NCBI GenBank assembly: GCA_965243135.1
Contig: OZ251539.1
Span: 3,744,001-3,808,000, forward strand
Origin: Alphaproteobacteria bacterium
GTDB lineage: Bacteria; Pseudomonadota; Alphaproteobacteria; MPNO01; UBA830
Direction of reading: 5' to 3'
Length of the DNA: 64,000 bases
Made by a program: the position numbers and the translations under genes. Numbering within the stretch: the first letter of the stretch is position 1; each line of letters starts with the position of its first letter. Below are positions 1-64,000 of the stretch, piece after piece. The notes under the pieces are model-generated. The model had not been told where the DNA came from. It saw nothing but the letters and a program-made list of their open reading frames with translations, and ran no database searches.

Positions 1-2
1 TG

Positions 3-1361
3 GTCACGCTGTACGAACTGGAACCGGCTCCCGGCACCAAGTCCGCCCGCGTGATCGGCCTCGCCGACGACATCGCCCGGTCCATGAGCGCGGTGTCCGT
101 GCGCGTCGCGGTGGTGCCCGGCAAGAACGTGATCGGCATCGAACTGCCCAACGCCGTCCGCGAGCTGGTCGCCCTCCGCGAGCTGATGGGGTCGAAGGAA
201 TTCGAGAACCACTCCGGCGCGCTGACGCTGGCTCTCGGCAAGGACATCGGCGGCGCCGCCGTCATGGTCGACCTCGCGAGGATGCCGCATCTGCTGATCG
301 CCGGCACGACCGGCTCGGGCAAGTCCGTCGCCGTCAACACGATGATCGTGTCGCTGCTCTACCGGTTGCCGCCGGACCGCTGCAAGCTGATCATGATCGA
401 TCCGAAGATGCTCGAGCTCTCGGTCTACGACGACATCCCCCATTTGCTGGCGCCGGTGGTGACGGATCCCGCGAAGGCGGTCGTGGCGCTGCGCTGGGCG
501 GTGCGCGAAATGGAGGACCGTTACCGCGCGATGTCGACGATGGGGGTGCGCAACATCCTCGGCTACAACCAGCGCATCGCCGACGCCCTCGAAAAGGGCG
601 AGGCCATGACCCGCACCGTGCAGACCGGCTTCGACCCCGAAACCGGCGAGCCGGTCTACGAGGAGCAGGAATGCGGTGACGCTCCGCTCCCGCACATCGT
701 CGTGATCGTCGACGAGATGGCCGACCTGATGCTGGTCGCCGGCAAGGAAGTCGAGGGCGCGGTCCAGCGCCTGGCCCAGATGGCGCGCGCCGCCGGCATT
801 CATCTGATCATGGCGACGCAGCGTCCGTCCGTCGACGTCATCACCGGCACGATCAAAGCGAACTTTCCGACGCGCGTAAGCTTCCAGGTGACGTCCAAGA
901 TCGACAGCCGGACGATTCTGGGCGAAGGGGGCGCCGAGCAACTGCTCGGCCAGGGCGACATGCTCTACCTGGCGGGCGGCGGACGCATACGCCGCGTCCA
1001 CGGGCCGTTCATTTCCGACGAGGCGGTCGAACGGACCGTCGCGTTTTTGCGCAGCCAGGCCGCTCCCGACTATATCGAGGAGGTCACCGAGGGCGAGCAC
1101 GAATCGCCGTTCATTCCGACCGAGGGAGCCGCGGGCGCCGGAGGCGACAACAGCGGAGACGCGCTCTACGATCAGGCGGTCGCGATCGTCTGCCGCGAGC
1201 GCAAGCCGACGACGAGCTTCGTGCAGCGGCAGTTGCAGATCGGCTACAACCGGGCGGCGCGACTCATCGAGCGGATGGAAGCGGAAGGCGTCGTCAGCAA
1301 GCCGAATCACGCCGGCAAGAGGGAGGTCCTCGCTCGCGACGCCGACGCCCATGAAGCCTGA
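3..1361 (+). CDS. ftsK: DNA translocase FtsK (5'-truncated by window edge)
   Basis: Walker [11 protein letters not shown], Walker [26 protein letters not shown]-terminal gamma domain ([13 protein letters not shown]); frame open from position 3. Confidence 0.97.
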
Positions 1362-1986
1362 AGGCGCGCTCCGCCGCGTTCTCCTGCTCGTCGTCTTCGC
1401 GTGTTTCCCCTGGGCGGCGCAGGCGGCCGGCGAGCCGGCGGACCGGGCGGACATAGCGAAGGTCGAGGCCTATCTGAACTCGCTGCGCTCCCTTCGCAGC
1501 GAGTTCGTGCAGCGTTCGTCGGGCGGCCGCATCGCGGAAGGGACGATCTACGCCATGCGGCCGGGCCGCCTGCGGCTCGACTACAAGCCTCCCTCGACCA
1601 TGCAGTTCTACGCCAACGGCGACTGGCTCCTCCACGTGGACACGGGGCTGGAGTCGGTCAACCGGGTTCCGCTGTCCTCGACGCCGGCGCGTTTCCTGAC
1701 GGCGGACCGGATCAGCCTTTCGCAGGACGCGGCGGTCCGGCGCGTCGACCGCGGCCGCGGCGCGATAACGCTGGAACTGGCGGACCGCGAAGATCCGGAC
1801 GCCGGCAGCATCGCCTTGCGGTTCTCGACGAAGCCGATGGCGCTCCGCGGGTGGACCGTCGCGGACGCGGAAGGCACGACCACCTCCGTGACGCTCGCGG
1901 AGCCGGAATTCAACGTCCCGATCCCGCGCCGGGTGTTCGTCTTCGACGCAAGGACTTTCGAGCGCGACCAGGACTTCGGGGATTGA
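1351..1986 (+). CDS. lolA: Outer-membrane lipoprotein carrier LolA
   Basis: Signal peptide, FVQ and RPGRLRLDY motifs; canonical position after ftsK. Confidence 0.9.
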
Positions 1987-1998
1987 CGCCCGGGCGCC

Positions 1999-4410
1999 TC
2001 AGAAGCGCTGCAGCAAGCGGTTGATGTAGTCCAGCTCGAAGCGCGAACGGTGCCGTTCCCCGGCGCGCCGACGCAGTTCCTCGATGATCTCCTGCGCGCG
2101 CTCGACGGCCCCCCGTTCGGGTATGTCGACGCTGCGCGTGTCCACCCCGTCCTCGTTCGGCAATTCGCGGCCCAGCGGATCCCGCATGGTCCTCAACGGA
2201 TTGAAGCCGTTTTCCAAGCCGCGGCCGAACCGGTTCATCATGTCGCGCATCATGCCGCGCCCGGCCCGCCGCAACGCGTCCAGCGCCTGGCCTTGCGGTC
2301 CCACGGCCTCGCCGGGCCGCGAGCGGCCGAGCGCGCGGGCCGCACCCTCCATTTCCCGGCCGGCCCGGTCGAGCGCGGCGTCGGCGGAACCGTTCCCGGG
2401 CATCGCCTCGCGCAACGCCTGCCGCAGCCTGCGGAGCATTTCGCGCAGCGCCTTCTGCTCGCGAAGGCCGGGCTGCGTTTGGCGTCCGCCCTCCTGCGAC
2501 ATTCGGAAAGTGCTGTCCAGCAATCGGCTCTGCCTGCGGATCAGGTCCTGCAGCTGGCGGAACGCCCGGTTGCCGCGAAGCGCGTCGGGGTCGGCCCGCA
2601 TCATGCGCGCGTTGCGCAGGGTCTCGAACATTCGGCTCAGTTGTCCGAGCATCCGGCGGGCGGCGTCGCGGGCGCCGGACCGCATCATCTGCCGGATCCG
2701 CTCCATCATCCGCTGCAGGTCGGCGCTCTGCAGGAGGCGCGCGGTCGGGTCGAGACGAGGCGCTTCGCCGGCGTTTTCCGCCATGCGGGCGAGTTCCCGG
2801 AGGTACCGGTTCAACGCCGTCTGGAGTTCGCGCATCAGGCGCTCGAGCTCCTCGTCGCCGGCGTCCCGCTCCAGCGCCTTCATGAGCGCCCGTTGCGCGC
2901 GCAGGAGTTCGCGTTCGGCGTGGGAAAGCTGGCCGTCCTCGACCCTGAGCGCGGTGTCCCACAACAGATCCCTGACCGGCGGGAGCGCCGCGTCCCCTTT
3001 CTCGTGCAGCAGGCGGGACCGCGAGAACGCGAGTCCCATGAACGCCACGGTGTCGTGCCCGAACGTTTCCGGGCGGGAAGCGATGTCGCCGATGTTGTCC
3101 ATGATTTCGGGGCGGCGCTCGGGTTCGGTGGTCAGGCGCCGCCGCTCGGCGACGATCCTTCTGGCGACGGGATTGTGGAACTCCCGTTCCGGCAGCACCA
3201 TTTTCATCTCTTCCGACCAGCCGCGCTGTCCGGCGGCGTCGGCGGCCGCGAGGCGGATCGCGACCGGCAGCCCCGCCCACGGATGCGCCGCAATTTCCTG
3301 GAGGCTGGTCCCGGCGAATTCCCGCGAGCCGGCCGGCGGCGTCGGCAATTCGAAGCCGAAGACCTCCTTGCCGATCACCGTTCCCCGCTCGTAGGTTCGC
3401 CGCATCTCGCCGCGGATTTCCGCGATCCCGTAATCGTCCTCCGCCCGGTAGGCGATTCTCAGGGCGCCGCGCTGGAACGGCTTCGGCGGACCGTCGAAGG
3501 AAATCCGCGGCGGCGCGTCGGGAACGCTGCGGATCCGCCACGAACCAAGGGGCTTTTCGTCGAGCAGCACGGTCAGGACGCCGCTCCCGTCGATCGTCCG
3601 TTCGAGTTTGCGGTTGACGGGATCGGCGACTTCGAACGGCGTGCGCTCGCCTCCGAACTCCAGCGCCGCTTCGCCCGTTCCTCCCGAAACGATCGCCGTC
3701 AGCGCGCTGCCCGCGGGCACGTCGATCCCGGAATCGGCTTCTCCGCCGGCCGCTTCTTCGCCGGTCCGGCGCGCCGGAAAGACCGGCGGCAGACGGGTGT
3801 ACTCGGGCGGCGCGATCCAAAGTTCGAGGCTGGCCGTCCGCGCGCCGTCCGAAACGCCGAACTGAGGCGCGAGGGACCGCTTCAGCCGGTCGCCGAAGTC
3901 GGGGCCGGCGACCGCCGCGCCCACCAGCGCCAGCAACGCAAGGCCGATTCGAAGCGCCCACGGGTCGCGGGCGGGGAGGCCGGGCGCGGGCAATCCGGGT
4001 CTGAGCGACCGCAGCTGCCCGGCCGTCCGCTCCTGATGGGTCCGCCACAGCGCGCGCGCCACGGGATCGCTCACGCCGTCCGGCAGGCTGTCCTCCAGCG
4101 CCTGCAGCGGCCGATGATCCAGATCGCTCTCGGTCTCCAGACGGCGGAGGGCGTCGCGGCGTCGCGGCCACGAGATCCGCCTCAGGCCGCGGAACAGCAA
4201 GGCGGCCGTCAGGCCGACGGTCAGCGCGAGCGCGGCGGCGTGCGCCCAGCCGGGCATCCAGGAGAAGCCGTCGAACAGCGCGAAGGCGGCGAAGGCGGCG
4301 ATCAGGCCCGTGGCCGGCCACGTCGCGGGCCACAGCGCTTCCCACGCCAGCCCTAGTCTGGCCAGCAGCAAATATCGACCGACAGCCGGTCCGCGTCGCT
4401 TCCCGCTCAT
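1999..4410 (-). CDS. TIGR02302/DUF4175-family membrane protein
   Basis: N-terminal TM pair, coiled coil, RDPLGR and C-terminal ELDYINRLL; usual alphaproteobacterial position after lysA. Confidence 0.85.
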   Translation of the reverse strand: MSGKRRGPAVGRYLLLARLGLAWEALWPATWPATGLIAAFAAFALFDGFSWMPGWAHAAALALTVGLTAALLFRGLRRISWPRRRDALRRLETESDLDHRPLQALEDSLPDGVSDPVARALWRTHQERTAGQLRSLRPGLPAPGLPARDPWALRIGLALLALVGAAVAGPDFGDRLKRSLAPQFGVSDGARTASLELWIAPPEYTRLPPVFPARRTGEEAAGGEADSGIDVPAGSALTAIVSGGTGEAALEFGGERTPFEVADPVNRKLERTIDGSGVLTVLLDEKPLGSWRIRSVPDAPPRISFDGPPKPFQRGALRIAYRAEDDYGIAEIRGEMRRTYERGTVIGKEVFGFELPTPPAGSREFAGTSLQEIAAHPWAGLPVAIRLAAADAAGQRGWSEEMKMVLPEREFHNPVARRIVAERRRLTTEPERRPEIMDNIGDIASRPETFGHDTVAFMGLAFSRSRLLHEKGDAALPPVRDLLWDTALRVEDGQLSHAERELLRAQRALMKALERDAGDEELERLMRELQTALNRYLRELARMAENAGEAPRLDPTARLLQSADLQRMMERIRQMMRSGARDAARRMLGQLSRMFETLRNARMMRADPDALRGNRAFRQLQDLIRRQSRLLDSTFRMSQEGGRQTQPGLREQKALREMLRRLRQALREAMPGNGSADAALDRAGREMEGAARALGRSRPGEAVGPQGQALDALRRAGRGMMRDMMNRFGRGLENGFNPLRTMRDPLGRELPNEDGVDTRSVDIPERGAVERAQEIIEELRRRAGERHRSRFELDYINRLLQRF

Positions 4411-5681
4411 GCCGTCCCGCCCGCTATCCAGTCCGGAACGCGATCCTGTCCTACCATCGTATCATATTCCGTCCGCGGGCGTATCACGGCGTGCGCGTCT
4501 CCGTTCACCATCGCTTCCGGAGCCGGCGGCCGGGCGTTGTAAGCCGACGACATGACGGCGCCGTAGGCGCCGGCCGACCGGACGGCGAGCAAGTCGCCCG
4601 CCGCGAGCGGCGGCAATTCGCGCTGGACCGCCAGCGCGTCGCCGCTTTCGCAAACGGGTCCGACGACGTCGACGACCGTCGCGTCCGGACCGGACGGCCG
4701 AACCGGATCGATGCCGTGCCAGGCGTCGTAAAGCGCCGGGCGAAGCAGGTCGTTCATGGCTGCGTCCACGATCGCGAACCGGCGGCCTCCGCTTTCCTTC
4801 ATGTAGATCACCCGGCTGACCAGTATGCCCGCATCCGCCGTCAAGCGGCGGCCCGGCTCCAGGGCGAGCGAAAGATCCAAGCCGCCGAAGATCTCACGGA
4901 TCAGCCCGGCGTAATCCGCCGCCGAGGGAGGGGACTCGTTCCGGTACGCGACGCCGAGTCCGCCGCCGAGATCCAGCCGGGCGACCGGGCAGCCTTCGCC
5001 GCGAAGCCGCCGGACGAGGCCGGCGAGGCGGAGGAAAGCGTCGCGGAACGGCTCCAGGTCTGTCAGCTGGGAACCGATGTGGACGGCGAGGCCGACGGGA
5101 TCGACGCCGGGCAGGACGCCGGCGCGGCGGTACGCGTCGGGAACCAGTTCGAGGGCGATGCCGAACTTGTCGCCGGCGCGGCCGGTGGAGATCTTGCGGT
5201 GGGTGCGGGCGTCGACGTCGGGATTGACGCGGATCGCGACGGCCGCCCGCCGCCCTGCGCCGGACGCGACTTCGGAAACCGCCTCGAGCTCCGCCGCGGA
5301 TTCCACGTTCAGCTGGCCGCACCCGGCCTCGAGCGCCGCGGCGATCTCCGAACGCGTCTTGCCGACGCCCGAGAACACGATCCTCGCGGGGTCGACGCCC
5401 GCCGCGAGGGCGCGCCGCAGCTCGCCCTCGGAAACCACGTCGGCCCCCGCGCCGAGCGCGGCGAACAGGGAAACGACGGCCTGATTGCCGTTCGCCTTCA
5501 CGGCGTAGCAGATGTCCGCGCCGAGCCCGTCGACCGCTCCCGCGAATTCCCGGTAGGCGTTGCGCAACCCGGCCGTCGAGTAGCAGTAAAACGGCGTTCC
5601 GATCCGCTCCGCGAGATCCGGTATCGCCACGTCCTCGGCGAACAGAACGCCGTCGCGATACGCGAAGCCGCCGGGGTTCAT
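4407..5681 (-). CDS. lysA: Diaminopimelate decarboxylase
   Basis: YAVKAN PLP lysine, HIGSQ, DLGGG, EPGR, GPVCESGD. Confidence 0.96.
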   Translation of the reverse strand: MNPGGFAYRDGVLFAEDVAIPDLAERIGTPFYCYSTAGLRNAYREFAGAVDGLGADICYAVKANGNQAVVSLFAALGAGADVVSEGELRRALAAGVDPARIVFSGVGKTRSEIAAALEAGCGQLNVESAAELEAVSEVASGAGRRAAVAIRVNPDVDARTHRKISTGRAGDKFGIALELVPDAYRRAGVLPGVDPVGLAVHIGSQLTDLEPFRDAFLRLAGLVRRLRGEGCPVARLDLGGGLGVAYRNESPPSAADYAGLIREIFGGLDLSLALEPGRRLTADAGILVSRVIYMKESGGRRFAIVDAAMNDLLRPALYDAWHGIDPVRPSGPDATVVDVVGPVCESGDALAVQRELPPLAAGDLLAVRSAGAYGAVMSSAYNARPPAPEAMVNGDAHAVIRPRTEYDTMVGQDRVPDWIAGGTA

Positions 5682-5809
5682 TTGGACGCCGGATAGGTCC
5701 GGGGATAGGCGCTTTCGCCTTCGCGCTCGAGCTTCTCCGGCTTCTTGCCGCAGGCGGAGAGCGCCAGGGCGGCGGCGAGAAGCAACAGGGACGTCCAGCG
5801 GATCAGCAT
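5678..5809 (-). CDS. Small lipoprotein (YifL/LptM-like), 43 aa, not in the ORF track
   Basis: [43 protein letters not shown]; lipobox LSAC; overlaps argH stop and lysA start (ATGA). Confidence 0.8.
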
Positions 5810-7224
5810 TCGAGAAACCGCTCCTTCGCGGCCCGGATCTGCGCGCGCACGTTGCCGGGCGCCGTGCCGCCGTAACTCGAGCGGCTCCGCGCCGAGTTCT
5901 CCGCGCCGAGCACCTCGAAAACCGCGGACGTGACGCGGCCGTCTATCGCCTGCAGATCAGGCAGCGGCAGTTCCTCGAGGCCGCACCCCCTTTCCTCCGC
6001 GAGCGCGACCGCGCGCCCGGCCGCGAAGTGGGCCTCGCGGAACGGCAGGCCGGCCTCGCGCGCGAGCCAGTCGGCGAGATCGGTCGCCGTGGCGTGGTTT
6101 TCGCCGGCGGCGGCGGCCAGACGATCCCGGTCGAAGCTCAGGTCGGCGATCATTCCGGCCGCGACCGCCAGGCAGGACATCAGCGTTTCCGCGGCGTCGA
6201 ACACGGGTTCCTTGTCCTCCTGCATGTCCTTGGAATAGGCGAGAGGCAACCCCTTCATCACGGTCGAAACCGCGACCAGCGCCCCGATCAGGCGTCCGGA
6301 CTTCCCGCGAATCAGTTCGGCGGCGTCGGGGTTGCGTTTTTGCGGCATCATCGAGCTGCCGGTGGAGAAGGCGTCCGACGGGCGCGCGAATCCGACCGAA
6401 GCCCAGAACACCAGTTCTTCTCCGAGACGCGACAGATGTCCGCCGCAGATCGCGGCCGCGGAAAGGAATTCGAGCGCGAAGTCGCGATCGGACACGGCGT
6501 CGAGCGAATTGGCGGCGGGCCGGTCGAAGCCGAGCGCGGCCGCGGTCGCCGCCCTGTCGATGGGGAACGACGTGCCGGCCAGGGCTCCGGCGCCGAGAGG
6601 CGATTCGTTGAGGCGCGACCGCGCGTCGAAGAAGCGGCCGCGGTCGCGGCCGAACATTTCGACGTACGCGAGAAGGTGGTGTCCGACCGTCACCGGCTGC
6701 GCCGCCTGCAGATGGGTGAAGCCCGGCATCACCCAATCGGCGTGCTCCTCCGCCCGCGCGACGAGCTTCGCCTGCAGGGCGGCCAGCGCCGCGTCCGCCG
6801 CGTCGGCCGCGTCGCGCACCCAGAGCCGGAAGTCGGTCGCCACCTGGTCGTTGCGCGACCGCGCCGTATGCAGCCGCCCGGCGGCGGGGCCGATCAGTTC
6901 CGTCAGCCGCGCTTCGACGTTCATGTGGATGTCCTCGAGTTCCGCGCGGAACGCGAACTCGCCGCGTTCGATCTCTCCGGCGATGCGCTTCAGGCCGTCG
7001 TCGATGGCCGCCGCCTCTTCGGGCGTCAGGACGCCGACGCCCGCGAGCATGGCCGCATGGGCGCGCGAGCCCGCGATGTCCTGCGCGTGCAGCGCCTTGT
7101 CAAATCCGATCGACGCGTTAAATCCCTGCATGAGCGCGTCGTTTCCGGCGGCGAAGCGTCCGCCCCACATCCGGTTCGGCGCGCCGCGCTCCGCCGCGGG
7201 AGGAGGGACTCCGTCGTCGTTCAT
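5803..7224 (-). CDS. argH: Argininosuccinate lyase (start 7224 or 7230)
   Basis: [34 protein letters not shown]. Confidence 0.96.
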
Positions 7225-7228
7225 GGCC

Positions 7229-7783
7229 ATGCACCTCAAGATCCGCGCCATCTTCGCCGCTTGCGCGATAATGGCGATTATCGCCGGGCAATCAAGCGCC
7301 GAACGCCCGCCGCTGTCCGGATGGATGGCGGGGTTCGCGCCCGCCGCCGAACCGGCCGCGTTGCCCGGATCCGCCTTCGTCGACGAACGGGGCCGACGGT
7401 CGAGCTTCGAAGACTTCCGGGGACGGCTGGTCCTGGCGAACTTCTGGGCGACATGGTGCGGACCCTGCGTGCGCGAAATGCCGTCTCTCGCCCGTCTTCA
7501 CGCACGGCTCGGGGGCCCGGACCTGGCCGTCGTCGCGCTGTCGGAGGACCGCCTCGGCTGGAAGAAGATGGCGCCCTTCCGCGCCGCGCACGGCCTCGAA
7601 GACCTGCCGATGTTTCACGACGCCGCGTCGACGACGATGTTCGCCGCCCGGGTGAGGGGGCTGCCGACGACGATACTCCTAGGGCGCGACGGCAGGGAAC
7701 TCGGCCGCCTCGTCGGACCGGCGGAGTGGGATTCGCCGGAGGCCGAGGCGCTGATCCGGCATTACATGGACAGGCGGAACTGA
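7229..7783 (+). CDS. tlpA: TlpA-family thiol:disulfide oxidoreductase
   Basis: [27 protein letters not shown]; C-terminal part of ORF 6332..7783. Confidence 0.9.
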
Positions 7784-7807
7784 GCGCGGCCGCGCCGCGG
7801 GCGAAGG

Positions 7808-8869
7808 TCAGGCGTCGGCCCCGACCGCGTCGGCCACGCAGCCGTATCCGTCGCGCTCGAGGAAGCGCGCGAGATCGGCCTTCAGCTTCGGGATCAGTCC
7901 GGGACCGCGGTAGATCAGGGCGGTGTAGAGCTGGATCAGGGACGCTCCGGCGCGAATCATGGCGTAGGCGTCGGCGCCGCTCGCGACGCCCCCGGATCCG
8001 ATGATGGGCAGGCGTCCCCCGGTGACGCGCCGGAAGTCGCGCACCGCTTCGATCGCCCTCGGGAAAAGCGGCGCGCCGCTGAGTCCGCCCGGCTCGTTCT
8101 TCCGGGGGTCGGTCAGCCCGTCGCGGGCGGTCGTCGTGTTGACGACGGTCATCCCGTCGACGCCGGCCTCCATCGCGACCGCGGCGATTTCGGCGCGTTG
8201 GGACCGGTCGAGATCGGGCGCGATCTTGATTACGAGCGGCGGCCGCCGGCCGGCGCCGGGCAACGCGCAAGCGCGGGCCTCGACGGAGCGCGAGAGGAGG
8301 CGCGCGAGATTCTCGCACTCCTGCATCCTGCGGAGATCGGGGGTGTTGGGAGACGATACGTTGATCACGATGAAGTCGACATGCGGCGCGACCGCCTCGA
8401 TGCAGGCGGCGTAATCCGCCAACGGGTCGGCCGTGCGCCTGTTCCTGCCGACGTTGGCGCCGAGCGGTCCGGCGTCCCGGTCGCGGCGCGAGACCCGCGC
8501 GACGTAGGGCGCGAGCCCCTCGCCATTGAAGCCGAGCCGGTTGATCACCGCGCGGTCGGAAGGCAGACGGAACAGCCGCGGCCTGGGATTGCCGGGCTGC
8601 GGCAGCGGGGTGACGGTGCCGGCTTCGACGAATCCGAAGCCCGCCGCCAGCATCCGGTCGGGCACTTCCGCACCCTTGTCGAAGCCGGCGGCGAGGCCGA
8701 CCGGATTGCGGAAGTCGATTCCCCATACCGACGTCGCGAGGACCGGCGCGTCAGGCTTCCGGTCGCACGGGCCGAGGCCGCGGGCGAGGGCGATCAACGC
8801 GGCGCGATGGGCGGTTTCCGGCGGAAGCCGCCGCAGGAGAGGCATGAACAGCGAGTGAATGTCCGTCAC
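7808..8869 (-). CDS. pyrD: Quinone-dependent dihydroorotate dehydrogenase
   Basis: GLAAGFDK, INRLGFN, INVSSPNTP, KIAPDL, GGLSG, QLYTAL. Confidence 0.95.
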   Translation of the reverse strand: MTDIHSLFMPLLRRLPPETAHRAALIALARGLGPCDRKPDAPVLATSVWGIDFRNPVGLAAGFDKGAEVPDRMLAAGFGFVEAGTVTPLPQPGNPRPRLFRLPSDRAVINRLGFNGEGLAPYVARVSRRDRDAGPLGANVGRNRRTADPLADYAACIEAVAPHVDFIVINVSSPNTPDLRRMQECENLARLLSRSVEARACALPGAGRRPPLVIKIAPDLDRSQRAEIAAVAMEAGVDGMTVVNTTTARDGLTDPRKNEPGGLSGAPLFPRAIEAVRDFRRVTGGRLPIIGSGGVASGADAYAMIRAGASLIQLYTALIYRGPGLIPKLKADLARFLERDGYGCVADAVGADA

Positions 8870-8940
8870 CAGCAGGATCCCGGCGTTTCGACGGGCCGAA
8901 CCGCGTTGATCCCCCGCCCGAACCCGCCTATACCATTCCC

Positions 8941-9390
8941 ATGACGGAAACGATCGAACGGGCGAAGCAGGAAATCGTCGACGAGTTCGCGTTTTTCGAC
9001 GATTGGGTGCAACGCTACGAATATATCATCGAGATGGGAAGGAATCTTGCGGGATTGCCCGAAGAACTCAAGGACGAGGCGCACAAGGTGCCGGGATGCC
9101 AGTCGCAGGTATGGTTCCATGCGCGCCGCGACGGCGGTCGCCTCCATTTCGAAGCGGATTCCGACGCCATGATCGTTCGCGGCCTCATCGCGCTGCTTAT
9201 GCGGGTCTATTCGGGCAGGACGCCGGAGGACATCCTCCGCACGCCGCCGTCGTTCTTCGAGGTGCTGGAACTCGGGTCGCATCTCAGCGGCAGCCGGGCG
9301 AACGGGTTGCACGCCATGGTCGGGCGCATCCACGCCTACGCGGCGGCCTTCAAGGACGGCGCGGAAAGCCCCGCGGCGGCGGCCCGATGA
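8941..9390 (+). CDS. sufE: SufE/CsdE Fe-S sulfur acceptor
   Basis: VPGCQSQVW, DSDAMIVRGL, SRANGL. Confidence 0.9.
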   Translation: MTETIERAKQEIVDEFAFFDDWVQRYEYIIEMGRNLAGLPEELKDEAHKVPGCQSQVWFHARRDGGRLHFEADSDAMIVRGLIALLMRVYSGRTPEDILRTPPSFFEVLELGSHLSGSRANGLHAMVGRIHAYAAAFKDGAESPAAAAR

Positions 9391-10238
9391 AGACGATCAC
9401 CTGGAGCGCCGGCGAATGGCTGGAGGGGAATCCGCCGATGCTGGGGCCGATGAGCCACGCCTGGTGGATGGCGTCCACGGTGTTCGACGGCGCGCGGGCG
9501 TTCCGCCGGCTGGCGCCCGATCTCGACCGTCACTGCGCCCGGCTCGTCGAGTCCGCGAAGGCGTTTCGCATGACGCCGCCGATGACCGCGGACGAAATGG
9601 TCGATCTCGCCTGGGAAGGGATCGAGAAGTTTCCCGAAGACGCCGAACTGTACGTCCGTCCGATGATGTATTTCGAGAGCGGCTTCGTCACGCCGTCCCT
9701 GGATTCCAGCAAGTTCGTCCTCACGGTGTTCGCGGCGCCGTTGCCGGAGTGGAAGGGCGTGACCGCGTGCGTTTCGAGCTACCGGCGGCCGACCCCGGAG
9801 TCCGCGCCCACCAACGCGAAGGCGTCCTGCCTCTATCCCAATGTCGGGCGCGCGATGACCGAGGCGCAGGAGAAGGGGTACGACACCGCGGTCGTGCTCG
9901 ACGCGTTCGGCAACGTCGCCGAGTTCGCGACCAACAACCTGTTCATGGTCAAGGACGGGGTCGCGAAGACCCCCGCGCTGAACGGCTGCTTCCTCGCCGG
10001 CCTGACGCGCCTTCGCGTGATCGAACTGCTGACCGCCGACGGTCGCGAGGTCGAGGAGACCACGATCACCCTGCGGGATCTTCTCGACGCCGACGAGGTG
10101 TTCCTGACCGGCAACTATTCGAAGGTGCTCCCGGTGGTGCGCGTCGCGGACCGGGACTATCAGGCCGGGCCCGTCGCCGTTCGGGCGCGGGATCTGTATT
10201 TCGAATTCTCCGAGCGCGAGGGCGGACGCAAGACCTGA
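9387..10238 (+). CDS. Class IV (branched-chain type) aminotransferase
   Basis: VFDGAR, AKASCLY lysine, E..TNNLF, LAGLTR, ADEVFLTG; ATG overlaps sufE stop. Confidence 0.88.
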   Translation: MKTITWSAGEWLEGNPPMLGPMSHAWWMASTVFDGARAFRRLAPDLDRHCARLVESAKAFRMTPPMTADEMVDLAWEGIEKFPEDAELYVRPMMYFESGFVTPSLDSSKFVLTVFAAPLPEWKGVTACVSSYRRPTPESAPTNAKASCLYPNVGRAMTEAQEKGYDTAVVLDAFGNVAEFATNNLFMVKDGVAKTPALNGCFLAGLTRLRVIELLTADGREVEETTITLRDLLDADEVFLTGNYSKVLPVVRVADRDYQAGPVAVRARDLYFEFSEREGGRKT

Positions 10239-10259
10239 CGAACGGTCGGACCGCCCGGT

Positions 10260-11474
10260 TCAGCGCAGCCTGTCGCTCAGCTCACGGGGCAGGTATTCCG
10301 GCCGGAACCCGTTCCATCCCCTGTCGGGAGCCGCGCCGGCGTCCCGGATTTCGGCATGGAAGACCACGTCTCCGTCCGGCGAAACTTCCTTGAGCGCGAT
10401 GGAGCCGACGCCCTGGGGAGGAATTTCCACGCGCGCGCCGTCGGGCGCGTGGCACAATCCGGTGCAGGCGACGAACCGGTTGCCGTTGGGCGTCTCGCAG
10501 ACGCCGCCGACGTAATGCGAATAGGGAATGTCTCCGTAGCGCCACGTTTCGGTCGCCGTCATCGCCCGCTCGTCGACGGCGTAGGCGAGCGCGAAGCTCC
10601 GGCGCTCGGCAATCGGCCGTTCCGGGTCGGGCGGCGCCGCGCCGGCCGTGCCGTTGTCGAAGAGCATCAGGTCGCCGTTCTTCGCGAAGCTCGGATCGTG
10701 CTGGTGATAGAACGGCCGTCCGCCCTCGATTTTCAGCAGCTTCGCGGCCTGCGCCCCCCGCCAGCCGTTCGGGTCGCCCAGTATCCAGGCCAGTTCTCCG
10801 TTCCGGCGAATCTTGATCACGCAATCCTGATGGCGCAGGGAGACCAGAATGCCGCCGTCGGCCGGGTCGACGATCGCGCAGTTTCCGTGCGTCCAGTCGC
10901 GGGTCCCCGGCCAACCCTGGTTGGCCCAATAGGGCGCGTCCGATCCGTAGCCCATTCGCCGCGGATCGAGGATCCCCGCCAGGGAATACTCCCGTTCGAT
11001 GCGCCCGTCGCGGTCGAACAGGACGACGGTGTCGCCCATGAAGTGGGTCCACTCGCCGTCCGCGCGTTCCAGCGGAAGGCGTTCCACGGAGAGCGACAGA
11101 AGCAGTCCGGGTTCCGGTTCGGCGATCGTATGGTGCAGTTTCTCGGTCTCGACAGGGATGCCGTCCAGCCCGCCGGGAAATCTCGGAGCGCAGTACCACT
11201 GCCGGAGCAGCGTTCCGTCGAGGCCGATTTCCACGGCCCGGCCGTCGGTTCCCATCACCAGCAGCGTATCGCATGCCGAACGGCGGCAGTCCATGATGCA
11301 GAAATCGAACTCGCGCCGCCATACGATCTCGCCTTGGCGATCGATCGCGATGACGGCCTCGAATTCGCTGACCTTGCGAATGGCCCGCGTGGAGCGGCCG
11401 ACGGCGAGGAGGACGACGCCGTCGTCCCGGCGATCGGCTTTCAGCGCCTTGACGTCGAGTTTCGGCGGCTTCAT
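10260..11474 (-). CDS. Arylsulfotransferase (ASST)-like beta-propeller
   Basis: LHH, DWTHGN, LVSLRHQD, YHQHD, LFDNG motifs. Confidence 0.75.
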   Translation of the reverse strand: MKPPKLDVKALKADRRDDGVVLLAVGRSTRAIRKVSEFEAVIAIDRQGEIVWRREFDFCIMDCRRSACDTLLVMGTDGRAVEIGLDGTLLRQWYCAPRFPGGLDGIPVETEKLHHTIAEPEPGLLLSLSVERLPLERADGEWTHFMGDTVVLFDRDGRIEREYSLAGILDPRRMGYGSDAPYWANQGWPGTRDWTHGNCAIVDPADGGILVSLRHQDCVIKIRRNGELAWILGDPNGWRGAQAAKLLKIEGGRPFYHQHDPSFAKNGDLMLFDNGTAGAAPPDPERPIAERRSFALAYAVDERAMTATETWRYGDIPYSHYVGGVCETPNGNRFVACTGLCHAPDGARVEIPPQGVGSIALKEVSPDGDVVFHAEIRDAGAAPDRGWNGFRPEYLPRELSDRLR

Positions 11475-11491
11475 GCAGGTCGGCGGGCGCG

Positions 11492-12067
11492 TCAGTCGTT
11501 CAGGCTGGCGGTCATCCGCGCGATCCAGTCTTCGGGAGCACCGGTCGATACGAGTTCTTCCCGCGCCTGCGCCCGCGTCTGGAGAACGGATCCGATGACC
11601 TGCGGGCTGTCGCCCTCCGCATGCTGGCAGCAGGCTTCGAGCCTGATTCCGTTGGGGTCTAGGAAGTAGATCGAAACCAGTCCGGGCAGGATGTCGACCG
11701 GGCCGTCGTACTGGCGGCCAGCGGCGTCGAGACGCCGTCGCAACGCCTCCATCTGGCCGGGGGTCACGGCGAAGGCGCAGTGCTGCATGCCGCCGATGGC
11801 GTCCCGGTCGGATCGGGGCTTTTCGCCCTTCGGGATTTCGAAGAACGCCAGCAAGCTGTCGTTTCCCATGTCGAAAAAATAGTGCCTGATCTCTTCGTAG
11901 GGAGGATTGCCCCGGTTGCCCGGTCCGGCGCCGATTCCCGGCGGCACCTTCATCGCATGGACCAGCGGCATGCCGACGACGTCGACGTAGAACTCCGTCG
12001 TCGTCCGCATGTCTTCGGTCGTCAGCGCCAGATGGTGCACGCCTCGCGCGGGCAGCGTCGTCGCCAT
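11492..12067 (-). CDS. VOC/glyoxalase-family protein
   Basis: GVHHLAL, HCAF, SIYFLDPNGIRLE. Confidence 0.85.
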   Translation of the reverse strand: MATTLPARGVHHLALTTEDMRTTTEFYVDVVGMPLVHAMKVPPGIGAGPGNRGNPPYEEIRHYFFDMGNDSLLAFFEIPKGEKPRSDRDAIGGMQHCAFAVTPGQMEALRRRLDAAGRQYDGPVDILPGLVSIYFLDPNGIRLEACCQHAEGDSPQVIGSVLQTRAQAREELVSTGAPEDWIARMTASLND

Positions 12068-12266
12068 GGTCGCGCCTCCCTTCGGGTTCGCCGGTTCGAG
12101 TGTACCAGTCCGCGGCGACGCCGCAAGACGGCTGCGCTATTCCGTTTTGTCGGCGGCCGGTCGCGCGGCGCCTGGACAGGCCGAACGCGAGAGTTGCCGA
12201 CGGCGACCATTCGCGGAGGCGGTTCCGCTGTCCGAACGGGAACTTGTCCGCCTGCTGCTCCCGGCT

Positions 12267-13808
12267 TCAAGCGGTCTCGAACTCGAAGCCGACGATGTTG
12301 CGCTCTTCCCGGCCGAACTCCATGCCGATCAACCGGATCGGCACCCCCAGGTGCCGGTACTTGTCCGCGTAGCCGCGCTCCCGCATCTGCGCCAACGCCC
12401 GGCCTTCCTGTCCCCGGTCCACGACCTTGAACTCGTACAGATGCACGCATCCCGGACCCAGCACAGCCATGTCCAGTCGCCCGCGGGCGGTCGCTTCCTC
12501 GACCCGAACGTCCAGACCCGCCGCCGCGAAGTGCGAGTAGACGAGGGCCGCCCAATAGCCCTCGTAGAGGTCGTTCTTCCGGTGCCAGTCGTGAGGAACG
12601 CTCGCGAAGAACGCCTCGAACAGCGCCCTCACCTTTTCCGGATCGTCCTCCGCCGTCAGCCTGGCCAGTTCCGCCTGCCGCGTCGCCTCCTGCCCCGTCG
12701 CCGGCGCCATGGCGCGCAGCAGCCTCTTGTTCAGGCTGAGTTTCACCTCGTAGTTCGGGTAACCCAGCCGATAGAGGCTGCCGCCGTCTGCGGCCTCCTC
12801 GCCGACGATGGTCAGGTAGCCGGTCTGGAACAAAAGCGCTTCGGTCGAGATGTCGTCGACGTCGAAGGTCGACAGCAGTTCGTCGTCCGCGACAAGCCCC
12901 TCAAGGGCCGGAGGCGCAACCCGGCGCCGCGACAGAAGATCGACGAGAAAGCGCGGCGTCCCGGTCTCGAACCAGTGCGCCTTGAATTCGCGCGTTTCGA
13001 AAAGAAGCAGGATGTCGAATGGATTGTAGACCTTGTCCGCGCCGCGCCAGTTGTAGCCGTTGTACCAACGGCGGACCTTCTCCCGATCCAGGCCCTCGAG
13101 TTCCGGGGCGAAGACCGCGTCCAGGTCCGCGTCCGTGTAACCGCAAAGAGCGCCGAAACGCGGGTCGAGGGTGATGTCGCGCAGGTTGTTCAGGCCCGAG
13201 AAAATGCCCGCCTGCGAAAACTTGCTCACCCCCGTCAGGAAAACGAAACGGAGATGCTCGTCGCAGTCCTTGATCATCGCGTAGAAGCCGCGCAGGAAGT
13301 CCCGGTTGGCCATCGCCAGCTCCCGGTCTCCGAGCGCGTCCAGGATCGGCTTGTCGTATTCGTCCACCAGAACGACAGCCCGCCGCCCGGCGCGCTCGTG
13401 CAGCGTCCTTATCAGCCGCCGGAAACGGATCGACGCCTCGACAGGGTCCAGTTCGAGGCCGGCCAGCCGTTCCGTCTCCCCCAACTGGTCTTCCACATTT
13501 TTCCGAACGAAGTCCGGGGCGCCGAAATCGCCGCCGCCGAAGCTGATCCGCACGACCGGGTGGCGCGCCGACCAGTCCCACTTGCCGTGCACGGCGAGGC
13601 CCCGGAACAACTCCTCGCTTCCCTCGAACAGCTTTTGCAGCGTGTCCACCAGAAGGGTCTTGCCGAACCGGCGCGGACGCGACAGGAAATAGTGCTTGCC
13701 CCTCTCGACGAGGCGGCGCACATGGTCCGTCTTGTCGACGTAGTAGCAGTCCAGCTCCCGGATCTCCCGGAGGGAAGTCATGCCGGTCGGAAGCATGCGT
13801 CTCGTCAT
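12267..13808 (-). CDS. AAA-ATPase-like protein with C-terminal PD-(D/E)XK domain
   Basis: YYVDKT, RPRRFGKT, LVDEYDKP, YNPFD, GRLDM..YEFK; start taken at MTRRMLPTG. Confidence 0.85.
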   Translation of the reverse strand: MTRRMLPTGMTSLREIRELDCYYVDKTDHVRRLVERGKHYFLSRPRRFGKTLLVDTLQKLFEGSEELFRGLAVHGKWDWSARHPVVRISFGGGDFGAPDFVRKNVEDQLGETERLAGLELDPVEASIRFRRLIRTLHERAGRRAVVLVDEYDKPILDALGDRELAMANRDFLRGFYAMIKDCDEHLRFVFLTGVSKFSQAGIFSGLNNLRDITLDPRFGALCGYTDADLDAVFAPELEGLDREKVRRWYNGYNWRGADKVYNPFDILLLFETREFKAHWFETGTPRFLVDLLSRRRVAPPALEGLVADDELLSTFDVDDISTEALLFQTGYLTIVGEEAADGGSLYRLGYPNYEVKLSLNKRLLRAMAPATGQEATRQAELARLTAEDDPEKVRALFEAFFASVPHDWHRKNDLYEGYWAALVYSHFAAAGLDVRVEEATARGRLDMAVLGPGCVHLYEFKVVDRGQEGRALAQMRERGYADKYRHLGVPIRLIGMEFGREERNIVGFEFETA

Positions 13809-14100
13809 CCGAAGAGGGTAGGCCGCCATGCCGGATTCGTCAAGGAAGAAGCGGTTCGAGGCCGTCGCGCCATTGTTCGTCGGCTGCCGTCGGTCCGGGA
13901 TGGATTTTTCGACAACGGCTGCCTCGTCGCGGCGAATTCGCAGCTTTCCGCAGCCGAGTCGGGGCATGAAAATATCGTCCTCTGAAAAGCTGTTCGCATT
14001 TCAAGAGGTTACGAGCGGCGCGCGGGGATCGGATTGGCGGATGACGCAGCAAGCGACTTGGGGTTTAATCGGAGCGCGACCAAGCAAAAGAGGAATCGGC

Positions 14101-14724
14101 ATGATTTACGAAGTCAGAACCTACCGCCTGCAGCCGCGCGGCGTCCCGGAATTCATCGACACGTTCGGCAAGGCCTACGAGAAGCGCAAGAACCTGTCGA
14201 GGCTGGCGGCGTTCTTCCATACCGAAATCGGCACGCTCAACGAGGTCATCCATATCTGGCCGTACAAGGACGCCGGCGAGCGCGAGAGAAAACGCGCTCG
14301 CTCGGTAGAGGATCGCAAATACGCATGGCCGCCCAAGGTCGGTCATCTTCAGCAACACATGCAATCCGAGGTCTTCGTGCCCGCGCCCTTCACCCCGTCC
14401 TTTCCGCGCGGCGAAAAGGGCCCGATCTTCGAATGGCGCGAATACATGGTGATCCCCGGCATGATTCCCGAAGTCTACAAGAGCTGGGAGAAAGCGTTGC
14501 CCAAGCGGCTCGAGATGTCGGAACTGGTCATGGCGATGCACACCGACGCGGGCGCTTTGAACAAGTTCGTTCACATCTGGGCGTACGAGAGTCTGGATCA
14601 TCGCGCCGAGGTGCGCGGCGCGGCGGTCGCCGAAGGCATCTGGCCGCCCAAGAGCCGCGTCGAGACGCTGCAGACGCAGGCCAACAAGATCGTTCTCGCC
14701 GCGCCGTTCTCGCCGTTGAAATGA
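14101..14724 (+). CDS. NIPSNAP-family protein (two domains)
   Basis: IYEVRTY, HIWPY, IFEWREY, HIWAY, APFSPLK; RBS-like AGAGGA upstream. Confidence 0.88.
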   Translation: MIYEVRTYRLQPRGVPEFIDTFGKAYEKRKNLSRLAAFFHTEIGTLNEVIHIWPYKDAGERERKRARSVEDRKYAWPPKVGHLQQHMQSEVFVPAPFTPSFPRGEKGPIFEWREYMVIPGMIPEVYKSWEKALPKRLEMSELVMAMHTDAGALNKFVHIWAYESLDHRAEVRGAAVAEGIWPPKSRVETLQTQANKIVLAAPFSPLK

Positions 14725-14748
14725 CGCCGGCGGCGTCCGGGCGCCGGA

Positions 14749-15813
14749 TCAGGAGGAGGCGGCGCGCTCCGGAACCATTATCGAGCCGCGCATGATCATG
14801 CGCGCGGTGCGAACGACGCCGGCGGCCGCGATTTCCGATCCGTCGAGGGACAAGGTCAGGTGAAGCTGGCCCGCGGGATGTTCGATCGAGAACTTGCGTC
14901 CCGCCGGCCGCGCCAGCGGATGCGCCACCGTGCCCCCGGAAAGGCAGGCGTACGCAAGCGCGATTCCTCCGGTTATCGCGTGGGTTTCGTGCGTTCTGTC
15001 CGGCACGAAATACCGCGACGCCACGGCGCCGCCCTCGCGCGGCGGCGCGGCGGCGATGATTTTGGGCGCCACCTTGCCGGCCACGTCGCCGAGGCCCATC
15101 CGCCTTCCCGCCTCCCGGCGCATCGGCTCCACGCGATCGAAGAAGGCGGCGTCGGCGTCGTACTCGGCCGCCGTTTCGTAGCCGGTCTTGCCGAGATCGG
15201 ACGCGCGCGCGATCATGACCGGCATCGCGGCGTCCACGAGCGTGACCTCGATCCCGTCGATCCGTTCCGTGCGGGCCCCGCTCGGAAACAGCGCGCCGGT
15301 GCGCGATCCGACGACCTGCATGAAATTCAGCAAGACAGGCGCGCCGGTTCCGGGCACTCCGTCGATGGCGGCGTCTCCTTCGTATTCCACCCTCTTGCCT
15401 GGGGTGCGGACGATCGCCTCGACCAGCCCGCCGGTATTGACCTGGTGGATGCGCACCCGCGTCTCTCCGTCCTGCGCGGGGACCATGCCGGATTCGATCG
15501 CGTAAGGCCCGACTCCGGCCAGCATGTTGCCGCAGGTCGGACCGTAATCCACCTGCGGACGGTCGACCGCCACCTGCGCGAAGAAGTAATCCACGTCGCA
15601 GTCTTCGCGTTCCGAAGGCGAGACGATCGCCGTCTTGCTCGTTACCGACGTCGTGCCGCCGACGCCGTCGATCTGGCGCGGATCGGGAGAGCCGAAAGCC
15701 GCCAGCAGAATGCCGTCCCACGAGGCGCGATCCTCCGGCAGGTCCGCCCGGCTGAAAAAGAGGCCGCGGGAGGTGCCGCCCCGCATGAAGGCGGCCGGAA
15801 TTGAAGACAGCAT
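14749..15813 (-). CDS. PrpF-family isomerase (4-oxalomesaconate tautomerase-like)
   Basis: MRGGTSRG, QIDGVGG..SVTSK, CGNML, EHPAG, RTARMIMRG. Confidence 0.88.
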   Translation of the reverse strand: MLSSIPAAFMRGGTSRGLFFSRADLPEDRASWDGILLAAFGSPDPRQIDGVGGTTSVTSKTAIVSPSEREDCDVDYFFAQVAVDRPQVDYGPTCGNMLAGVGPYAIESGMVPAQDGETRVRIHQVNTGGLVEAIVRTPGKRVEYEGDAAIDGVPGTGAPVLLNFMQVVGSRTGALFPSGARTERIDGIEVTLVDAAMPVMIARASDLGKTGYETAAEYDADAAFFDRVEPMRREAGRRMGLGDVAGKVAPKIIAAAPPREGGAVASRYFVPDRTHETHAITGGIALAYACLSGGTVAHPLARPAGRKFSIEHPAGQLHLTLSLDGSEIAAAGVVRTARMIMRGSIMVPERAASS

Positions 15814-15932
15814 GATTATTTCGTCCCCGAGCGCGTTCCGGCATCGATAGCACGAATTGCGTCCGGGGCAACTGTCGCCAATCGTCCCGCGACCTGATAG
15901 ACATAAAGAGCGCAACGGAACGGGGCAGGCGA

Positions 15933-17423
15933 ATGAGCGCGGAAAGCTGGGACGTGATCGTGGTAGGCGGAGGCAACGCCGCGTTCTGCGCGGCGTTGGC
16001 GGCGCGGGAGCGGGGCGCGTCGGTCGTCATGCTCGAGGCCGCGCCGGAAGACGAGGCCGGCGGCAACAGCCGTTTCACGGCCGGCGCGATGCGCGTCGTC
16101 TACGACGGCGTCGAAGACATTCTCAAGCTGGTTCCCGACCTCTCGGACGCCGAAATCGAGACCACGGATTTCGGCACGTACACGCGCGATCAGTTTTTCG
16201 ACGACATGGCGCGCGTGACCCGCTACCGCGCCGACCCCGATCTCGTCGAGACGCTGGTCGCGAAGAGCCTCGACACCCTGATCTGGATGCGCGGCAAGGG
16301 CATTCGCTTCGTGCCGATCTACGGTCGCCAGGCGTTCAGGATAGACGGCAAGTTCAAGTTCTGGGGCGGCCTGACCATCGAGACCGTGGGCGGCGGTCCC
16401 GGACTCGTCGACATGTGGACCGGCATCGCACGGCGCGAGAATGTCGAGATACGCTACGAGCATCGGGCGGTCGAACTGATCCGCGACGACGGAGGCGTGG
16501 CCGGCGTAAGGGTTCGCCGCAACGACGAGACCCGCGACCTCATGGGCAAAGCGGTCGTTCTCGCCTGCGGCGGGTTCGAAGCCAACACGGCGTGGCGCAC
16601 CCGGTATCTGGGGCCCGGCTGGGATCTCGCGAAGGTGCGCGGAACCCGCTTCAATACCGGCGACGGCATCAGGATGGCGCTCGACATCGGCGCGAGCCCT
16701 TGCGGCAACTGGTCGGGCTGCCACGCGGTCGGCTGGGAAATGAACGCTCCGGAGTTCGGAGACCTTGCCGTCGGCGACCAGTTCCAGAAGCATTCATACC
16801 CGTTCGCGATCATGGTCAACGCCGCCGGGAAGCGTTTCGTCGACGAGGGCGCGGATTTCCGGAACTACACCTACGCCAGGTACGGACGGGTGATTCTCGA
16901 GCAGCCCGGTCAGTTCGCGTGGCAGATATTCGACCGCAAGGTCAAGCATCTGCAGCGGGACGAGTACAACATCCGTCAGATCACCAAGGTGACGGCGAAC
17001 ACGATCGAGGAACTTGCCGGGAAGCTGGAAGGCGTCGATGCGGAGGCTTTCGTGCGGGAGGTCGCCGAGTACAACGCTGCCGTCCGGGCGGACGTTCCGT
17101 TCAATCCGAACGTCAAGGACGGCCGCCGCACCGACGGCCTGGCGATCGACAAGACGAACTGGGCCAACGCGATCGACGAGCCTCCTTTCGAGGGGTACGC
17201 CGTCACGTGCGGCCTGACGTTCACGTTCGGCGGCCTCAGGATCGACGGAGAGGGCGAGGTGCTCGACACCGATTTCAAGCCGATTCGCGGGCTTTTCGCG
17301 GCCGGCGAACTGGTGGGCGGCCTGTTCTACTTCAACTATCCCGGCGGCACCGGACTCACGTCGGGTTCGGTCTTCGGACGGCAGGCCGGCGAATCCGCCG
17401 GTCGGCGGGCGGGCGGGGGCTGA
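15933..17423 (+). CDS. tcuA: FAD-dependent tricarballylate dehydrogenase TcuA family
   Basis: VVGGGNA, GGNSRFT, LACGGFEAN, RFVDEG, TFTFGG, NYPGGTGL. Confidence 0.82.
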   Translation: MSAESWDVIVVGGGNAAFCAALAARERGASVVMLEAAPEDEAGGNSRFTAGAMRVVYDGVEDILKLVPDLSDAEIETTDFGTYTRDQFFDDMARVTRYRADPDLVETLVAKSLDTLIWMRGKGIRFVPIYGRQAFRIDGKFKFWGGLTIETVGGGPGLVDMWTGIARRENVEIRYEHRAVELIRDDGGVAGVRVRRNDETRDLMGKAVVLACGGFEANTAWRTRYLGPGWDLAKVRGTRFNTGDGIRMALDIGASPCGNWSGCHAVGWEMNAPEFGDLAVGDQFQKHSYPFAIMVNAAGKRFVDEGADFRNYTYARYGRVILEQPGQFAWQIFDRKVKHLQRDEYNIRQITKVTANTIEELAGKLEGVDAEAFVREVAEYNAAVRADVPFNPNVKDGRRTDGLAIDKTNWANAIDEPPFEGYAVTCGLTFTFGGLRIDGEGEVLDTDFKPIRGLFAAGELVGGLFYFNYPGGTGLTSGSVFGRQAGESAGRRAGGG

Positions 17424-17446
17424 GGCGCACGGTCGGCAGGGGCATC

Positions 17447-17938
17447 ATGAAGCGTCTGTACCTGCTTCGGCATGCGAAGTCCTCATGGGACCAGCCGGAA
17501 CTGGACGATTTCGACCGGCCGCTCGCGCCCAGAGGCCTTCGCGCCGCGCCGCGAATGGGAGAATACATGCGGACCCGGCAGTACCGGCCGGCGATCGCCT
17601 TGTGCTCGCCCGCCCTGCGCGCGCGGCAGACGTGGAACTGCGTGCGCGACGCGCTGGATTGCCGGGTGACCGAGCGCATGCGTCCAGAGTTGTACGATGC
17701 CGAGCCGAATGCGCTGCTGGAAGCCGTCCGTTCGATCGACGGCGGCTACGACAGCGCCATCGTCGTCGCGCACAATCCGGGCATCCAGGGACTTGCGGCC
17801 GGTCTTGCAGGCGAGTGCACGGCTATCGATGCGTATCCTACGGCCGCCCTCGCCGTGTTCGATATCGGAAGCTGGGCGGATATTCTGCCGGGAGAAGGCG
17901 TTTTGCTGGAGTTCATCCGGCCGCGCGATCTTCAATAA
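17447..17938 (+). CDS. sixA: SixA-like histidine phosphatase
   Basis: LYLLRHAKSSW, DFDRPL, CSPALRARQT, VAHNPG. Confidence 0.85.
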   Translation: MKRLYLLRHAKSSWDQPELDDFDRPLAPRGLRAAPRMGEYMRTRQYRPAIALCSPALRARQTWNCVRDALDCRVTERMRPELYDAEPNALLEAVRSIDGGYDSAIVVAHNPGIQGLAAGLAGECTAIDAYPTAALAVFDIGSWADILPGEGVLLEFIRPRDLQ

Positions 17939-18281
17939 CGCCCGCCGCCCCGCTTCTCGCGTCCGAAGATCTCGCTCCCGGGAATGCCGTGCATCGACAG
18001 GCGCAAACGGCGCCGCAAGGCGTTTTGACGGACTTTCGGAAGCGGACATGGTCGCGTTACGAGCATCATTGAAGCGGCGGCGAGGGAAACCGGGGGGCTT
18101 CGGAGCGACGGTGCCGCCGCCGCAGTTTGCGCGCTTCGTAGCGATGGCCGGAGATCGGCCGTTGCGTTTAAGCCGCGGCCCACTTCTCGTTTTCAGTCAG
18201 CGCGCGGGATTGTCCTGAAATCGAGTCGATAACGTCGTTTCAGGCGACGTACAGGTGCGCTTGTCCTGCGCTGCGCAAGTT

Positions 18282-19886
18282 TTACAGCGTCCAGACCGTC
18301 ACCCCGCGCCCGTCCTGCCGGCCCCCGCCCGCCTCGCCGCTCCGGCGCTCCTCCGCGGCGGCCCGGCGGTCGATCACCACCAAATGCCCTTCGTCCGCCC
18401 CGCACTTCGCCATGTAGCCCAGCGTCTGCTCAACCCCCCGCTCGACGGTCCGCTCCGGGCTCTTGCGGTCCGAATCCCGCAGCACCTTGCACTCGACCAC
18501 GAAACGCTCCCACAGGTCCGACGGCTGACCCGCCTCCCGCGGCCACAGCACCAGCAGGTCCGTCCGCCCCCGCCCGAGGCCGTACTCCCGCTCGATCCGC
18601 CCGCCGCCGTTCACCACCCGCTGCAGATACGCCTGCAGAATGAGCTGCGGCCCGGCCTCCGGGTACTCGCGGAAGCGCTCCAGCCAGTGCTCCGCGTGCT
18701 CGCCGAAGAACGCACGGAACGCCGTCAGCAGCTTCGTCATGTCCAGCCGGCCGGCCCCGCCCACGTACCACGCCAACTGCATGTCCAGGCTGCTTTGCAA
18801 GATGTAGCCAAGCTCGCGCGGCACCATCTCCGCATAGATCGGGTTCGCCATGCGCGGCGGCGAGTCCGGCGCGATCAAGCCCAGGTCGCGCGCGTACTCC
18901 AGGTCGCGGGCATGGTGCCGCGCCTCCCCGCCGCTCAGGATGGGCTCGACGACCCGCCGCACACGCTCCTCCTCCTCCAGCTTGTGCGACAGCTGGTCCA
19001 GATGCGTGCGCCGCGACAGGATCAGCTCCTCCCGCGCCGCGTAGACGTCGTCCAGTTCGATCGTCCGCGAGCGGTCCCGTCCGGCCTTGTCGTCGAAGCA
19101 CGCCCCCGCGCACAGCGCGTTCACCAGCCACGGCTGCCCCTGCGTCTGCGTCCACACCGCCTCCTGCGCCGCCTCCGAAAAGCGCTGGCCGGTCTCCTCC
19201 GTGTGCTGCGCCATCAGCGCGCGCGTCTCCGCCTCGGTGAAGTCGCCCAGGCGAACCGACTTCGCCGCGACGTTGAACGGGCTGCCGCCGGCGACGACCT
19301 CGCCGGCGCTCGACCGGATCCGGTAGTCGCGGATGTCGCGCAACCCGCACAGCACGACGCTCTGCGGAAAGCCCTCGGGACGATGTTCGTAGCCGGCGCG
19401 GAGCTGGCGCAGCACCGAGAGCAGGGTGTCGCCGACCAGCGAGTCGATCTCGTCCACCAGCAGCACCAGCGGCGTCGGGTTCGCCGCGCACCAGCGGGAG
19501 AGCAGCCCCTTCAGCGCGTTGTCCGGCCCCGCCTTCGCCAGAACGTCCGGCCAGACGCCGTCCGGGTAGTCGTCGCCCAGAAGCAGCGCGCTCTCCGCCA
19601 GGTTGCTCAGAACGGCGCGGATGCCGCGCGCGGTGTCGTCGCGAGCCACCTGCCCGACCTCGACGTTCACGTTCACGCAGCGGAAGTCGCCGGCCTCGCC
19701 GCTGTTGAGCAGGTCCCGCAGGGCGATCAGGGCGGAGGTCTTGCCCGTCTGGCGCGGCGCATGCAACGCGAAGTAGCGCTTGTTCCGGATCAGATCCAGC
19801 AGTTCCGCCAGGTCCATCCGCTCCAGCGGATGGATGGCGTAGTGGTCGTCCAGGCGCACCGGCCCCTCTGTATTGAAACGGCGCAT
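18282..19886 (-). CDS. P-loop (AAA-like) ATPase with C-terminal PD-(D/E)XK-like domain
   Basis: RFNTEGP, HAPRQTGKTS, LLVDEID, SPFNV, GQPWLVNAL, GRTDL..VVECK. Confidence 0.82.
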   Translation of the reverse strand: MRRFNTEGPVRLDDHYAIHPLERMDLAELLDLIRNKRYFALHAPRQTGKTSALIALRDLLNSGEAGDFRCVNVNVEVGQVARDDTARGIRAVLSNLAESALLLGDDYPDGVWPDVLAKAGPDNALKGLLSRWCAANPTPLVLLVDEIDSLVGDTLLSVLRQLRAGYEHRPEGFPQSVVLCGLRDIRDYRIRSSAGEVVAGGSPFNVAAKSVRLGDFTEAETRALMAQHTEETGQRFSEAAQEAVWTQTQGQPWLVNALCAGACFDDKAGRDRSRTIELDDVYAAREELILSRRTHLDQLSHKLEEEERVRRVVEPILSGGEARHHARDLEYARDLGLIAPDSPPRMANPIYAEMVPRELGYILQSSLDMQLAWYVGGAGRLDMTKLLTAFRAFFGEHAEHWLERFREYPEAGPQLILQAYLQRVVNGGGRIEREYGLGRGRTDLLVLWPREAGQPSDLWERFVVECKVLRDSDRKSPERTVERGVEQTLGYMAKCGADEGHLVVIDRRAAAEERRSGEAGGGRQDGRGVTVWTL

Positions 19887-20246
19887 GGATCAATTATAGC
19901 GTTCGCCGCGTCCTGTCGCACCTGTCAAGGCTCGCCGCGCCAACGCGCCCGGAGAGGCGACCGACCGCGCTGAACCGGACGAACGCGCGAAAGAGCGCCG
20001 GCCGACGGCCGGCCGCCAAGCCCTCCGCCTCCCGGATCTCCTTCCAGAGGCAGCCCATTGAGCCTCAAAGGCGCAACTCACTTTCCTGTTTCCGGAACGG
20101 GCCGTCACGGAAGCAGCCCGAGCGGCCTCGCTTCTCGCGCTCCGTTTTGCGCGTCGTTTACGGCAATCCGGCGAGTTTTCGGGTCGCTGCACGGACTCCG
20201 GTTCGCTGCCGCTTGAGCTACGCGCCGAACGGGCGGGGCAACAAAA

Positions 20247-20258
20247 TTATCGCGATAA
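20247..20258. promoter_or_regulatory. Perfect 12-bp palindrome upstream of AbiE antitoxin (possible autorepressor site)
   Basis: TTATCGCGATAA in an AT-rich patch about 27 bp before the ATG; AbiEi proteins autoregulate via inverted repeats. Confidence 0.35.
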
Positions 20259-20284
20259 AAAGCAAAAAATGATAAGTTACCACG

Positions 20285-20920
20285 ATGAAATTCGAGGATT
20301 TAGTGGCCATCGTCGGCGACGAGCCGGTATTCGAGACCGGGTTGCTTTTGGCCGGCCGAAGCGACGCCGCACGCGTTCGGACCCAGCTGTCGCGCTGGAC
20401 GCGCACCGGCCGCGTTCTGCAACTGCGGCGCGGGCTATACACGCTGGCGCCGCCCTGGCGCAAGCGCGTCCCGCATCCTTTCCTCGTGGCTAACCGGCTT
20501 GTGCCCGGGTCGTACGTCAGCGGAGTTTCCGTTCTGGCCTTTGCCCTCGCGATTCCCGAGTACGTCGCGGAAGTCACCAGCGTCACCGGGAGGCGTCCGC
20601 ACCTTCGCTGGTTGCCCTCCGGGCGGTTCTCGTTCCGCTACCTCAAGCCGGTTTATCGATTTGGCTACCGCCAAGTGGACCTTGGGCACGGTCAGCAGGC
20701 ATTTGTGGCCGTCCCCGAGAAAGCGCTTCTCGACCTCGTTCATCTGCAACCCGGCGGCGACGACGAAGCCTGGCTTCTGGAACTGCGCCTGAACTTCGGG
20801 GCGCTCGACATGGATACCGTGGCCGCATTCGCAGCACGGTGGGGGACGCCGAAGATGGCGCGAACCGCCCGCTACCTCCGGGATCTGGCCGACCGCGATC
20901 CGGGGTACGAAACGCTATGA
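20285..20920 (+). CDS. Type IV TA antitoxin, AbiEi-like
   Basis: QLSRW..G...LRRGLY, SYVS, IPE, PEKALLD; coupled to nucleotidyltransferase. Confidence 0.82.
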   Translation: MKFEDLVAIVGDEPVFETGLLLAGRSDAARVRTQLSRWTRTGRVLQLRRGLYTLAPPWRKRVPHPFLVANRLVPGSYVSGVSVLAFALAIPEYVAEVTSVTGRRPHLRWLPSGRFSFRYLKPVYRFGYRQVDLGHGQQAFVAVPEKALLDLVHLQPGGDDEAWLLELRLNFGALDMDTVAAFAARWGTPKMARTARYLRDLADRDPGYETL

Positions 20921-21783
20921 AAGATCACCTTCAAGCGCTGGTTCGGAAATGCGACCCCTTGCAGGGGCGGAACGTCGCTCGCGAGTATTTGCAGGCACGC
21001 ATTCTGGAAGCGATGCAGCGCGCGGGCGCGATGACGTCGCTGGCGTTTCAGGGCGGAACCTGCTTGCGATTTCTCTTCGCTTTGCCCCGCTACTCGGAAG
21101 ACCTCGATTTCGCCTTGGAGGGCGAACCGTCGAAATACGAGTTGCGGCGATACCTGCAAGCCATCCGCGGAGCGCTTTCGGCCGAAGCGTACCGGGTCGA
21201 TCTGCGCGTCCGAGACCGTCATATCGTCCACCGCGCCCTGGTGGGTTTCCCGGGCCTGCTGCATGAGCTGGGCCTGTCGCCGCGCGCCTCGGAATCGCTC
21301 GCGATCGGGATCGAAGTCGACACCAACCCTCCGGCGGGCGCGGAGACGGCTATCGCTCTGGTGCGCCGCCATACGACGTTGAGGCTGCACCACCACGGCC
21401 AATCTTCCCTTCTGGCGGGCAAGTTGCACGCCGTTCTGCAAAGGCCCTACACCAAAGGACGGGATCTCTACGACCTCATCTGGTATCTCAGCGACCGCGA
21501 ATGGCCACCGCCCAACTTATCGCTGTTGAAAGCCGCGCTCACGCAAAGCGGTTGGGACGGCGAGGAACCGACCCCGGATTCCTGGCGTCGGACGGTCGGC
21601 CTGCGCCTGGAGGCGCTGGACTGGTCGCGCGCCGCGGCAGACGTGGCTCCCTTTCTGGAACGCCGGGAAGACATGGAACTGGTTACGAAGGAAAACGCGC
21701 TTGGCTTGCTCGCGCGGAAACAAACCGGCAATGCCCGCCCCGCCTCATCGCCAGTGGAGCGCTCAGGCAAACGGAAGGTTTGA
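20917..21783 (+). CDS. AbiEii-family nucleotidyltransferase toxin
   Basis: FQGGTCLR, RYSEDLDF, KLHA, KGRDLYDL. Confidence 0.88.
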   Translation: MKDHLQALVRKCDPLQGRNVAREYLQARILEAMQRAGAMTSLAFQGGTCLRFLFALPRYSEDLDFALEGEPSKYELRRYLQAIRGALSAEAYRVDLRVRDRHIVHRALVGFPGLLHELGLSPRASESLAIGIEVDTNPPAGAETAIALVRRHTTLRLHHHGQSSLLAGKLHAVLQRPYTKGRDLYDLIWYLSDREWPPPNLSLLKAALTQSGWDGEEPTPDSWRRTVGLRLEALDWSRAAADVAPFLERREDMELVTKENALGLLARKQTGNARPASSPVERSGKRKV

Positions 21784-22114
21784 GATCGCTTGGCGCGGGC
21801 CGACAGGCTTGGTGGGCGAGTGCGACGATGCGTGAGATCCTGTCGAGATTTCACGGGACGCCGGAGGCGAGCCTCCGGACGACAGAGGGAGCGGTTGCAG
21901 TCCGTCCGACCCGAAGAGCCGGAGCATAGAGAAAGAGCCACGAAGCGGCTCGACATGCCGCTCCCAGCGGCCCACCCGGCATCTCACATGCCCTGAACGG
22001 GGACAGACAACCCACCACATCTCGACGAGTACAGAGCCTCGGTTAGCGGCGGCATCCGCTCCGACGCGGATTCGCCCGACCGGGCGTCGAACGCTTCGCA
22101 CCCGAAAACCCCGA

Positions 22115-22832
22115 TCAAGGCAACTGAAGCTTCTTCCTCGGTCCCTGGAGGGCGCTCTGGCTGAGTCGGCGGGCTTGAGGGGAGTTCTTGGGAATATCGA
22201 CGCGGTCGTTGGCGATCCAGACGAAGCGGATGTCGGCGTCGGCGCGATCGGTCATCCGCTTGAGGCGCCCGGCTCCGGCATTCAACCAGTCCTGCAACCA
22301 TTGCAGCTTTCTGAGAACTTTGCTGTGTAACTACCCCGAACTGCCGGCCGCACAAAACCGTTCCGCGAATCGAAGATTTTTTCGCGGCGGCGCTCGCCGT
22401 TCGAGAGGAGCGTGACGCTGAGGGCAGCCCCGTATAGCCCTGTCTTCGCGCCGCGACGCCCGAACCCGGAACGGTTATGTCGGCGCATGATAGCGGCGCG
22501 ACGCCAGCAAAACCACCAGTTACATGCTACGGGGCGAGCAAGGGCCGATCATGAGCGTTTGTCCACTTCCTTCGTCGTCGCCGAATGGACCTCGATCCAG
22601 ACCGCCTGTTCCCGCCTTCCCGTCGCCAGCCGAGACCGTAATCCCAACGTGTGGCATTGGCGTAATCGGGCTGTCTCGCAAGCGCCGAGTCCAGATTGAT
22701 GCTTCCCGTCAATCGTCGTGGATTCTCGCAGGTCACGAGATCCCTGTGCCTGTTCTCCAGCGCTTGCTTGCCGACACGGTACGCGCCGTCCACCGGGGGC
22801 CGTTCGGCCCGCACAGCCCTTTCGAAGCTCAT
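22115..22832 (-). pseudogene. Partner of AAA ATPase, broken by a frameshift (~22620) and a 235-bp insertion
   Basis: Pieces MSFERAV..RWDYGLG / EQAVWIEVHSATTKEVDK / VLRKLQWLQDWLN..KLQLP join into one nuclease-like protein (WDYG..WIEVH); start overlaps ATPase stop. Confidence 0.7.
22323..22557. mobile_element. 235-bp non-coding insertion (MITE-like)
   Basis: Flanked by TTTG direct repeats (22319-22322, 22558-22561); internal inverted TGTAACT (22326-32) / AGTTACA (22518-24); removal restores EVDKVLRKL. Confidence 0.6.
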
Positions 22833-24001
22833 GTCCCCTCGGGCGGCGCCCGGCCGGCGACCTCGGCAACGACATCCCCTACCCTGCCGGAGAACTCCGT
22901 CAGGCCGCCCCATCCGCCTTCGGCGTTGTCCTCGGAACCGGGGTCGAGGCCGGATATGTCGCGAACCACGCCGTCGCGTCCGAAGTAGTAGGTTTTGAAC
23001 ACGCTCTTGAGCGCGCAATCGGCCAACTTATTCGTCTTGGGAGAGCCGCTAAGTCCGAGAAGTTTCCGGACGTCTCTCGACGTTCCCTCATGATCCTGGA
23101 AGAACCGCAGCGCCCAAACGATGTCGAGGACATGGGGCGAATGGGTGGAGAGGCAAATCCGGTAGCCGCGCAACCGCAGCTCCATGACGAGATTCAACAC
23201 AGCGCCGATCCCATTCGGATGCAGCCCCATCTCCAACTCCTCGATGACGACCCATTCAAGACTGTCGCGAGTCGGCACTTTCGACGGCGGCAAGAGCCAG
23301 TAGAGCCCGAGCAGCAGCGGCACGAACTCACGCTGTCCGGCCGACCAGACCAGATACGGCAAAGCACAGCCGCCGTCTCTATTCAAAACCAGCCGGCCCT
23401 GATGTCCGGACGTATCTTTGCGCAAACTGAAATCGCCGAAAATATGTTCTTCCAAAGGTTCTCTCAGGACCTTATCCAACCGTCGCCGGCGCGGAAAAAC
23501 ATCTTTATCGAGACCGATTTCCGTCTGCACGATTCCGTGAATCTTTTCACTGAAATCACGGAGAACGAATGGATCTCCGGCTCTGAAATCGGTAAAAGGG
23601 CGAGTCACGCCATCGCGCAAGCTCATGACCCGCTGCGCGGGAATGTAAAACATCTTCTCCAGAGGATCAGTCCGGCCCGAACTCCGGCCCGGACGGGCGT
23701 AAGCCGACAGCTCGGTCGATTTTTTTCCTTGACCCAAAAACAGGCGGCTTTCATCGGACCAGATCGACTCCATGCCTTCTCCGAAATACAGATTAAGGAA
23801 CTTATCGATATATCCATGTTGCACCAAGCCGAAACGCCGCATGGTATTGTGAATCGCGGGTTTGTCCACGAGCAGTTTCAGGAGTTGCAGAATTATGCTC
23901 TTTCCGGTGGCCTGAGGCCCCACGAACACCGTCAGATCGCCGAACCTGATGTCGGCTTCCTTCACCGGCCCGATCCCGTTCGCTCTTACTCGTTCGATCA
24001 T
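22829..24001 (-). CDS. ABC-type AAA ATPase (AAA_15/AAA_21-like)
   Basis: VFVGPQATGKS, YIPAQR, WSAGQRE, IEELEMGLHP, LSTHSP. Confidence 0.85.
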   Translation of the reverse strand: MIERVRANGIGPVKEADIRFGDLTVFVGPQATGKSIILQLLKLLVDKPAIHNTMRRFGLVQHGYIDKFLNLYFGEGMESIWSDESRLFLGQGKKSTELSAYARPGRSSGRTDPLEKMFYIPAQRVMSLRDGVTRPFTDFRAGDPFVLRDFSEKIHGIVQTEIGLDKDVFPRRRRLDKVLREPLEEHIFGDFSLRKDTSGHQGRLVLNRDGGCALPYLVWSAGQREFVPLLLGLYWLLPPSKVPTRDSLEWVVIEELEMGLHPNGIGAVLNLVMELRLRGYRICLSTHSPHVLDIVWALRFFQDHEGTSRDVRKLLGLSGSPKTNKLADCALKSVFKTYYFGRDGVVRDISGLDPGSEDNAEGGWGGLTEFSGRVGDVVAEVAGRAPPEGT

Positions 24002-24109
24002 GGCCGCCTCGGCGTTATCCGTTCGACTCTTGGCATCAACCGCGTCACCGCCTCAAAAACTCGACGACATTGACTGCACAGTCGAACGCAGCATTATAGG
24101 GCGATTCGT

Positions 24110-24430
24110 ACCACGCCGCAACCGCTTGTGGAAATGGGGAAGCTTACTTACGATACCGGCCTCTGGATCTCCGTTTTTCCGCCCGGGACAAGCAAGTGGA
24201 ACAAGATACCGAATGTTTCGTCACACACAACTGGCGTGGACGACCGCTGACAAGCCACGAGTTGGTCGTGAACTTCATCGGCCCGACGAAAAGCGGCTTG
24301 ACCCTCCGGTCCGAGTTGGACGAAAACAGCTCGGGCAATTGGTGACGGAGAAGGCTAGCCTGCCTCTCGAACGTGACAACTTCCATGGAGAGTGGAATTC
24401 TCGCCAAAATAAACATTTGGCGAGAATCCT
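24110..24430 (+). mobile_element. ISAzo13-family transposase C-terminal remnant
   Basis: Frameshifted pieces FPPGTSKWNKI, NWRGRPLTSHELVVN, LRSELDEN, DNFHGEWN. Confidence 0.8.
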
Positions 24431-24701
24431 AAGCTGATCGGGCTGTTTCCGATCGGGTGTCGCCGTCGGACATCGTTCTCCGCGAAACGGAACGGGCCCT
24501 GGAATCGGGATTGTCCGAATCCGAAATCCCGAAAGTTTCGGGGCGCCTGGGCAGGACTTCGCCTTCGCCAATCGCGCCGTCGCAGTTCGGGCGGCGGCGA
24601 GTTACGGCAGCGGCAACGCGGACTTTCGCCTTGGCGGCGGCGACAACGGCGAGCGCGCCTCCCTGATTTTCGCGTTCCGGCCTCCGCGCGCCCTGCGGCC
24701 A

Positions 24702-25619
24702 TTACCCCACGCATTTCCGGAACGATGCGGCCATGGCGCGGACGAGGGAGAAATACAGTTCGGGGCCGTCTTCCATCGCCGCTCCGAGGGGATCGAGAAC
24801 GCCCGTCCGGGTATTCGTCCCCTCGACGACGACGTCGACGAGCGAAGAGGAAAACTGCGGTTCCCGGAAGACGCACGCCGCAGAGGTTTCGCGCGATCTC
24901 GCGCGAATCTCGGCGACGCGCTGCGCGCCCGGAAGACGTTCCGGAGCGAGCGCGATCGCCCCGGCGGCGGTCAGGCCGAAGCGTTCTTCGAAGTATTGGT
25001 AGGCATCGTGAAACACGATGAACGGTTTGCCTCGAACGGGCGCCAGCGTTTCGCCGACTTCCTTGATCAGCGCGTCCAGGCGGGAAGCGAGTTCCCGTCC
25101 GTTCTTCGCGTAGACCGAGGCGTTCGCCGGATCGAGCCAGACATGCAGGTCGTACGCCGCGTGCTGGCGGCGTTCGTCGTGGTGCTCGTCCGCTTCGGCG
25201 CGTTTGCCGTGGCCGTGGTTCTCGTCCGCTTCGGCGTGGTGCGCGTGGTCGTGGCGCTCGAAAGCGGCGTTCAGGCGGAGAGATCTCAAAACCATGCCCG
25301 GCGCGCGGAACAACGACACCACCCGGGCCTCGCGGCCAAGCGTCCGGATCGGACCGAACAGCGTGGCCTCGAAATCCTCGTCGACCCGGAAAATCACGCG
25401 AGCGTTTTCAAGCGCTTCGGCGTCGGAGGGCCGCAGGGCGTAGCCGTGAGGGGAAGCCGCGCCCTTAATCAGAAGATGAGGTTTCGCGACGCCGGCCGTG
25501 ACGAAACTCACCAGCGAGTGCAGCGGCTTGATCGTGGCGACGATCCCGTCGGCTGCCGCCGGGCTGCAGAAGCCGACGATAGCCAAGGCCAGCAGTTTTC
25601 CCGTAGTCTTTGCGTGCAT
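24702..25619 (-). CDS. znuA: Zinc ABC transporter substrate-binding protein, apparently with an internal deletion
   Basis: IVATIKPLHSL, ASPHGYALRPSD, His-rich loop, HVWLDP, FHDAYQYFE, CVFREPQF, LDPLG. Confidence 0.85.
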   Translation of the reverse strand: MHAKTTGKLLALAIVGFCSPAAADGIVATIKPLHSLVSFVTAGVAKPHLLIKGAASPHGYALRPSDAEALENARVIFRVDEDFEATLFGPIRTLGREARVVSLFRAPGMVLRSLRLNAAFERHDHAHHAEADENHGHGKRAEADEHHDERRQHAAYDLHVWLDPANASVYAKNGRELASRLDALIKEVGETLAPVRGKPFIVFHDAYQYFEERFGLTAAGAIALAPERLPGAQRVAEIRARSRETSAACVFREPQFSSSLVDVVVEGTNTRTGVLDPLGAAMEDGPELYFSLVRAMAASFRKCVG

Positions 25620-25702
25620 GGTCGTATCCTTCCGGACGTACCGGCGGCGTCCGAAAGGAAGCGCGCATGCCCCTGACCTTCCGCGCCGGATGAATCTCGA
25701 AA

Positions 25703-25717
25703 TGTTATATTATATCA
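25703..25717. promoter_or_regulatory. Zur box
   Basis: TGTTAT-ATT-ATATCA, one mismatch to TGTTAT-N3-ATAACA, about 85 bp upstream of znuA. Confidence 0.7.
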
Positions 25718-25886
25718 ACGTTCGTTGGCGCAATATCCCGCCTTCCGGTCTTTCCGCCGCCGAAAGCGGAATGGAGGCGCGTCCCTTCGGCGGGACCGGC
25801 CGTAGACGCGCGGCGGGCCGGGCCGTTTCCTCCGGAGATATCCGCCGTCCCGCGCGCCGGCTCGCCGACGATCGGGAAAGCGCGCC

Positions 25887-26750
25887 GTGAGCGGGCCGCA
25901 AGCGCGGCTTCTCGCGCGACGATTGCATTTGCAGCACGGGCCGATCGACCTGATCGTCGAGGCATTCGGCGCGACCGGCGAGGTGCGGGCGGCCTACCGT
26001 CAGGCGCAGGCGCGGTTCGCGACGGTGCTCGAAGAACTGGTGGAGGAACTTGAGCTCCTGCGGCGCGCGGTCGGACCGCGACGGTCGCGGCCTTGCGGCT
26101 CCGTCGCCGCGCGCATGGAGGCGGCGGTCTGGCCGCATCGGCGAGTCTTCGTGACGCCGATGGCGGCCGTCGCGGGCGCCGTGGCGGACGAAGTGCTCGC
26201 GGCAGCCGTGGCGAATCGAAAGCTCGCGAAGGCCTACGTCAACAACTCCGGCGATATAGCGGTTCACTTGCAACCCGGAGAAACGCTGCGCCTCGGAATC
26301 GTCGGCGACCTCGACCGGCCGGCGATCGACGGAACCGCCGCGATCGAGCCGGGAATCGGCGGCATCGCCACGAGCGGCTGGCGGGGACGCAGCCTTTCGT
26401 TCGGAATCGCCGATGCGGTGACGGCGCTGGCGCGGAACGCCGCGGCGGCCGATGCCGCGGCGACCGTAATCGCCAACGCGGTCGATGCGAACCACCCGTC
26501 GATCGCGCGGGTGCCGGCCTCGTCTCTGGACGACCTGACCGATCTGGGCGACAGGCGGGTAACGACGAGCGTGGGTCCGCTCGACGCCGCGACGGTCTCC
26601 GCCGCGCTCGACTCCGGTCAGGCATGCGCCGACCGGCTGGCCGCCGCCGGGTTGATATGCGGGGCCGCGTTGATTCTCCGCGGCGAGACCCGCGTCGCGG
26701 GATCGGCGGAACGCCTGCGCGCGGCGTCCGGGTGCGCTCAGATCACCTGA
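25887..26750 (+). CDS. UPF0280 (ApbE-like) protein
   Basis: LHLQHGPIDL, TPMAAVAGAVAD, ATSGWRGRSLSFGIADAV. Confidence 0.85.
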   Translation: MSGPQARLLARRLHLQHGPIDLIVEAFGATGEVRAAYRQAQARFATVLEELVEELELLRRAVGPRRSRPCGSVAARMEAAVWPHRRVFVTPMAAVAGAVADEVLAAAVANRKLAKAYVNNSGDIAVHLQPGETLRLGIVGDLDRPAIDGTAAIEPGIGGIATSGWRGRSLSFGIADAVTALARNAAAADAAATVIANAVDANHPSIARVPASSLDDLTDLGDRRVTTSVGPLDAATVSAALDSGQACADRLAAAGLICGAALILRGETRVAGSAERLRAASGCAQIT

Positions 26751-27307
26751 TCGATGCGAGCTATTCCGAACTCGCAGGAATCGGCGAGAGCCACCCTGAG
26801 CATCCCGCCGTTTTCAAGGGCGGTCCGTTCGAGACCGCCGCGCTCCATCACGACCCTCGCCACCCCTCGACTCGAAACGATCAGCGGCCATCGCGGATAG
26901 AGCGGCGCCAGCGATCGGAACGCGGCCACCAAGCGGTCGCGAAAGACGACGGACGGCTCCCCGCCCGGAGGCGTTTCGCCGGCATCGAGCATCGGTCGCG
27001 TCGACTCGACGCTTCGCTCGTTCCATGCGCCCAGACGCCGCTCGATCAGCTGCGGTTCGGTGCGGATTTCGAACCCGAGCCCGCCGTTGACGAGGCGCGC
27101 GGTCTCCAACGTTCGCTTCAACGGCGCGGCGACGATGAGATCGGGCGTTTCGGCGAGGCGCCGCACCACCGCGTTCAGATCCCGCGCCTGCGCCCGGCCG
27201 AGTTCGGTCAACGGCGGATCCCTGTCGCCGCCCGACCGGACGCCGGCGCGGTTGGCCGTCGTCTCGCCGTGACGTATCAGAAAAAAACCGCAGCTACCGG
27301 GCTTCAT
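26738..27307 (-). CDS. Histidine phosphatase (PGM family)
   Basis: IRHGET, LTELG, RTLETA, LIERRLG; second His apparently replaced (VSSRG). Confidence 0.8.
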   Translation of the reverse strand: MKPGSCGFFLIRHGETTANRAGVRSGGDRDPPLTELGRAQARDLNAVVRRLAETPDLIVAAPLKRTLETARLVNGGLGFEIRTEPQLIERRLGAWNERSVESTRPMLDAGETPPGGEPSVVFRDRLVAAFRSLAPLYPRWPLIVSSRGVARVVMERGGLERTALENGGMLRVALADSCEFGIARIDQVI

Positions 27308-28457
27308 GAAACACTTTCCCTTCCGCGACGGGGCGGTGAACCCGGTCTTCGTCGAAAGGCCGGTCGTCGCCGATCCATTCGACGAGGCGTTCGGTCAGCG
27401 CACTGTCGCTCAGCGAAGGCGTATGTCCGGTATCCGACACCCGGATGACGGAGAGGCCGCCGCGCCGGCGCATCCGATCGACGGATTCCTCGGAGGTGGC
27501 GTCGCTGAGCATGCCGCGCAAGAGCAGAACGGGACACTTCACCGCCTGCCAGTCGTCCCAGAGATCGAGCGCGCTTCCGGCTTCGTTTCGGTAAGCCAGC
27601 AACGCGCGCAGATCGTGCCGGTAAACGCGTCCGTCCTCGTCGTCGGACCAGCGGGTCCGGTGATGGGCCGTGTGAAGCAGGACGGCGTCGGGCACCGGTC
27701 CGCCGTTTTTTTCCGCGGCGGCGGAACGGCGCAACATCTCCGCGGGATCGCGGAAAACGTAGTGCCGCGCCACGGCCCGCGCCCGCCGCGCCCGCCGCGC
27801 CGCGGGGATATAGGGAGCGCTGTCGTTGAGCACGATCCTGCGCACGCGGCCGGGATTCCGGGCGGCGAGCCTGACGGCCGCGGAGCCGCCGAGAGAAGAG
27901 CCGAGAAGGGTGCACGACTCGAGCCCCAGATGATCCATGAGCTGGACGATTTGCTCGACGTAAGAGTCGAGGTGGTAATCGCTTACTTCGGCGAGCCAGC
28001 CGCTGCGTCCGCGTCCGGCGTAATCGAGCGCGATTATCCGAAGCGACGGCGCGGCGTCCAGAGCCAGGAAGTCGAAGCGCTGGAGCACGTTGATAATTCC
28101 GCCGACCGCGATCACCGGTTCCCCGCTTCCTCCCGGATCGGCGTAGCAAAGCCGCACCGCATAGGGTTTGCCGACCCCCATGTCGGTATCCTGATGGGCG
28201 AGCCGGTGCCGGTAGACGAACCGCCGGAGCGGCGGGCGTTCGCCCATCGCCGCGACGACCGCTTCCACCATCGCGCCGTATTCGTCCCAATCCATGGTCT
28301 CCAGCGGGGGGCCGCGCCGGACGTACCATTCGCGCAAGGCGGCGCTCGCCCTGCGCGCCGCCGGGACGCCGGACGCGTTCACGTCGAAACCCGCGACCGC
28401 CGGCGGCCGCGCCCGGCCTTTTGCGCCTGCCTCATTGCGCCTTTCCGAAAGCGTCAC
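27294..28457 (-). CDS. Alpha/beta hydrolase
   Basis: DYAGRGRS, LGSSLGG nucleophile elbow, LLRGMLSD, GHTP. Confidence 0.85.
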   Translation of the reverse strand: MTLSERRNEAGAKGRARPPAVAGFDVNASGVPAARRASAALREWYVRRGPPLETMDWDEYGAMVEAVVAAMGERPPLRRFVYRHRLAHQDTDMGVGKPYAVRLCYADPGGSGEPVIAVGGIINVLQRFDFLALDAAPSLRIIALDYAGRGRSGWLAEVSDYHLDSYVEQIVQLMDHLGLESCTLLGSSLGGSAAVRLAARNPGRVRRIVLNDSAPYIPAARRARRARAVARHYVFRDPAEMLRRSAAAEKNGGPVPDAVLLHTAHHRTRWSDDEDGRVYRHDLRALLAYRNEAGSALDLWDDWQAVKCPVLLLRGMLSDATSEESVDRMRRRGGLSVIRVSDTGHTPSLSDSALTERLVEWIGDDRPFDEDRVHRPVAEGKVFHEAR

Positions 28458-28477
28458 TGACCGCGCTAGCTGGCACC

Positions 28478-30758
28478 GCCCGTGCCCCGTTTTTCTGGAC
28501 TCCGCCGACAGTATTCATCCTGAAGTTCCCGAAAGAAAGCCTTGGCGGCGAGCCGGGCGCACCGCATCAGTTGCGAACGCCGCGGATTCCGCCGGCCGCC
28601 GAGGCGGCCCCCAGCGAGACGGCCTCCCCAAGGTTTTCCGGAGCGTCCTCGCGCGCGGCGAAGGTCGCCAGCACCCGGAGTTCGGCGTCCGGGGACAGGA
28701 TCTCGCGCGGCAGGTCGGGCAGTTCCCGTCCAAGACGGGCCATCAGATGAATCCGCCAGGCGACGACCATCTTGATGGCGGCGGCGCGCTGCAGGCGCTC
28801 GGCCGTCCAGTTCCCGAGTTCCTCGATCTTGCAGCCGGACTTCAGGATCCGGAAATAATCTTCGACGCGCCAGCGCAGGCCGTACCATGTCAGGATGCGC
28901 TCGGCGTCGTCGGCGTTCTCGACCGGCAGCGTCGTCAACAGGAACCATTCCAGCCGCTCTGCTTCGGCCGGCGGGTTTTCCTCGCGGACATGCACGACCG
29001 TCGCCTCGACGGGGGCCTTGCCCTTCGCCGGCAAACCGACCTTGAGGTATCGCAGCGCGACCGCGGCCTGCTCGCTTGCGCGCGCGCTCTGGCGCTCGAT
29101 CTCGAGGATCCGCTTGCCCCGCGCCGGGCTCGTCCGCACCTTGTCGAACAGCCTGTCGGCGTCGCTCTTGCAGGGAACGCGGTCCGTCTTCGCCCGCACC
29201 AGGAGTTCCATTCCCGGCGTCCGCTCGCGCCGCTCGACGAACAGGTCGACGAAGTCCGCTTCCCGGTCCATGACGCCGACCGCCTGAACGCTGTCGAGCG
29301 CCGCGGCGGCCTCGGCGCTGTCCCGAAGGCCCTGGAGCCAGCGGCACGATTCCTTCTTTTCGCGAGGCTTGTCCTTCTCCGCGCCCGGCTGCGGCGCGTC
29401 GAACGCCGCCCGCAGAACCCCCAGCGGCAGCCCTTCCGCGTTCACCGCGATCGTGGCGTGCAGGTTCTGGCTTCGCGCTCCGGCGCCGGTGCCCAATCCC
29501 TTCCCCCGCTTCGCGAAGTTCAGCGCGCTGCCGTCCTGCACGAACAGCACCGTCTTCTCCCCCTGCATCCGCCGCAGCGTCTGGCGCCGATGAGGTTGCA
29601 GAATGTTCTCTGCCGTCACCGCCTCGTCGTCCGGCGCGCCGATCAGACGGTAGTAAGCCTTGATCAAAGCTCGATTCCCCTTCGCGGCGCCCGTGAACGC
29701 CCGCATCGGCGCCTCCGCCTGGCATCGGGCGCAGGTCACCAGGCGGGCGCTCAGACGCGCATCCCCCAACTGCGCGCCGCCGAACTCCTGTTCCGCCCAG
29801 TTCTCCCGGTCCAGGCCGGCTCCGATCTCCAGCGGCGCAAGACGCGGTTCGGGAACACGCAGACGTTCCCGCCATCCCGCATCCAGTTCGTACATGTACA
29901 CCGCTTTCGGCGACTCCGTCGCCGTATGTTCCCGATCCTGCCGCCCCCGGCCGGCGGTCTCGCCGACCCGGAGCCAGCCGGCCGCCCGAAAACTCGCTCC
30001 CCCATGCCGGTCTTCCTCGATAAAGGTCTCCAGCAGATAGGGGCGGTAGCCGTAGCGCGTCTCGAAATCGTCCCCCGCCATGCATGCAACTTGCCCCAGA
30101 ACGCGCGAGGCGAGATTCCGGCATTCGATGCCCGGACGGATCAGAAAACGCGACAGGCACGCGACCCGGTGCAGGCAAGCGCGCCGCCTGTCGTCGTTCC
30201 AACCGATCCAGCGGTCGCGGCAGGCCAGCCAACGGGCGGAAGAGGCGAACCCCACGGCTCCCAGCCAGCCGTGCGCCGACCCCGCCAGATAACGTATCTG
30301 GCAGCCCACGAAAGGCCCCGCGCCGCGCGGATGCTCGTGCGCCATCAACCCGTCCCAGATCGCGCGCTGCCGCGCGTCCCTCACCAGGACCAGTTCCAAA
30401 TCCTCGACCGCGCCGACCGCGTCCGGCACGCCGCGCGCCGGCGGCACCGGATCGGCGGCGCATCGCCGGCCCTTGCGAACGGCGCGGCGCGGCGGAAGCG
30501 AAATGTGTCCTTCCGCTTCCAGCGCGATCAGCGCTTTCCGGCAAGTCACGCGCTGCCAGCGACCGCGCCCGTCCCGAAATCCGAACGCCGCGCAGACCCT
30601 GTCGACCAGCTGGCTGCGGCTGCCCCCGTCCCCGATCAGCCCTTGCAGCCGGGCGAGATCGTTCCGAAGAGTGCGGATGACTTGATTCTGGACCTCCATG
30701 TTCCGCACGGTATCGAATCAGGCTCACCGTGTCAATGCCCGATTTGCGGGGCACGGGC
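28478..30758 (-). mobile_element. IS4-family element; transposase 28567..30708 with N-terminal DUF4338 (DruA-like) domain and eroded C-terminus
   Basis: 12-bp IR GCCCGTGCCCCG (28478-89) / CGGGGCACGGGC (30747-58); LGDARL, VQDG, VMDREAD, WFLLTT, YGLRWRVEDYFRILKSGC; N-terminal SRFLI..NLASRVL..LETF. Confidence 0.85.
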
Positions 30759-30818
30759 AGGCGCGGCCCCGGCGTTCCGCAAGCGCCCTTCCCTGCCCGA
30801 ACGCCTGCCGCAACGGAG

Positions 30819-32912
30819 TCAGGACGGCGAGGCCTTCGGCCCGTTGTAGCGCAGAACCACGCAGGTGATGTCGTCGAACTGGGGAGCCTCTCCGGTGAAG
30901 TCGTGGACGGCCGAGACGATCTTCTCGACGTCGGCCTCCGGATTCTGTTCCGGCAGTTCGCGGACGACGTCCAGAAGGCGGTCGTCTCCGAACGCTTCGG
31001 TTTCGGCGTTGAACGCCTCGGTGACGCCGTCGGTCAACAGAACCAGCCGCGCGCCGACCTCCAGATCGACATGGGCTTCGTCGTAGCTCATCCCGGGAAA
31101 CATCGCCAGCACGATGCCGCCGGTCAGGTCGAGCGGCCTGGCGCCCTTGCTGTCGAGAACCACCGGCGGAATGTGCCCCCCGTTGGCGTAGGTGAATCGA
31201 CCGGTGGAATGGTCGAGCACGCCGTAGAAGACGGTCACGAACAGGTCTTCGGCGTTGTTCTGCACGAGGAAGTTGTTGACGTTCTCGAGAACCTGGCCCG
31301 GGCTCGCCAGATAACGCACGGTCGACTGCATCACCGTTCGCACCATCACCATGAAGAGGGCGGACGGCACTCCCTTGCCCGACACGTCGGCGACGATCAC
31401 GCCCGTGCGGTCCCCGTCGAGCGCGAAGAAATCGTAGAAGTCGCCGCCGACCTCCTTCGCCGGCTGCATCATGCCGGTGATTCCGTAGGAAGCGGAAATC
31501 GGAACGACGTCCGGCAACAGGGACAGCTGCACGCGGGCCGCGATGTCGAGCTCCTTCTGCAACGCGATGAAGGCGTTCTTCGCGGCCAGGGCGTCGCGCA
31601 ACCGCGTGTTCTGGTCCTGCACCATGTCGGACATCTTGCGGAACGCTTCCGCCGTTCTCGCGAGGCTGTCCGACTCCTGCCTGAGCGCGGCGGTGGCGCC
31701 GTCGGCCGCCGCCGCGATCGAGTCCAGGCCGCCTCCCGACGAGCGGTCGATCACGCGTTCGAGCTCTTCCAGCTCCGCCAGCACGACCTTGCGTTCGGCT
31801 TCGTCCAGCGTGTCGGCCAACTGGGTGAGCCGCTTCCGGATGAACCGCTCCTGTCTCCGGCGCTGGCGTTCGCGGGATCGGCGGAAGCTGTAGAACGAGA
31901 CCAGATTGACTCGGAACAGGTTGACGGCCTCGGAGATGCGGCCGACTTCGTCGCGCCCGCCGGCATGCTCGATCCGCGCGTTGAGGTCTCCGTGCGACAA
32001 AGACTTGAGCACGTCGACGCCTTCGGTCAGCGGCACGAAGGAGCGGAACATGTAGAAATTCAGGCCGACGAACACCAGGATCAGGAACGCGACGACCGCC
32101 CCGATCGTGATGCGGCTGACGTCCCGCTGGGTGCGGGCGAGTTCGGTCACGTCCTTGATGCTGATCAGCCGCGCCACGAGGCTTCCGAGATCGGCCGTCA
32201 GGGACAGAACGACGGCGGAATAGACGCGGTCGTCGACGCCGACCGTCTGCAGCGTATCCACCGCGTCGAGGCCCTCCGCGCCCTTGAGCGTTTCCCACAG
32301 ATCGCTCGAAGAGCCCGCGATCAGGCGCCCGCGGCGATTGACGATCAGGACCGCCGTCTGCGTCGCCTGCTCGAGCGCGGAGATCGCCTCGCCGATATCG
32401 GTGGCGTAGACGCCCATCGCGCCGCTGCCCTTGAGGGGGATGCCCAGGACGACCGCGACGTTCCGCTGCCGGTCGTTGCCGACGCCGCGGATGCGCTTGC
32501 CGGCGGCGTCCTTCACCGCCGCCGGCGAAACGATCGGCGATTGCAACAGGGCGGACCGCGACGAATAGGCGAGCGAGCCGTCGCTGCGCACGATATCGAA
32601 CCGGTCGGCGATCTTCTGTTCGCGGAGAGTCTCCGCGAGGCTTGCGGCCAGCCGCTGAACGTTTTCGTGATCGTCCGACGAAACCGCCGCCGCAAGTTCG
32701 GCGTTTTCTCCGACCAGCCAGGCCTTGTCCTCCATGCGCGCGACCAGGTTGCTCCGTATCTGCCGCCACAGGGTGGACCGGTCCACGAGCAGGGAGCCGG
32801 AGAATTGCGCCGTGATCAGTTCCTCGCGCTTGAGCGAGGCGAAGGCGAAACCGGCGCACACGATGGCGAAGGCCAGAAGGACCAGAAGGCCCGTCCGCAC
32901 GCGGAGCGACAC
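30819..32912 (-). CDS. Membrane sensor with HAMP and PP2C/SpoIIE phosphatase domain
   Basis: Two TMs, HAMP (GDL..RDEVG), VGGDFYD, ADVSGKG, TDGVTEA, DDIT. Confidence 0.9.
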   Translation of the reverse strand: MSLRVRTGLLVLLAFAIVCAGFAFASLKREELITAQFSGSLLVDRSTLWRQIRSNLVARMEDKAWLVGENAELAAAVSSDDHENVQRLAASLAETLREQKIADRFDIVRSDGSLAYSSRSALLQSPIVSPAAVKDAAGKRIRGVGNDRQRNVAVVLGIPLKGSGAMGVYATDIGEAISALEQATQTAVLIVNRRGRLIAGSSSDLWETLKGAEGLDAVDTLQTVGVDDRVYSAVVLSLTADLGSLVARLISIKDVTELARTQRDVSRITIGAVVAFLILVFVGLNFYMFRSFVPLTEGVDVLKSLSHGDLNARIEHAGGRDEVGRISEAVNLFRVNLVSFYSFRRSRERQRRRQERFIRKRLTQLADTLDEAERKVVLAELEELERVIDRSSGGGLDSIAAAADGATAALRQESDSLARTAEAFRKMSDMVQDQNTRLRDALAAKNAFIALQKELDIAARVQLSLLPDVVPISASYGITGMMQPAKEVGGDFYDFFALDGDRTGVIVADVSGKGVPSALFMVMVRTVMQSTVRYLASPGQVLENVNNFLVQNNAEDLFVTVFYGVLDHSTGRFTYANGGHIPPVVLDSKGARPLDLTGGIVLAMFPGMSYDEAHVDLEVGARLVLLTDGVTEAFNAETEAFGDDRLLDVVRELPEQNPEADVEKIVSAVHDFTGEAPQFDDITCVVLRYNGPKASPS

Positions 32913-32924
32913 GTCCCCTGTCTC

Positions 32925-33920
32925 CTATCCGCCGGGGCTGTTCTTGAAATCGCCGATGGCGACCATGCCCATCGGCGGGTAGACGCCGAGCTCGTGCACC
33001 ACGTCCATGTTGATCCACAACTTGTAGCGCGACAGATACGCGACCGGAAGGTCCTCGGCTTTCCGCTTCTCCACCAGGATCCGTTCGGCCTGAAGCCCGG
33101 TAAGCTTGCCGATGATGTAGTAGTCGGCGACCAGTCCGAACATGGCGCGGGAGTTTCTGAGCGGCGCCTGGGTGGAGGCGAAGGTGGGCAGGCCGGCCGC
33201 TATCGCGGCCGAGGTGTACGCGTCGCCGTGGCGGGTGAGGAACGAGTCCGGTCCCATGTAGAGCAGTTCGGCGCCCATGCGCCGGGCCTCCTCCACGAGT
33301 TTCGGAAGCGCCGCCGGATCCGGCTTGCCGTTGGCGCCGAGCGGCACCGGCAGTTCGATCACCTCCATGTCCTTTTTCGGCGCGACCTCCCGCAGCTGGG
33401 ACACGTTGAGGCGGGAATTGCTCGCCGTCGTATCGTATATGACCGCCATCTTCTTGAACGGCCGGTAAGCCTTGATGGCGTTGATCTGAGCGTCCACCGG
33501 CGCGAGGAAGGCGACTCCGGTGACGGGCCGGCCCGTGCTCTCGAAGCTTTCGACGATGCCGGCCGCCTTCGGGTAGGACACGAGGGTGAACACTCCCGGG
33601 ACGCCGCGCACAAAGGACTCGGGCTTATCGGTTCCGAGCTTGCCGAAAATGCTGGAGGTCGTCCCGGTTCCCCAAGTGTATACGAGGTCGGGACGCGCGC
33701 GCTTGATTTCCTCGACGATGGCGGGAGCCTTGCCGCGGTCGAGATCCAGATTGCGCACCGTCAGGTCGAACGGTATGCCGCGCTGGGTCAGGTAGTCGCG
33801 GAAGCCGCTTTCGACCTCGGTTTCTCCCCGCCAGACCACGGCGAAGATCTTGAAGGGGTCCTGGGCGAGCGCGGAGGCCCAGGGGACGGCGGCGATCAAG
33901 GCGGCGATCAGTATTCTCAT
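32925..33920 (-). CDS. Periplasmic substrate-binding protein (ABC_sub_bind-like)
   Basis: Signal peptide MRILIAALIAAVPWASALA, PDLVYTWGT, G..A..IL, INMD; C-terminal part of ORF 32925..35942. Confidence 0.8.
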   Translation of the reverse strand: MRILIAALIAAVPWASALAQDPFKIFAVVWRGETEVESGFRDYLTQRGIPFDLTVRNLDLDRGKAPAIVEEIKRARPDLVYTWGTGTTSSIFGKLGTDKPESFVRGVPGVFTLVSYPKAAGIVESFESTGRPVTGVAFLAPVDAQINAIKAYRPFKKMAVIYDTTASNSRLNVSQLREVAPKKDMEVIELPVPLGANGKPDPAALPKLVEEARRMGAELLYMGPDSFLTRHGDAYTSAAIAAGLPTFASTQAPLRNSRAMFGLVADYYIIGKLTGLQAERILVEKRKAEDLPVAYLSRYKLWINMDVVHELGVYPPMGMVAIGDFKNSPGG

Positions 33921-35986
33921 GCGAACCTTTTCCCTTGGAGGTGGCGCATCCTTCCCGACATCGCGATCAGATAGAGCACGAGGAAGCCGAGAACGATGAG
34001 GCCTATGCCGATGACGGCGCCGCGGTAGCCGAAGCTGGAGGCGAGCGTGGCGGCGACGATCGGTCCGAGCATGATGCCCGTCCGTTCCAGCAGGCGGTAG
34101 GCGCCGATGACGGACGCCGGTCCCATCGAGCCGCGGAGCGGGTCGGCCACTTCCAGAACGATCGCCAGTTGCGACGTGAGCGACAGCGCGTGACTGACTC
34201 CGAGCGCGACGATCGCCACGACCACGGCACCCGTCGCGCCGCCGAAGAAATCGTCGACGAAGACCGAGAGGCAGCCGAGACCCGCCACCGCGCCTCCCGC
34301 CGCGACGAGAAGAGCGTAGCGTCCGGAATTGTCGGCGAAACGCGCCGCCAGCGGCGTGAACGCGATCGTGGCCGCGCCGTACAGCATGATCGACCAGCCG
34401 ATCGCGGCCTGGTTGTTGCCCAGTTCGGTCATGTAGAGGGGAACGAGGTAGAACAGGAACCCGGAGAGGATGAGCTTGCCGGGCACCGCCGCGAAGACCG
34501 CGACGGCGAGAAACCGCCAGTCGCGGAGCAGCATCTTCCATTCGGCGAGGCCCAGCGTCACCCGGGTCGTTTCCGTTCGCTTCCCGGCGTTGTCGAGCAC
34601 CTGGTAGACGATCAGCCCGGCCACGGCGGCCAGCCCCGCGGAGATCAGGAACGTGCCCGCGAAGCCGATGCGGTCGGCCAGGATGCCGCCTATCGAGGGC
34701 CCGCAGACGGTGCCGGCGAAAACCGCCCCGACGAACACCGCCATGCCCTGGGCGCGCTGGCGCTCGTCCGTGTTCTGGGCGACCCACGCCTGGGACGCGA
34801 TGAAGATGAACCCGTACCCGACCCCCGACAGCGCCCGCCACAAGACCAAGTCGTAATACCCCTGCGCGAAGAAGGTGCCCGCGTAGCCGGCGATGGCCGG
34901 CACGAGGCCGATCAGGAACGTTCGCCGGGCGCCCAGCCGGTCGGCCAGTCCGGCCCCGAACGGCGTGACGACCGCCGCCGCCAGCATGAAAAGCGTTATC
35001 GGCAAGCCGATCAGCAGTTCGTTGGAGAAGAAGGTGGCTTCGGGACTGAAACGGGCCACGAAAAGCGGCAGGAACGAGCGCGACAGTTCTTCGGAGAATA
35101 TGAACAGGAACAGGGGAGCGCGTATGTGCATGGCGCTGCGCGGCCGTTCCGCGCTTCCTCCCTCGAATCGGTAATGGATGTCGATGCGCTGGCATTCGTC
35201 CTCGATTCGCTTCGTCACCCCTTCGTCGATCTGCGCGTTCTGGATTTCCCGCGCCTCGGCGCGGAAATCCTCGTAACGCTGGAGCAGGTCCCGCGAAATG
35301 CGGTTGAAGCACGAGATCGCCCTGCCGATCTCGTCCCGCGTCCGCAGCGCGATGCGGTTGGCGAAGGTTCCGGCCGCTCCCTCGCGGAAGGCGTCCTCGA
35401 GCCGCTGCAGCGGTCCGGAAACCCGCACGTTCACGAAGAACACGAAGAACTCCAGCGCCACCAGCCACGATATGCCGATGACGGTGATGATCTCGTAGAG
35501 GATGTCGGAAAGCCGGTCGCGGACGTATTCGTTCTTGACGCCGACGTGCAGCGTGCCGGCGGCGATCGAAAAGGCGCTGTCGATGTAGCCGGCCTCCGTC
35601 GCGGGCGGACCCGGCGCGATCCCTTCCGGGAGCCCGCGCGCGAACAGCAGTTCGGAGGCCGGCCCCCGCATCGCCAGATAGGCGATGTCCGGATTGGCGG
35701 CGAGCACCTTGTCGAAGAACTCCCCGACCTCGACCAGCTCCCGCGGCGGAATGCCGAGCCTGTCGACGGCGAATTCGATCTGTCCGGCGACGGAGTTTCC
35801 GACCGTCTGCGCCTTCTGGCCGAGTTGCGGCGCGAGGTCGCGCTCGAAACCCGTGACCGCGAACCACGCGACGACGATCTGGCCGACCAGAAGCGCCGCC
35901 AGGGCGAGAACCACGAGCTTTCCGAGCACGCCGCTGCGCCACGCGTTGACGCCCATCGCGACGCGCCTCCCCGGTCGCCGGCTCAT
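33917..35986 (-). CDS. MFS transporter fused to an N-terminal periplasmic/HAMP module
   Basis: TM-periplasmic-TM, HAMP (PLQRL..RDEIG..FNR), then MFS with GLADRLGARR and GILADRIG motifs. Confidence 0.82.
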   Translation of the reverse strand: MSRRPGRRVAMGVNAWRSGVLGKLVVLALAALLVGQIVVAWFAVTGFERDLAPQLGQKAQTVGNSVAGQIEFAVDRLGIPPRELVEVGEFFDKVLAANPDIAYLAMRGPASELLFARGLPEGIAPGPPATEAGYIDSAFSIAAGTLHVGVKNEYVRDRLSDILYEIITVIGISWLVALEFFVFFVNVRVSGPLQRLEDAFREGAAGTFANRIALRTRDEIGRAISCFNRISRDLLQRYEDFRAEAREIQNAQIDEGVTKRIEDECQRIDIHYRFEGGSAERPRSAMHIRAPLFLFIFSEELSRSFLPLFVARFSPEATFFSNELLIGLPITLFMLAAAVVTPFGAGLADRLGARRTFLIGLVPAIAGYAGTFFAQGYYDLVLWRALSGVGYGFIFIASQAWVAQNTDERQRAQGMAVFVGAVFAGTVCGPSIGGILADRIGFAGTFLISAGLAAVAGLIVYQVLDNAGKRTETTRVTLGLAEWKMLLRDWRFLAVAVFAAVPGKLILSGFLFYLVPLYMTELGNNQAAIGWSIMLYGAATIAFTPLAARFADNSGRYALLVAAGGAVAGLGCLSVFVDDFFGGATGAVVVAIVALGVSHALSLTSQLAIVLEVADPLRGSMGPASVIGAYRLLERTGIMLGPIVAATLASSFGYRGAVIGIGLIVLGFLVLYLIAMSGRMRHLQGKRFA

Positions 35987-36768
35987 GACGCCTCCTCTTC
36001 GTCGAGTTCGTCGAGCCGGTGGATTTCCGCGGTCGCGTCGTCGATCGCCTTGTGGGCGGCGATGGCCGCCGCCGCGAACGCGGCGAGATCCGGGGGGCGG
36101 CTGCGCGCGTCGGGGTCCAGGCGGCGGTTCCCGACCTCGTCGAGGTCGTCGCTGAGCGCGCCCAGCTCGCGTCGCGGCCCGCGGATCAGGGCCATCGCGC
36201 CGAGGATGCACAGGGGCGTCATTCCCAGAACGACGGCGCCGCCGACGATGAGCATCCGCGACGCCTGCGCTTCCGCGCCGGCGTCGAGAAATTCGCGCGT
36301 GTAGCGAAGCGCGAGCGATCCCACCGTCTGATCGAGGCTGTTGCGCAGCGGCATTCCGACCACGCCGGCGTCGCGCTCCAGTTCGGACCAGACGCCGCGG
36401 CCCTGAACGGCGCGCCAGGCGATCATCCACTCCTCGGAGACCAGATCCCCGACGAAGCTCGGATCCGTGCTGAAGAGCACGGTGCCCGCCTCGTTGAAAA
36501 TCTCGACGGAAAGGATCTGTTCGTCGTCCTGCAGGTATTGCTGCAGCATCGGCGACACGCCCTGGAGGTCGCTCAGCGGAAGGCCGAGGTCCATCTGGGT
36601 TTCGATTCGCTGGCGCGCGTCGTTGACGACGAAGGTGAATCGCGAAGCGAGAAAGTCGGAGAGCGTGCGTTCGAATTTGTGGACGCTCAGCACGGTCGTC
36701 ATGGCGACGCCGGCCGCCAGGATCGCGGCCACCGCCAGCGCGACCCGCAGCGCGAGACCCGAAATCAT
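35983..36768 (-). CDS. Two-TM membrane protein with periplasmic sensor-like domain
   Basis: TM, ILSVEIFNEAG..LFSTD, TM; stop overlaps MFS start. Confidence 0.7.
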   Translation of the reverse strand: MISGLALRVALAVAAILAAGVAMTTVLSVHKFERTLSDFLASRFTFVVNDARQRIETQMDLGLPLSDLQGVSPMLQQYLQDDEQILSVEIFNEAGTVLFSTDPSFVGDLVSEEWMIAWRAVQGRGVWSELERDAGVVGMPLRNSLDQTVGSLALRYTREFLDAGAEAQASRMLIVGGAVVLGMTPLCILGAMALIRGPRRELGALSDDLDEVGNRRLDPDARSRPPDLAAFAAAAIAAHKAIDDATAEIHRLDELDEEEAS

Positions 36769-36972
36769 GGGAGAGCCCGCCCGCCGGAAGTCACGCCCGC
36801 GGCTTCGGGAACGGCGAAGCGGCGCGGCGCTCCTCCCTGCGGAACGCGGGGGCGTCCCGACGCCCGCCCGCCGGAAACGAGCGCGGCGCGGCCGCAGCCA
36901 GCAATGCCGAAGCGCCCATGCCGCCGTATCGCGAAAGTTCGAAAGTTCGAGAATTCGTGTTGCATGTCGGCG

Positions 36973-37001
36973 ATATTACACCGCGCTAATGACACGGTCA
37001 A
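36973..37001 (-). promoter_or_regulatory. Sigma70-type promoter for the sensor/MFS operon
   Basis: TTGACC-17 bp-TAATAT on the minus strand. Confidence 0.6.
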
Positions 37002-37391
37002 GCGCAAGGCGTTTGCGCCGCCATTTTTTTCGGCCCGCCGCCCTGCCGGCGCCTCGCGGCCCGCTCCGCCCGCCCGCCGACAGGGCCGCACGGACGACCG
37101 GGCGGCGGGAAAAGGAATTCGCCCCGGCGGCGCGGCGCAACCCCGGGGCGAGCCGGGCCGCGACGCGGGCGACCGGTTGCGGAGAAGGCGGTCGGACGAC
37201 CGCGGCCGTCGCGAGGCCGAGCCGCAGGCGCGGCATGCACGCCAGGGGGTTTGCGGCAAGCGACGCGACTGCGGCGGCGGAACGACGACCGCGCTTTCAG
37301 GGGGGGATCTCTGCGAAACGACCGCGCAGCGACGCCGCCACGGACGCGCGCCCGGAGGGACGGTTAAAAATCGCACCGCGTCCGGAGGTCC

Positions 37392-37429
37392 GAAATTAGG
37401 GTTAACTCCCCCCCCCCCCCGGCTATATT
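37392..37429 (+). promoter_or_regulatory. Precursor-operon promoter with C13 spacer tract
   Basis: GAAATTAGGG TTAACT C13(37408-20) GGC TATATT, 33 bp before the P1 ATG. Confidence 0.65.
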
Positions 37430-37461
37430 CATCGTCGAAACTTCAAGGAAGGGTATCCGTT

Positions 37462-37848
37462 ATGACAGACGCAGCAATGCCCAGCCCGGACGGCATGCTC
37501 AACGCTTACAGGAAGGTAATCCCCTTCGCGCAGGCCTATCGCGAGGACGCGGAGTTCCGCTCCCGGGTGGACGAGGATCCGAAATCCGTCATGGCCGAGC
37601 ATCACTTCGAGGTGCCGCCCGGCGTGGAAGTGCGCATCATGGAAGACACGGACGACACTTTCCACCTGGTCCTGCCGCCCGACCCGAACGTCGTCCTGTC
37701 CGACGAAGCGCTCGGCATGGTCGCCGGCGGCAAGTCGGCGAGCACGATCGGAAGCGCCGGCTCCGCCAGTACGGTCAGCACCGTATGCACCACCGCGAGC
37801 TGCGCGGCAAGCGCCGGCTCCCTGGGATCCGCGGGCACCGCGGGATAA
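37462..37848 (+). CDS. NHLP-leader RiPP precursor P1
   Basis: Leader FRSRVDEDP..FHLVLPPDPN..LSDEALGMVAGG; 38-aa core KSASTIGSAGSASTVSTVCTTASCAASAGSLGSAGTAG. Confidence 0.9.
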   Translation: MTDAAMPSPDGMLNAYRKVIPFAQAYREDAEFRSRVDEDPKSVMAEHHFEVPPGVEVRIMEDTDDTFHLVLPPDPNVVLSDEALGMVAGGKSASTIGSAGSASTVSTVCTTASCAASAGSLGSAGTAG

Positions 37849-37910
37849 GCCGGGAGCCCCGGCGGCCGACCGCTCGACTCGTTGTCCACAATCAAGAGGA
37901 GGATCATACC

Positions 37911-38306
37911 GTGGAATATACCGACATGACGCCCGAGGCAGTGCGGATGTACCAATCCAACTTCGCCTCGTTCAGATCGTTGTCCGATCGCTACTGGGAG
38001 GACGAGACCCTGCGCGGGCGGATCGACGCCGGGGACGTGGGAGACTTGCTCCCCGACCTCGGGATCGAGGTCTCTTCCGGCACCGACGTCCGAATCGTGG
38101 CCGACAGCGCCGACACGCGCTACATCGTCCTGCCGCCCGACCCGAATGTCCCCCTGTCGGACGAGACGCTCGGCATGGTCGCCGGCGGCGGCAAGACCGG
38201 CAGCACCGCCGGGACGGTCGGGTCGGCGAGCACCATGGCTTGCTCGTCCGTGCCGTCTTCGGCCAGTTCCGCCGGCACGGCGGGCTCGGTCGGCACCGCT
38301 GGCTGA
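37911..38306 (+). CDS. NHLP-leader RiPP precursor P2
   Basis: GTG start after GAGGAGG; LPPDPN..LSDETLGMVAGG; 38-aa core GKTGSTAGTVGSASTMACSSVPSSASSAGTAGSVGTAG. Confidence 0.9.
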   Translation: MEYTDMTPEAVRMYQSNFASFRSLSDRYWEDETLRGRIDAGDVGDLLPDLGIEVSSGTDVRIVADSADTRYIVLPPDPNVPLSDETLGMVAGGGKTGSTAGTVGSASTMACSSVPSSASSAGTAGSVGTAG

Positions 38307-38324
38307 CCAAGGAGGAACTTGATC

Positions 38325-38684
38325 ATGGAAATTCATGCGAGCGACTACTTGACGAAAGGAACCTACCTGAAGGACGTTCTCGATCCGGAATTTCGAGAGC
38401 GGATGCAGGCGGCTCCAGACGCGGCCTTGACGTCATGGGGCATAGATCTCCCCCCCGGCATCGATGTCAGCGTTCACGTGAACACGGACGACACTTTCCA
38501 CCTGGTCCTGCCGCCCGACCCGAACATCCCCCTGTCGGACGAGACGCTCGGCATGGTCGCCGGCGGCAAGACGGCGAGCACGATCGGAAGCGGCGGCTCC
38601 GCCAGTACGGCGGCAAGCATACCCAGCACCGCCAGCACCGCGTCAAGCGCGTCGACGGCGGCATCCATCGCCTGCGCGAGTTAG
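38325..38684 (+). CDS. NHLP-leader RiPP precursor P3
   Basis: RBS GGAGG; DPEFRERM..FHLVLPPDPN..MVAGG; 38-aa core KTASTIGSGGSASTAASIPSTASTASSASTAASIACAS. Confidence 0.9.
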   Translation: MEIHASDYLTKGTYLKDVLDPEFRERMQAAPDAALTSWGIDLPPGIDVSVHVNTDDTFHLVLPPDPNIPLSDETLGMVAGGKTASTIGSGGSASTAASIPSTASTASSASTAASIACAS

Positions 38685-38792
38685 GCGCAGAACCTGCCTC
38701 CTCCTTCTTTCTCCAGGCGCCGCTCCGCGGGCGGCGCGGCGCCTGGGCGCTCGGGCGTCGGGAAAAGAGCGCGGCGGTTTGACAGAGGCCGA

Positions 38793-38821
38793 TTGACAAT
38801 CGCAGCCGACCCGATTATGGG
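38793..38821 (+). promoter_or_regulatory. Sigma70-type promoter for the YcaO operon
   Basis: TTGACA-17 bp-TATGGG; a second TTGACA at 38779. Confidence 0.45.
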
Positions 38822-38855
38822 TTGATTCCGTCCGCCGCATCGGGGAGTTTTTGTG

Positions 38856-41189
38856 ATGGAGAGCGCCAAGCCGTCCGGCGCGCCGGGCCTGTTCGACCGG
38901 CCCGCGGGCGAGGCCCGGGCCCTGTTCCGGGTCACGGAGGCGGATCGCGGCACGGTGGAGCGGCCGCTGTTGTCGCCGCATCTGGAGGTTCGCCCGCTCG
39001 GCGGCGAGGCGGCGCTGCTGGTTTCGGAGACCTTCAACGCGGCGCTCTACGGGCGGCGCTACGTCGATCTTCTGCCGCTGCTCGACGGGACGCGCACGCG
39101 CCGCGAGATCGCGGCGGCGCTGTCGGGGACGTACGGTCCGCTGGAGATCCAGACGGCGCTGGTGTCGCTGGCGTCGAAGGGCTACGCGGTTTCGGGCGAA
39201 TTCGGGCTGGACCGGGACGCGGCGGCGTTCTGGTGTTCGGTGGGCGTGTCGCCGCGGTGGGCGGAGGAGCGGCTGGGTTCGGCGCGGGTGTCGGTTTCGG
39301 GGGACGAGGGCGGTCGCCTGGGGTCGGCGCTGGCGGCGATGGGGCTGGCGGTCGTCGCGGACGGCGCGACGTTGAACGTGGTCCGGGCGTCCGACTACCT
39401 GGAGCACGAGGAGACCAACCGGCGTCATCTGGCGTCGGGGGTGCCGTGGGTTCTGGTGAAGGCCGACGGGTCGTGGCCGCTGTTCGGTCCGGTGTTCCGC
39501 CCCGGCGAGGGGGGGGCGTGCTGGGCGTGCCTGGCGCACCGGATGCGGGGCAACAACGAGGTCGAGAACTATCTGCGCAACGCGGGGGGCGCGGGCGTGG
39601 TGCCGCAGGTGACGGTTCCGCCGTTCGCGGACGCGGTGCTCGGCCTGGCGGCGACGGAGATCGCGAGATGGGTGGTTCTGGGGGATGCGGCGGCGCTGCA
39701 CGAGCATGCGCTGTCGCTGTCGCTGTACGATCTCGCCGGGGAGCGGCATCCGGTCATGCGGCGTCCGCAGTGCGCGGCGTGCGGCGAGGAGGCGCTGCGG
39801 CGCGCCGACCGCGCGCCGTCGCCGGTGGCGTTGGGTTCGAGTCCGAAGCCGGTCCGGAACAGCGGCGGCCTGCGTTCGGTTCCGCCGGGGGAGACGGTGC
39901 GCAGGTACCGCCACCTGGTGAGTCCGGTCAGCGGCGTGGTGACGCAGTTGATGCGCACCACGGACCCGGGGGATTCTTGGCTGCACGTGTACTGGGCGGG
40001 GAGCAATCTGGCGCTCAAGGCGGACAGCCTGCGCCTGCTGCGCAACAGCCTGCGGACCAAGAGTTCGGGCAAGGGCAGCACGCCGGAGCAGGCGGAGGCG
40101 AGCGCGCTGTGCGAGGCGGTGGAGCGCTACTCGGGCGTGTATCACGGGGACGAGATCCGGCGCCGGGCGCGGTTCGACGACTTCGCGGAGGGGGAGGCGA
40201 TCCACCCCAACGACGTGATGCTTTACAGCGACCGGCAGTACGAGCGCGCGGAGGAGATCAACGCCTTCGGGTCCCGGTTCAACTACGTCACGACGCGCTT
40301 CGACCCGTCCGTCGAGATGGACTGGACGCCGGCGTGGTCGCTGACGGCGGGGCGCCACCGCTGGCTGCCGACGGCTATGCTCTACTTTTCGACGCCGACC
40401 GAGGGGGGCGTCGTCTACTGCGGTCCGGACTCGAACGGCTGCGCGGCGGGGAACACCCTGGAGGAGGCGATCCTTCAGGGCTTCTACGAACTGGCGGAGC
40501 GGGACGCGTTCGCGTGCTGGTGGTACAACCGGCTGTCCATGCCGGAGGTGGACATCGACAGCTTCGGCGACGATTATCTGTCGCGGACGCGGGAGTACTA
40601 CGCCTCCTTCCGCCGCGACGTGTGGCTTCTGGACGTGACCAACGATCTCGGGGTGCCGGTGTTCGTGGCCGTCTCGCGGCGCGTCGACAAGGAGGCCGAG
40701 GACATCCTCTTCGCGCCTGGCGCGCATGCCGACCCGCATATCGCGGCGCTGCGGGCGGTGTGCGAGTTGAACCAGTACCTGAGCGCGGTGCGGGACGTGG
40801 GCATCGACGGGGGGAACTATCTCCACGACGATCCGGAGACCCTGTGGTGGTGGAAGAACGCGAAATTGGCGGAGCATCCGTATCTGGCGCCGGCGGCGGG
40901 CGCGGCGAAGCGCGGGGCGTCGGATTACCCGGTTCCGGAGACGACGGATCTGCGGGAGGACGTGGAGCGTTGCCGGGCGCTGGTGGAAGGCATGGGCCTG
41001 GAGTTCCTGGTTCTGGACCAGACGCGGCCGGACATCGGGATGCCGGTGGCGAAGACGATCGTGCCGGGTCTGCGGCATTTCTGGACGCGCTTCGGACCGG
41101 GCAGGTTGTACGACGTGCCGGTGAAGATGGGGTGGCTGAAGACGCCCACGCCCGAGGCCGACCTCAATCCCGTCGCGGTGTTCATCTGA
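38856..41189 (+). CDS. Fused leader-binding/E1-like + YcaO cyclodehydratase
   Basis: GPVF..CWACL, RRPQCAACG, SGKG..EAVERYSG, SNGCAAG..EEAILQGFYELAERD, PGLRHFW, C-terminal NPVAVFI. Confidence 0.93.
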   Translation: MESAKPSGAPGLFDRPAGEARALFRVTEADRGTVERPLLSPHLEVRPLGGEAALLVSETFNAALYGRRYVDLLPLLDGTRTRREIAAALSGTYGPLEIQTALVSLASKGYAVSGEFGLDRDAAAFWCSVGVSPRWAEERLGSARVSVSGDEGGRLGSALAAMGLAVVADGATLNVVRASDYLEHEETNRRHLASGVPWVLVKADGSWPLFGPVFRPGEGGACWACLAHRMRGNNEVENYLRNAGGAGVVPQVTVPPFADAVLGLAATEIARWVVLGDAAALHEHALSLSLYDLAGERHPVMRRPQCAACGEEALRRADRAPSPVALGSSPKPVRNSGGLRSVPPGETVRRYRHLVSPVSGVVTQLMRTTDPGDSWLHVYWAGSNLALKADSLRLLRNSLRTKSSGKGSTPEQAEASALCEAVERYSGVYHGDEIRRRARFDDFAEGEAIHPNDVMLYSDRQYERAEEINAFGSRFNYVTTRFDPSVEMDWTPAWSLTAGRHRWLPTAMLYFSTPTEGGVVYCGPDSNGCAAGNTLEEAILQGFYELAERDAFACWWYNRLSMPEVDIDSFGDDYLSRTREYYASFRRDVWLLDVTNDLGVPVFVAVSRRVDKEAEDILFAPGAHADPHIAALRAVCELNQYLSAVRDVGIDGGNYLHDDPETLWWWKNAKLAEHPYLAPAAGAAKRGASDYPVPETTDLREDVERCRALVEGMGLEFLVLDQTRPDIGMPVAKTIVPGLRHFWTRFGPGRLYDVPVKMGWLKTPTPEADLNPVAVFI

Positions 41190-41226
41190 GCGGCCTGGCC
41201 GTTCGCTTCGCCGCCGGGACCGCGCC

Positions 41227-42597
41227 ATGACCTTCGTCGATCTCACCCGGAATACCGCAATCCATGTCCGTACCCGATGGAAGATCGGAACGTCCGAAGA
41301 CGGCGCGTCGTTCGCCATCGAGGGCATGGACGGCGGCGTGCTGCCCATCGGTCCCCACGCGCCGGAGTTCGAGTCCGCCAACGCGCGGCTTGCGGTTGGC
41401 GCGCCGCTCGGCAGTCTCCGCGACACGGTGATGGCGGCGGCGGGCGCGAACCGCGCCGCCGTCTATATCCTCTGGCTGCAACGTCTGTGCGCTTGGGGAA
41501 TCATCGAGTTTCCCCTGATGGACGACGCGGGCGAGCGCGCGGTGATTCTGCCGCAGTGGACGTCGTATACGCCCGCCTTGTCCCCGGAGGAGCCGGCGGC
41601 GGAAGCGGAGATCCACCGTTTCGCCTGTTTGCGGCGCGACGGCGGCGCCTGGCTTCTGGAATCGCCCTTGGCAGGCGCGCGTTTGCGCCTCGACGATCTC
41701 GCGGCGCTCGACGCGCCGGTTGTGCGCCGCGCGCTCGACGCGGCGGGATTCCTGGACACGGCGCCGTGGAACGAACAGCGTCGCACATCGCTCGCGCAGT
41801 GGGAGTTCCACGACCTCCTGCTGCATGCGCATCACCGCGGCGGCTGGCACCGAGATCCCATCGGCGCCATGTTCCCGTTCATCGGCGAGATCGACCCGCC
41901 GCCGGCAATCCGCCCGCCCTGGCCCGGCGAGCGCATATCCCTCGCCCGCGCTCCGAACGATACCGGACAAGAATCCTTTGCCTCGGTTCTGGAACGGCGC
42001 CGCTCGGAACGCTTCTACGACGAGAGCCGCCCCATCTCGCTGCGCGATCTTGGGGCGCTGCTCGACCGCGCGGCGCGGGTCCGATCCTTCGAAAACGTTC
42101 AGGTCGGCAATTTCATGGGCCGAACCAGCCCCTTCGAAATAACGCGGCGCCCCTATCCGAACGGCGGCGCGAGCTACGAACTGGAAATCTATCCGATCGT
42201 GGACCGTTGCGACGGCCTGGAGCCGGGCTTTTATCACTACGATCCGGCCGAGCACGAACTGGCGCGAATCTCCGGCCGCACCCCCGAGATCGAGCGCTAT
42301 GTCGCGGACGCGAAAACGTCCACCGCTGCCCTGGCGGATCCGCAGGTCGTACTCGCCATCGCGGCCCGCTTCGACCGGGTGATGTGGAAATACAAAGCTA
42401 TTTCCTATGGCGTCATCCTGCGAAACGCTGGCGCACTCTATCAGACGCTGTATCTGGCGGCGACGGAACTCGGTCTCTCGCCGTGCGGCATCGGGGGCGC
42501 CGATTCCGCATTGTTCGCCCGCATGACGGGGCTCGATCCGGTGGTGGAGGGCACGGTCGGCGATTTCATCCTCGGCGGCCCTCCCCGGCTCTCTTGA
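41227..42597 (+). CDS. SagB/McbC-type azoline dehydrogenase
   Basis: WEFHDLL, ERRRSER, RPYPNGGASYELEIY, GFYHYDP, MWKY, YQTLYLAAT.LGL. Confidence 0.92.
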   Translation: MTFVDLTRNTAIHVRTRWKIGTSEDGASFAIEGMDGGVLPIGPHAPEFESANARLAVGAPLGSLRDTVMAAAGANRAAVYILWLQRLCAWGIIEFPLMDDAGERAVILPQWTSYTPALSPEEPAAEAEIHRFACLRRDGGAWLLESPLAGARLRLDDLAALDAPVVRRALDAAGFLDTAPWNEQRRTSLAQWEFHDLLLHAHHRGGWHRDPIGAMFPFIGEIDPPPAIRPPWPGERISLARAPNDTGQESFASVLERRRSERFYDESRPISLRDLGALLDRAARVRSFENVQVGNFMGRTSPFEITRRPYPNGGASYELEIYPIVDRCDGLEPGFYHYDPAEHELARISGRTPEIERYVADAKTSTAALADPQVVLAIAARFDRVMWKYKAISYGVILRNAGALYQTLYLAATELGLSPCGIGGADSALFARMTGLDPVVEGTVGDFILGGPPRLS

Positions 42598-45143
42598 ACC
42601 TCGACGCGATCATCGCCCGCGCTGCCCCGCCCCCGGAGCGAGTCGACGCGGGCGCGTTCGAGCCGGTCGAGACTGACGCGGGGTCTCTGGCGCTGCGGCG
42701 AAAGCGGCTCGCGGAAGCCTTCGGGTCGCAGGAGGAGATGGAGACCCACGCCGAGGCCCTTGGACTGAGCCTGGAATCGTGGCTCGACCGCCTGCGCGAC
42801 GTGCGCCTCGCGGGCCCGGACCCCGACTGGGCGCACGCGTTCCGGGCCATGTTCGAGAGTCTCTCGGACGGACCGCGCCCTTTCGCCGGGTTCCGCCGCT
42901 GGATCGAGGGCGAGGCGAAAGCGCGGTGGCCGACGGAACTGCCGCGCGCGCCGGACGCGTTGGAGGGGCCGCTCGACTATCTTGCAGGCGTGCTCGGCAG
43001 CGCGCTCGAGGCGACGTACCGGATCGAGCGCACGCTGAATTCCCAGCCGACCTGGGCGACGCGCTTCCGGCGAAGCCCCGCCCTCGCCTACGCGCTCGGC
43101 CGGGCCACGGCGGACTGGCTCGCCGACCTCGTCCGGATCGTCGAGCGGGCCGCGGCGGACAGGCCGCTTCTCTCTCGCGTCTTCTTCGGCGGCGAGGACC
43201 CCGGAACGTTGGTTCGAATCGAGCCGGGGCTCGGCGACCCCCATGCCGGCGGACGCTCGGTGGCGATTCTGCGTTTCGAACGCGGCGGCGTGGTGTACAA
43301 ACCGAAGGATCTGCGGGTTGCCGCCGCCGTCGGCGAAATCGCGGGCCGGCTGGACGGCGCCGCGCTCGCCGCGCCGGCCGTGCTGACGCGCGGTAGCTAT
43401 GCATGGGAACAGGTTTACGAGACCCATCCCATCGCCGGCCGGGAAGAGGCCGACGCCTTCTTCCGCGCGCTCGGCGGCTGGCTCGCGCTTCTGCAGGCCC
43501 TGAACGGCAACGACTTCTGGTTCGACAACCTGATCGCCGACGGCGCGACGCCGCGCTTCATCGACTTCGAGACCGCGGTGCAGCCTCCGACGAACTGGTC
43601 GGAAGGAAAGTATCGGATGGGCGAGAAAGCGACGGCGCTCGTCGGAACCCTTCCCGTCGGCGCCGGCATTTTGCCGCTGCCGATACCGATCCGCGACGGC
43701 GAGGATCCGACCGACATCGGCTGCCTGTCCCGGCCCGGCGAGCATCGAACGCCGTTGCGGAACATCGACGGCGGCGGATTGATCGCTTGGCAGGAAAATC
43801 GTTTCGCGCCGCGCTACGAAGACGGTACCCCGGCAGACGTTGCGGATCACTTCGACGCCTTCGAGGACGGCTACCTCCAGGCCGCCCGCGCCCTCGCAGC
43901 CTCGACGGCGCGGGAACGCATGATCGAGACGCTGCAGCGGTTCGCCGACGCTCCAATCCGGATCATTCGTATCGACACCTGGACATGTTACCGGATAGTT
44001 CGCCAGTCGCTGTTGCCCAGCCATCTTTCCGACGGCGCTTGGCGCGAGATCGCGCTTCACGCCGCGTTGCCTCGCCAGCGCGACACGGTGGGCGAACTTC
44101 GCGAGGCCGCGGTGCGCGACCTCCGCCGGCTTGACGTGCCCCTGTTTCAGACCCGTCTCGACTCGCGGGATCTCCTCGGGGTCGAAGGCGAGCGCTTGCC
44201 GAACTTCTTCGGACAGGACGCGCTTTCGGGAACCGACGAGCGTCTACGAACTCTCGCCGGGGTCGCGGAAGACGACCGGCGCGCTGCGCTGCGCTCGGGT
44301 TTCAGCTTGCGGGCCGGCAACCCGCCGCGACGCTCGTCGACGACGGAACGGATGTCCGCGGCCCGCGCGGACGACATGCTGGCCTGGGCCGACGAGATCG
44401 CCTCCGGAGTCGCGCGACGAGCGGTGCGCGACGAGCGGTGCGGACCGACCTGGATCGGCCCGCACCACGATGTCTTCACCGGCCAGCGCATCCTGAGCCG
44501 ACTCGGCTTCGACGTCCTCTCGGGCCGGGCCGGCTTGGCGAAAGCGCTCTTGGATCTGGCCCGCGGACTGGACCGGCCCGATCTCGCCGCCCTTGCCCGC
44601 GAGGCCCTCGCCAGCGCGGCGCAGGATTTCGTCGATCACATCGATGCGCTTCAGCGATTCGGGGCCGGCTACGCGGTCGGCGCCGGGGGGCTCGTCGCGA
44701 TTCTGGCGCGCGAACGGGAATTGCGCCCGCTCGCGACCGGGGTCTGGCAGGCCGCGGCGGCGCGCGAAATCTGGATGCAGTCGGGAAGCGATTTCGTTTC
44801 CGGCCTCGCGGGTTGGCGCGAGGCTGCCTCGGCGCTCGGGGAAACGGCGCCTTCGCGGCACGGGCCGGGACGGCCCTACGCGCCCTCCGCCTTGGCGCGC
44901 CTGGCAGTTTGGCTGGACCCGGAGAACGCCGCGCCGCTTTGTCCCGACCGCCGCGCGGCGGCGGGCTTGCGCCGGGACTTCGAGCGTCACGGAAGCTGGT
45001 TCCCCGCCCGGTGGCTGGACGACCGGCACAATCTCTCCGGCATCGACGGCCTCCCGGCGTTGGCGGTGCGTTTCCTGCGCCTCGCGCATGGCGAGGCAGG
45101 TCCGGAAGGAGAGGAACTTCCGGCGGACGGGCGACGGAAATGA
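42594..45143 (+). CDS. LanM-like dehydratase (DUF4135) with shortened, degenerate LanC-like domain
   Basis: GDPHAGG, VYKPKD, NDFWFDNLIA, IDFET, RIIRIDT, LDVPLF; C-terminal G-x-A-G repeats but no WCHG/CHG; TTG start overlaps SagB stop. Confidence 0.85.
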   Translation: MNLDAIIARAAPPPERVDAGAFEPVETDAGSLALRRKRLAEAFGSQEEMETHAEALGLSLESWLDRLRDVRLAGPDPDWAHAFRAMFESLSDGPRPFAGFRRWIEGEAKARWPTELPRAPDALEGPLDYLAGVLGSALEATYRIERTLNSQPTWATRFRRSPALAYALGRATADWLADLVRIVERAAADRPLLSRVFFGGEDPGTLVRIEPGLGDPHAGGRSVAILRFERGGVVYKPKDLRVAAAVGEIAGRLDGAALAAPAVLTRGSYAWEQVYETHPIAGREEADAFFRALGGWLALLQALNGNDFWFDNLIADGATPRFIDFETAVQPPTNWSEGKYRMGEKATALVGTLPVGAGILPLPIPIRDGEDPTDIGCLSRPGEHRTPLRNIDGGGLIAWQENRFAPRYEDGTPADVADHFDAFEDGYLQAARALAASTARERMIETLQRFADAPIRIIRIDTWTCYRIVRQSLLPSHLSDGAWREIALHAALPRQRDTVGELREAAVRDLRRLDVPLFQTRLDSRDLLGVEGERLPNFFGQDALSGTDERLRTLAGVAEDDRRAALRSGFSLRAGNPPRRSSTTERMSAARADDMLAWADEIASGVARRAVRDERCGPTWIGPHHDVFTGQRILSRLGFDVLSGRAGLAKALLDLARGLDRPDLAALAREALASAAQDFVDHIDALQRFGAGYAVGAGGLVAILARERELRPLATGVWQAAAAREIWMQSGSDFVSGLAGWREAASALGETAPSRHGPGRPYAPSALARLAVWLDPENAAPLCPDRRAAAGLRRDFERHGSWFPARWLDDRHNLSGIDGLPALAVRFLRLAHGEAGPEGEELPADGRRK

Positions 45144-45841
45144 TCGCCCACGTTCCGCTGCTAAGCTCGGACGAATGCGCTCGCGCGCTGGAGAGCGTGC
45201 AGGCGCACCGGGACGCTTGGACGCAACGGTATCCGGGGCTGCCCGCCTATACGCTGGGGGCGGCCAGCTACCTCGATTCAGGGCCTGAGCGGCGCGACGT
45301 CTACCATGCGAAAGCGGCGGCCATGAACCCGCTGTTGGAGCGCGAGTTCGGTTGGCTGTACGAACGGCTGCTGGTGGCGTTAGGCGACCACTTGCGCGCC
45401 GGGGTCGCGTTCGAGCCGGGCGCGGCCCGGCCGGGGTTTCACGTCTTTCTGGCGCACGAGGCGTTCAGTCGGCCCCTCGGCAAGATCCATTTCGATCTTC
45501 AGTTCATGGACATCGATTGGTCGGACGGCGAGGGAATGGATTTCTCGCGGCCCGTCTCCTACACTCTGGCCATCCGCTTGCCGGAATCAGGCGCGGGGCT
45601 TCTCACATGGAACATCGACAAGGCGGAATACGACAGCATGGACTTCGTTTCCCGCAACCGGATCGGCCAAGAGAAAATCCCGGAATACGTCCCCTATCGG
45701 GAAGGGGCGATGGTCTGCCACTCGGGAATGCTGCTGCACCAGATCGCCCCGGCCGCCGACGGTCTGCAACCCGACGATTTGCGCGTCACGTTGCAGGGGC
45801 ACGCGCTTCCGGGGCGGGACGGATACCGGCTGTATTGGTGA
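45140..45841 (+). CDS. Putative Fe(II)/2OG oxygenase-fold tailoring enzyme
   Basis: GFHVF, HFD, LHQIAP, RVTLQGH (HxD..H..R); coupled to the LanM-like gene. Confidence 0.65.
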   Translation: MIAHVPLLSSDECARALESVQAHRDAWTQRYPGLPAYTLGAASYLDSGPERRDVYHAKAAAMNPLLEREFGWLYERLLVALGDHLRAGVAFEPGAARPGFHVFLAHEAFSRPLGKIHFDLQFMDIDWSDGEGMDFSRPVSYTLAIRLPESGAGLLTWNIDKAEYDSMDFVSRNRIGQEKIPEYVPYREGAMVCHSGMLLHQIAPAADGLQPDDLRVTLQGHALPGRDGYRLYW

Positions 45842-46161
45842 TCTCCCGCGTTCCGCTCCGCGTTTCCAGTCGGGAGTTCCGGCGGCGAGGAACCGTTTCA
45901 AGCTTGAAGCGAAATGCGCCGGGTGTCCGAGCGACCCTTTGCATCGAGACGTGAAGTCAGACGCCCGCCCGATTCGCGCCGACGGTTCCACCCGGCTTCC
46001 CTCCGCGAAGCCGACTGCCGCCCCTCGTCAAGGCGCGCCTCCGTCTCCGCGCCTTCGTCGGCGACGGGGCCGCGTCGCTGACCAAGGACGTCTTCGTCCT
46101 CCTGTTCGTGGACCGACGCACTACCGTTTCGACCGCCGCGCGACGTAGAATCGCCCCGGCG

Positions 46162-47658
46162 TCACTCCGTTTGGGGGACGGCGTCGGCGAGATCGAAGAT
46201 CGTCTCGATCAGCACCCCGTGGCGCCAGAGATCGGCGGCGTCGTTGCGCACGAGGCGGGGATCGATCCCGAAACGGCGGGCGACGCGTCCGACTGCGTCC
46301 TCCACCCGGGCGCCCCCGCGAAAGGTCTCGGCAAGGGCAGGCATGTGGGCGAGGTCGCGCCGCGCCGCGAAGAAGACCCGATGGCCGCGGCCCTCGGCGC
46401 GCGCCTGGGCGCGGGACGGCGACGTGACCGTCACTCCGCGCTGGAGCGCCAGACGTTCCGGCGGCTCCAGCCGCATATGGTCGGCGATCAGCCGGTCGAG
46501 AGCGCCCGCGAACTCGTCGGCATGAGCGAACCGCTCCTCGCCGAAGACCGCGTAGCCGTCCGGCCAGCGGTCGGAACTGGGTTCGGGAGAGATTAGACGG
46601 ACCCGGCCGGCGACGGGCTCGATGAGAAAGCCGGAGACGCAGCAGATGGTGCGGTGCGACCAGATCTCGTCGTCGTCGGCATGCGAGTTTCCCCTGATCG
46701 CGTCGATCTTGCTCCGCTCATGCGCGAGGCGCTCGGGCCAGCGCTTGGCTACGTCGCGGACATGACCGGTCTCGGCGAGAGCGAGCACGGACTCCCGGTT
46801 GAGCAAGGCGAAGTCCACATCCGCCAGCTCCTCGGGCGAGAACGCCGCATGGATCTCGTTCAGCCGGCGCAGCGAGACCACGGAGAAACGCAGCACCGGA
46901 TACGGATAATCCGCGGATCGCGCGAGGGCCATGAGACGCCGGGTGCGGTCCAGGTCGACGGTCGCCGCCGCCGTCGTGGTCGTGGGAAAGCGTCCGAGCA
47001 CGCGTCGGAAGGCATCCGCATAAGCCTCGTAATCCGGATGGTCCAAGGGGTCCGTCGCCCAGAACAGGAAGCCCCGCGCGGCGCTCTCGCCAAAGATCCC
47101 GCGCAGCGCCCGCAGCATCTCTTCCCAAGCGTCGATATCCGTCGGCAGAACCGCCTGCAGGGGCCGTGCGGAGAGCCCGCAAAACCAGCAACCGAGCGAG
47201 CAGCCTTGGGTCAGTTCCACGGTGAAGGGCAGGTGCAGGGACAGCGGCGACACGACATAGCCTTCCGCGAAGGCGGTCCGCGCCTTCTGGCGCGTCCGCC
47301 AGAACAAGTAGGGATCGGCCGCGCCCTCGTCGGCGGCGGCGAAGTCGATATAGGCCCGCGCCTGGTCCTCGAGGCGCCAGTAGGCGCGGCCGACCGGCGA
47401 GTCGCGGCCGACCGGCGGGCCGGAGCGCCAGAGAAAGGCGAGCGGAGACGGATCCATGTCGAACCCGGCGCTTGCGGCGGCGGCCCGAGGATCGTCGCGA
47501 ACGGCGGTGCGGAAGCGCTCGTCGGCCACCCAGCGCTCGCGGAAGCGCTTCACATGCGCGTAGAGTCGCAAATCGCCGTCCGAACGGGAGTCGCGAGCAG
47601 CCCCTCCCGTCTCCGACGCAGCGAATGGAAGCCCCGGTGGGAGGGCGGCGGTCGTCAC
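46162..47658 (-). CDS. Radical SAM peptide epimerase (PoyD/OspD-type)
   Basis: ELTQGCSLGCWFCG, FLFWATDPLDHPDY, LRFSV, TICCVSGFL, RLISP..SDRWPDG. Confidence 0.85.
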   Translation of the reverse strand: MTTAALPPGLPFAASETGGAARDSRSDGDLRLYAHVKRFRERWVADERFRTAVRDDPRAAAASAGFDMDPSPLAFLWRSGPPVGRDSPVGRAYWRLEDQARAYIDFAAADEGAADPYLFWRTRQKARTAFAEGYVVSPLSLHLPFTVELTQGCSLGCWFCGLSARPLQAVLPTDIDAWEEMLRALRGIFGESAARGFLFWATDPLDHPDYEAYADAFRRVLGRFPTTTTAAATVDLDRTRRLMALARSADYPYPVLRFSVVSLRRLNEIHAAFSPEELADVDFALLNRESVLALAETGHVRDVAKRWPERLAHERSKIDAIRGNSHADDDEIWSHRTICCVSGFLIEPVAGRVRLISPEPSSDRWPDGYAVFGEERFAHADEFAGALDRLIADHMRLEPPERLALQRGVTVTSPSRAQARAEGRGHRVFFAARRDLAHMPALAETFRGGARVEDAVGRVARRFGIDPRLVRNDAADLWRHGVLIETIFDLADAVPQTE

Positions 47659-47688
47659 GGCCGCCGCCTTCGCGCCGGAAACGGCGTC

Positions 47689-48069
47689 CTAAAGGCTGTC
47701 CCTCGCGGTTGCGAAGCTGCTCATGCTTCCGGCCGTACCCACGCAGGAAGGCAGGGTCGAGGTGGTCGCTATCGTGCCCACCGTGCCCATCGTCTTGCCG
47801 CCGCCAGCGACCGCTAGCAGCGCCTCGTCCTGGAGCGTCTGGTTCGGGTCGGGAGGCATGGCCAGGTGGAAGGTGTCGCGGGTGTTGAGGACGACCTTCA
47901 CGTCCACGCCCACCGGCGTGTTGATCCCGTGCTCCCGCAGAACGTCCTGCGGACGCTCCTCGACCTCACGCAGCCGATCCTCGTCGGAACGGCAGGCGTC
48001 GGCGAGACCCTGAAGGGCGACGCCGTGCCGACGAATGACGCCATGGATGTCTTCCGGACTGTAGTGCAT
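47689..48069 (-). CDS. NHLP-leader RiPP precursor P4
   Basis: FHLAMPPDPN..LQDEALLAVAGG; 36-aa core GKTMGTVGTIATTSTLPSCVGTAGSMSSFATARDSL. Confidence 0.9.
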   Translation of the reverse strand: MHYSPEDIHGVIRRHGVALQGLADACRSDEDRLREVEERPQDVLREHGINTPVGVDVKVVLNTRDTFHLAMPPDPNQTLQDEALLAVAGGGKTMGTVGTIATTSTLPSCVGTAGSMSSFATARDSL

Positions 48070-48150
48070 GATCGTCTCCTATGCGTGATTCGAGTGGATG
48101 CTCCATCCCGAGGTTCGAGATGCCGAAACTCATCCCCGAATTTTCGGGAT

Positions 48151-48186
48151 TGTGCATAGCGGGAGGGGCGAGTAAACCCTAATTTC
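48151..48186 (-). promoter_or_regulatory. P4 promoter: shared motif with an interrupted C tract
   Basis: Minus strand GAAATTAGGG TTTA CTCGCCCCTCCC GCTATGCACA. Confidence 0.6.
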
Positions 48187-48464
48187 AGACTTCCTGACAT
48201 GGTATGCGGAACTTGAAGATTTTGCTTGATTTTTCCTCAATTGGTCGTAAACTAAAATGTACCACTTTCTGGAGAGCGCCATGTTCCAGTTCCGCTTCAA
48301 CAAGGCGCTTCGGGAACTTTGTGCCACTCGCGAAGGCCATGCCTACCCCGGCACCGGGCTGAAACTGGCGTTCGAGGAACCCCTGCTGGCAAATTGAAAT
48401 TACGCGATGTCAGGAGGTCTGAATTTGCGCCCGCCGGAAAACTCCCGGTTTTGCGCCAAGGGCA

Positions 48465-48960
48465 GCGCCCTTCCGTTTTTTCTGGACAAACTCGATTCGC
48501 CCGTCGGTGCAAACAGAATCGGCGCACGCTGCGCTGCGCGAAAGGGCGGGCGCGGTTGGAGCGGCTTCTCGAGAGCAGCCGCGCGGAGTTGATCCGCCGG
48601 GTCTGCAAGGCGTCCGCGACGCCCGCGGACGACTGCAACAGGCGAGTCGCACGACTGCGCTGCGCGAACTCCACGCCGCCGGGGCGGCGGTCGTCCGGGG
48701 CGGGCAGGCGGCGCCGTGGGCGGTCCGGGGCGACCGGGTGGCAGGTCTTCGGCTGGGTGAAACGGCGGACCCGCGCCAACTGTGGACCGATGCGCCGACC
48801 GGCGCGGCCGAGAAGAACAAGCCGCAAGCGCTGGGCGCGGGGGTTGCGGGACTGCCCGCCGAAGCGATGTTCTTCGACATTGGCGCTCTCCGCGACGGAC
48901 CTTCCCGAGCCTCTCGACCTCGGCGTCGGCGCGCTGGCCGACGCTTACGTCCGCGACCGC
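48465..48960 (+). mobile_element. Internally deleted IS4 relic
   Basis: Fragments SRAELIRRVC / VRDARGRLQ / LRLGETA / LPAEAMF / LPEPLDL match the start, middle and end of the 28.5-30.7 kb transposase; end CGCCCTTCCGTTTTTTCTGGAC resembles that element's end. Confidence 0.6.
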
Positions 48961-48970
48961 AGGCGTACGT

Positions 48971-49771
48971 CTACGCGGTCCGCTCGTTCCGCGCGGCGCG
49001 GGCGATGTCGACGATGAGGACGAAGCGATGCTCGCCGGTCCTGTTCCAGGCGGTATGCGGATGCGTGTCGTCGAATATGAGCGCCTTTCCGGCTTCCCAT
49101 CGCCGCGCTTCCCCGTCCACCTCAAGGGCGCAATCGCCCGGCGGAACGATGAGCCCCAGGTGAGCCCTGTACAGGCGCGGGTCGTGCCCGACGTGAGGCG
49201 CGATGACGTGCCCGGATTCGAGGCACGAAAAGCCCGCGTTGACGAGGCCGGGCGCCTCCTTGACGATGGCCGCGGTGCGGGGGCAGGCCCGGCATCCGTC
49301 CCCCATCGCGGCGCCGTGCAGGTAAAGGCCGAAAAGCTTCCACGACGTTTCGGTTCCGCCGCCGACGCGGGAGCGGCTTCTTTCGATGGTCTGCCTGATC
49401 TCGGCGGCGGTCATCCGGGTGAAGGTCGGGGTGTACTCCCGCGTGCCCCATTCCGTCCACACCGAGCGGTCCAGGAGCAGGCGGAGCTCCGCGAGAATGG
49501 GATCGAACCCCGCTTCGAGCCTAGCCAGGAACGGAAACCGCGCTGCGTCGAGCCACCCGCTCGTCGGGACGGCGCCTCGCGCGCCGTCCGCGCGTCTCGC
49601 CCCCGCGATGTGGTCTCCGCGGGCAGGCCCGCCGAGGCGACCGGCTTCCGCGGCGGCCTCGCGCTCGCGTTCTTCGGTGCCGGCCGTCGGCGCCGCGCTG
49701 CCGGAGACGGCTTCGCGGGCGCTGGCGCTCTCGTCGCTGGCCGTCGGCGCCCAGCCCGGCTTTTCCGCCAT
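48971..49771 (-). CDS. Aspartyl/asparaginyl beta-hydroxylase-family 2OG oxygenase (start uncertain)
   Basis: CPRTA, AGFS, IAPH, RAHLGLIVP, FDDTHPHTAWN, RFVLIVD. Confidence 0.85.
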   Translation of the reverse strand: MAEKPGWAPTASDESASAREAVSGSAAPTAGTEEREREAAAEAGRLGGPARGDHIAGARRADGARGAVPTSGWLDAARFPFLARLEAGFDPILAELRLLLDRSVWTEWGTREYTPTFTRMTAAEIRQTIERSRSRVGGGTETSWKLFGLYLHGAAMGDGCRACPRTAAIVKEAPGLVNAGFSCLESGHVIAPHVGHDPRLYRAHLGLIVPPGDCALEVDGEARRWEAGKALIFDDTHPHTAWNRTGEHRFVLIVDIARAARNERTA

Positions 49772-50152
49772 CGTCACGGGACGCGCGCGCCAGTTCGCGG
49801 GCGTATGGTTTCCGACCGCGCGGCAACGCGGCAGCTGCCCCGAGGCGGCGGGAGGGTCGATAGCTGTCGCCAGCGATTTGCAATGATCTGTTTCATCTCC
49901 CCCCTCAACTCCGATTGCTTTCAGATCGTCGAGTTCTGGTTGCCCTTGACGACCATAGTAGGCTTCCCCGTCCAAAATCAACGGGTAGTTTCGGCCTGAG
50001 CGTGTACGTCCGGACAGCAAGCGTTCGCTCGCGGGGCGAGCCGCCAAGCCACCTTGGGCAGGTCGTTCCATCGCCCCGCGAGCGAACGCTTGCGATGGGG
50101 GTATAGACAGCGCTGCGTCTGATCGTTAATCTAATCGTCAAGTGGAGATCTT

Positions 50153-51403
50153 ATGCAAACGCAACTGTTCCGAAAAGCTGCGCTGGATCGCCTCTCCTCG
50201 CCGGAGTTGCTGGACCGTGCGCTCACCGTCACCACGTCCAAGGTCTGGCTGGCGCTCGCCACGATCATGGCGCTGGCGGGCGCGGTCGTGCTCTGGTCCG
50301 TAAAGGGCGAAGTGCCGACTTTCGTAAAGGCCAGCGGCATCCTGTTGAGTCACGGCGGCGCGATTGTCGACGCGATGCCGTCCGCGGTGGGCACGCTGAC
50401 CAAGATCGCTCCCGCCGTCGGCGACGCTGTGGAGAAGGACCAGACCGTGGCCGAGGTCATCAACCGGGAGGTGCTGGAGCGTTACCGTAGCGCGGCAACT
50501 TTGGTGGAGGAACGCAAGCGAGCGCTCGCAGATTTCAAGAAGGCGGCGGCGGCGGAAGACGCGCTCGTCGAAGAGAACGTTGACCGGCAGCGCCGGCGTC
50601 TGGACCGGATCGAGCGCAGCGGGCGACAGCAGGTCGCGACGGCGCGCAAGCGCCTCGAGGACCACCGGAAGCTTTACGAAGACCACATCGTCACCCGGGT
50701 GACGGTGGAGCGCAGCCAGCAGGCTTTCGACCGGGCCGAAAGGGATCTGTTCAGCACGTTGCGCGAACGCGACAACCTGGAGTCCCGAGAGTTGCGGCGC
50801 CAGAACGAGCGGGAAACCCGCGTGGCCGAGGTGGAAGCGCGCCTTCAGGCGGCGAGGCGCCAGATGAACGAACTCTCTACCCAACTTGATACGCAGCGGG
50901 TGCTGGCTCCGGTTTCCGGCCGCGTCACCGAGATCAAGGCCACGGTGGGCAGCGTGCTCCGTCCGGGCCAGCCGGTGCTCAGCATCAAGACGGTCGAAGG
51001 CGAACTCGGCACGTTGATCTACGTAAGTCCCACGGAGGGCAAGAAAATCAAGCCGGGAATGGAGGTTTTGATCACGCCGGCGACGGTGCGCCGCGAGGAG
51101 CACGGCTCCCTGAAAGGAACTGTGGAGACCGTCTCCGAGTTTCCGGCCAGCCAGGAGGGCATGATCGCCGTGCTCCAGAACCGGCAACTCGTCCAGGCCC
51201 TCTCGGAGGACGGCGCGCCCTATACCGGGCGGGTGCTCCTCGAGCGGGATCCGTCGACGTCAAGCGGTTTCGCATGGACGTCTCCCAAAGCCTCGGGAGA
51301 GAAACTGACGTCCGGCACCCTCGCCAGCGTCGAAATCAAGACCAAAAGCCAGGCGCCGATCACCTTGGTCGTGCCGCTGATCAAGGAAACGTTCGGATTT
51401 TGA
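50153..51403 (+). CDS. NHLP system secretion protein (HlyD family)
   Basis: LFRKAALDRLSSPELLD, TM, coiled coil, APVSGRV, GFAWTS, PITLVVP. Confidence 0.92.
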   Translation: MQTQLFRKAALDRLSSPELLDRALTVTTSKVWLALATIMALAGAVVLWSVKGEVPTFVKASGILLSHGGAIVDAMPSAVGTLTKIAPAVGDAVEKDQTVAEVINREVLERYRSAATLVEERKRALADFKKAAAAEDALVEENVDRQRRRLDRIERSGRQQVATARKRLEDHRKLYEDHIVTRVTVERSQQAFDRAERDLFSTLRERDNLESRELRRQNERETRVAEVEARLQAARRQMNELSTQLDTQRVLAPVSGRVTEIKATVGSVLRPGQPVLSIKTVEGELGTLIYVSPTEGKKIKPGMEVLITPATVRREEHGSLKGTVETVSEFPASQEGMIAVLQNRQLVQALSEDGAPYTGRVLLERDPSTSSGFAWTSPKASGEKLTSGTLASVEIKTKSQAPITLVVPLIKETFGF

Positions 51404-51720
51404 GCGTGCCGCGCGATAATGGGCTTCGCCCGGCTGCCGTCTCGGCATCTTGCCTCGCCGACGAGCGCAGCAACCTGTGCTGCCTCCGCTTCCTGTGCGG
51501 AAATGCCGCTCGGACGCCATGCACGGCGAGCCATCCGGAGCGAACTCGGAAATGATCGCTGCGCTGCCTATCTACGAAATCGACCGGGGTTGCCGCGCAG
51601 TCATTCGCGCAACCGCGGGGCGCGGCCGTCGCGGTCGATTGCCGTGACTTCGCGATTAGGAAATGTTAAAGAAACAACGAGCTTCGCTGGATGATCTTCG
51701 TGGGTCAACCAAGAATGCCG

Positions 51721-51746
51721 TTGCTCCCCCCCCCCCCCGCTAGGTT
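51721..51746 (+). promoter_or_regulatory. Putative promoter with C13 tract upstream of the peptidase-ABC transporter
   Basis: TTGCT C13(51726-38) GC TAGGTT, 19 bp before the ATG. Confidence 0.55.
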
Positions 51747-51764
51747 TTCCGGGTAAACGTTTGC

Positions 51765-53963
51765 ATGGCAGAATCCCAGCCTTCTCTGGCTCCGAATCTC
51801 AAGCGTAAGCGCGGCGGACGGCGGAAGACCCCGACCATCCTGCAGATGGAGGCGACGGAGTGCGGCGCCGCTTGTCTGGCGATGATTCTCGGCCATTACG
51901 GCAGATGGGTGCCGCTCGAAGAGTTGCGGGTGCGCTGCGGCGTGTCGCGCGACGGCAGCAAGGCGGGCAACATGCTGCGGGCTGCGCGCGAATACGGACT
52001 CGTCGCGCAGGGCTTCCGGCGCGATCCGGGCCGCCTGTTCGACCTTCCCTTCCCGATGATCGTTTTCTGGAACTTCAACCATTTCATCGTGCTCGAAGGA
52101 ATCAAGGGCGACGCCGTCTACATCAACGACCCCGGTCAGGGGCCGCGCCGGCTCACCATGCAGGAGTTCGACGAGGGATTCACGGGGGTGTGCCTGGCTT
52201 TCGCTTGCGGTCCGGAGTTTCGGCGCGACGGCAGTCCGCCGAACGTGGCGCGCGGCCTGTTCGCCCGCCTCGGCCATGCGCGGACGCCCCTCTTTTACGT
52301 CATGCTGGCGACCCTGATCCTGGTCGTGCCGGGACTGGCCATACCGACGATATCCAAGGTCTTCGTGGACGATGTGCTGATCCCGCGCAACGAAACCCTG
52401 CTGCTGCCGCTGCTGATCGGTCTCGCGACCGCCTCTATCCTGCAAGGAGGGCTGACCTGGCTGCAACAGGACTGCCTCGCCCGCCTGGAAACCAAGCTGT
52501 CTCTGGTGACGACCTCGCACTTCTTCCAGCATGTCATAACCCTGCCGATGGCCTTTTTCGGCCAACGCTTCGCCGGCGACGTCGCCAGCCGCGTCGCGTC
52601 GAACGACAAGGTCGCGGCGTTGATCTCGGGCGAGCTTGCCACCAACGTGGTCAATATGCTGACCATGGCGATCTACGCGGCCGTCATGATCTCCTACGAT
52701 TTGGCGTTGACCCTGGTCGCGTTCGGCATGGTCTCCATCAACGTGCTGATGCTGCGGCTGGTATCTCGCGCTCGCGAGGACGGGAGCCGCCGCCTGCTCA
52801 AGGAACACGGCAAGGTGCTCGGCACGTCCGTCAACGGCGTCCACATGATCGAGACGCTGAAGGCGAACGGCACCGAGAACGTGTTTTTCAGGCGCTGGTC
52901 GGGAATGCACGCCAACGCGCTCACCGCGCAGCAGGAGCTCGGGTTGCTCACGAACCTGCTGAATGTCGTCCCGCCCCTGCTCGCCTCGATCACCACCGTC
53001 GCCATTCTCGGCGTCGGCGGACTGCGCGTTCTCGACGGCGCGCTCACCATCGGCGGGCTGGTCGCTTTCCAGAGCCTTGCCCGGAGCTTCTCCGGGCCGA
53101 TCGAGGGGATCGTTCAGTTCGCCTCCAATCTTCAGACGGTCAAGGGCGATATCGCCCGGCTCGACGACGTATTGAACTACGCTCCGGATCCGCGCGTGGT
53201 GAAGGGTCGGGATCCCGAACGCTTTATGGAGTTTTCGGAGCCGGCGGCCGGTTTCGTATCTCTCGAAAACATCTCCTTCGGCTACAACGTGAAGGAGCCG
53301 CCGCTCATCGAGGATTTCAATCTCAAGATCGGGCCCGGCCAACGCGTTGCCCTGGTCGGCGGTTCGGGCAGCGGCAAATCGACCGTCGGCAAGCTGATCT
53401 GCGGTCTGCTGGAGCCATGGTCCGGCACCGTGCGCATCGACGGTCGGTCGGTCGAGGAGATGTCGTCGGCGGATCTGGTCGGCAAGCTCTCTTACGTCGA
53501 TCAGGAAATCGTGCTGTTCGAGGGAACCGTGCGCGACAATGTCAGCCTGTGGAATCCCCTCGTCGCGGATCGCAGCCTCACCCAAGCTCTGCGCGATGCC
53601 GCGGTCCACGACGATGTCATGTCGGTTCCCGGCAAGTACGATGCGGTGGTGGAAGAGAGCGGTCGCAATTTCAGCGGCGGGCAGCGTCAACGCCTGGAAA
53701 TCGCCCGCGCGCTGTCCTTGGACCCGGCCATTCTGGTGCTCGACGAGGCCACTGCGGCGCTCGATCCGGTGACCGAGATGGAGATCGACGATCGCCTTCG
53801 GCAGCGGGGTTGCACCTGCATCATTGTCGCCCACCGCCTCAGCACCATCCGGGACGCGGACGCGATCGTCGTCCTGGATCGCGGGCGCGTGGCCCAGCAG
53901 GGCACGCACGAGCAGTTGATGGAGCAGGGCGGTATCTATCGCTCGCTGATCGCGTCGAGTTGA
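51765..53963 (+). CDS. NHLP export ABC transporter, C39 peptidase/permease/ATPase
   Basis: QMEATECGAACL, WNFNHF, INDP, GGSGSGKST, FSGGQRQR, LDEAT. Confidence 0.95.
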   Translation: MAESQPSLAPNLKRKRGGRRKTPTILQMEATECGAACLAMILGHYGRWVPLEELRVRCGVSRDGSKAGNMLRAAREYGLVAQGFRRDPGRLFDLPFPMIVFWNFNHFIVLEGIKGDAVYINDPGQGPRRLTMQEFDEGFTGVCLAFACGPEFRRDGSPPNVARGLFARLGHARTPLFYVMLATLILVVPGLAIPTISKVFVDDVLIPRNETLLLPLLIGLATASILQGGLTWLQQDCLARLETKLSLVTTSHFFQHVITLPMAFFGQRFAGDVASRVASNDKVAALISGELATNVVNMLTMAIYAAVMISYDLALTLVAFGMVSINVLMLRLVSRAREDGSRRLLKEHGKVLGTSVNGVHMIETLKANGTENVFFRRWSGMHANALTAQQELGLLTNLLNVVPPLLASITTVAILGVGGLRVLDGALTIGGLVAFQSLARSFSGPIEGIVQFASNLQTVKGDIARLDDVLNYAPDPRVVKGRDPERFMEFSEPAAGFVSLENISFGYNVKEPPLIEDFNLKIGPGQRVALVGGSGSGKSTVGKLICGLLEPWSGTVRIDGRSVEEMSSADLVGKLSYVDQEIVLFEGTVRDNVSLWNPLVADRSLTQALRDAAVHDDVMSVPGKYDAVVEESGRNFSGGQRQRLEIARALSLDPAILVLDEATAALDPVTEMEIDDRLRQRGCTCIIVAHRLSTIRDADAIVVLDRGRVAQQGTHEQLMEQGGIYRSLIASS

Positions 53964-53967
53964 AGCG

Positions 53968-56904
53968 ATGACCGACAACAACGTCGTAGCCGAACGCATC
54001 AATGGCGTATCCTTCAGGGCCGGAGCGAACCAGCCCTTTCTCATGGACGATCCCGCCCGCGCTTTCTGGGTCGAGGACGGACATCTGGACATCTTCGCGA
54101 TCAAGCTCCTCAGCAACGAGGTCGCTACCCGTACGCCCTTCGTCACCCGCGTGCCCGCCGGAAGCATGTGCTTCGGCGCCCAGCGTCTGGCGGGCCGCGG
54201 GGGATCGGAGGGTCTGTTCGCCTTCCTCGCCGTGCCTTCCATCGACGCTGTCATCACCGTGGGCGAACGCGCCCGCGTCGCCTCGAAGGAAAATTTCGAC
54301 CTCGACGCGGTGATCTGGATCGACGAGTGGGTCGCCCGGCTCTCCGAGTTCCCGGTCCGAGGCGGAAGCCCGCCGCCGCGCAACGCGGCGCTGCTCGATG
54401 CCGACCCGAACGTGCCGTATCCCGCGGGCACCGCCGTAAGCGCGCATCACTCGGACATCGTCTGGGTTTCCGCCAACCGGCCGATCAGCTTCATCGGGGA
54501 CGGCGATCTGACCATCGGCGACGGCAGCCAGCTCGTGCCGCTGTCCGAGCGGACCTGGTTCGAGCTGGACGGCGACACCGAAGTCACGGCGCTTCAAACT
54601 CCGGCCGTCGTCATCGCGGAGCGGCTTTGGCCGTCCCTGGATCGTTTCAGCGCCCTTATCCTCGAATATGCGGCCATCGCCGAACGACGGAAGATCGATA
54701 CCTACAGCGACTATTATCAAACCCTGCTGCGGTCTCGCGAGACGACCACGACGAAGATGTTCGGGACCCTCGGCCAGGTTCTGGGCGTAGCGCAGGACCA
54801 GGAACAAAAGATCGCCGCCTCGTCCGGCGAGACTCCGCTGCGAACGGCGGTAAGCATCGTCGCCGAAGCCGCCGGGGTCACGCTCGAAATCGCGCGCAAC
54901 GTGAAGGAACCCGCCGATCCGGAGGAGGCAGTGGAAACGCTGGTTCGTCCGTCCGGCATCCGCTCGCGGAGAATCACGCTCACCGCCGACTGGTGGCGGC
55001 GGGACGGGCCTTCCTTGGTCGCGCTCGCAGGCGAGGAAAAACGGCCGATCGCTCTGCTTTCGGACGGGCGCGGCTCCTATCGCGCGGTCGATCCGACCGC
55101 CGGCAAGAGCTTCCCCGTTAGCGAAAAGGATGCCGCCGCGATCGGGCGTCACGGCGTGATGCTCTATTCGCCGCTTCCGCTGGATATCAAGGACGGGCTG
55201 TCGGCGCTGCGCGCTAGCTTGCGCGGGCGCTCGAGGGATCTCGGCGTCCTGATAACCATGGCCGTTCTCGGCGCTCTGGTCGCCTTGCTTACCCCTGTGG
55301 CGACCGGCGAGCTTCTCGCGGAGGTCGTCCCGCGCGTGGATACCTCGATGTGGATCGCCTATCTCGTCGCGTTGGTGTTCGCCGCTTTCGGCACCGCGAT
55401 GTTCGACGTGGTGCGCGCCCTTGCGTTGTTGCGAATCGAGGGCCGAATCGACGAGCGGCTCCAGGCGGCCGTGTGGATTCGCCTGCTCTCGCTGCCGGCG
55501 CCTTTCTTCCGCAGATTCACCGCCGGCGACCTGGCCGACCGGGCGAACGGCATAACCATGATCCGGCAGATGCTGACCGGCGCGACCGCGACCGCGGTGA
55601 TCGGCGGCGTGTTCTCCGTCTTCAGCTTCGCTTTGCTGTTCTACTACAGCTGGGAGCTCGCGCTGAGCGCGGCCGCCTTGCTGCTCGTTCTCATCGCCGC
55701 CACCTGGATATTCGCGCGCGGCGCAATGAAGCACCACCGCGCGGCGTTCACCGCCCAAGGATTGATCGACGGCTTCGTTTTCCAGTTGATCACCGGACTC
55801 TCCAAGCTGCGGATGGCGAACGCCGAAGCCGACGCGCTCGTGCATTGGGCGGAGCGCTACGCCGTCCAGAAACGCCGGACGCTTTCGGCGCGCCGCTGGG
55901 CCGCGGCCCAGTTTACCTTCAACAGCATGTTTACGCCGCTCGCCTCGCTCACCCTTTTCGCCCTCATCTGGTACATGCTTATCGAGGGCGGACAACAAGC
56001 CAGTTTCGGCCTCGCGGACTTCCTGTCCTTCAACGCCGCCTTCGGGCAGTTCGCCGCTTCGATGGTCGGGCTGACCGCCGCATGGACGACCGTGATATCG
56101 ACCATCCCGCTCTTCGAGCGCGTCCAGCCGATCCTCGAAGAACGGCCCGAGATAGCCGTGGGAGGCGCCGACCCGGGCGATCTAACCGGCGAAATCGAAT
56201 TTTCGAACGTGTGCTTCCGCTATCTTCCATCGGTTCCGAACGCGGTCGACGGAGTGTCCTTTCAGATCCGACCGGGCGATTTCGTGGCCTTCGTCGGTCC
56301 GTCCGGTTCGGGAAAGTCGACGATCTATCGGCTGCTGCTCGGCTTCGAGGTCCCGGATTCAGGCGCGATCTTCCTCGACGGCAATGACCTGTCGAGCCTC
56401 GACATGGCGGCGATCCGCTCCCGCATGGGCGTGGTCTTGCAAAACAGCCAGCTTTCCGCCGACAGCATTCTGAAAAACATCACCTGCGGCGCGCCGATGA
56501 CCATGGACGAAGCTTGGGAGGCCGCCCGGGCGGTCGGTCTCGCAGAGGACATCGAGGCGATGCCGATGGGGATGCACACGGTGCTGCCCGAGGGAGGGGG
56601 GGGGTTGTCCGGCGGGCAGAAGCAGCGGCTGCTGATCGCCCGCGCCATGGCCCGGAAACCGCGCATCATGCTGTTCGACGAGGCTACCAGCGCCCTCGAC
56701 AACCGCACCCAGGCGATCGTCCAGGCATCGCTGAAGCAGCTCAGCATCACCCGCGTGGTGATCGCCCACCGCCTCTCCACGGTGCAGGACGCCGACCAGA
56801 TCTTCGTCCTGGAGGCGGGTCGAATCGTCGAGTCCGGACGCTACGACGATCTCATGGAACAAGACGGCGTCTTCACCTCTCTGGCGCGGCGGCAGGTCGT
56901 CTGA
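53968..56904 (+). CDS. NHLP export ABC transporter permease/ATPase (peptidase-inactive partner)
   Basis: Long N-terminal domain, WWRRDGP, GPSGSGKST, LSGGQKQR, FDEATSALD. Confidence 0.92.
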   Translation: MTDNNVVAERINGVSFRAGANQPFLMDDPARAFWVEDGHLDIFAIKLLSNEVATRTPFVTRVPAGSMCFGAQRLAGRGGSEGLFAFLAVPSIDAVITVGERARVASKENFDLDAVIWIDEWVARLSEFPVRGGSPPPRNAALLDADPNVPYPAGTAVSAHHSDIVWVSANRPISFIGDGDLTIGDGSQLVPLSERTWFELDGDTEVTALQTPAVVIAERLWPSLDRFSALILEYAAIAERRKIDTYSDYYQTLLRSRETTTTKMFGTLGQVLGVAQDQEQKIAASSGETPLRTAVSIVAEAAGVTLEIARNVKEPADPEEAVETLVRPSGIRSRRITLTADWWRRDGPSLVALAGEEKRPIALLSDGRGSYRAVDPTAGKSFPVSEKDAAAIGRHGVMLYSPLPLDIKDGLSALRASLRGRSRDLGVLITMAVLGALVALLTPVATGELLAEVVPRVDTSMWIAYLVALVFAAFGTAMFDVVRALALLRIEGRIDERLQAAVWIRLLSLPAPFFRRFTAGDLADRANGITMIRQMLTGATATAVIGGVFSVFSFALLFYYSWELALSAAALLLVLIAATWIFARGAMKHHRAAFTAQGLIDGFVFQLITGLSKLRMANAEADALVHWAERYAVQKRRTLSARRWAAAQFTFNSMFTPLASLTLFALIWYMLIEGGQQASFGLADFLSFNAAFGQFAASMVGLTAAWTTVISTIPLFERVQPILEERPEIAVGGADPGDLTGEIEFSNVCFRYLPSVPNAVDGVSFQIRPGDFVAFVGPSGSGKSTIYRLLLGFEVPDSGAIFLDGNDLSSLDMAAIRSRMGVVLQNSQLSADSILKNITCGAPMTMDEAWEAARAVGLAEDIEAMPMGMHTVLPEGGGGLSGGQKQRLLIARAMARKPRIMLFDEATSALDNRTQAIVQASLKQLSITRVVIAHRLSTVQDADQIFVLEAGRIVESGRYDDLMEQDGVFTSLARRQVV

Positions 56905-56910
56905 TCCGCG

Positions 56911-57708
56911 TCAAGCGGCCGGCGCCCCGTCGCTTACGCGGCGCGCGTATTCGTGCCATTCCGCCGAATAGACGGCGTCGTGCAGGGTCAGCCGCTTCTC
57001 GCGCGGTTCATAGACTCCGCAATGCAGCATGTTGCTCCTGTAGACGACGAGGTCGCCGGGAGCCGCCGCGACATTGACCGCTCCGCAGGATTTCAGCTTT
57101 CCGGGCAGCGCGCTCCGCAAGGCGTCGACCGCCTCGAGGTCCAAGGGGCCGATGCGGCAGTCGCGATGGACGGCGCGCGCCCGAACCAGTTGCGATTCGT
57201 CTTCGCTGTCGTCCCGCGCATGGGATCCCGGTATTACCCACAGGCTCGAATCCGCGAGCAAAGGGATGTTGATCTGATTGAAGTATCTCAGATCCCCGGT
57301 TCGAGCCTTCCATGCGTCGAAATCCAGATCGTCCAGGAAATCTCGATAGTCCCGGTGCAGCCCCGTCGACCACCATCGGTCGAGCGGCTCGATCAGAAGA
57401 CCCGTGAGATGGGGATCTCGCGACATTTTCGGGGCGGGCAGTATCGTTCCCCGGAACAGCGCGTCGATAGACCTGTCGAGTTGCGGATTGTCGTAGAACG
57501 CCGCGATCCAGGCCGAAGCTCCGGGATGAGATTGAAGCGGCTGAACGCGCTGGATGTTGCGGTCGCGGGTCAAGAGCCGCGCCCGTTCCGGCAGGCGCTC
57601 GACGAAGCGGATCGCCGAAGCGACTTCTTCGGTCCCGAAGACGCCGCGAATATGGACGAAGCCATCCTTGATATAACGGTCGCGCAGGTCCAAAGCCAAG
57701 TACCGCAC
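56911..57708 (-). CDS. PhyH-like Fe(II)/2OG dioxygenase (start uncertain)
   Basis: YIKDGFV, LHRD, LWVIPGSH, PGDLVVY..LHCG, RLTLH. Confidence 0.78.
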   Translation of the reverse strand: MRYLALDLRDRYIKDGFVHIRGVFGTEEVASAIRFVERLPERARLLTRDRNIQRVQPLQSHPGASAWIAAFYDNPQLDRSIDALFRGTILPAPKMSRDPHLTGLLIEPLDRWWSTGLHRDYRDFLDDLDFDAWKARTGDLRYFNQINIPLLADSSLWVIPGSHARDDSEDESQLVRARAVHRDCRIGPLDLEAVDALRSALPGKLKSCGAVNVAAAPGDLVVYRSNMLHCGVYEPREKRLTLHDAVYSAEWHEYARRVSDGAPAA

Positions 57709-57713
57709 AGGGT

Positions 57714-59189
57714 TCAGTCGAGGAACATGAGGCCGGGTTTGAGGTTCCAGCGCGTTCGCTGCGCCTCGCGCTCGAGATCCGGCAGATCCCGGATTCCGAG
57801 CTCGCGCGGCGTCAGCGCCCCGATCGCGTCCAGAAGCGAATACGCCTGCACGAGGGCGTCGCGCTCGGCCGTCAGCGCCCTGACCTGGTAAAGCACGAGA
57901 CTTCGTTCGGCGTCGAGCACTTCTCGCGTCGAGCGCTCGCCGATAGCCGTCTCTCTGCGAATGCCGGCGAGCGCGACCCGCGCCGCCTCCACCGCAGTCG
58001 CCAATGCCGCCCGGCGCTGCCGGGCCGCGAGCATGCCGTGCCAAGCGCTCGCAGCCCGCTGCGCCGCATCGCGCTGCGCGGCGGCGCGTTGGTCGCGGCG
58101 CTGCGCCAAGGCGTGTCCCGCCTGGCGGACCCGCGTCCCGACCGAGCCGGCCTGGTAGAGCGGGATTCTCAGCTGGACGCCCAAGCTCTGGTCGGTGCTG
58201 TTGAGAAAGCCGTCGGTGCCGTGTCCTATGGTTCTTGCGACGGTGGCCCTCAGATCGACGCTAGGTCCTATGTCGCCCTTGGCGGCGCGCACTGCATGGG
58301 CGGCGGCCCGTTCCGCGTAAACGGCGGCGCGCACCGAGGGGTGCCGGTTCCGGGCAGCGTCCAGCGCCGCGTCCAGCGTCTCGGGCAGGCCGGCCGGCTC
58401 GTTCGCAGGTTCCAACCCGACCGCCGGCAGTCCCACCAGCGTTTCGAACAACGCCTGCTGCACTTCGAGACTGGCCTTGGCCGAGGCCATGTCGGCGGCG
58501 GCGATCTCCCGCTCCGCATCGGCCTGGGCGACGTCGGCCCGGGTGCGATCGCCGACCCGGAACTGGGCCCTGGTCTCGCGGGCCTGACGTTGAAAGGAAG
58601 AGAGCGCAGCCTCGCGCAACCTGACGGTGCGCTCGGCGCGAAGCACGTCGAGATAGGCCGTGGCCGCGCGCAGCAGCACGGCCTGCTCGGTGTCTTCGAC
58701 GACGGCGTGGCTCTGCCGCACGCCCTCCTCCGCCTGGCGCAGCCCTGCCGTGTCCCGTCCGCTACGGAAGAGATTGTGGGTGTAGGCGAGCTCCAGCGAC
58801 TGCCGGTCGCTGCCGTCGCTGCCGGTCTCCAGGCCGGGCAGTGGAAACAGAGCGGCCCTATCGGGGATGAAGCGTTCCGTGGTGGTGTCGATCACCGGAA
58901 GGCGCCCAAAAGAAGTAGGAGCGCCCTGTCTGGCGGCGGTGCCGATCCGGGTTCCGCTCGCGCCCGCGGTGAGCTGAATCGTCGGAAACCATGCCGAGAG
59001 CGCGAGAGGGACGCTCTCGTGACGGGAACGAGCTGCGGCGCGGGCGGCCTGCACGTTCGGGTTGGATCGCGCCGCTTCGACCAGCGTTTCCTCGATGGTC
59101 AGCGCGCGAGCCGGAACGGCAGCCAAAACCGCCGCGAAAACCAGGAGCGCGCAACGCCGGGCCGTTTCAAGGCCGTTCTTGACCGGCAA
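57714..59189 (-). CDS. tolC: TolC-family outer-membrane efflux protein (start uncertain)
   Basis: Signal peptide ..AVPARA, SNP, ATAYLDVL, VGDRTRADVAQA, HPSV, IPLYQAG, GERSTREVLDAE. Confidence 0.88.
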   Translation of the reverse strand: MPVKNGLETARRCALLVFAAVLAAVPARALTIEETLVEAARSNPNVQAARAAARSRHESVPLALSAWFPTIQLTAGASGTRIGTAARQGAPTSFGRLPVIDTTTERFIPDRAALFPLPGLETGSDGSDRQSLELAYTHNLFRSGRDTAGLRQAEEGVRQSHAVVEDTEQAVLLRAATAYLDVLRAERTVRLREAALSSFQRQARETRAQFRVGDRTRADVAQADAEREIAAADMASAKASLEVQQALFETLVGLPAVGLEPANEPAGLPETLDAALDAARNRHPSVRAAVYAERAAAHAVRAAKGDIGPSVDLRATVARTIGHGTDGFLNSTDQSLGVQLRIPLYQAGSVGTRVRQAGHALAQRRDQRAAAQRDAAQRAASAWHGMLAARQRRAALATAVEAARVALAGIRRETAIGERSTREVLDAERSLVLYQVRALTAERDALVQAYSLLDAIGALTPRELGIRDLPDLEREAQRTRWNLKPGLMFLD

Positions 59190-59499
59190 CCCGAGAGGCG
59201 CCGCAGCGCGCGGCGGGCTCTTTTGCGCCCTTCGCCGCCGGACAGCAATTCGATCTGCTCGGGATTTCAAGATCCTCGACCTTGAACGCCCAATCCGCGC
59301 ACGCTTGAAGTTCGGGACGCCGCAGACAAGCCGATCGCACCCAAACCGTTCGAGGAAGAGAACCGAGTACGCCTTGTCGAGATCGAACATGACTTGCGAA
59401 CCGTTTTTTAGCGAATGGTGTCTTTCAGGTGGATTCAACTCTACATGTTTTCCCGAGCAAGTCCACCAGAGGCGTGCGCCGGAGTTCGCATCGGGGAGT

Positions 59500-59730
59500 C
59501 CCCAGGATTTCCCGCGCCGCATCGGGCAGCTTGGAGGTTCGCTCCACCGACGACCGAAAAGAGGCCGCCGCCGTGCAAGCGCTGCGGTTCCGCGCATTCC
59601 ACGAAGAGATGGACGCTCGGCCCTGTCGCGCGGGCGAGTCGCCGGGACACGGTTCGACGACGTCCGCGACCACCTACCCGTCCACCGCCTACGGAGGCCG
59701 TCGCCTATCGGTTGTTGCGGGAAGATCGGC
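59500..59730 (+). pseudogene. OlsB/GNAT acyltransferase fragment
   Basis: GSLEVR..AVQALRFRAFHEEMDARP, then in another frame RFDDVRDHL. Confidence 0.55.
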
Positions 59731-59834
59731 GTCCGAGCACGACTTGAATCCGCTGACCGACGGACAGTCGCGACGCGGCGGCAACCCGCGGCTCGGGCGC
59801 CCCGGCCGGACATGCACCATGTCGGCCGCGGCAT

Positions 59835-60632
59835 TCAGCCAGCGTCGCCTTCGTGGCGCAGCCAATGGGTGGCGAAGCGCCTCCACCGCTCCAGCGGCTC
59901 GCAACGGCTTATCTGCAAGCTGTCGTAGGGTCGGAGAGCCCCCGGGTGGTGCACCATCCTCCCGTCGGCCTGCACCACGGCCGCGTGATTGGGCACCTTC
60001 GACCGCACACGGAACAAGACCACGTCCCCGATGCCGGAATCCGCCGCGTCGATGGCCCGGAACCCCGCCTTCTCAAACCCCGCCCGGTAGAGATCCAGAC
60101 CCTCCAACCACCAGTTCCAGTCGCGCGGAAAGTCGGGCAGCAGGACGTTGCGCTCCTGACGGTAGTAGTCGCGAATGAGCGAGTAGCAATCCGTCACCCC
60201 GTGCCGGAACGGCCGGTTCAGCAGCGGCAGCATGGGACACTGGTCCCCGAACCAGAAGCGATCGACGCACCGCGACCGGTCGGACACCACGACGCCGAAG
60301 GGCACCGCCAAGGCCGCCTGCGCGCGCATCTCCGCCGCGCTCGGAACGAACAGCGACAGGTCGAGGTCGTCGTTTCCGGCCGCGGTCGAGGAGCGCGTGT
60401 GCACCGCCGCCAACAAGGCGCCGTGAGTTTCCTCCATCCAGCGCAGCGCCACCTCCTCGACCCGGAAATTGGCGCGCGAGTTGTCCGCGACCTCGGCGAC
60501 GGAGCGATAGACGGGGTCGGCGCGGCTCCCGAACACGGCCCCCAGCGCCTCCCCGGGAAACGCCTCGAGCGCGTGGGCGTCCATGGCGTCCTGGAGACCC
60601 TCGAACAGCCGGGTCTGCGCTATCCAGCGCAT
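59835..60632 (-). CDS. JAB/Mov34 + NlpC/P60 protein (phage tail gpK-like), copy 1
   Basis: HA..FPGEA.G, VHTR..PSAAE, PLLNRPFRHGVTDCYSLIRDYY, PNHAAV, MVHH. Confidence 0.82.
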   Translation of the reverse strand: MRWIAQTRLFEGLQDAMDAHALEAFPGEALGAVFGSRADPVYRSVAEVADNSRANFRVEEVALRWMEETHGALLAAVHTRSSTAAGNDDLDLSLFVPSAAEMRAQAALAVPFGVVVSDRSRCVDRFWFGDQCPMLPLLNRPFRHGVTDCYSLIRDYYRQERNVLLPDFPRDWNWWLEGLDLYRAGFEKAGFRAIDAADSGIGDVVLFRVRSKVPNHAAVVQADGRMVHHPGALRPYDSLQISRCEPLERWRRFATHWLRHEGDAG

Positions 60633-60639
60633 TCGAATC

Positions 60640-61140
60640 CGCTCCGGGGTTCGCGCCTGCGCCGCGGACCGTTCCTCGTTAGGCGAACGGCGGCGAGGCG
60701 CGGTCCTGCCGACGGCGCGCTTGTCGCGTCCGCAGGGAGGAGCTGCAGGTTCTGGCGCCGCTTGCGGTGGCGCGCTGGCGCAAGGTTCTGAAATCCGGAG
60801 TCGACGCCCGCCGCGCCGCCGAACGGCTCGAACGCGCGGCCACCGTCAACGCCGCTTGGCGCTCGGCGACGCTGCTCGGTCGGGCAACGCCGCGACTTCC
60901 CGCCGAGGCGACGTTCTCCGATGTCGAGATCGGCGTTCTCCGCGACTTCGCCACGGACCTCCCCGAGCCTCTCGACCTGAACGCCGCGGTGCTGGCGATG
61001 ATCGGGGTCGCCGCGACGGACCGCCCGGCTACAAGGCGATCCGGCAAACTCGCGGCTCATGGCGCAGGCCTGCGGAACCGGGTGGCCGCCGACGAGCCGC
61101 GCCAGCAACTGCGTCCGCACAAAACTTGTGACTAGGGGAG
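60640..61140 (+). mobile_element. IS4 transposase C-terminal remnant
   Basis: KVLKSG, AERLERA, AWR..LLGRATPRLPAE..FSDVEI, PPGYK. Confidence 0.7.
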
Positions 61141-61234
61141 CGCCTGACCCTCGACGCGCCGGAAAAAGGCGAGCGGAGAAGGACGGAAGGGCGACGGTCG
61201 TCACGGCCGCCACCTTCGCGTTGGAAACGGCATC

Positions 61235-61570
61235 CTAAATTCTGTCCCTCGCGGTTGCGAAGCTGCTCATGCTTCCGGCCGAATTCACGCAGGAAAGAAT
61301 GCTCCCGACGGTTCTCCCCGAGCTCGCCGCGCCACTCGACTTGCCGTCGGCGCCTCGCCCTGGAGCGCCTGGTTCGGGTCGGGAGGCATGGCCAAGCGGA
61401 AGGCGTCGCGGGCGTTGAGGGCAACGTTCACGTCCGTCGATCCCGCGCTCTCGCGGAACGTCCCTCGGACGCTCCTCGACCTCGCGCGACCGATCTTGGC
61501 GGCAGGCGTCGGCGAGGCCCTAAAGGACGATGCCTTGCCGAACGCCGCAGATGTCTTCCGGATCGTCTCC
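61235..61570 (-). pseudogene. Decayed NHLP precursor P6, followed by the first codons of a rSAM-epimerase copy
   Basis: Homologous to P4/P5; ATG deleted, internal stop, 13-nt deletion removes the double Gly; core KSSGAASSGRTVGSILSCVNSAGSMSSFATARDRI. Confidence 0.8.
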
Positions 61571-61640
61571 CCTGCGCGGTTCGGGCGGATGCTCCACCGG
61601 CGCGTACTATATCGCCCCGCTTAATGTAACCTTGTTTGGA

Positions 61641-61741
61641 CTCCACCGCATTGCTGCTGGCGCAGCCCAAGGGACGCGAACGTCAATTTCGCCATCCCGG
61701 ATGCCTTGTGGTCTCCACCGCATTGCTGCTGGCGCAGCCCA
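61641..61741. repeat. 29-bp perfect direct repeat, 72-bp period
   Basis: CTCCACCGCATTGCTGCTGGCGCAGCCCA at 61641-69 and 61713-41. Confidence 0.9.
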
Positions 61742-62090
61742 GGGAGCTAACTGAACTCGCGGTGGAAGGAATGCTCCCGACGGTTCCCCCCGAGCTCGCC
61801 GTGCCGCTCGTCTTGCCGCCGGCGACCGCCGTCAGCGCCTCGTCCTGGAGCGCCTGGTTCGGATCGGGAGGCATGGCCAGGTGGAAGGTGTCGTGGGTGT
61901 TGAGGACGACGTTCACGTCCACGTCCATCGGCACGTCGATCCCGTGCTTCTGCAGAACGTCCTTCGGATGCTCCTCGACCTCGCGCAGCCGATTCTCGTC
62001 GGCGTGGCAGGCGTCGGCGAGGTCCTGAAGAATGATGCCCTGCTGGCGAACGTATTGGAAGATGCCTTCCTGGTGAATATTGTCGTGCAT
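61683..62090 (-). CDS. NHLP-leader RiPP precursor P5
   Basis: FHLAMPPDPNQALQDEALTAVAGG; core KTSGTASSGGTVGSIPSTASSVSSLGCASSNAVETTRHPGWRN. Confidence 0.88.
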   Translation of the reverse strand: MHDNIHQEGIFQYVRQQGIILQDLADACHADENRLREVEEHPKDVLQKHGIDVPMDVDVNVVLNTHDTFHLAMPPDPNQALQDEALTAVAGGKTSGTASSGGTVGSIPSTASSVSSLGCASSNAVETTRHPGWRN

Positions 62091-62169
62091 GGTCGTCTCC
62101 CCTGCGATGTCCAGACTTCAGACGGACGCTCACGGTCCAAGACGCGGAATTCGTCCGCGAATCTTTAAG

Positions 62170-62211
62170 ATCATGCACAGCGGGGGGGGGGGGGGGGTAA
62201 ACCCTAATTTC
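62170..62211 (-). promoter_or_regulatory. P5 promoter with C16 tract
   Basis: Minus strand GAAATTAGGG TTTA C16 (G16 at 62182-97) GCTGTGCATGAT. Confidence 0.65.
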
Positions 62212-62536
62212 ACGCAGGCGTGGCGCGACTCGGCGGCGGTCACCCTGTTCCGCAGCTCGTAGGCCTGCGCCTTCGGTCGCGAGTCGCCAGATCGCCTCGC
62301 AAAAGCCGGAGAAGAATGCAGCGCAGACCGCAACCGTGGCGTAGGATATCCCTGCTTCGGCAGCATATTAGGGTTGCGACCGTTTATTCTTGCTGCGAAA
62401 TTGCCGGTTCGGCGATTCTGCCGGGCCGGCGCGACCGGACTTCCAGGCCGTTTCGTCGGCGCCGGACAACGCCCGGTCCGTTCGTCCGACGGGGAAGCGA
62501 CCGCAGCGGTGGACCCAAACCTTGGAGCGGCATTGA

Positions 62537-63331
62537 ATGTTCGGAATAAAGCAGACCCGGCTGTTCGAAGGACTTCGCGGCGCCATGGAGACGCACGCGC
62601 TCCAAGCCTTTCCGGGAGAGGCGTTCGGCGCGGTGTTCGGGAACCCGGATCGTCCCGCCTACCATCCCGTCGATCAGGTCGCGGACAACTCGCGCTTGGG
62701 TTTCCGGGTCGACAGGGCCGCGCTGCGCCGGCTGGAGGAGACTCACGGCGCCTTGCTGGCGGCGGTGCACACGCGCTCCGCGACCGGGGACGGGGACGCC
62801 GATCGGCTGCTGTTCATCCCGAGCGACGCGGAAATGCGCGCGCAGGCGGCCCTCGCGGTGCCCTTCGGCGTGGTGGTCTGCGACCGGTCGCGCTGCATCG
62901 ATCGTTTCTGGTTCGGGGATCAATGCCCGCCGCTGCCTCTGCTGAACCGGCCGTTCCGGCACGGGGTGACGGATTGCTATTCGCTCATCCGCGACTATTA
63001 CCGGCAGGAGCGGAACGTTCTGCTGCCCGACTACCCGCGAGACTGGAACTGGTGGGTGGAAGGTCTCGATCTCTACCGGGCGGGCTTCGAAGAGGCCGGG
63101 TTCCGGACCATCGACCCGGCGGACGCCGACGACGCGGACGCGGTCATGTTCCAGATGCGGTCAGACGTGCCGAATCACGCGGCCGTGCTGCTGGACGACG
63201 GGTATATGTTGCACCACCCAGCGGCGCTGCGGCCTTACGACCCTCTCCGAATGAGCCATCGCGAGCCGCTGGAGCGATGGAAGCGCCATGTCACGCACTG
63301 GGTGCGCTACGAAGGCAGTCAGAACCTGTAG
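62537..63331 (+). CDS. JAB/Mov34 + NlpC/P60 protein (phage tail gpK-like), copy 2
   Basis: Close paralog of 59835..60632 with the same motifs (VHTR, PSDAE, TDCYSL, PNHAAV, LHH). Confidence 0.82.
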   Translation: MFGIKQTRLFEGLRGAMETHALQAFPGEAFGAVFGNPDRPAYHPVDQVADNSRLGFRVDRAALRRLEETHGALLAAVHTRSATGDGDADRLLFIPSDAEMRAQAALAVPFGVVVCDRSRCIDRFWFGDQCPPLPLLNRPFRHGVTDCYSLIRDYYRQERNVLLPDYPRDWNWWVEGLDLYRAGFEEAGFRTIDPADADDADAVMFQMRSDVPNHAAVLLDDGYMLHHPAALRPYDPLRMSHREPLERWKRHVTHWVRYEGSQNL

Positions 63332-63960
63332 GCGATCCCGCCGAGGAAGGCATGGGCCTTCCCGCCGGTTTGGCCGAAATAGAGCCATTCCCCGCGCATG
63401 CGCCATCGTCCGTCCAAGGCAACATCCGCGCCCGCTCCCACGAGCGGCGCGACATCCTCGTCGTCAACAGTGAACTTGCCGCACGGTCCAAGTTGGTCCG
63501 TGACCTTCCTCTTCCAGTAGTACGCACCCAGCTTGACGAAGGGCGCCACCCTTCCCGCGTCCAGCGGCACCCGTCCCACGGCCGCGCCATAGACGGTCGA
63601 CACCGACTCCTCCTTTCGCGGATCGGTCACGGACTGGCCGTTAAAAGGAACGCACGGGAAATCTCCTCTCAGGATTTGTTCGAGCGCCTTATGCCTGATC
63701 CATCCCGCTTCGACCGCGAAGTGGCGCGAGAATTCGAAGCCTGCGTATGCAGTGTACATGAGGGCGTCGTCGTCTTGGCTGCATAAACCGCTGTCATTGC
63801 AGCTGTCGCTGAGATCTTCGAGGTAGCTGAACAACGCATGACCTGCCGAGACGCCGACATACGCGCCCGTCGGCGAACTCTCGTCGCCACGGGCCGAGTT
63901 CGCCAAACCAAGCGCCAACAGCGCTGCCGCAGCGGTTCCGACGAATGCGTTCGCTTTCAT
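63319..63960 (-). CDS. Outer-membrane beta-barrel protein (OmpA-like TM domain)
   Basis: Signal peptide, YVGVSAG, FAVEAG, VGAG, C-terminal GIAYRF. Confidence 0.8.
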   Translation of the reverse strand: MKANAFVGTAAAALLALGLANSARGDESSPTGAYVGVSAGHALFSYLEDLSDSCNDSGLCSQDDDALMYTAYAGFEFSRHFAVEAGWIRHKALEQILRGDFPCVPFNGQSVTDPRKEESVSTVYGAAVGRVPLDAGRVAPFVKLGAYYWKRKVTDQLGPCGKFTVDDEDVAPLVGAGADVALDGRWRMRGEWLYFGQTGGKAHAFLGGIAYRF

Positions 63961-64000
63961 TGTATCTCCTTCCCGTGAATACCTACGACCATGGAGTTTG

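Follow-up and report, generated by a model that had tools for sequence, protein, structure and literature searches.

A probable dehydrazole-type proteusin locus with several oxygenases, a PCAT-type export system and precursors of two leader types

The carnazolamide pathway (cca) of Chryseobacterium carnipullorum DSM 25581 is a reconstituted dehydrazole pathway (Pei, Zhu & Nair 2023, PMC10676384). Its enzymes are the YcaO protein CcaB, the dehydrogenase CcaC, the PoyD-like epimerase CcaD and the DUF4135 dehydratase CcaM, whose cyclase-like domain is Zn-free. CcaD acts solely once the azoles and Dha are in place, and carnazolamide contains D-Pro15 (PMC10676384). The nostatin A pathway (nst) of Nostoc sp. 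combines an NHLP precursor with NstD, NstE, NstF and NstG, the same four-enzyme set (2024, PMC11583998). Its core sequence TTPSC is converted to D-Pro-Dha-thiazole, and this Pro is the sole D-residue (PMC11583998).

The window (the whole 64,000-nucleotide stretch that was analysed) contains a RiPP cluster at 37.4-63.9 kb, and all components named in the initial annotation are found there. With a probability of roughly 0.7, this cluster encodes one dehydrazole-type proteusin (NHLP-leader RiPP) pathway. The reading draws on which genes are present, the families they belong to, their catalytic motifs, their homology to the Cca proteins and synteny in relatives. The core of the locus (NHLP precursor, YcaO, dehydrogenase, DUF4135 dehydratase and PoyD-like epimerase) is assigned by sequence to the characterised dehydrazole class. 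The initial annotation placed the enzyme combination in no characterised pathway. This is wrong for the four-enzyme core, because carnazolamide and nostatin A both use that set. It holds for the accessory set, which a literature search did not find in characterised pathways (the predicted clusters in the supplement of Pei et al. lie outside this comparison).

Five precursor genes and one degraded copy are present in the window:

37462-37848, + strand: preA, 128 aa, NHLP leader, GG site, 38-aa core beginning KSASTIGS; TIGR03793 56.5 bits, E 1.8e-15
37926-38306, + strand: preB, 126 aa, 38-aa core with SVPSS; TIGR03793 E 6.5e-8
38319-38684, + strand: preC, 121 aa, 38-aa core with SIPST; TIGR03793 E 1.5e-12
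47689-48069, - strand: preD, 126 aa, second leader type (HLAMPPDPNQ), 36-aa core with TLPSC; TIGR03793 E 4e-12
about 61185-61545, - strand: degraded D/E-type precursor (third copy), which also contains the preD-rSAM intergenic stretch; broken frame
61683-62090, - strand: preE, 135 aa, D/E leader type, 43-aa core with SIPST; TIGR03793 50.8 bits

All five intact precursors match TIGR03793 leader_NHLP (E 6.5e-8 to 1.8e-15), with only preA passing the curated cut-off of 50.9 bits and the other four falling just below it. A GG site follows the PPDPN motif in each, in agreement with the five NHLP-leader precursors with double-Gly sites annotated initially. The two leader types, HLVLPPDPN and HLAMPPDPNQ, are distinct. 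Ser, Thr and Cys make up 42-50% of the preA-preE cores (38, 38, 38, 36 and 43 aa), each of which holds 5-7 Ser/Thr-(Ser/Thr/Cys) pairs. The motif xPS[STC] is present in cores B-E; the preA core contains no Pro. Cys is scarce (1-2 in the preA-preE cores), so oxazoles should dominate. The extended locus has six precursors and the whole genome at least 13; a single enzyme set probably serves many of them.

Most of the genomic precursors are preceded by a common promoter-like element, which occurs three times in the window:

37392-37406, + strand: GAAATTAGGGTTAAC, followed by a 13-C tract; upstream of preA
48172-48186, - strand: promoter-like element; upstream of preD
62197-62211, - strand: promoter-like element with a 14-C tract; upstream of preE

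The expected number in the window is 0.01. Across the 6.1-Mb genome the element occurs nine times and a control pattern 0 times. Eight of the nine genomic occurrences are directly upstream of NHLP-type ORFs (A, D/E and F precursor types).

The four core enzymes listed in the initial annotation are all present by family matches:

38853-41189, + strand: cyclodehydratase with wHTH, E1-like leader-binding domain and YcaO, 778 aa; PF02624 E 1e-98
41227-42597, + strand: SagB/ThcOx-type azoline dehydrogenase, 456 aa; TIGR03605 155.4 bits (cut-off 78.4), PF00881, PF22767
42600-45143 (start approximate), + strand: LanM-like dehydratase, about 847 aa, DUF4135; PF13575 E 2e-65
46162-47658, - strand: PoyD-type radical SAM (rSAM) epimerase, 498 aa, NHLP-like N-terminus; TIGR04517, CxxxCxxC

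The YcaO fusion scores 276.9 bits against TIGR03604 (cut-off 219.25), and its leader-binding domain scores 136 bits against TIGR03882. Compared with the Cca proteins (C. carnipullorum DSM 25581, locus L036), the fusion is 42% identical to CcaB across 750 aa, SagB is 31% identical to CcaC and the LanM-like protein is 27% identical to CcaM. The rSAM protein is 31% identical across 476 aa to CcaD, the enzyme linked to D-Pro formation. It matches TIGR04517 rSAM_PoyD at 315.7 bits, just under the cut-off of 325, over model positions 1-445 of 446. Its N-terminus matches NF038399 and the cluster motif CSLGCWFC is present.

The LanM-like protein is classed by sequence as the LanMbC type, with DUF4135 and a LanC-like C-domain that is helical, shortened and devoid of Zn ligands. 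In the alignment the C-domain reads NLSGIDG opposite LLSVIHG of CcaM and has no Cys-His pair at what we take to be the canonical LanC Cys/His Zn-ligand positions. The last 248 aa contain only two Cys. The AF2 model (pLDDT 86.2) is matched by Foldseek to LicM2 (E 2e-26) and CylM (E 1e-23) over 815-940 columns. Assignment as a class II lanthipeptide synthetase (LanM) with a functional LanC domain was rejected: the TIGR03897 match (255.7 bits, cut-off 304) covers model positions 78-704 of 932 only, and the Pfam search returned no LanC match (PF05147).

Homology to the Cca proteins suggests the chemistry, order of steps and substrates of the core pathway. The E1-like/YcaO fusion would bind the structured NHLP leader and cyclodehydrate Ser, Thr and Cys of the core, and SagB would oxidise the azolines, yielding (methyl)oxazoles and thiazoles. 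The Zn-free LanM-like enzyme may then dehydrate the Ser, and perhaps the Thr, preceding an azole to Dha or Dhb. CcaM has a C-domain longer by about 170 aa, so azole-dependent dehydration is an extrapolation. The rSAM epimerase would act late. Its most likely target is the single Pro of Pro-Ser-(Ser/Thr/Cys) in cores B-E, because this motif resembles TTPSC of nostatin A and carnazolamide has D-Pro at position 15. The modified 36-43-mers with azoles, dehydro residues, D-residues and hydroxylations proposed in the initial annotation are reasonable, with precedent for the core chemistry in the Cca homologues, except that precedent suggests one D-Pro, not many D-residues.

Close relatives of the locus occur in MAGs of several phyla. 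Among 52 related loci collected with the LanM-like protein, with neighbours counted within 10 kb on either side, YcaO is present in 48, SagB in 47 and rSAM in 27. Eight closer relatives have the rSAM gene within the cluster, five of them (L007, L008, L018, L020 and L023) between YcaO and SagB. Two Nostoc loci (L027 and L029) carry homologues at 29-45% identity. In the two nearest relatives with an epimerase (G001 and G003), the rSAM protein is 83-84% identical, and its gene lies megabases away from the YcaO cluster, with 3-4 D/E-type precursors and unrelated genes on its flanks. Two other genomes (G002 and G004) have no rSAM match and no D/E-type precursor. D/E-type precursors (at least 60% identity to preD) are found in only 3 of 5 genomes, those that have the rSAM.

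Because the rSAM is apart from the YcaO cluster in G001 and G003 and has no match in G002 and G004, the window may hold two separate, adjacent RiPP modules, although this is unlikely. One module would make azoles and dehydro residues (preA-preC, preF, YcaO, SagB, the LanM-like protein and the oxygenases), the other would consist of the D/E-type precursors and the rSAM and would only epimerise, and no single peptide would carry both azoles and D-residues. The confinement of D/E-type precursors to rSAM genomes and the difference between the leaders are consistent with this division. However, the rSAM module has neither protease nor exporter of its own. The D/E cores match those of A-C in Ser/Thr richness and bear the Pro-Ser-azole-type motif, and the upstream element is common to both precursor types. 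The retention of the rSAM within the cluster in the closer relatives and the action of CcaD only after azole and Dha installation also argue for a single pathway.

In the single-pathway reading, hydroxylation would follow. The window encodes three different Fe/2OG oxygenases, as the initial annotation had proposed:

45140-45841, + strand: Fe(II)/2OG oxygenase with WelO5-like fold, 233 aa; HxD...H triad, frame plot
48971-49771, - strand: Asp/Asn beta-hydroxylase-type Fe/2OG oxygenase; PF05118 E 2.4e-36, start estimated from codon-position GC
56911-57714, - strand: PhyH-type Fe/2OG oxygenase, HRD...H; PF05721 28.8 bits, E 1.9e-6, frame plot

The PhyH-type gene has a non-ATG start at about the TolC stop. 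The 233-aa protein matches no Pfam or NCBIfam family. Its AF2 model (pLDDT 85.9) is matched by Foldseek to WelO5 Fe/2OG enzymes (TM 0.64-0.75, E 7e-10), and the protein has 1288 representatives at E of 1e-3 or lower. H117, D119 and H200 are invariant, with H117-F-D119 in 8/8 homologues, and the H-x-D aligns with VHVD of the WelO5 G166D variant. A WelO5-type halogenase was rejected: HxD is retained where the halogenase has HxG, and the protein is therefore predicted to be of the hydroxylase type. No halogenase is present among the ORFs scanned at the locus.

Export genes and further proteins occupy the remainder of the cluster:

50153-51403, + strand: NHLP bacteriocin system HlyD-type adaptor; TIGR03794 267.9 bits (cut-off 156.2)
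51765-53963, + strand: C39 peptidase-ABC exporter (PCAT); TIGR03796 1020.7 bits (cut-off 853.3), PF03412 E 3e-36
53968-56904, + strand: second NHLP-system ABC permease/ATPase, 978 aa; TIGR03797 843.3 bits (cut-off 709.4)
57714-59183 (start estimated), - strand: TolC-family outer-membrane channel; TIGR01844 237.8 bits, PF02321, signal-peptide-like N-terminus
59835-60632, - strand: JAB-like + NlpC/P60 protein, copy a; PF00877, phrog_30 E 3.7e-54
62537-63331, + strand: JAB-like + NlpC/P60 protein, copy b; PF00877, phrog_30 E 1.5e-59
63319-63960, - strand: OmpA-like beta-barrel protein; PF13505 E 1.9e-15

The HlyD, C39-ABC, ABC and TolC export set named initially is therefore present, and the C39 domain has its Cys and His motifs. 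The JAB/NlpC-P60 proteins are placed by profile match in the phage lambda gpK-like minor tail protein family. In copy a, C149, H216 and H228 are invariant and the JAB motifs are degenerate. The gene is present in 8 of the 52 related loci. The OmpA-like gene adjoins it in the nearest relatives also (L001, L002 and L016 matches, 40-46% identity). Hydroxylation of the peptide would fall to as many as four Fe/2OG oxygenases (two AspH-type, one PhyH-type and one WelO5-like), and extra steps may come from the JAB-like/NlpC-P60 cysteine hydrolase and from a kinase of the APH family. The C39-ABC protein would then cut behind the double Gly and export the 36-43-mers together with HlyD, TolC and the second ABC protein.

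The locus extends about 7 kb beyond the window end at base 64000. This part contains a second YcaO, 97% identical to the first, a sixth precursor (preF) and the fourth oxygenase. The locus further encodes the kinase and a conserved, coreless NHLP-like protein. The genome contains two YcaO copies, one LanM-like copy and one rSAM copy, all confined to this locus. The JAB/NlpC-P60 genes, the degraded precursor and the continuation past base 64000 were absent from the initial annotation. A transposase-like ORF is present in the window at 28567-30708.

The degraded precursor copy and several duplications show a locus in flux. The degraded copy comprises repeat families D4-D9, with 80-88% nucleotide identity to 47639-48031, and has one TAG within the matching stretch. 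JAB/NlpC-P60 copy b is an inverted repeat of copy a with 82% nucleotide identity (repeats I1 and I2), and YcaO is likewise duplicated in inverted orientation. These features, the rearrangements and the transposase-like ORF would fit a decaying or silent mosaic that yields no mature product. Such decay is very improbable: every enzyme ORF is intact and keeps its catalytic motifs, many genomes retain close homologues (among the matches listed, 95 of 120 LanM-like clusters are at least 47% identical), and the upstream element is conserved.

A more speculative extension of the single-pathway reading is doubtful when its parts are taken jointly. It treats the locus as a horizontally mobile, sponge-symbiont-looking dehydrazole subfamily with a combinatorial mode of action. 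The genome-dispersed precursors, at least 13 and of two leader classes, would all be matured by one enzyme locus and co-regulated through a dedicated promoter element whose poly-C spacer is prone to slippage. The coreless NHLP-like protein would mimic the leader in trans by docking on the leader-binding domain of YcaO, and a domesticated gpK-like JAB/NlpC-P60 hydrolase, operon-coupled to the hydroxylases, would mature the peptides. If so, the coreless protein and the hydrolase would be components new to RiPP biology.

Several more distant systems share parts of this gene set. The polytheonamide (poy) and landornamide (osp) pathways have in common with the window an NHLP leader, a PoyD/OspD-type epimerase, a LanM-N-terminal-like dehydratase (PoyF) and an Fe/2OG hydroxylase (PoyI). 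Unlike the window, they are not known to have YcaO or azoles, and their epimerase installs many D-residues early. The prochlorosins (ProcM) are similar in their one enzyme set, many genome-dispersed precursors, large structured leaders and PCAT export, but they have lanthionines and Nif11 leaders and are not known to have YcaO or an epimerase. The srp sponge proteusins, spread over sponge-symbiont phyla, share the NHLP leader and YcaO and differ in their LCCCW core and flavin brominase SrpI. An srp identity was rejected, with LCCCW in 0/6 cores and no halogenase among the ORFs scanned.

The closest likeness is to the two dehydrazole pathways, as far as the available parts of their accounts describe them. 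Carnazolamide and the window locus both have an NHLP precursor with a Ser/Thr/Cys-rich core and the four homologous enzymes. The cca cluster differs in its single precursor, its S8 leader peptidase and its S-methyltransferase, and it is described without the oxygenases, JAB/NlpC-P60 protein, kinase and PCAT/TolC export of the window locus. TTPSC of nostatin A resembles TLPSC and SIPST of the window cores, whereas nst adds a B12-rSAM C-methyltransferase and a sactionine bond, and no Fe/2OG oxygenases are reported for it there, compared with three in the window. Relative to the studied dehydrazole pathways, the new elements are the 3-4 Fe/2OG oxygenases, the JAB/NlpC-P60 proteins, the APH-family kinase, the coreless NHLP-like protein, PCAT export and the many extra precursor genes.

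This is a real cluster of large size, and the initial annotation, which had listed five precursors, azole and dehydratase enzymes, an epimerase, three oxygenases and an exporter, described it correctly. All of these components are borne out. Gene calls were based on codon-position GC and then checked with family searches. Raw ORF lists are full of spurious frames because the GC content of the window is approximately 68%.

Genes of the cluster in order between 37.4 kb and the end of the window, as assigned by family searches
First genes, (+): precursors preA, preB and preC
After preC: wHTH/E1-like/YcaO fusion, 778 aa
After the YcaO fusion: SagB-type dehydrogenase
After SagB: DUF4135 LanM-like protein, ~847 aa
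45140-45841: 233-aa protein, its ATG overlapping the LanM-like stop
(-): radical SAM enzyme (rSAM, 498 aa), then preD, then AspH-type oxygenase
(+): HlyD, C39-ABC and a 978-aa ABC protein
(-): PhyH-type oxygenase, TolC and a JAB/NlpC-P60 protein
After the first JAB/NlpC-P60 gene: degraded precursor copy, then preE
(+): second JAB/NlpC-P60 gene
(-): OmpA-like barrel, last in the window

Two long ORFs, 36019-37848(+) and 44438-45841(+), arise from high GC as artefacts and code for protein only in their 3' parts. Homologues of ORFs 60767-61135(+), 60620-61213(-), 48319-49017(+), 48297-48827(-) and 35983-36768(-) occur in none of 52 related loci. The first four lie within the cluster and are taken as non-coding. 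The last has good codon bias and no family match, and is placed outside the cluster. A 51-nt direct repeat (80% identity) at 48888-48938, near the AspH gene, and 60946-60996, near JAB/NlpC-P60 copy a, sits in apparently non-coding DNA, where the overlying ORFs have no homologues in related loci. Approximately 7 kb upstream of the cluster, 28567-30708(-) is a 713-aa ORF with DruA (Druantia), transposase DNA-binding and DDE domains. The flanks also hold a HAMP/SpoIIE (PP2C) phosphatase (30819-32912(-)) and, beyond the window, a STAS anti-sigma antagonist (L058:10016-10354(-)); the two resemble components of a partner-switching system.

All five precursors match TIGR03793 and each leader ends in the double-Gly site, as first described. 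One exceeds the 50.9-bit cut-off and the remaining four score 32-51 bits. Every leader ends in PPDPN...(A/V)AGG, and the cores of preA to preE are 38, 38, 38, 36 and 43 aa long. HlyD, C39-ABC and the ABC protein score above the curated cut-offs of TIGR03794, TIGR03796 and TIGR03797, and this trio is the curated NHLP bacteriocin export system.

In a search of the whole genome, the YcaO, LanM-like and rSAM genes are confined to the cluster locus. Seven more intact precursors lie far from it (L059, L060, L061, L062 and L063). These comprise another preA'-B'-C' trio, 82-96% identical, together with four orphans of the preD/preE (D/E) type, two of which are identical to each other. The genome contains at least 13 intact precursors; five weaker NHLP-like matches are found elsewhere in it. 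The 15-nt element GAAATTAGGGTTWAC, followed by a C tract, has nine copies in 6.1 Mb at one mismatch or fewer (control pattern, 0). Eight of the nine are directly upstream of NHLP-type ORFs, with all precursor types included, which argues for a single regulon.

Copies of the GAAATTAGGGTTWAC element with C tract in the window
37392-37430: 13 C before preA
48150-48186, (-): C tract interrupted before preD
62170-62211, (-): 14 C before preE

The homopolymeric C tract occupies the position expected of a promoter spacer. Slipped-strand phase variation at this tract is possible, as are homopolymer errors of long-read assembly in its length.

Two of the three oxygenases are identified by Pfam, as AspH-type (PF05118, E 2.4e-36) and PhyH-type (PF05721, E 1.9e-6, 28.8 bits against a cut-off of 22). 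The third, the 233-aa protein, has no match in Pfam or NCBIfam and is identified by its fold and an HxD...H motif, since sequence-only PDB searches give marginal matches for it, as they do for the JAB/NlpC-P60 protein. The best PDB matches of its AF2 model (pLDDT 85.9) are the WelO5 Fe/2OG halogenases (E 7e-10, TM 0.64-0.75). When it is aligned with seven homologues from related clusters, H117-x-D119 and H200 are invariant, and in the profile alignment its IHFD faces VHVD of the WelO5 G166D variant. The Asp of HxD is kept, so the protein should be a hydroxylase-type enzyme, and a reading as a WelO5-like halogenase is rejected. Its family has 1288 representatives at E<=1e-3.

The JAB/NlpC-P60 proteins match the phrog_30 minor tail protein (E 1e-54 to 1e-59), their Atlas matches are mostly viral clusters, and their arrangement is the lambda gpK architecture. 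No other phage genes are found nearby. Across 10 aligned sequences, NlpC/P60 Cys149, His216 and His228 are invariant, and conservation does not extend to the Glu and HxH motifs of JAB. In a distant low-GC locus (L051:4887-7720), a contiguous run of genes for AspH, JAB/NlpC-P60, the WelO5-like oxygenase and AspH adjoins the precursors. Stops and starts of these genes abut or overlap, and they are apparently coupled in translation. This suggests that AspH, JAB/NlpC-P60 and the WelO5-like oxygenase form one tailoring unit. We read the JAB/NlpC-P60 protein as a cluster component, with peptide hydrolysis, trimming or immunity as candidate roles.

The cluster runs approximately 7 kb past the window end, as read in the next 16 kb (L058, whose positions plus 62000 are window positions).

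Features in L058
L058: second AspH-type oxygenase (PF05118, E 6e-48)
L058: preF, a sixth intact precursor
3202-4236, (+): APH-family phosphotransferase/kinase (PF01636), kept in 6 related loci
4654-7015 (window-equivalent 66654-69015), inverted: second YcaO copy, 97.9% nucleotide identity
7902-8159, (+): coreless NHLP-like protein, 85 aa, ~7.9 kb past window base 62000

Candidate roles for the APH-family enzyme are phosphorylation of peptide Ser/Thr residues and self-protection. The YcaO duplicate (of window 38832-41193) is exactly gene-length and 28 kb off, with flanks that are not duplicated, and may result from gene conversion or from very recent copying. The coreless protein terminates at ...HIVLPAPLK and lacks a GG site as well as a core. 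Copies at 59-80% identity are present in 17 of the 52 loci and span phyla, a conservation far above that of real precursors. Twelve of 13 copies read are 81-97 aa long; the L020 copy is 118 aa from the first ATG. Folding the 400 N-terminal residues of YcaO with this protein gives a score of 0.45 (best control 0.00). Among 80 solved complexes 58 attain that mark, and among 110 mismatched pairs 2 do; at 0.60 or under, 7 of the 80 and both mismatches attain it. Contact agreement between runs is at least 96% and partner pLDDT at least 77. The result gives weak support to a pairing of the two. Leader-YcaO complexes are already solved, and likeness alone could therefore explain the pass.

The nearest relatives (L001, L002 and L016, ~80% identity) carry, in this order, preA/B/C, YcaO, SagB, LanM-like, WelO5-like oxygenase, OmpA, JAB/NlpC-P60, AspH, HlyD and C39-ABC, and none of the three has an rSAM gene within 10 kb. 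Among five related genomes, rSAM is present in G001 and G003 at 83-84% identity. It lies megabases away from the YcaO cluster there, and its neighbours are 3-4 D/E-type precursors and unrelated genes. The window rSAM has no matches in G002, G004 or G005. D/E-type precursors (at least 60% identity to preD) are present in this genome, G001 and G003, and absent from G002 and G004. This pattern supports a rival reading with two separate pathways, an azole cluster and an epimerase/D-type-precursor module. However, neither a protease nor an exporter accompanies the remote module, the D/E cores are similar to those of preA to preC and carry a Pro-Ser-(Ser/Thr/Cys) motif, and in five other relatives rSAM is placed between YcaO and SagB. 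By the precedent described in PMC10676384, the epimerase also requires an azole/Dha-modified peptide. Because rSAM and the D/E-type precursors sit apart from the YcaO cluster in G001 and G003, the module has been brought into the azole cluster in the window.

Of the 120 clusters of LanM-like homologues listed, 95 are at least 47% identical. A genome scan with the LanM-like protein gives the 52 loci, in which tblastn of 19 window proteins within ±10 kb finds YcaO in 48, SagB in 47, rSAM in 27, JAB/NlpC-P60 in 8, the WelO5-like and AspH-type oxygenases in 7 each and the PhyH-type oxygenase in 2. MAGs are the source of the 25 nearest loci (47-82% identity) and are labelled in record titles as Alphaproteobacteria, Gammaproteobacteria, Ca. 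Porisulfidus, Vicinamibacterales/Acidobacteriota, Ca. Binatia and Paracoccaceae. In the LanM-like tree (27 rows), the window protein clusters with three Alphaproteobacteria MAGs (100/100). The labels are mixed at full support, as in the Gamma plus Alpha and Binatia plus Paracoccaceae pairs (100/100 each). This branching fits horizontal spread, with MAG labels that are record titles only. The precursor/YcaO stretch is found in four runs of one study, labelled sponge metagenome (0.37-0.55 of sampled words), and in three other studies, one possibly the source. Close relatives among uncultured bacteria from several phyla and the sponge-metagenome presence point to an unexplored family of hypermodified peptides that is probably exchangeable. 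It may also offer new RiPP tailoring enzymes, namely the WelO5-like peptide hydroxylase, which has no Pfam family, the gpK-like hydrolase and the coreless leader-like protein.

The initial annotation held that this combination was not recognisable from any characterised pathway. For the enzyme core this does not hold. Dehydrazoles were defined in 2023 by Pei, Zhu & Nair, who count more than 50 related clusters and give the set as an NHLP precursor, a YcaO (CcaB), a dehydrogenase (CcaC), a PoyD-like rSAM epimerase (CcaD) and CcaM ("LanMbC"), in which a DUF4135 dehydratase is joined to a Zn-free cyclase-like domain (PMC10676384). As described there, carnazolamide has 8 azoles and 8 Dha, every Dha immediately before an azole, along with a single S-methyl-Cys and a single D-Pro; CcaM is azole-dependent and leader-independent, and CcaD acts last. 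Nostatin A, cytostatic at nanomolar concentration, uses the same four-enzyme set, and its sole D-residue is reported as the modified Pro in ...TTPSC... (PMC11583998). Membership of the srp proteusins is rejected because the cores differ from those in the passages compared (PMC10858898 and a bioRxiv preprint).

All four core window enzymes align full-length to proteins of the cca locus of C. carnipullorum DSM 25581: the YcaO fusion to CcaB (42% identity), SagB to CcaC (31%), rSAM to CcaD (31%) and the LanM-like protein to CcaM (27%). In fold, the LanM-like protein (AF2 model, pLDDT 86.2) resembles the class II synthetases LicM2 and CylM along almost its full length; a LanC Pfam match is absent. 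Its helical C-domain is approximately 170 aa shorter than that of CcaM, and it carries NLSGIDG at CcaM's LLSVIHG, with no Cys-His pair there. On this full-length homology, the core is assigned to the characterised dehydrazole/proteusin class, and the cluster is therefore not a new kind of system. The novelty claimed stands for the accessory set, which literature text searches, not extending to the supplementary diagrams of Pei et al. that may show oxygenases, place in no characterised pathway. The cluster is a richly decorated dehydrazole variant, with several extra components and an unusual genome-wide precursor set, and it brings to the dehydrazoles up to four oxygenases, several further enzymes and a large, diverse set of precursors.
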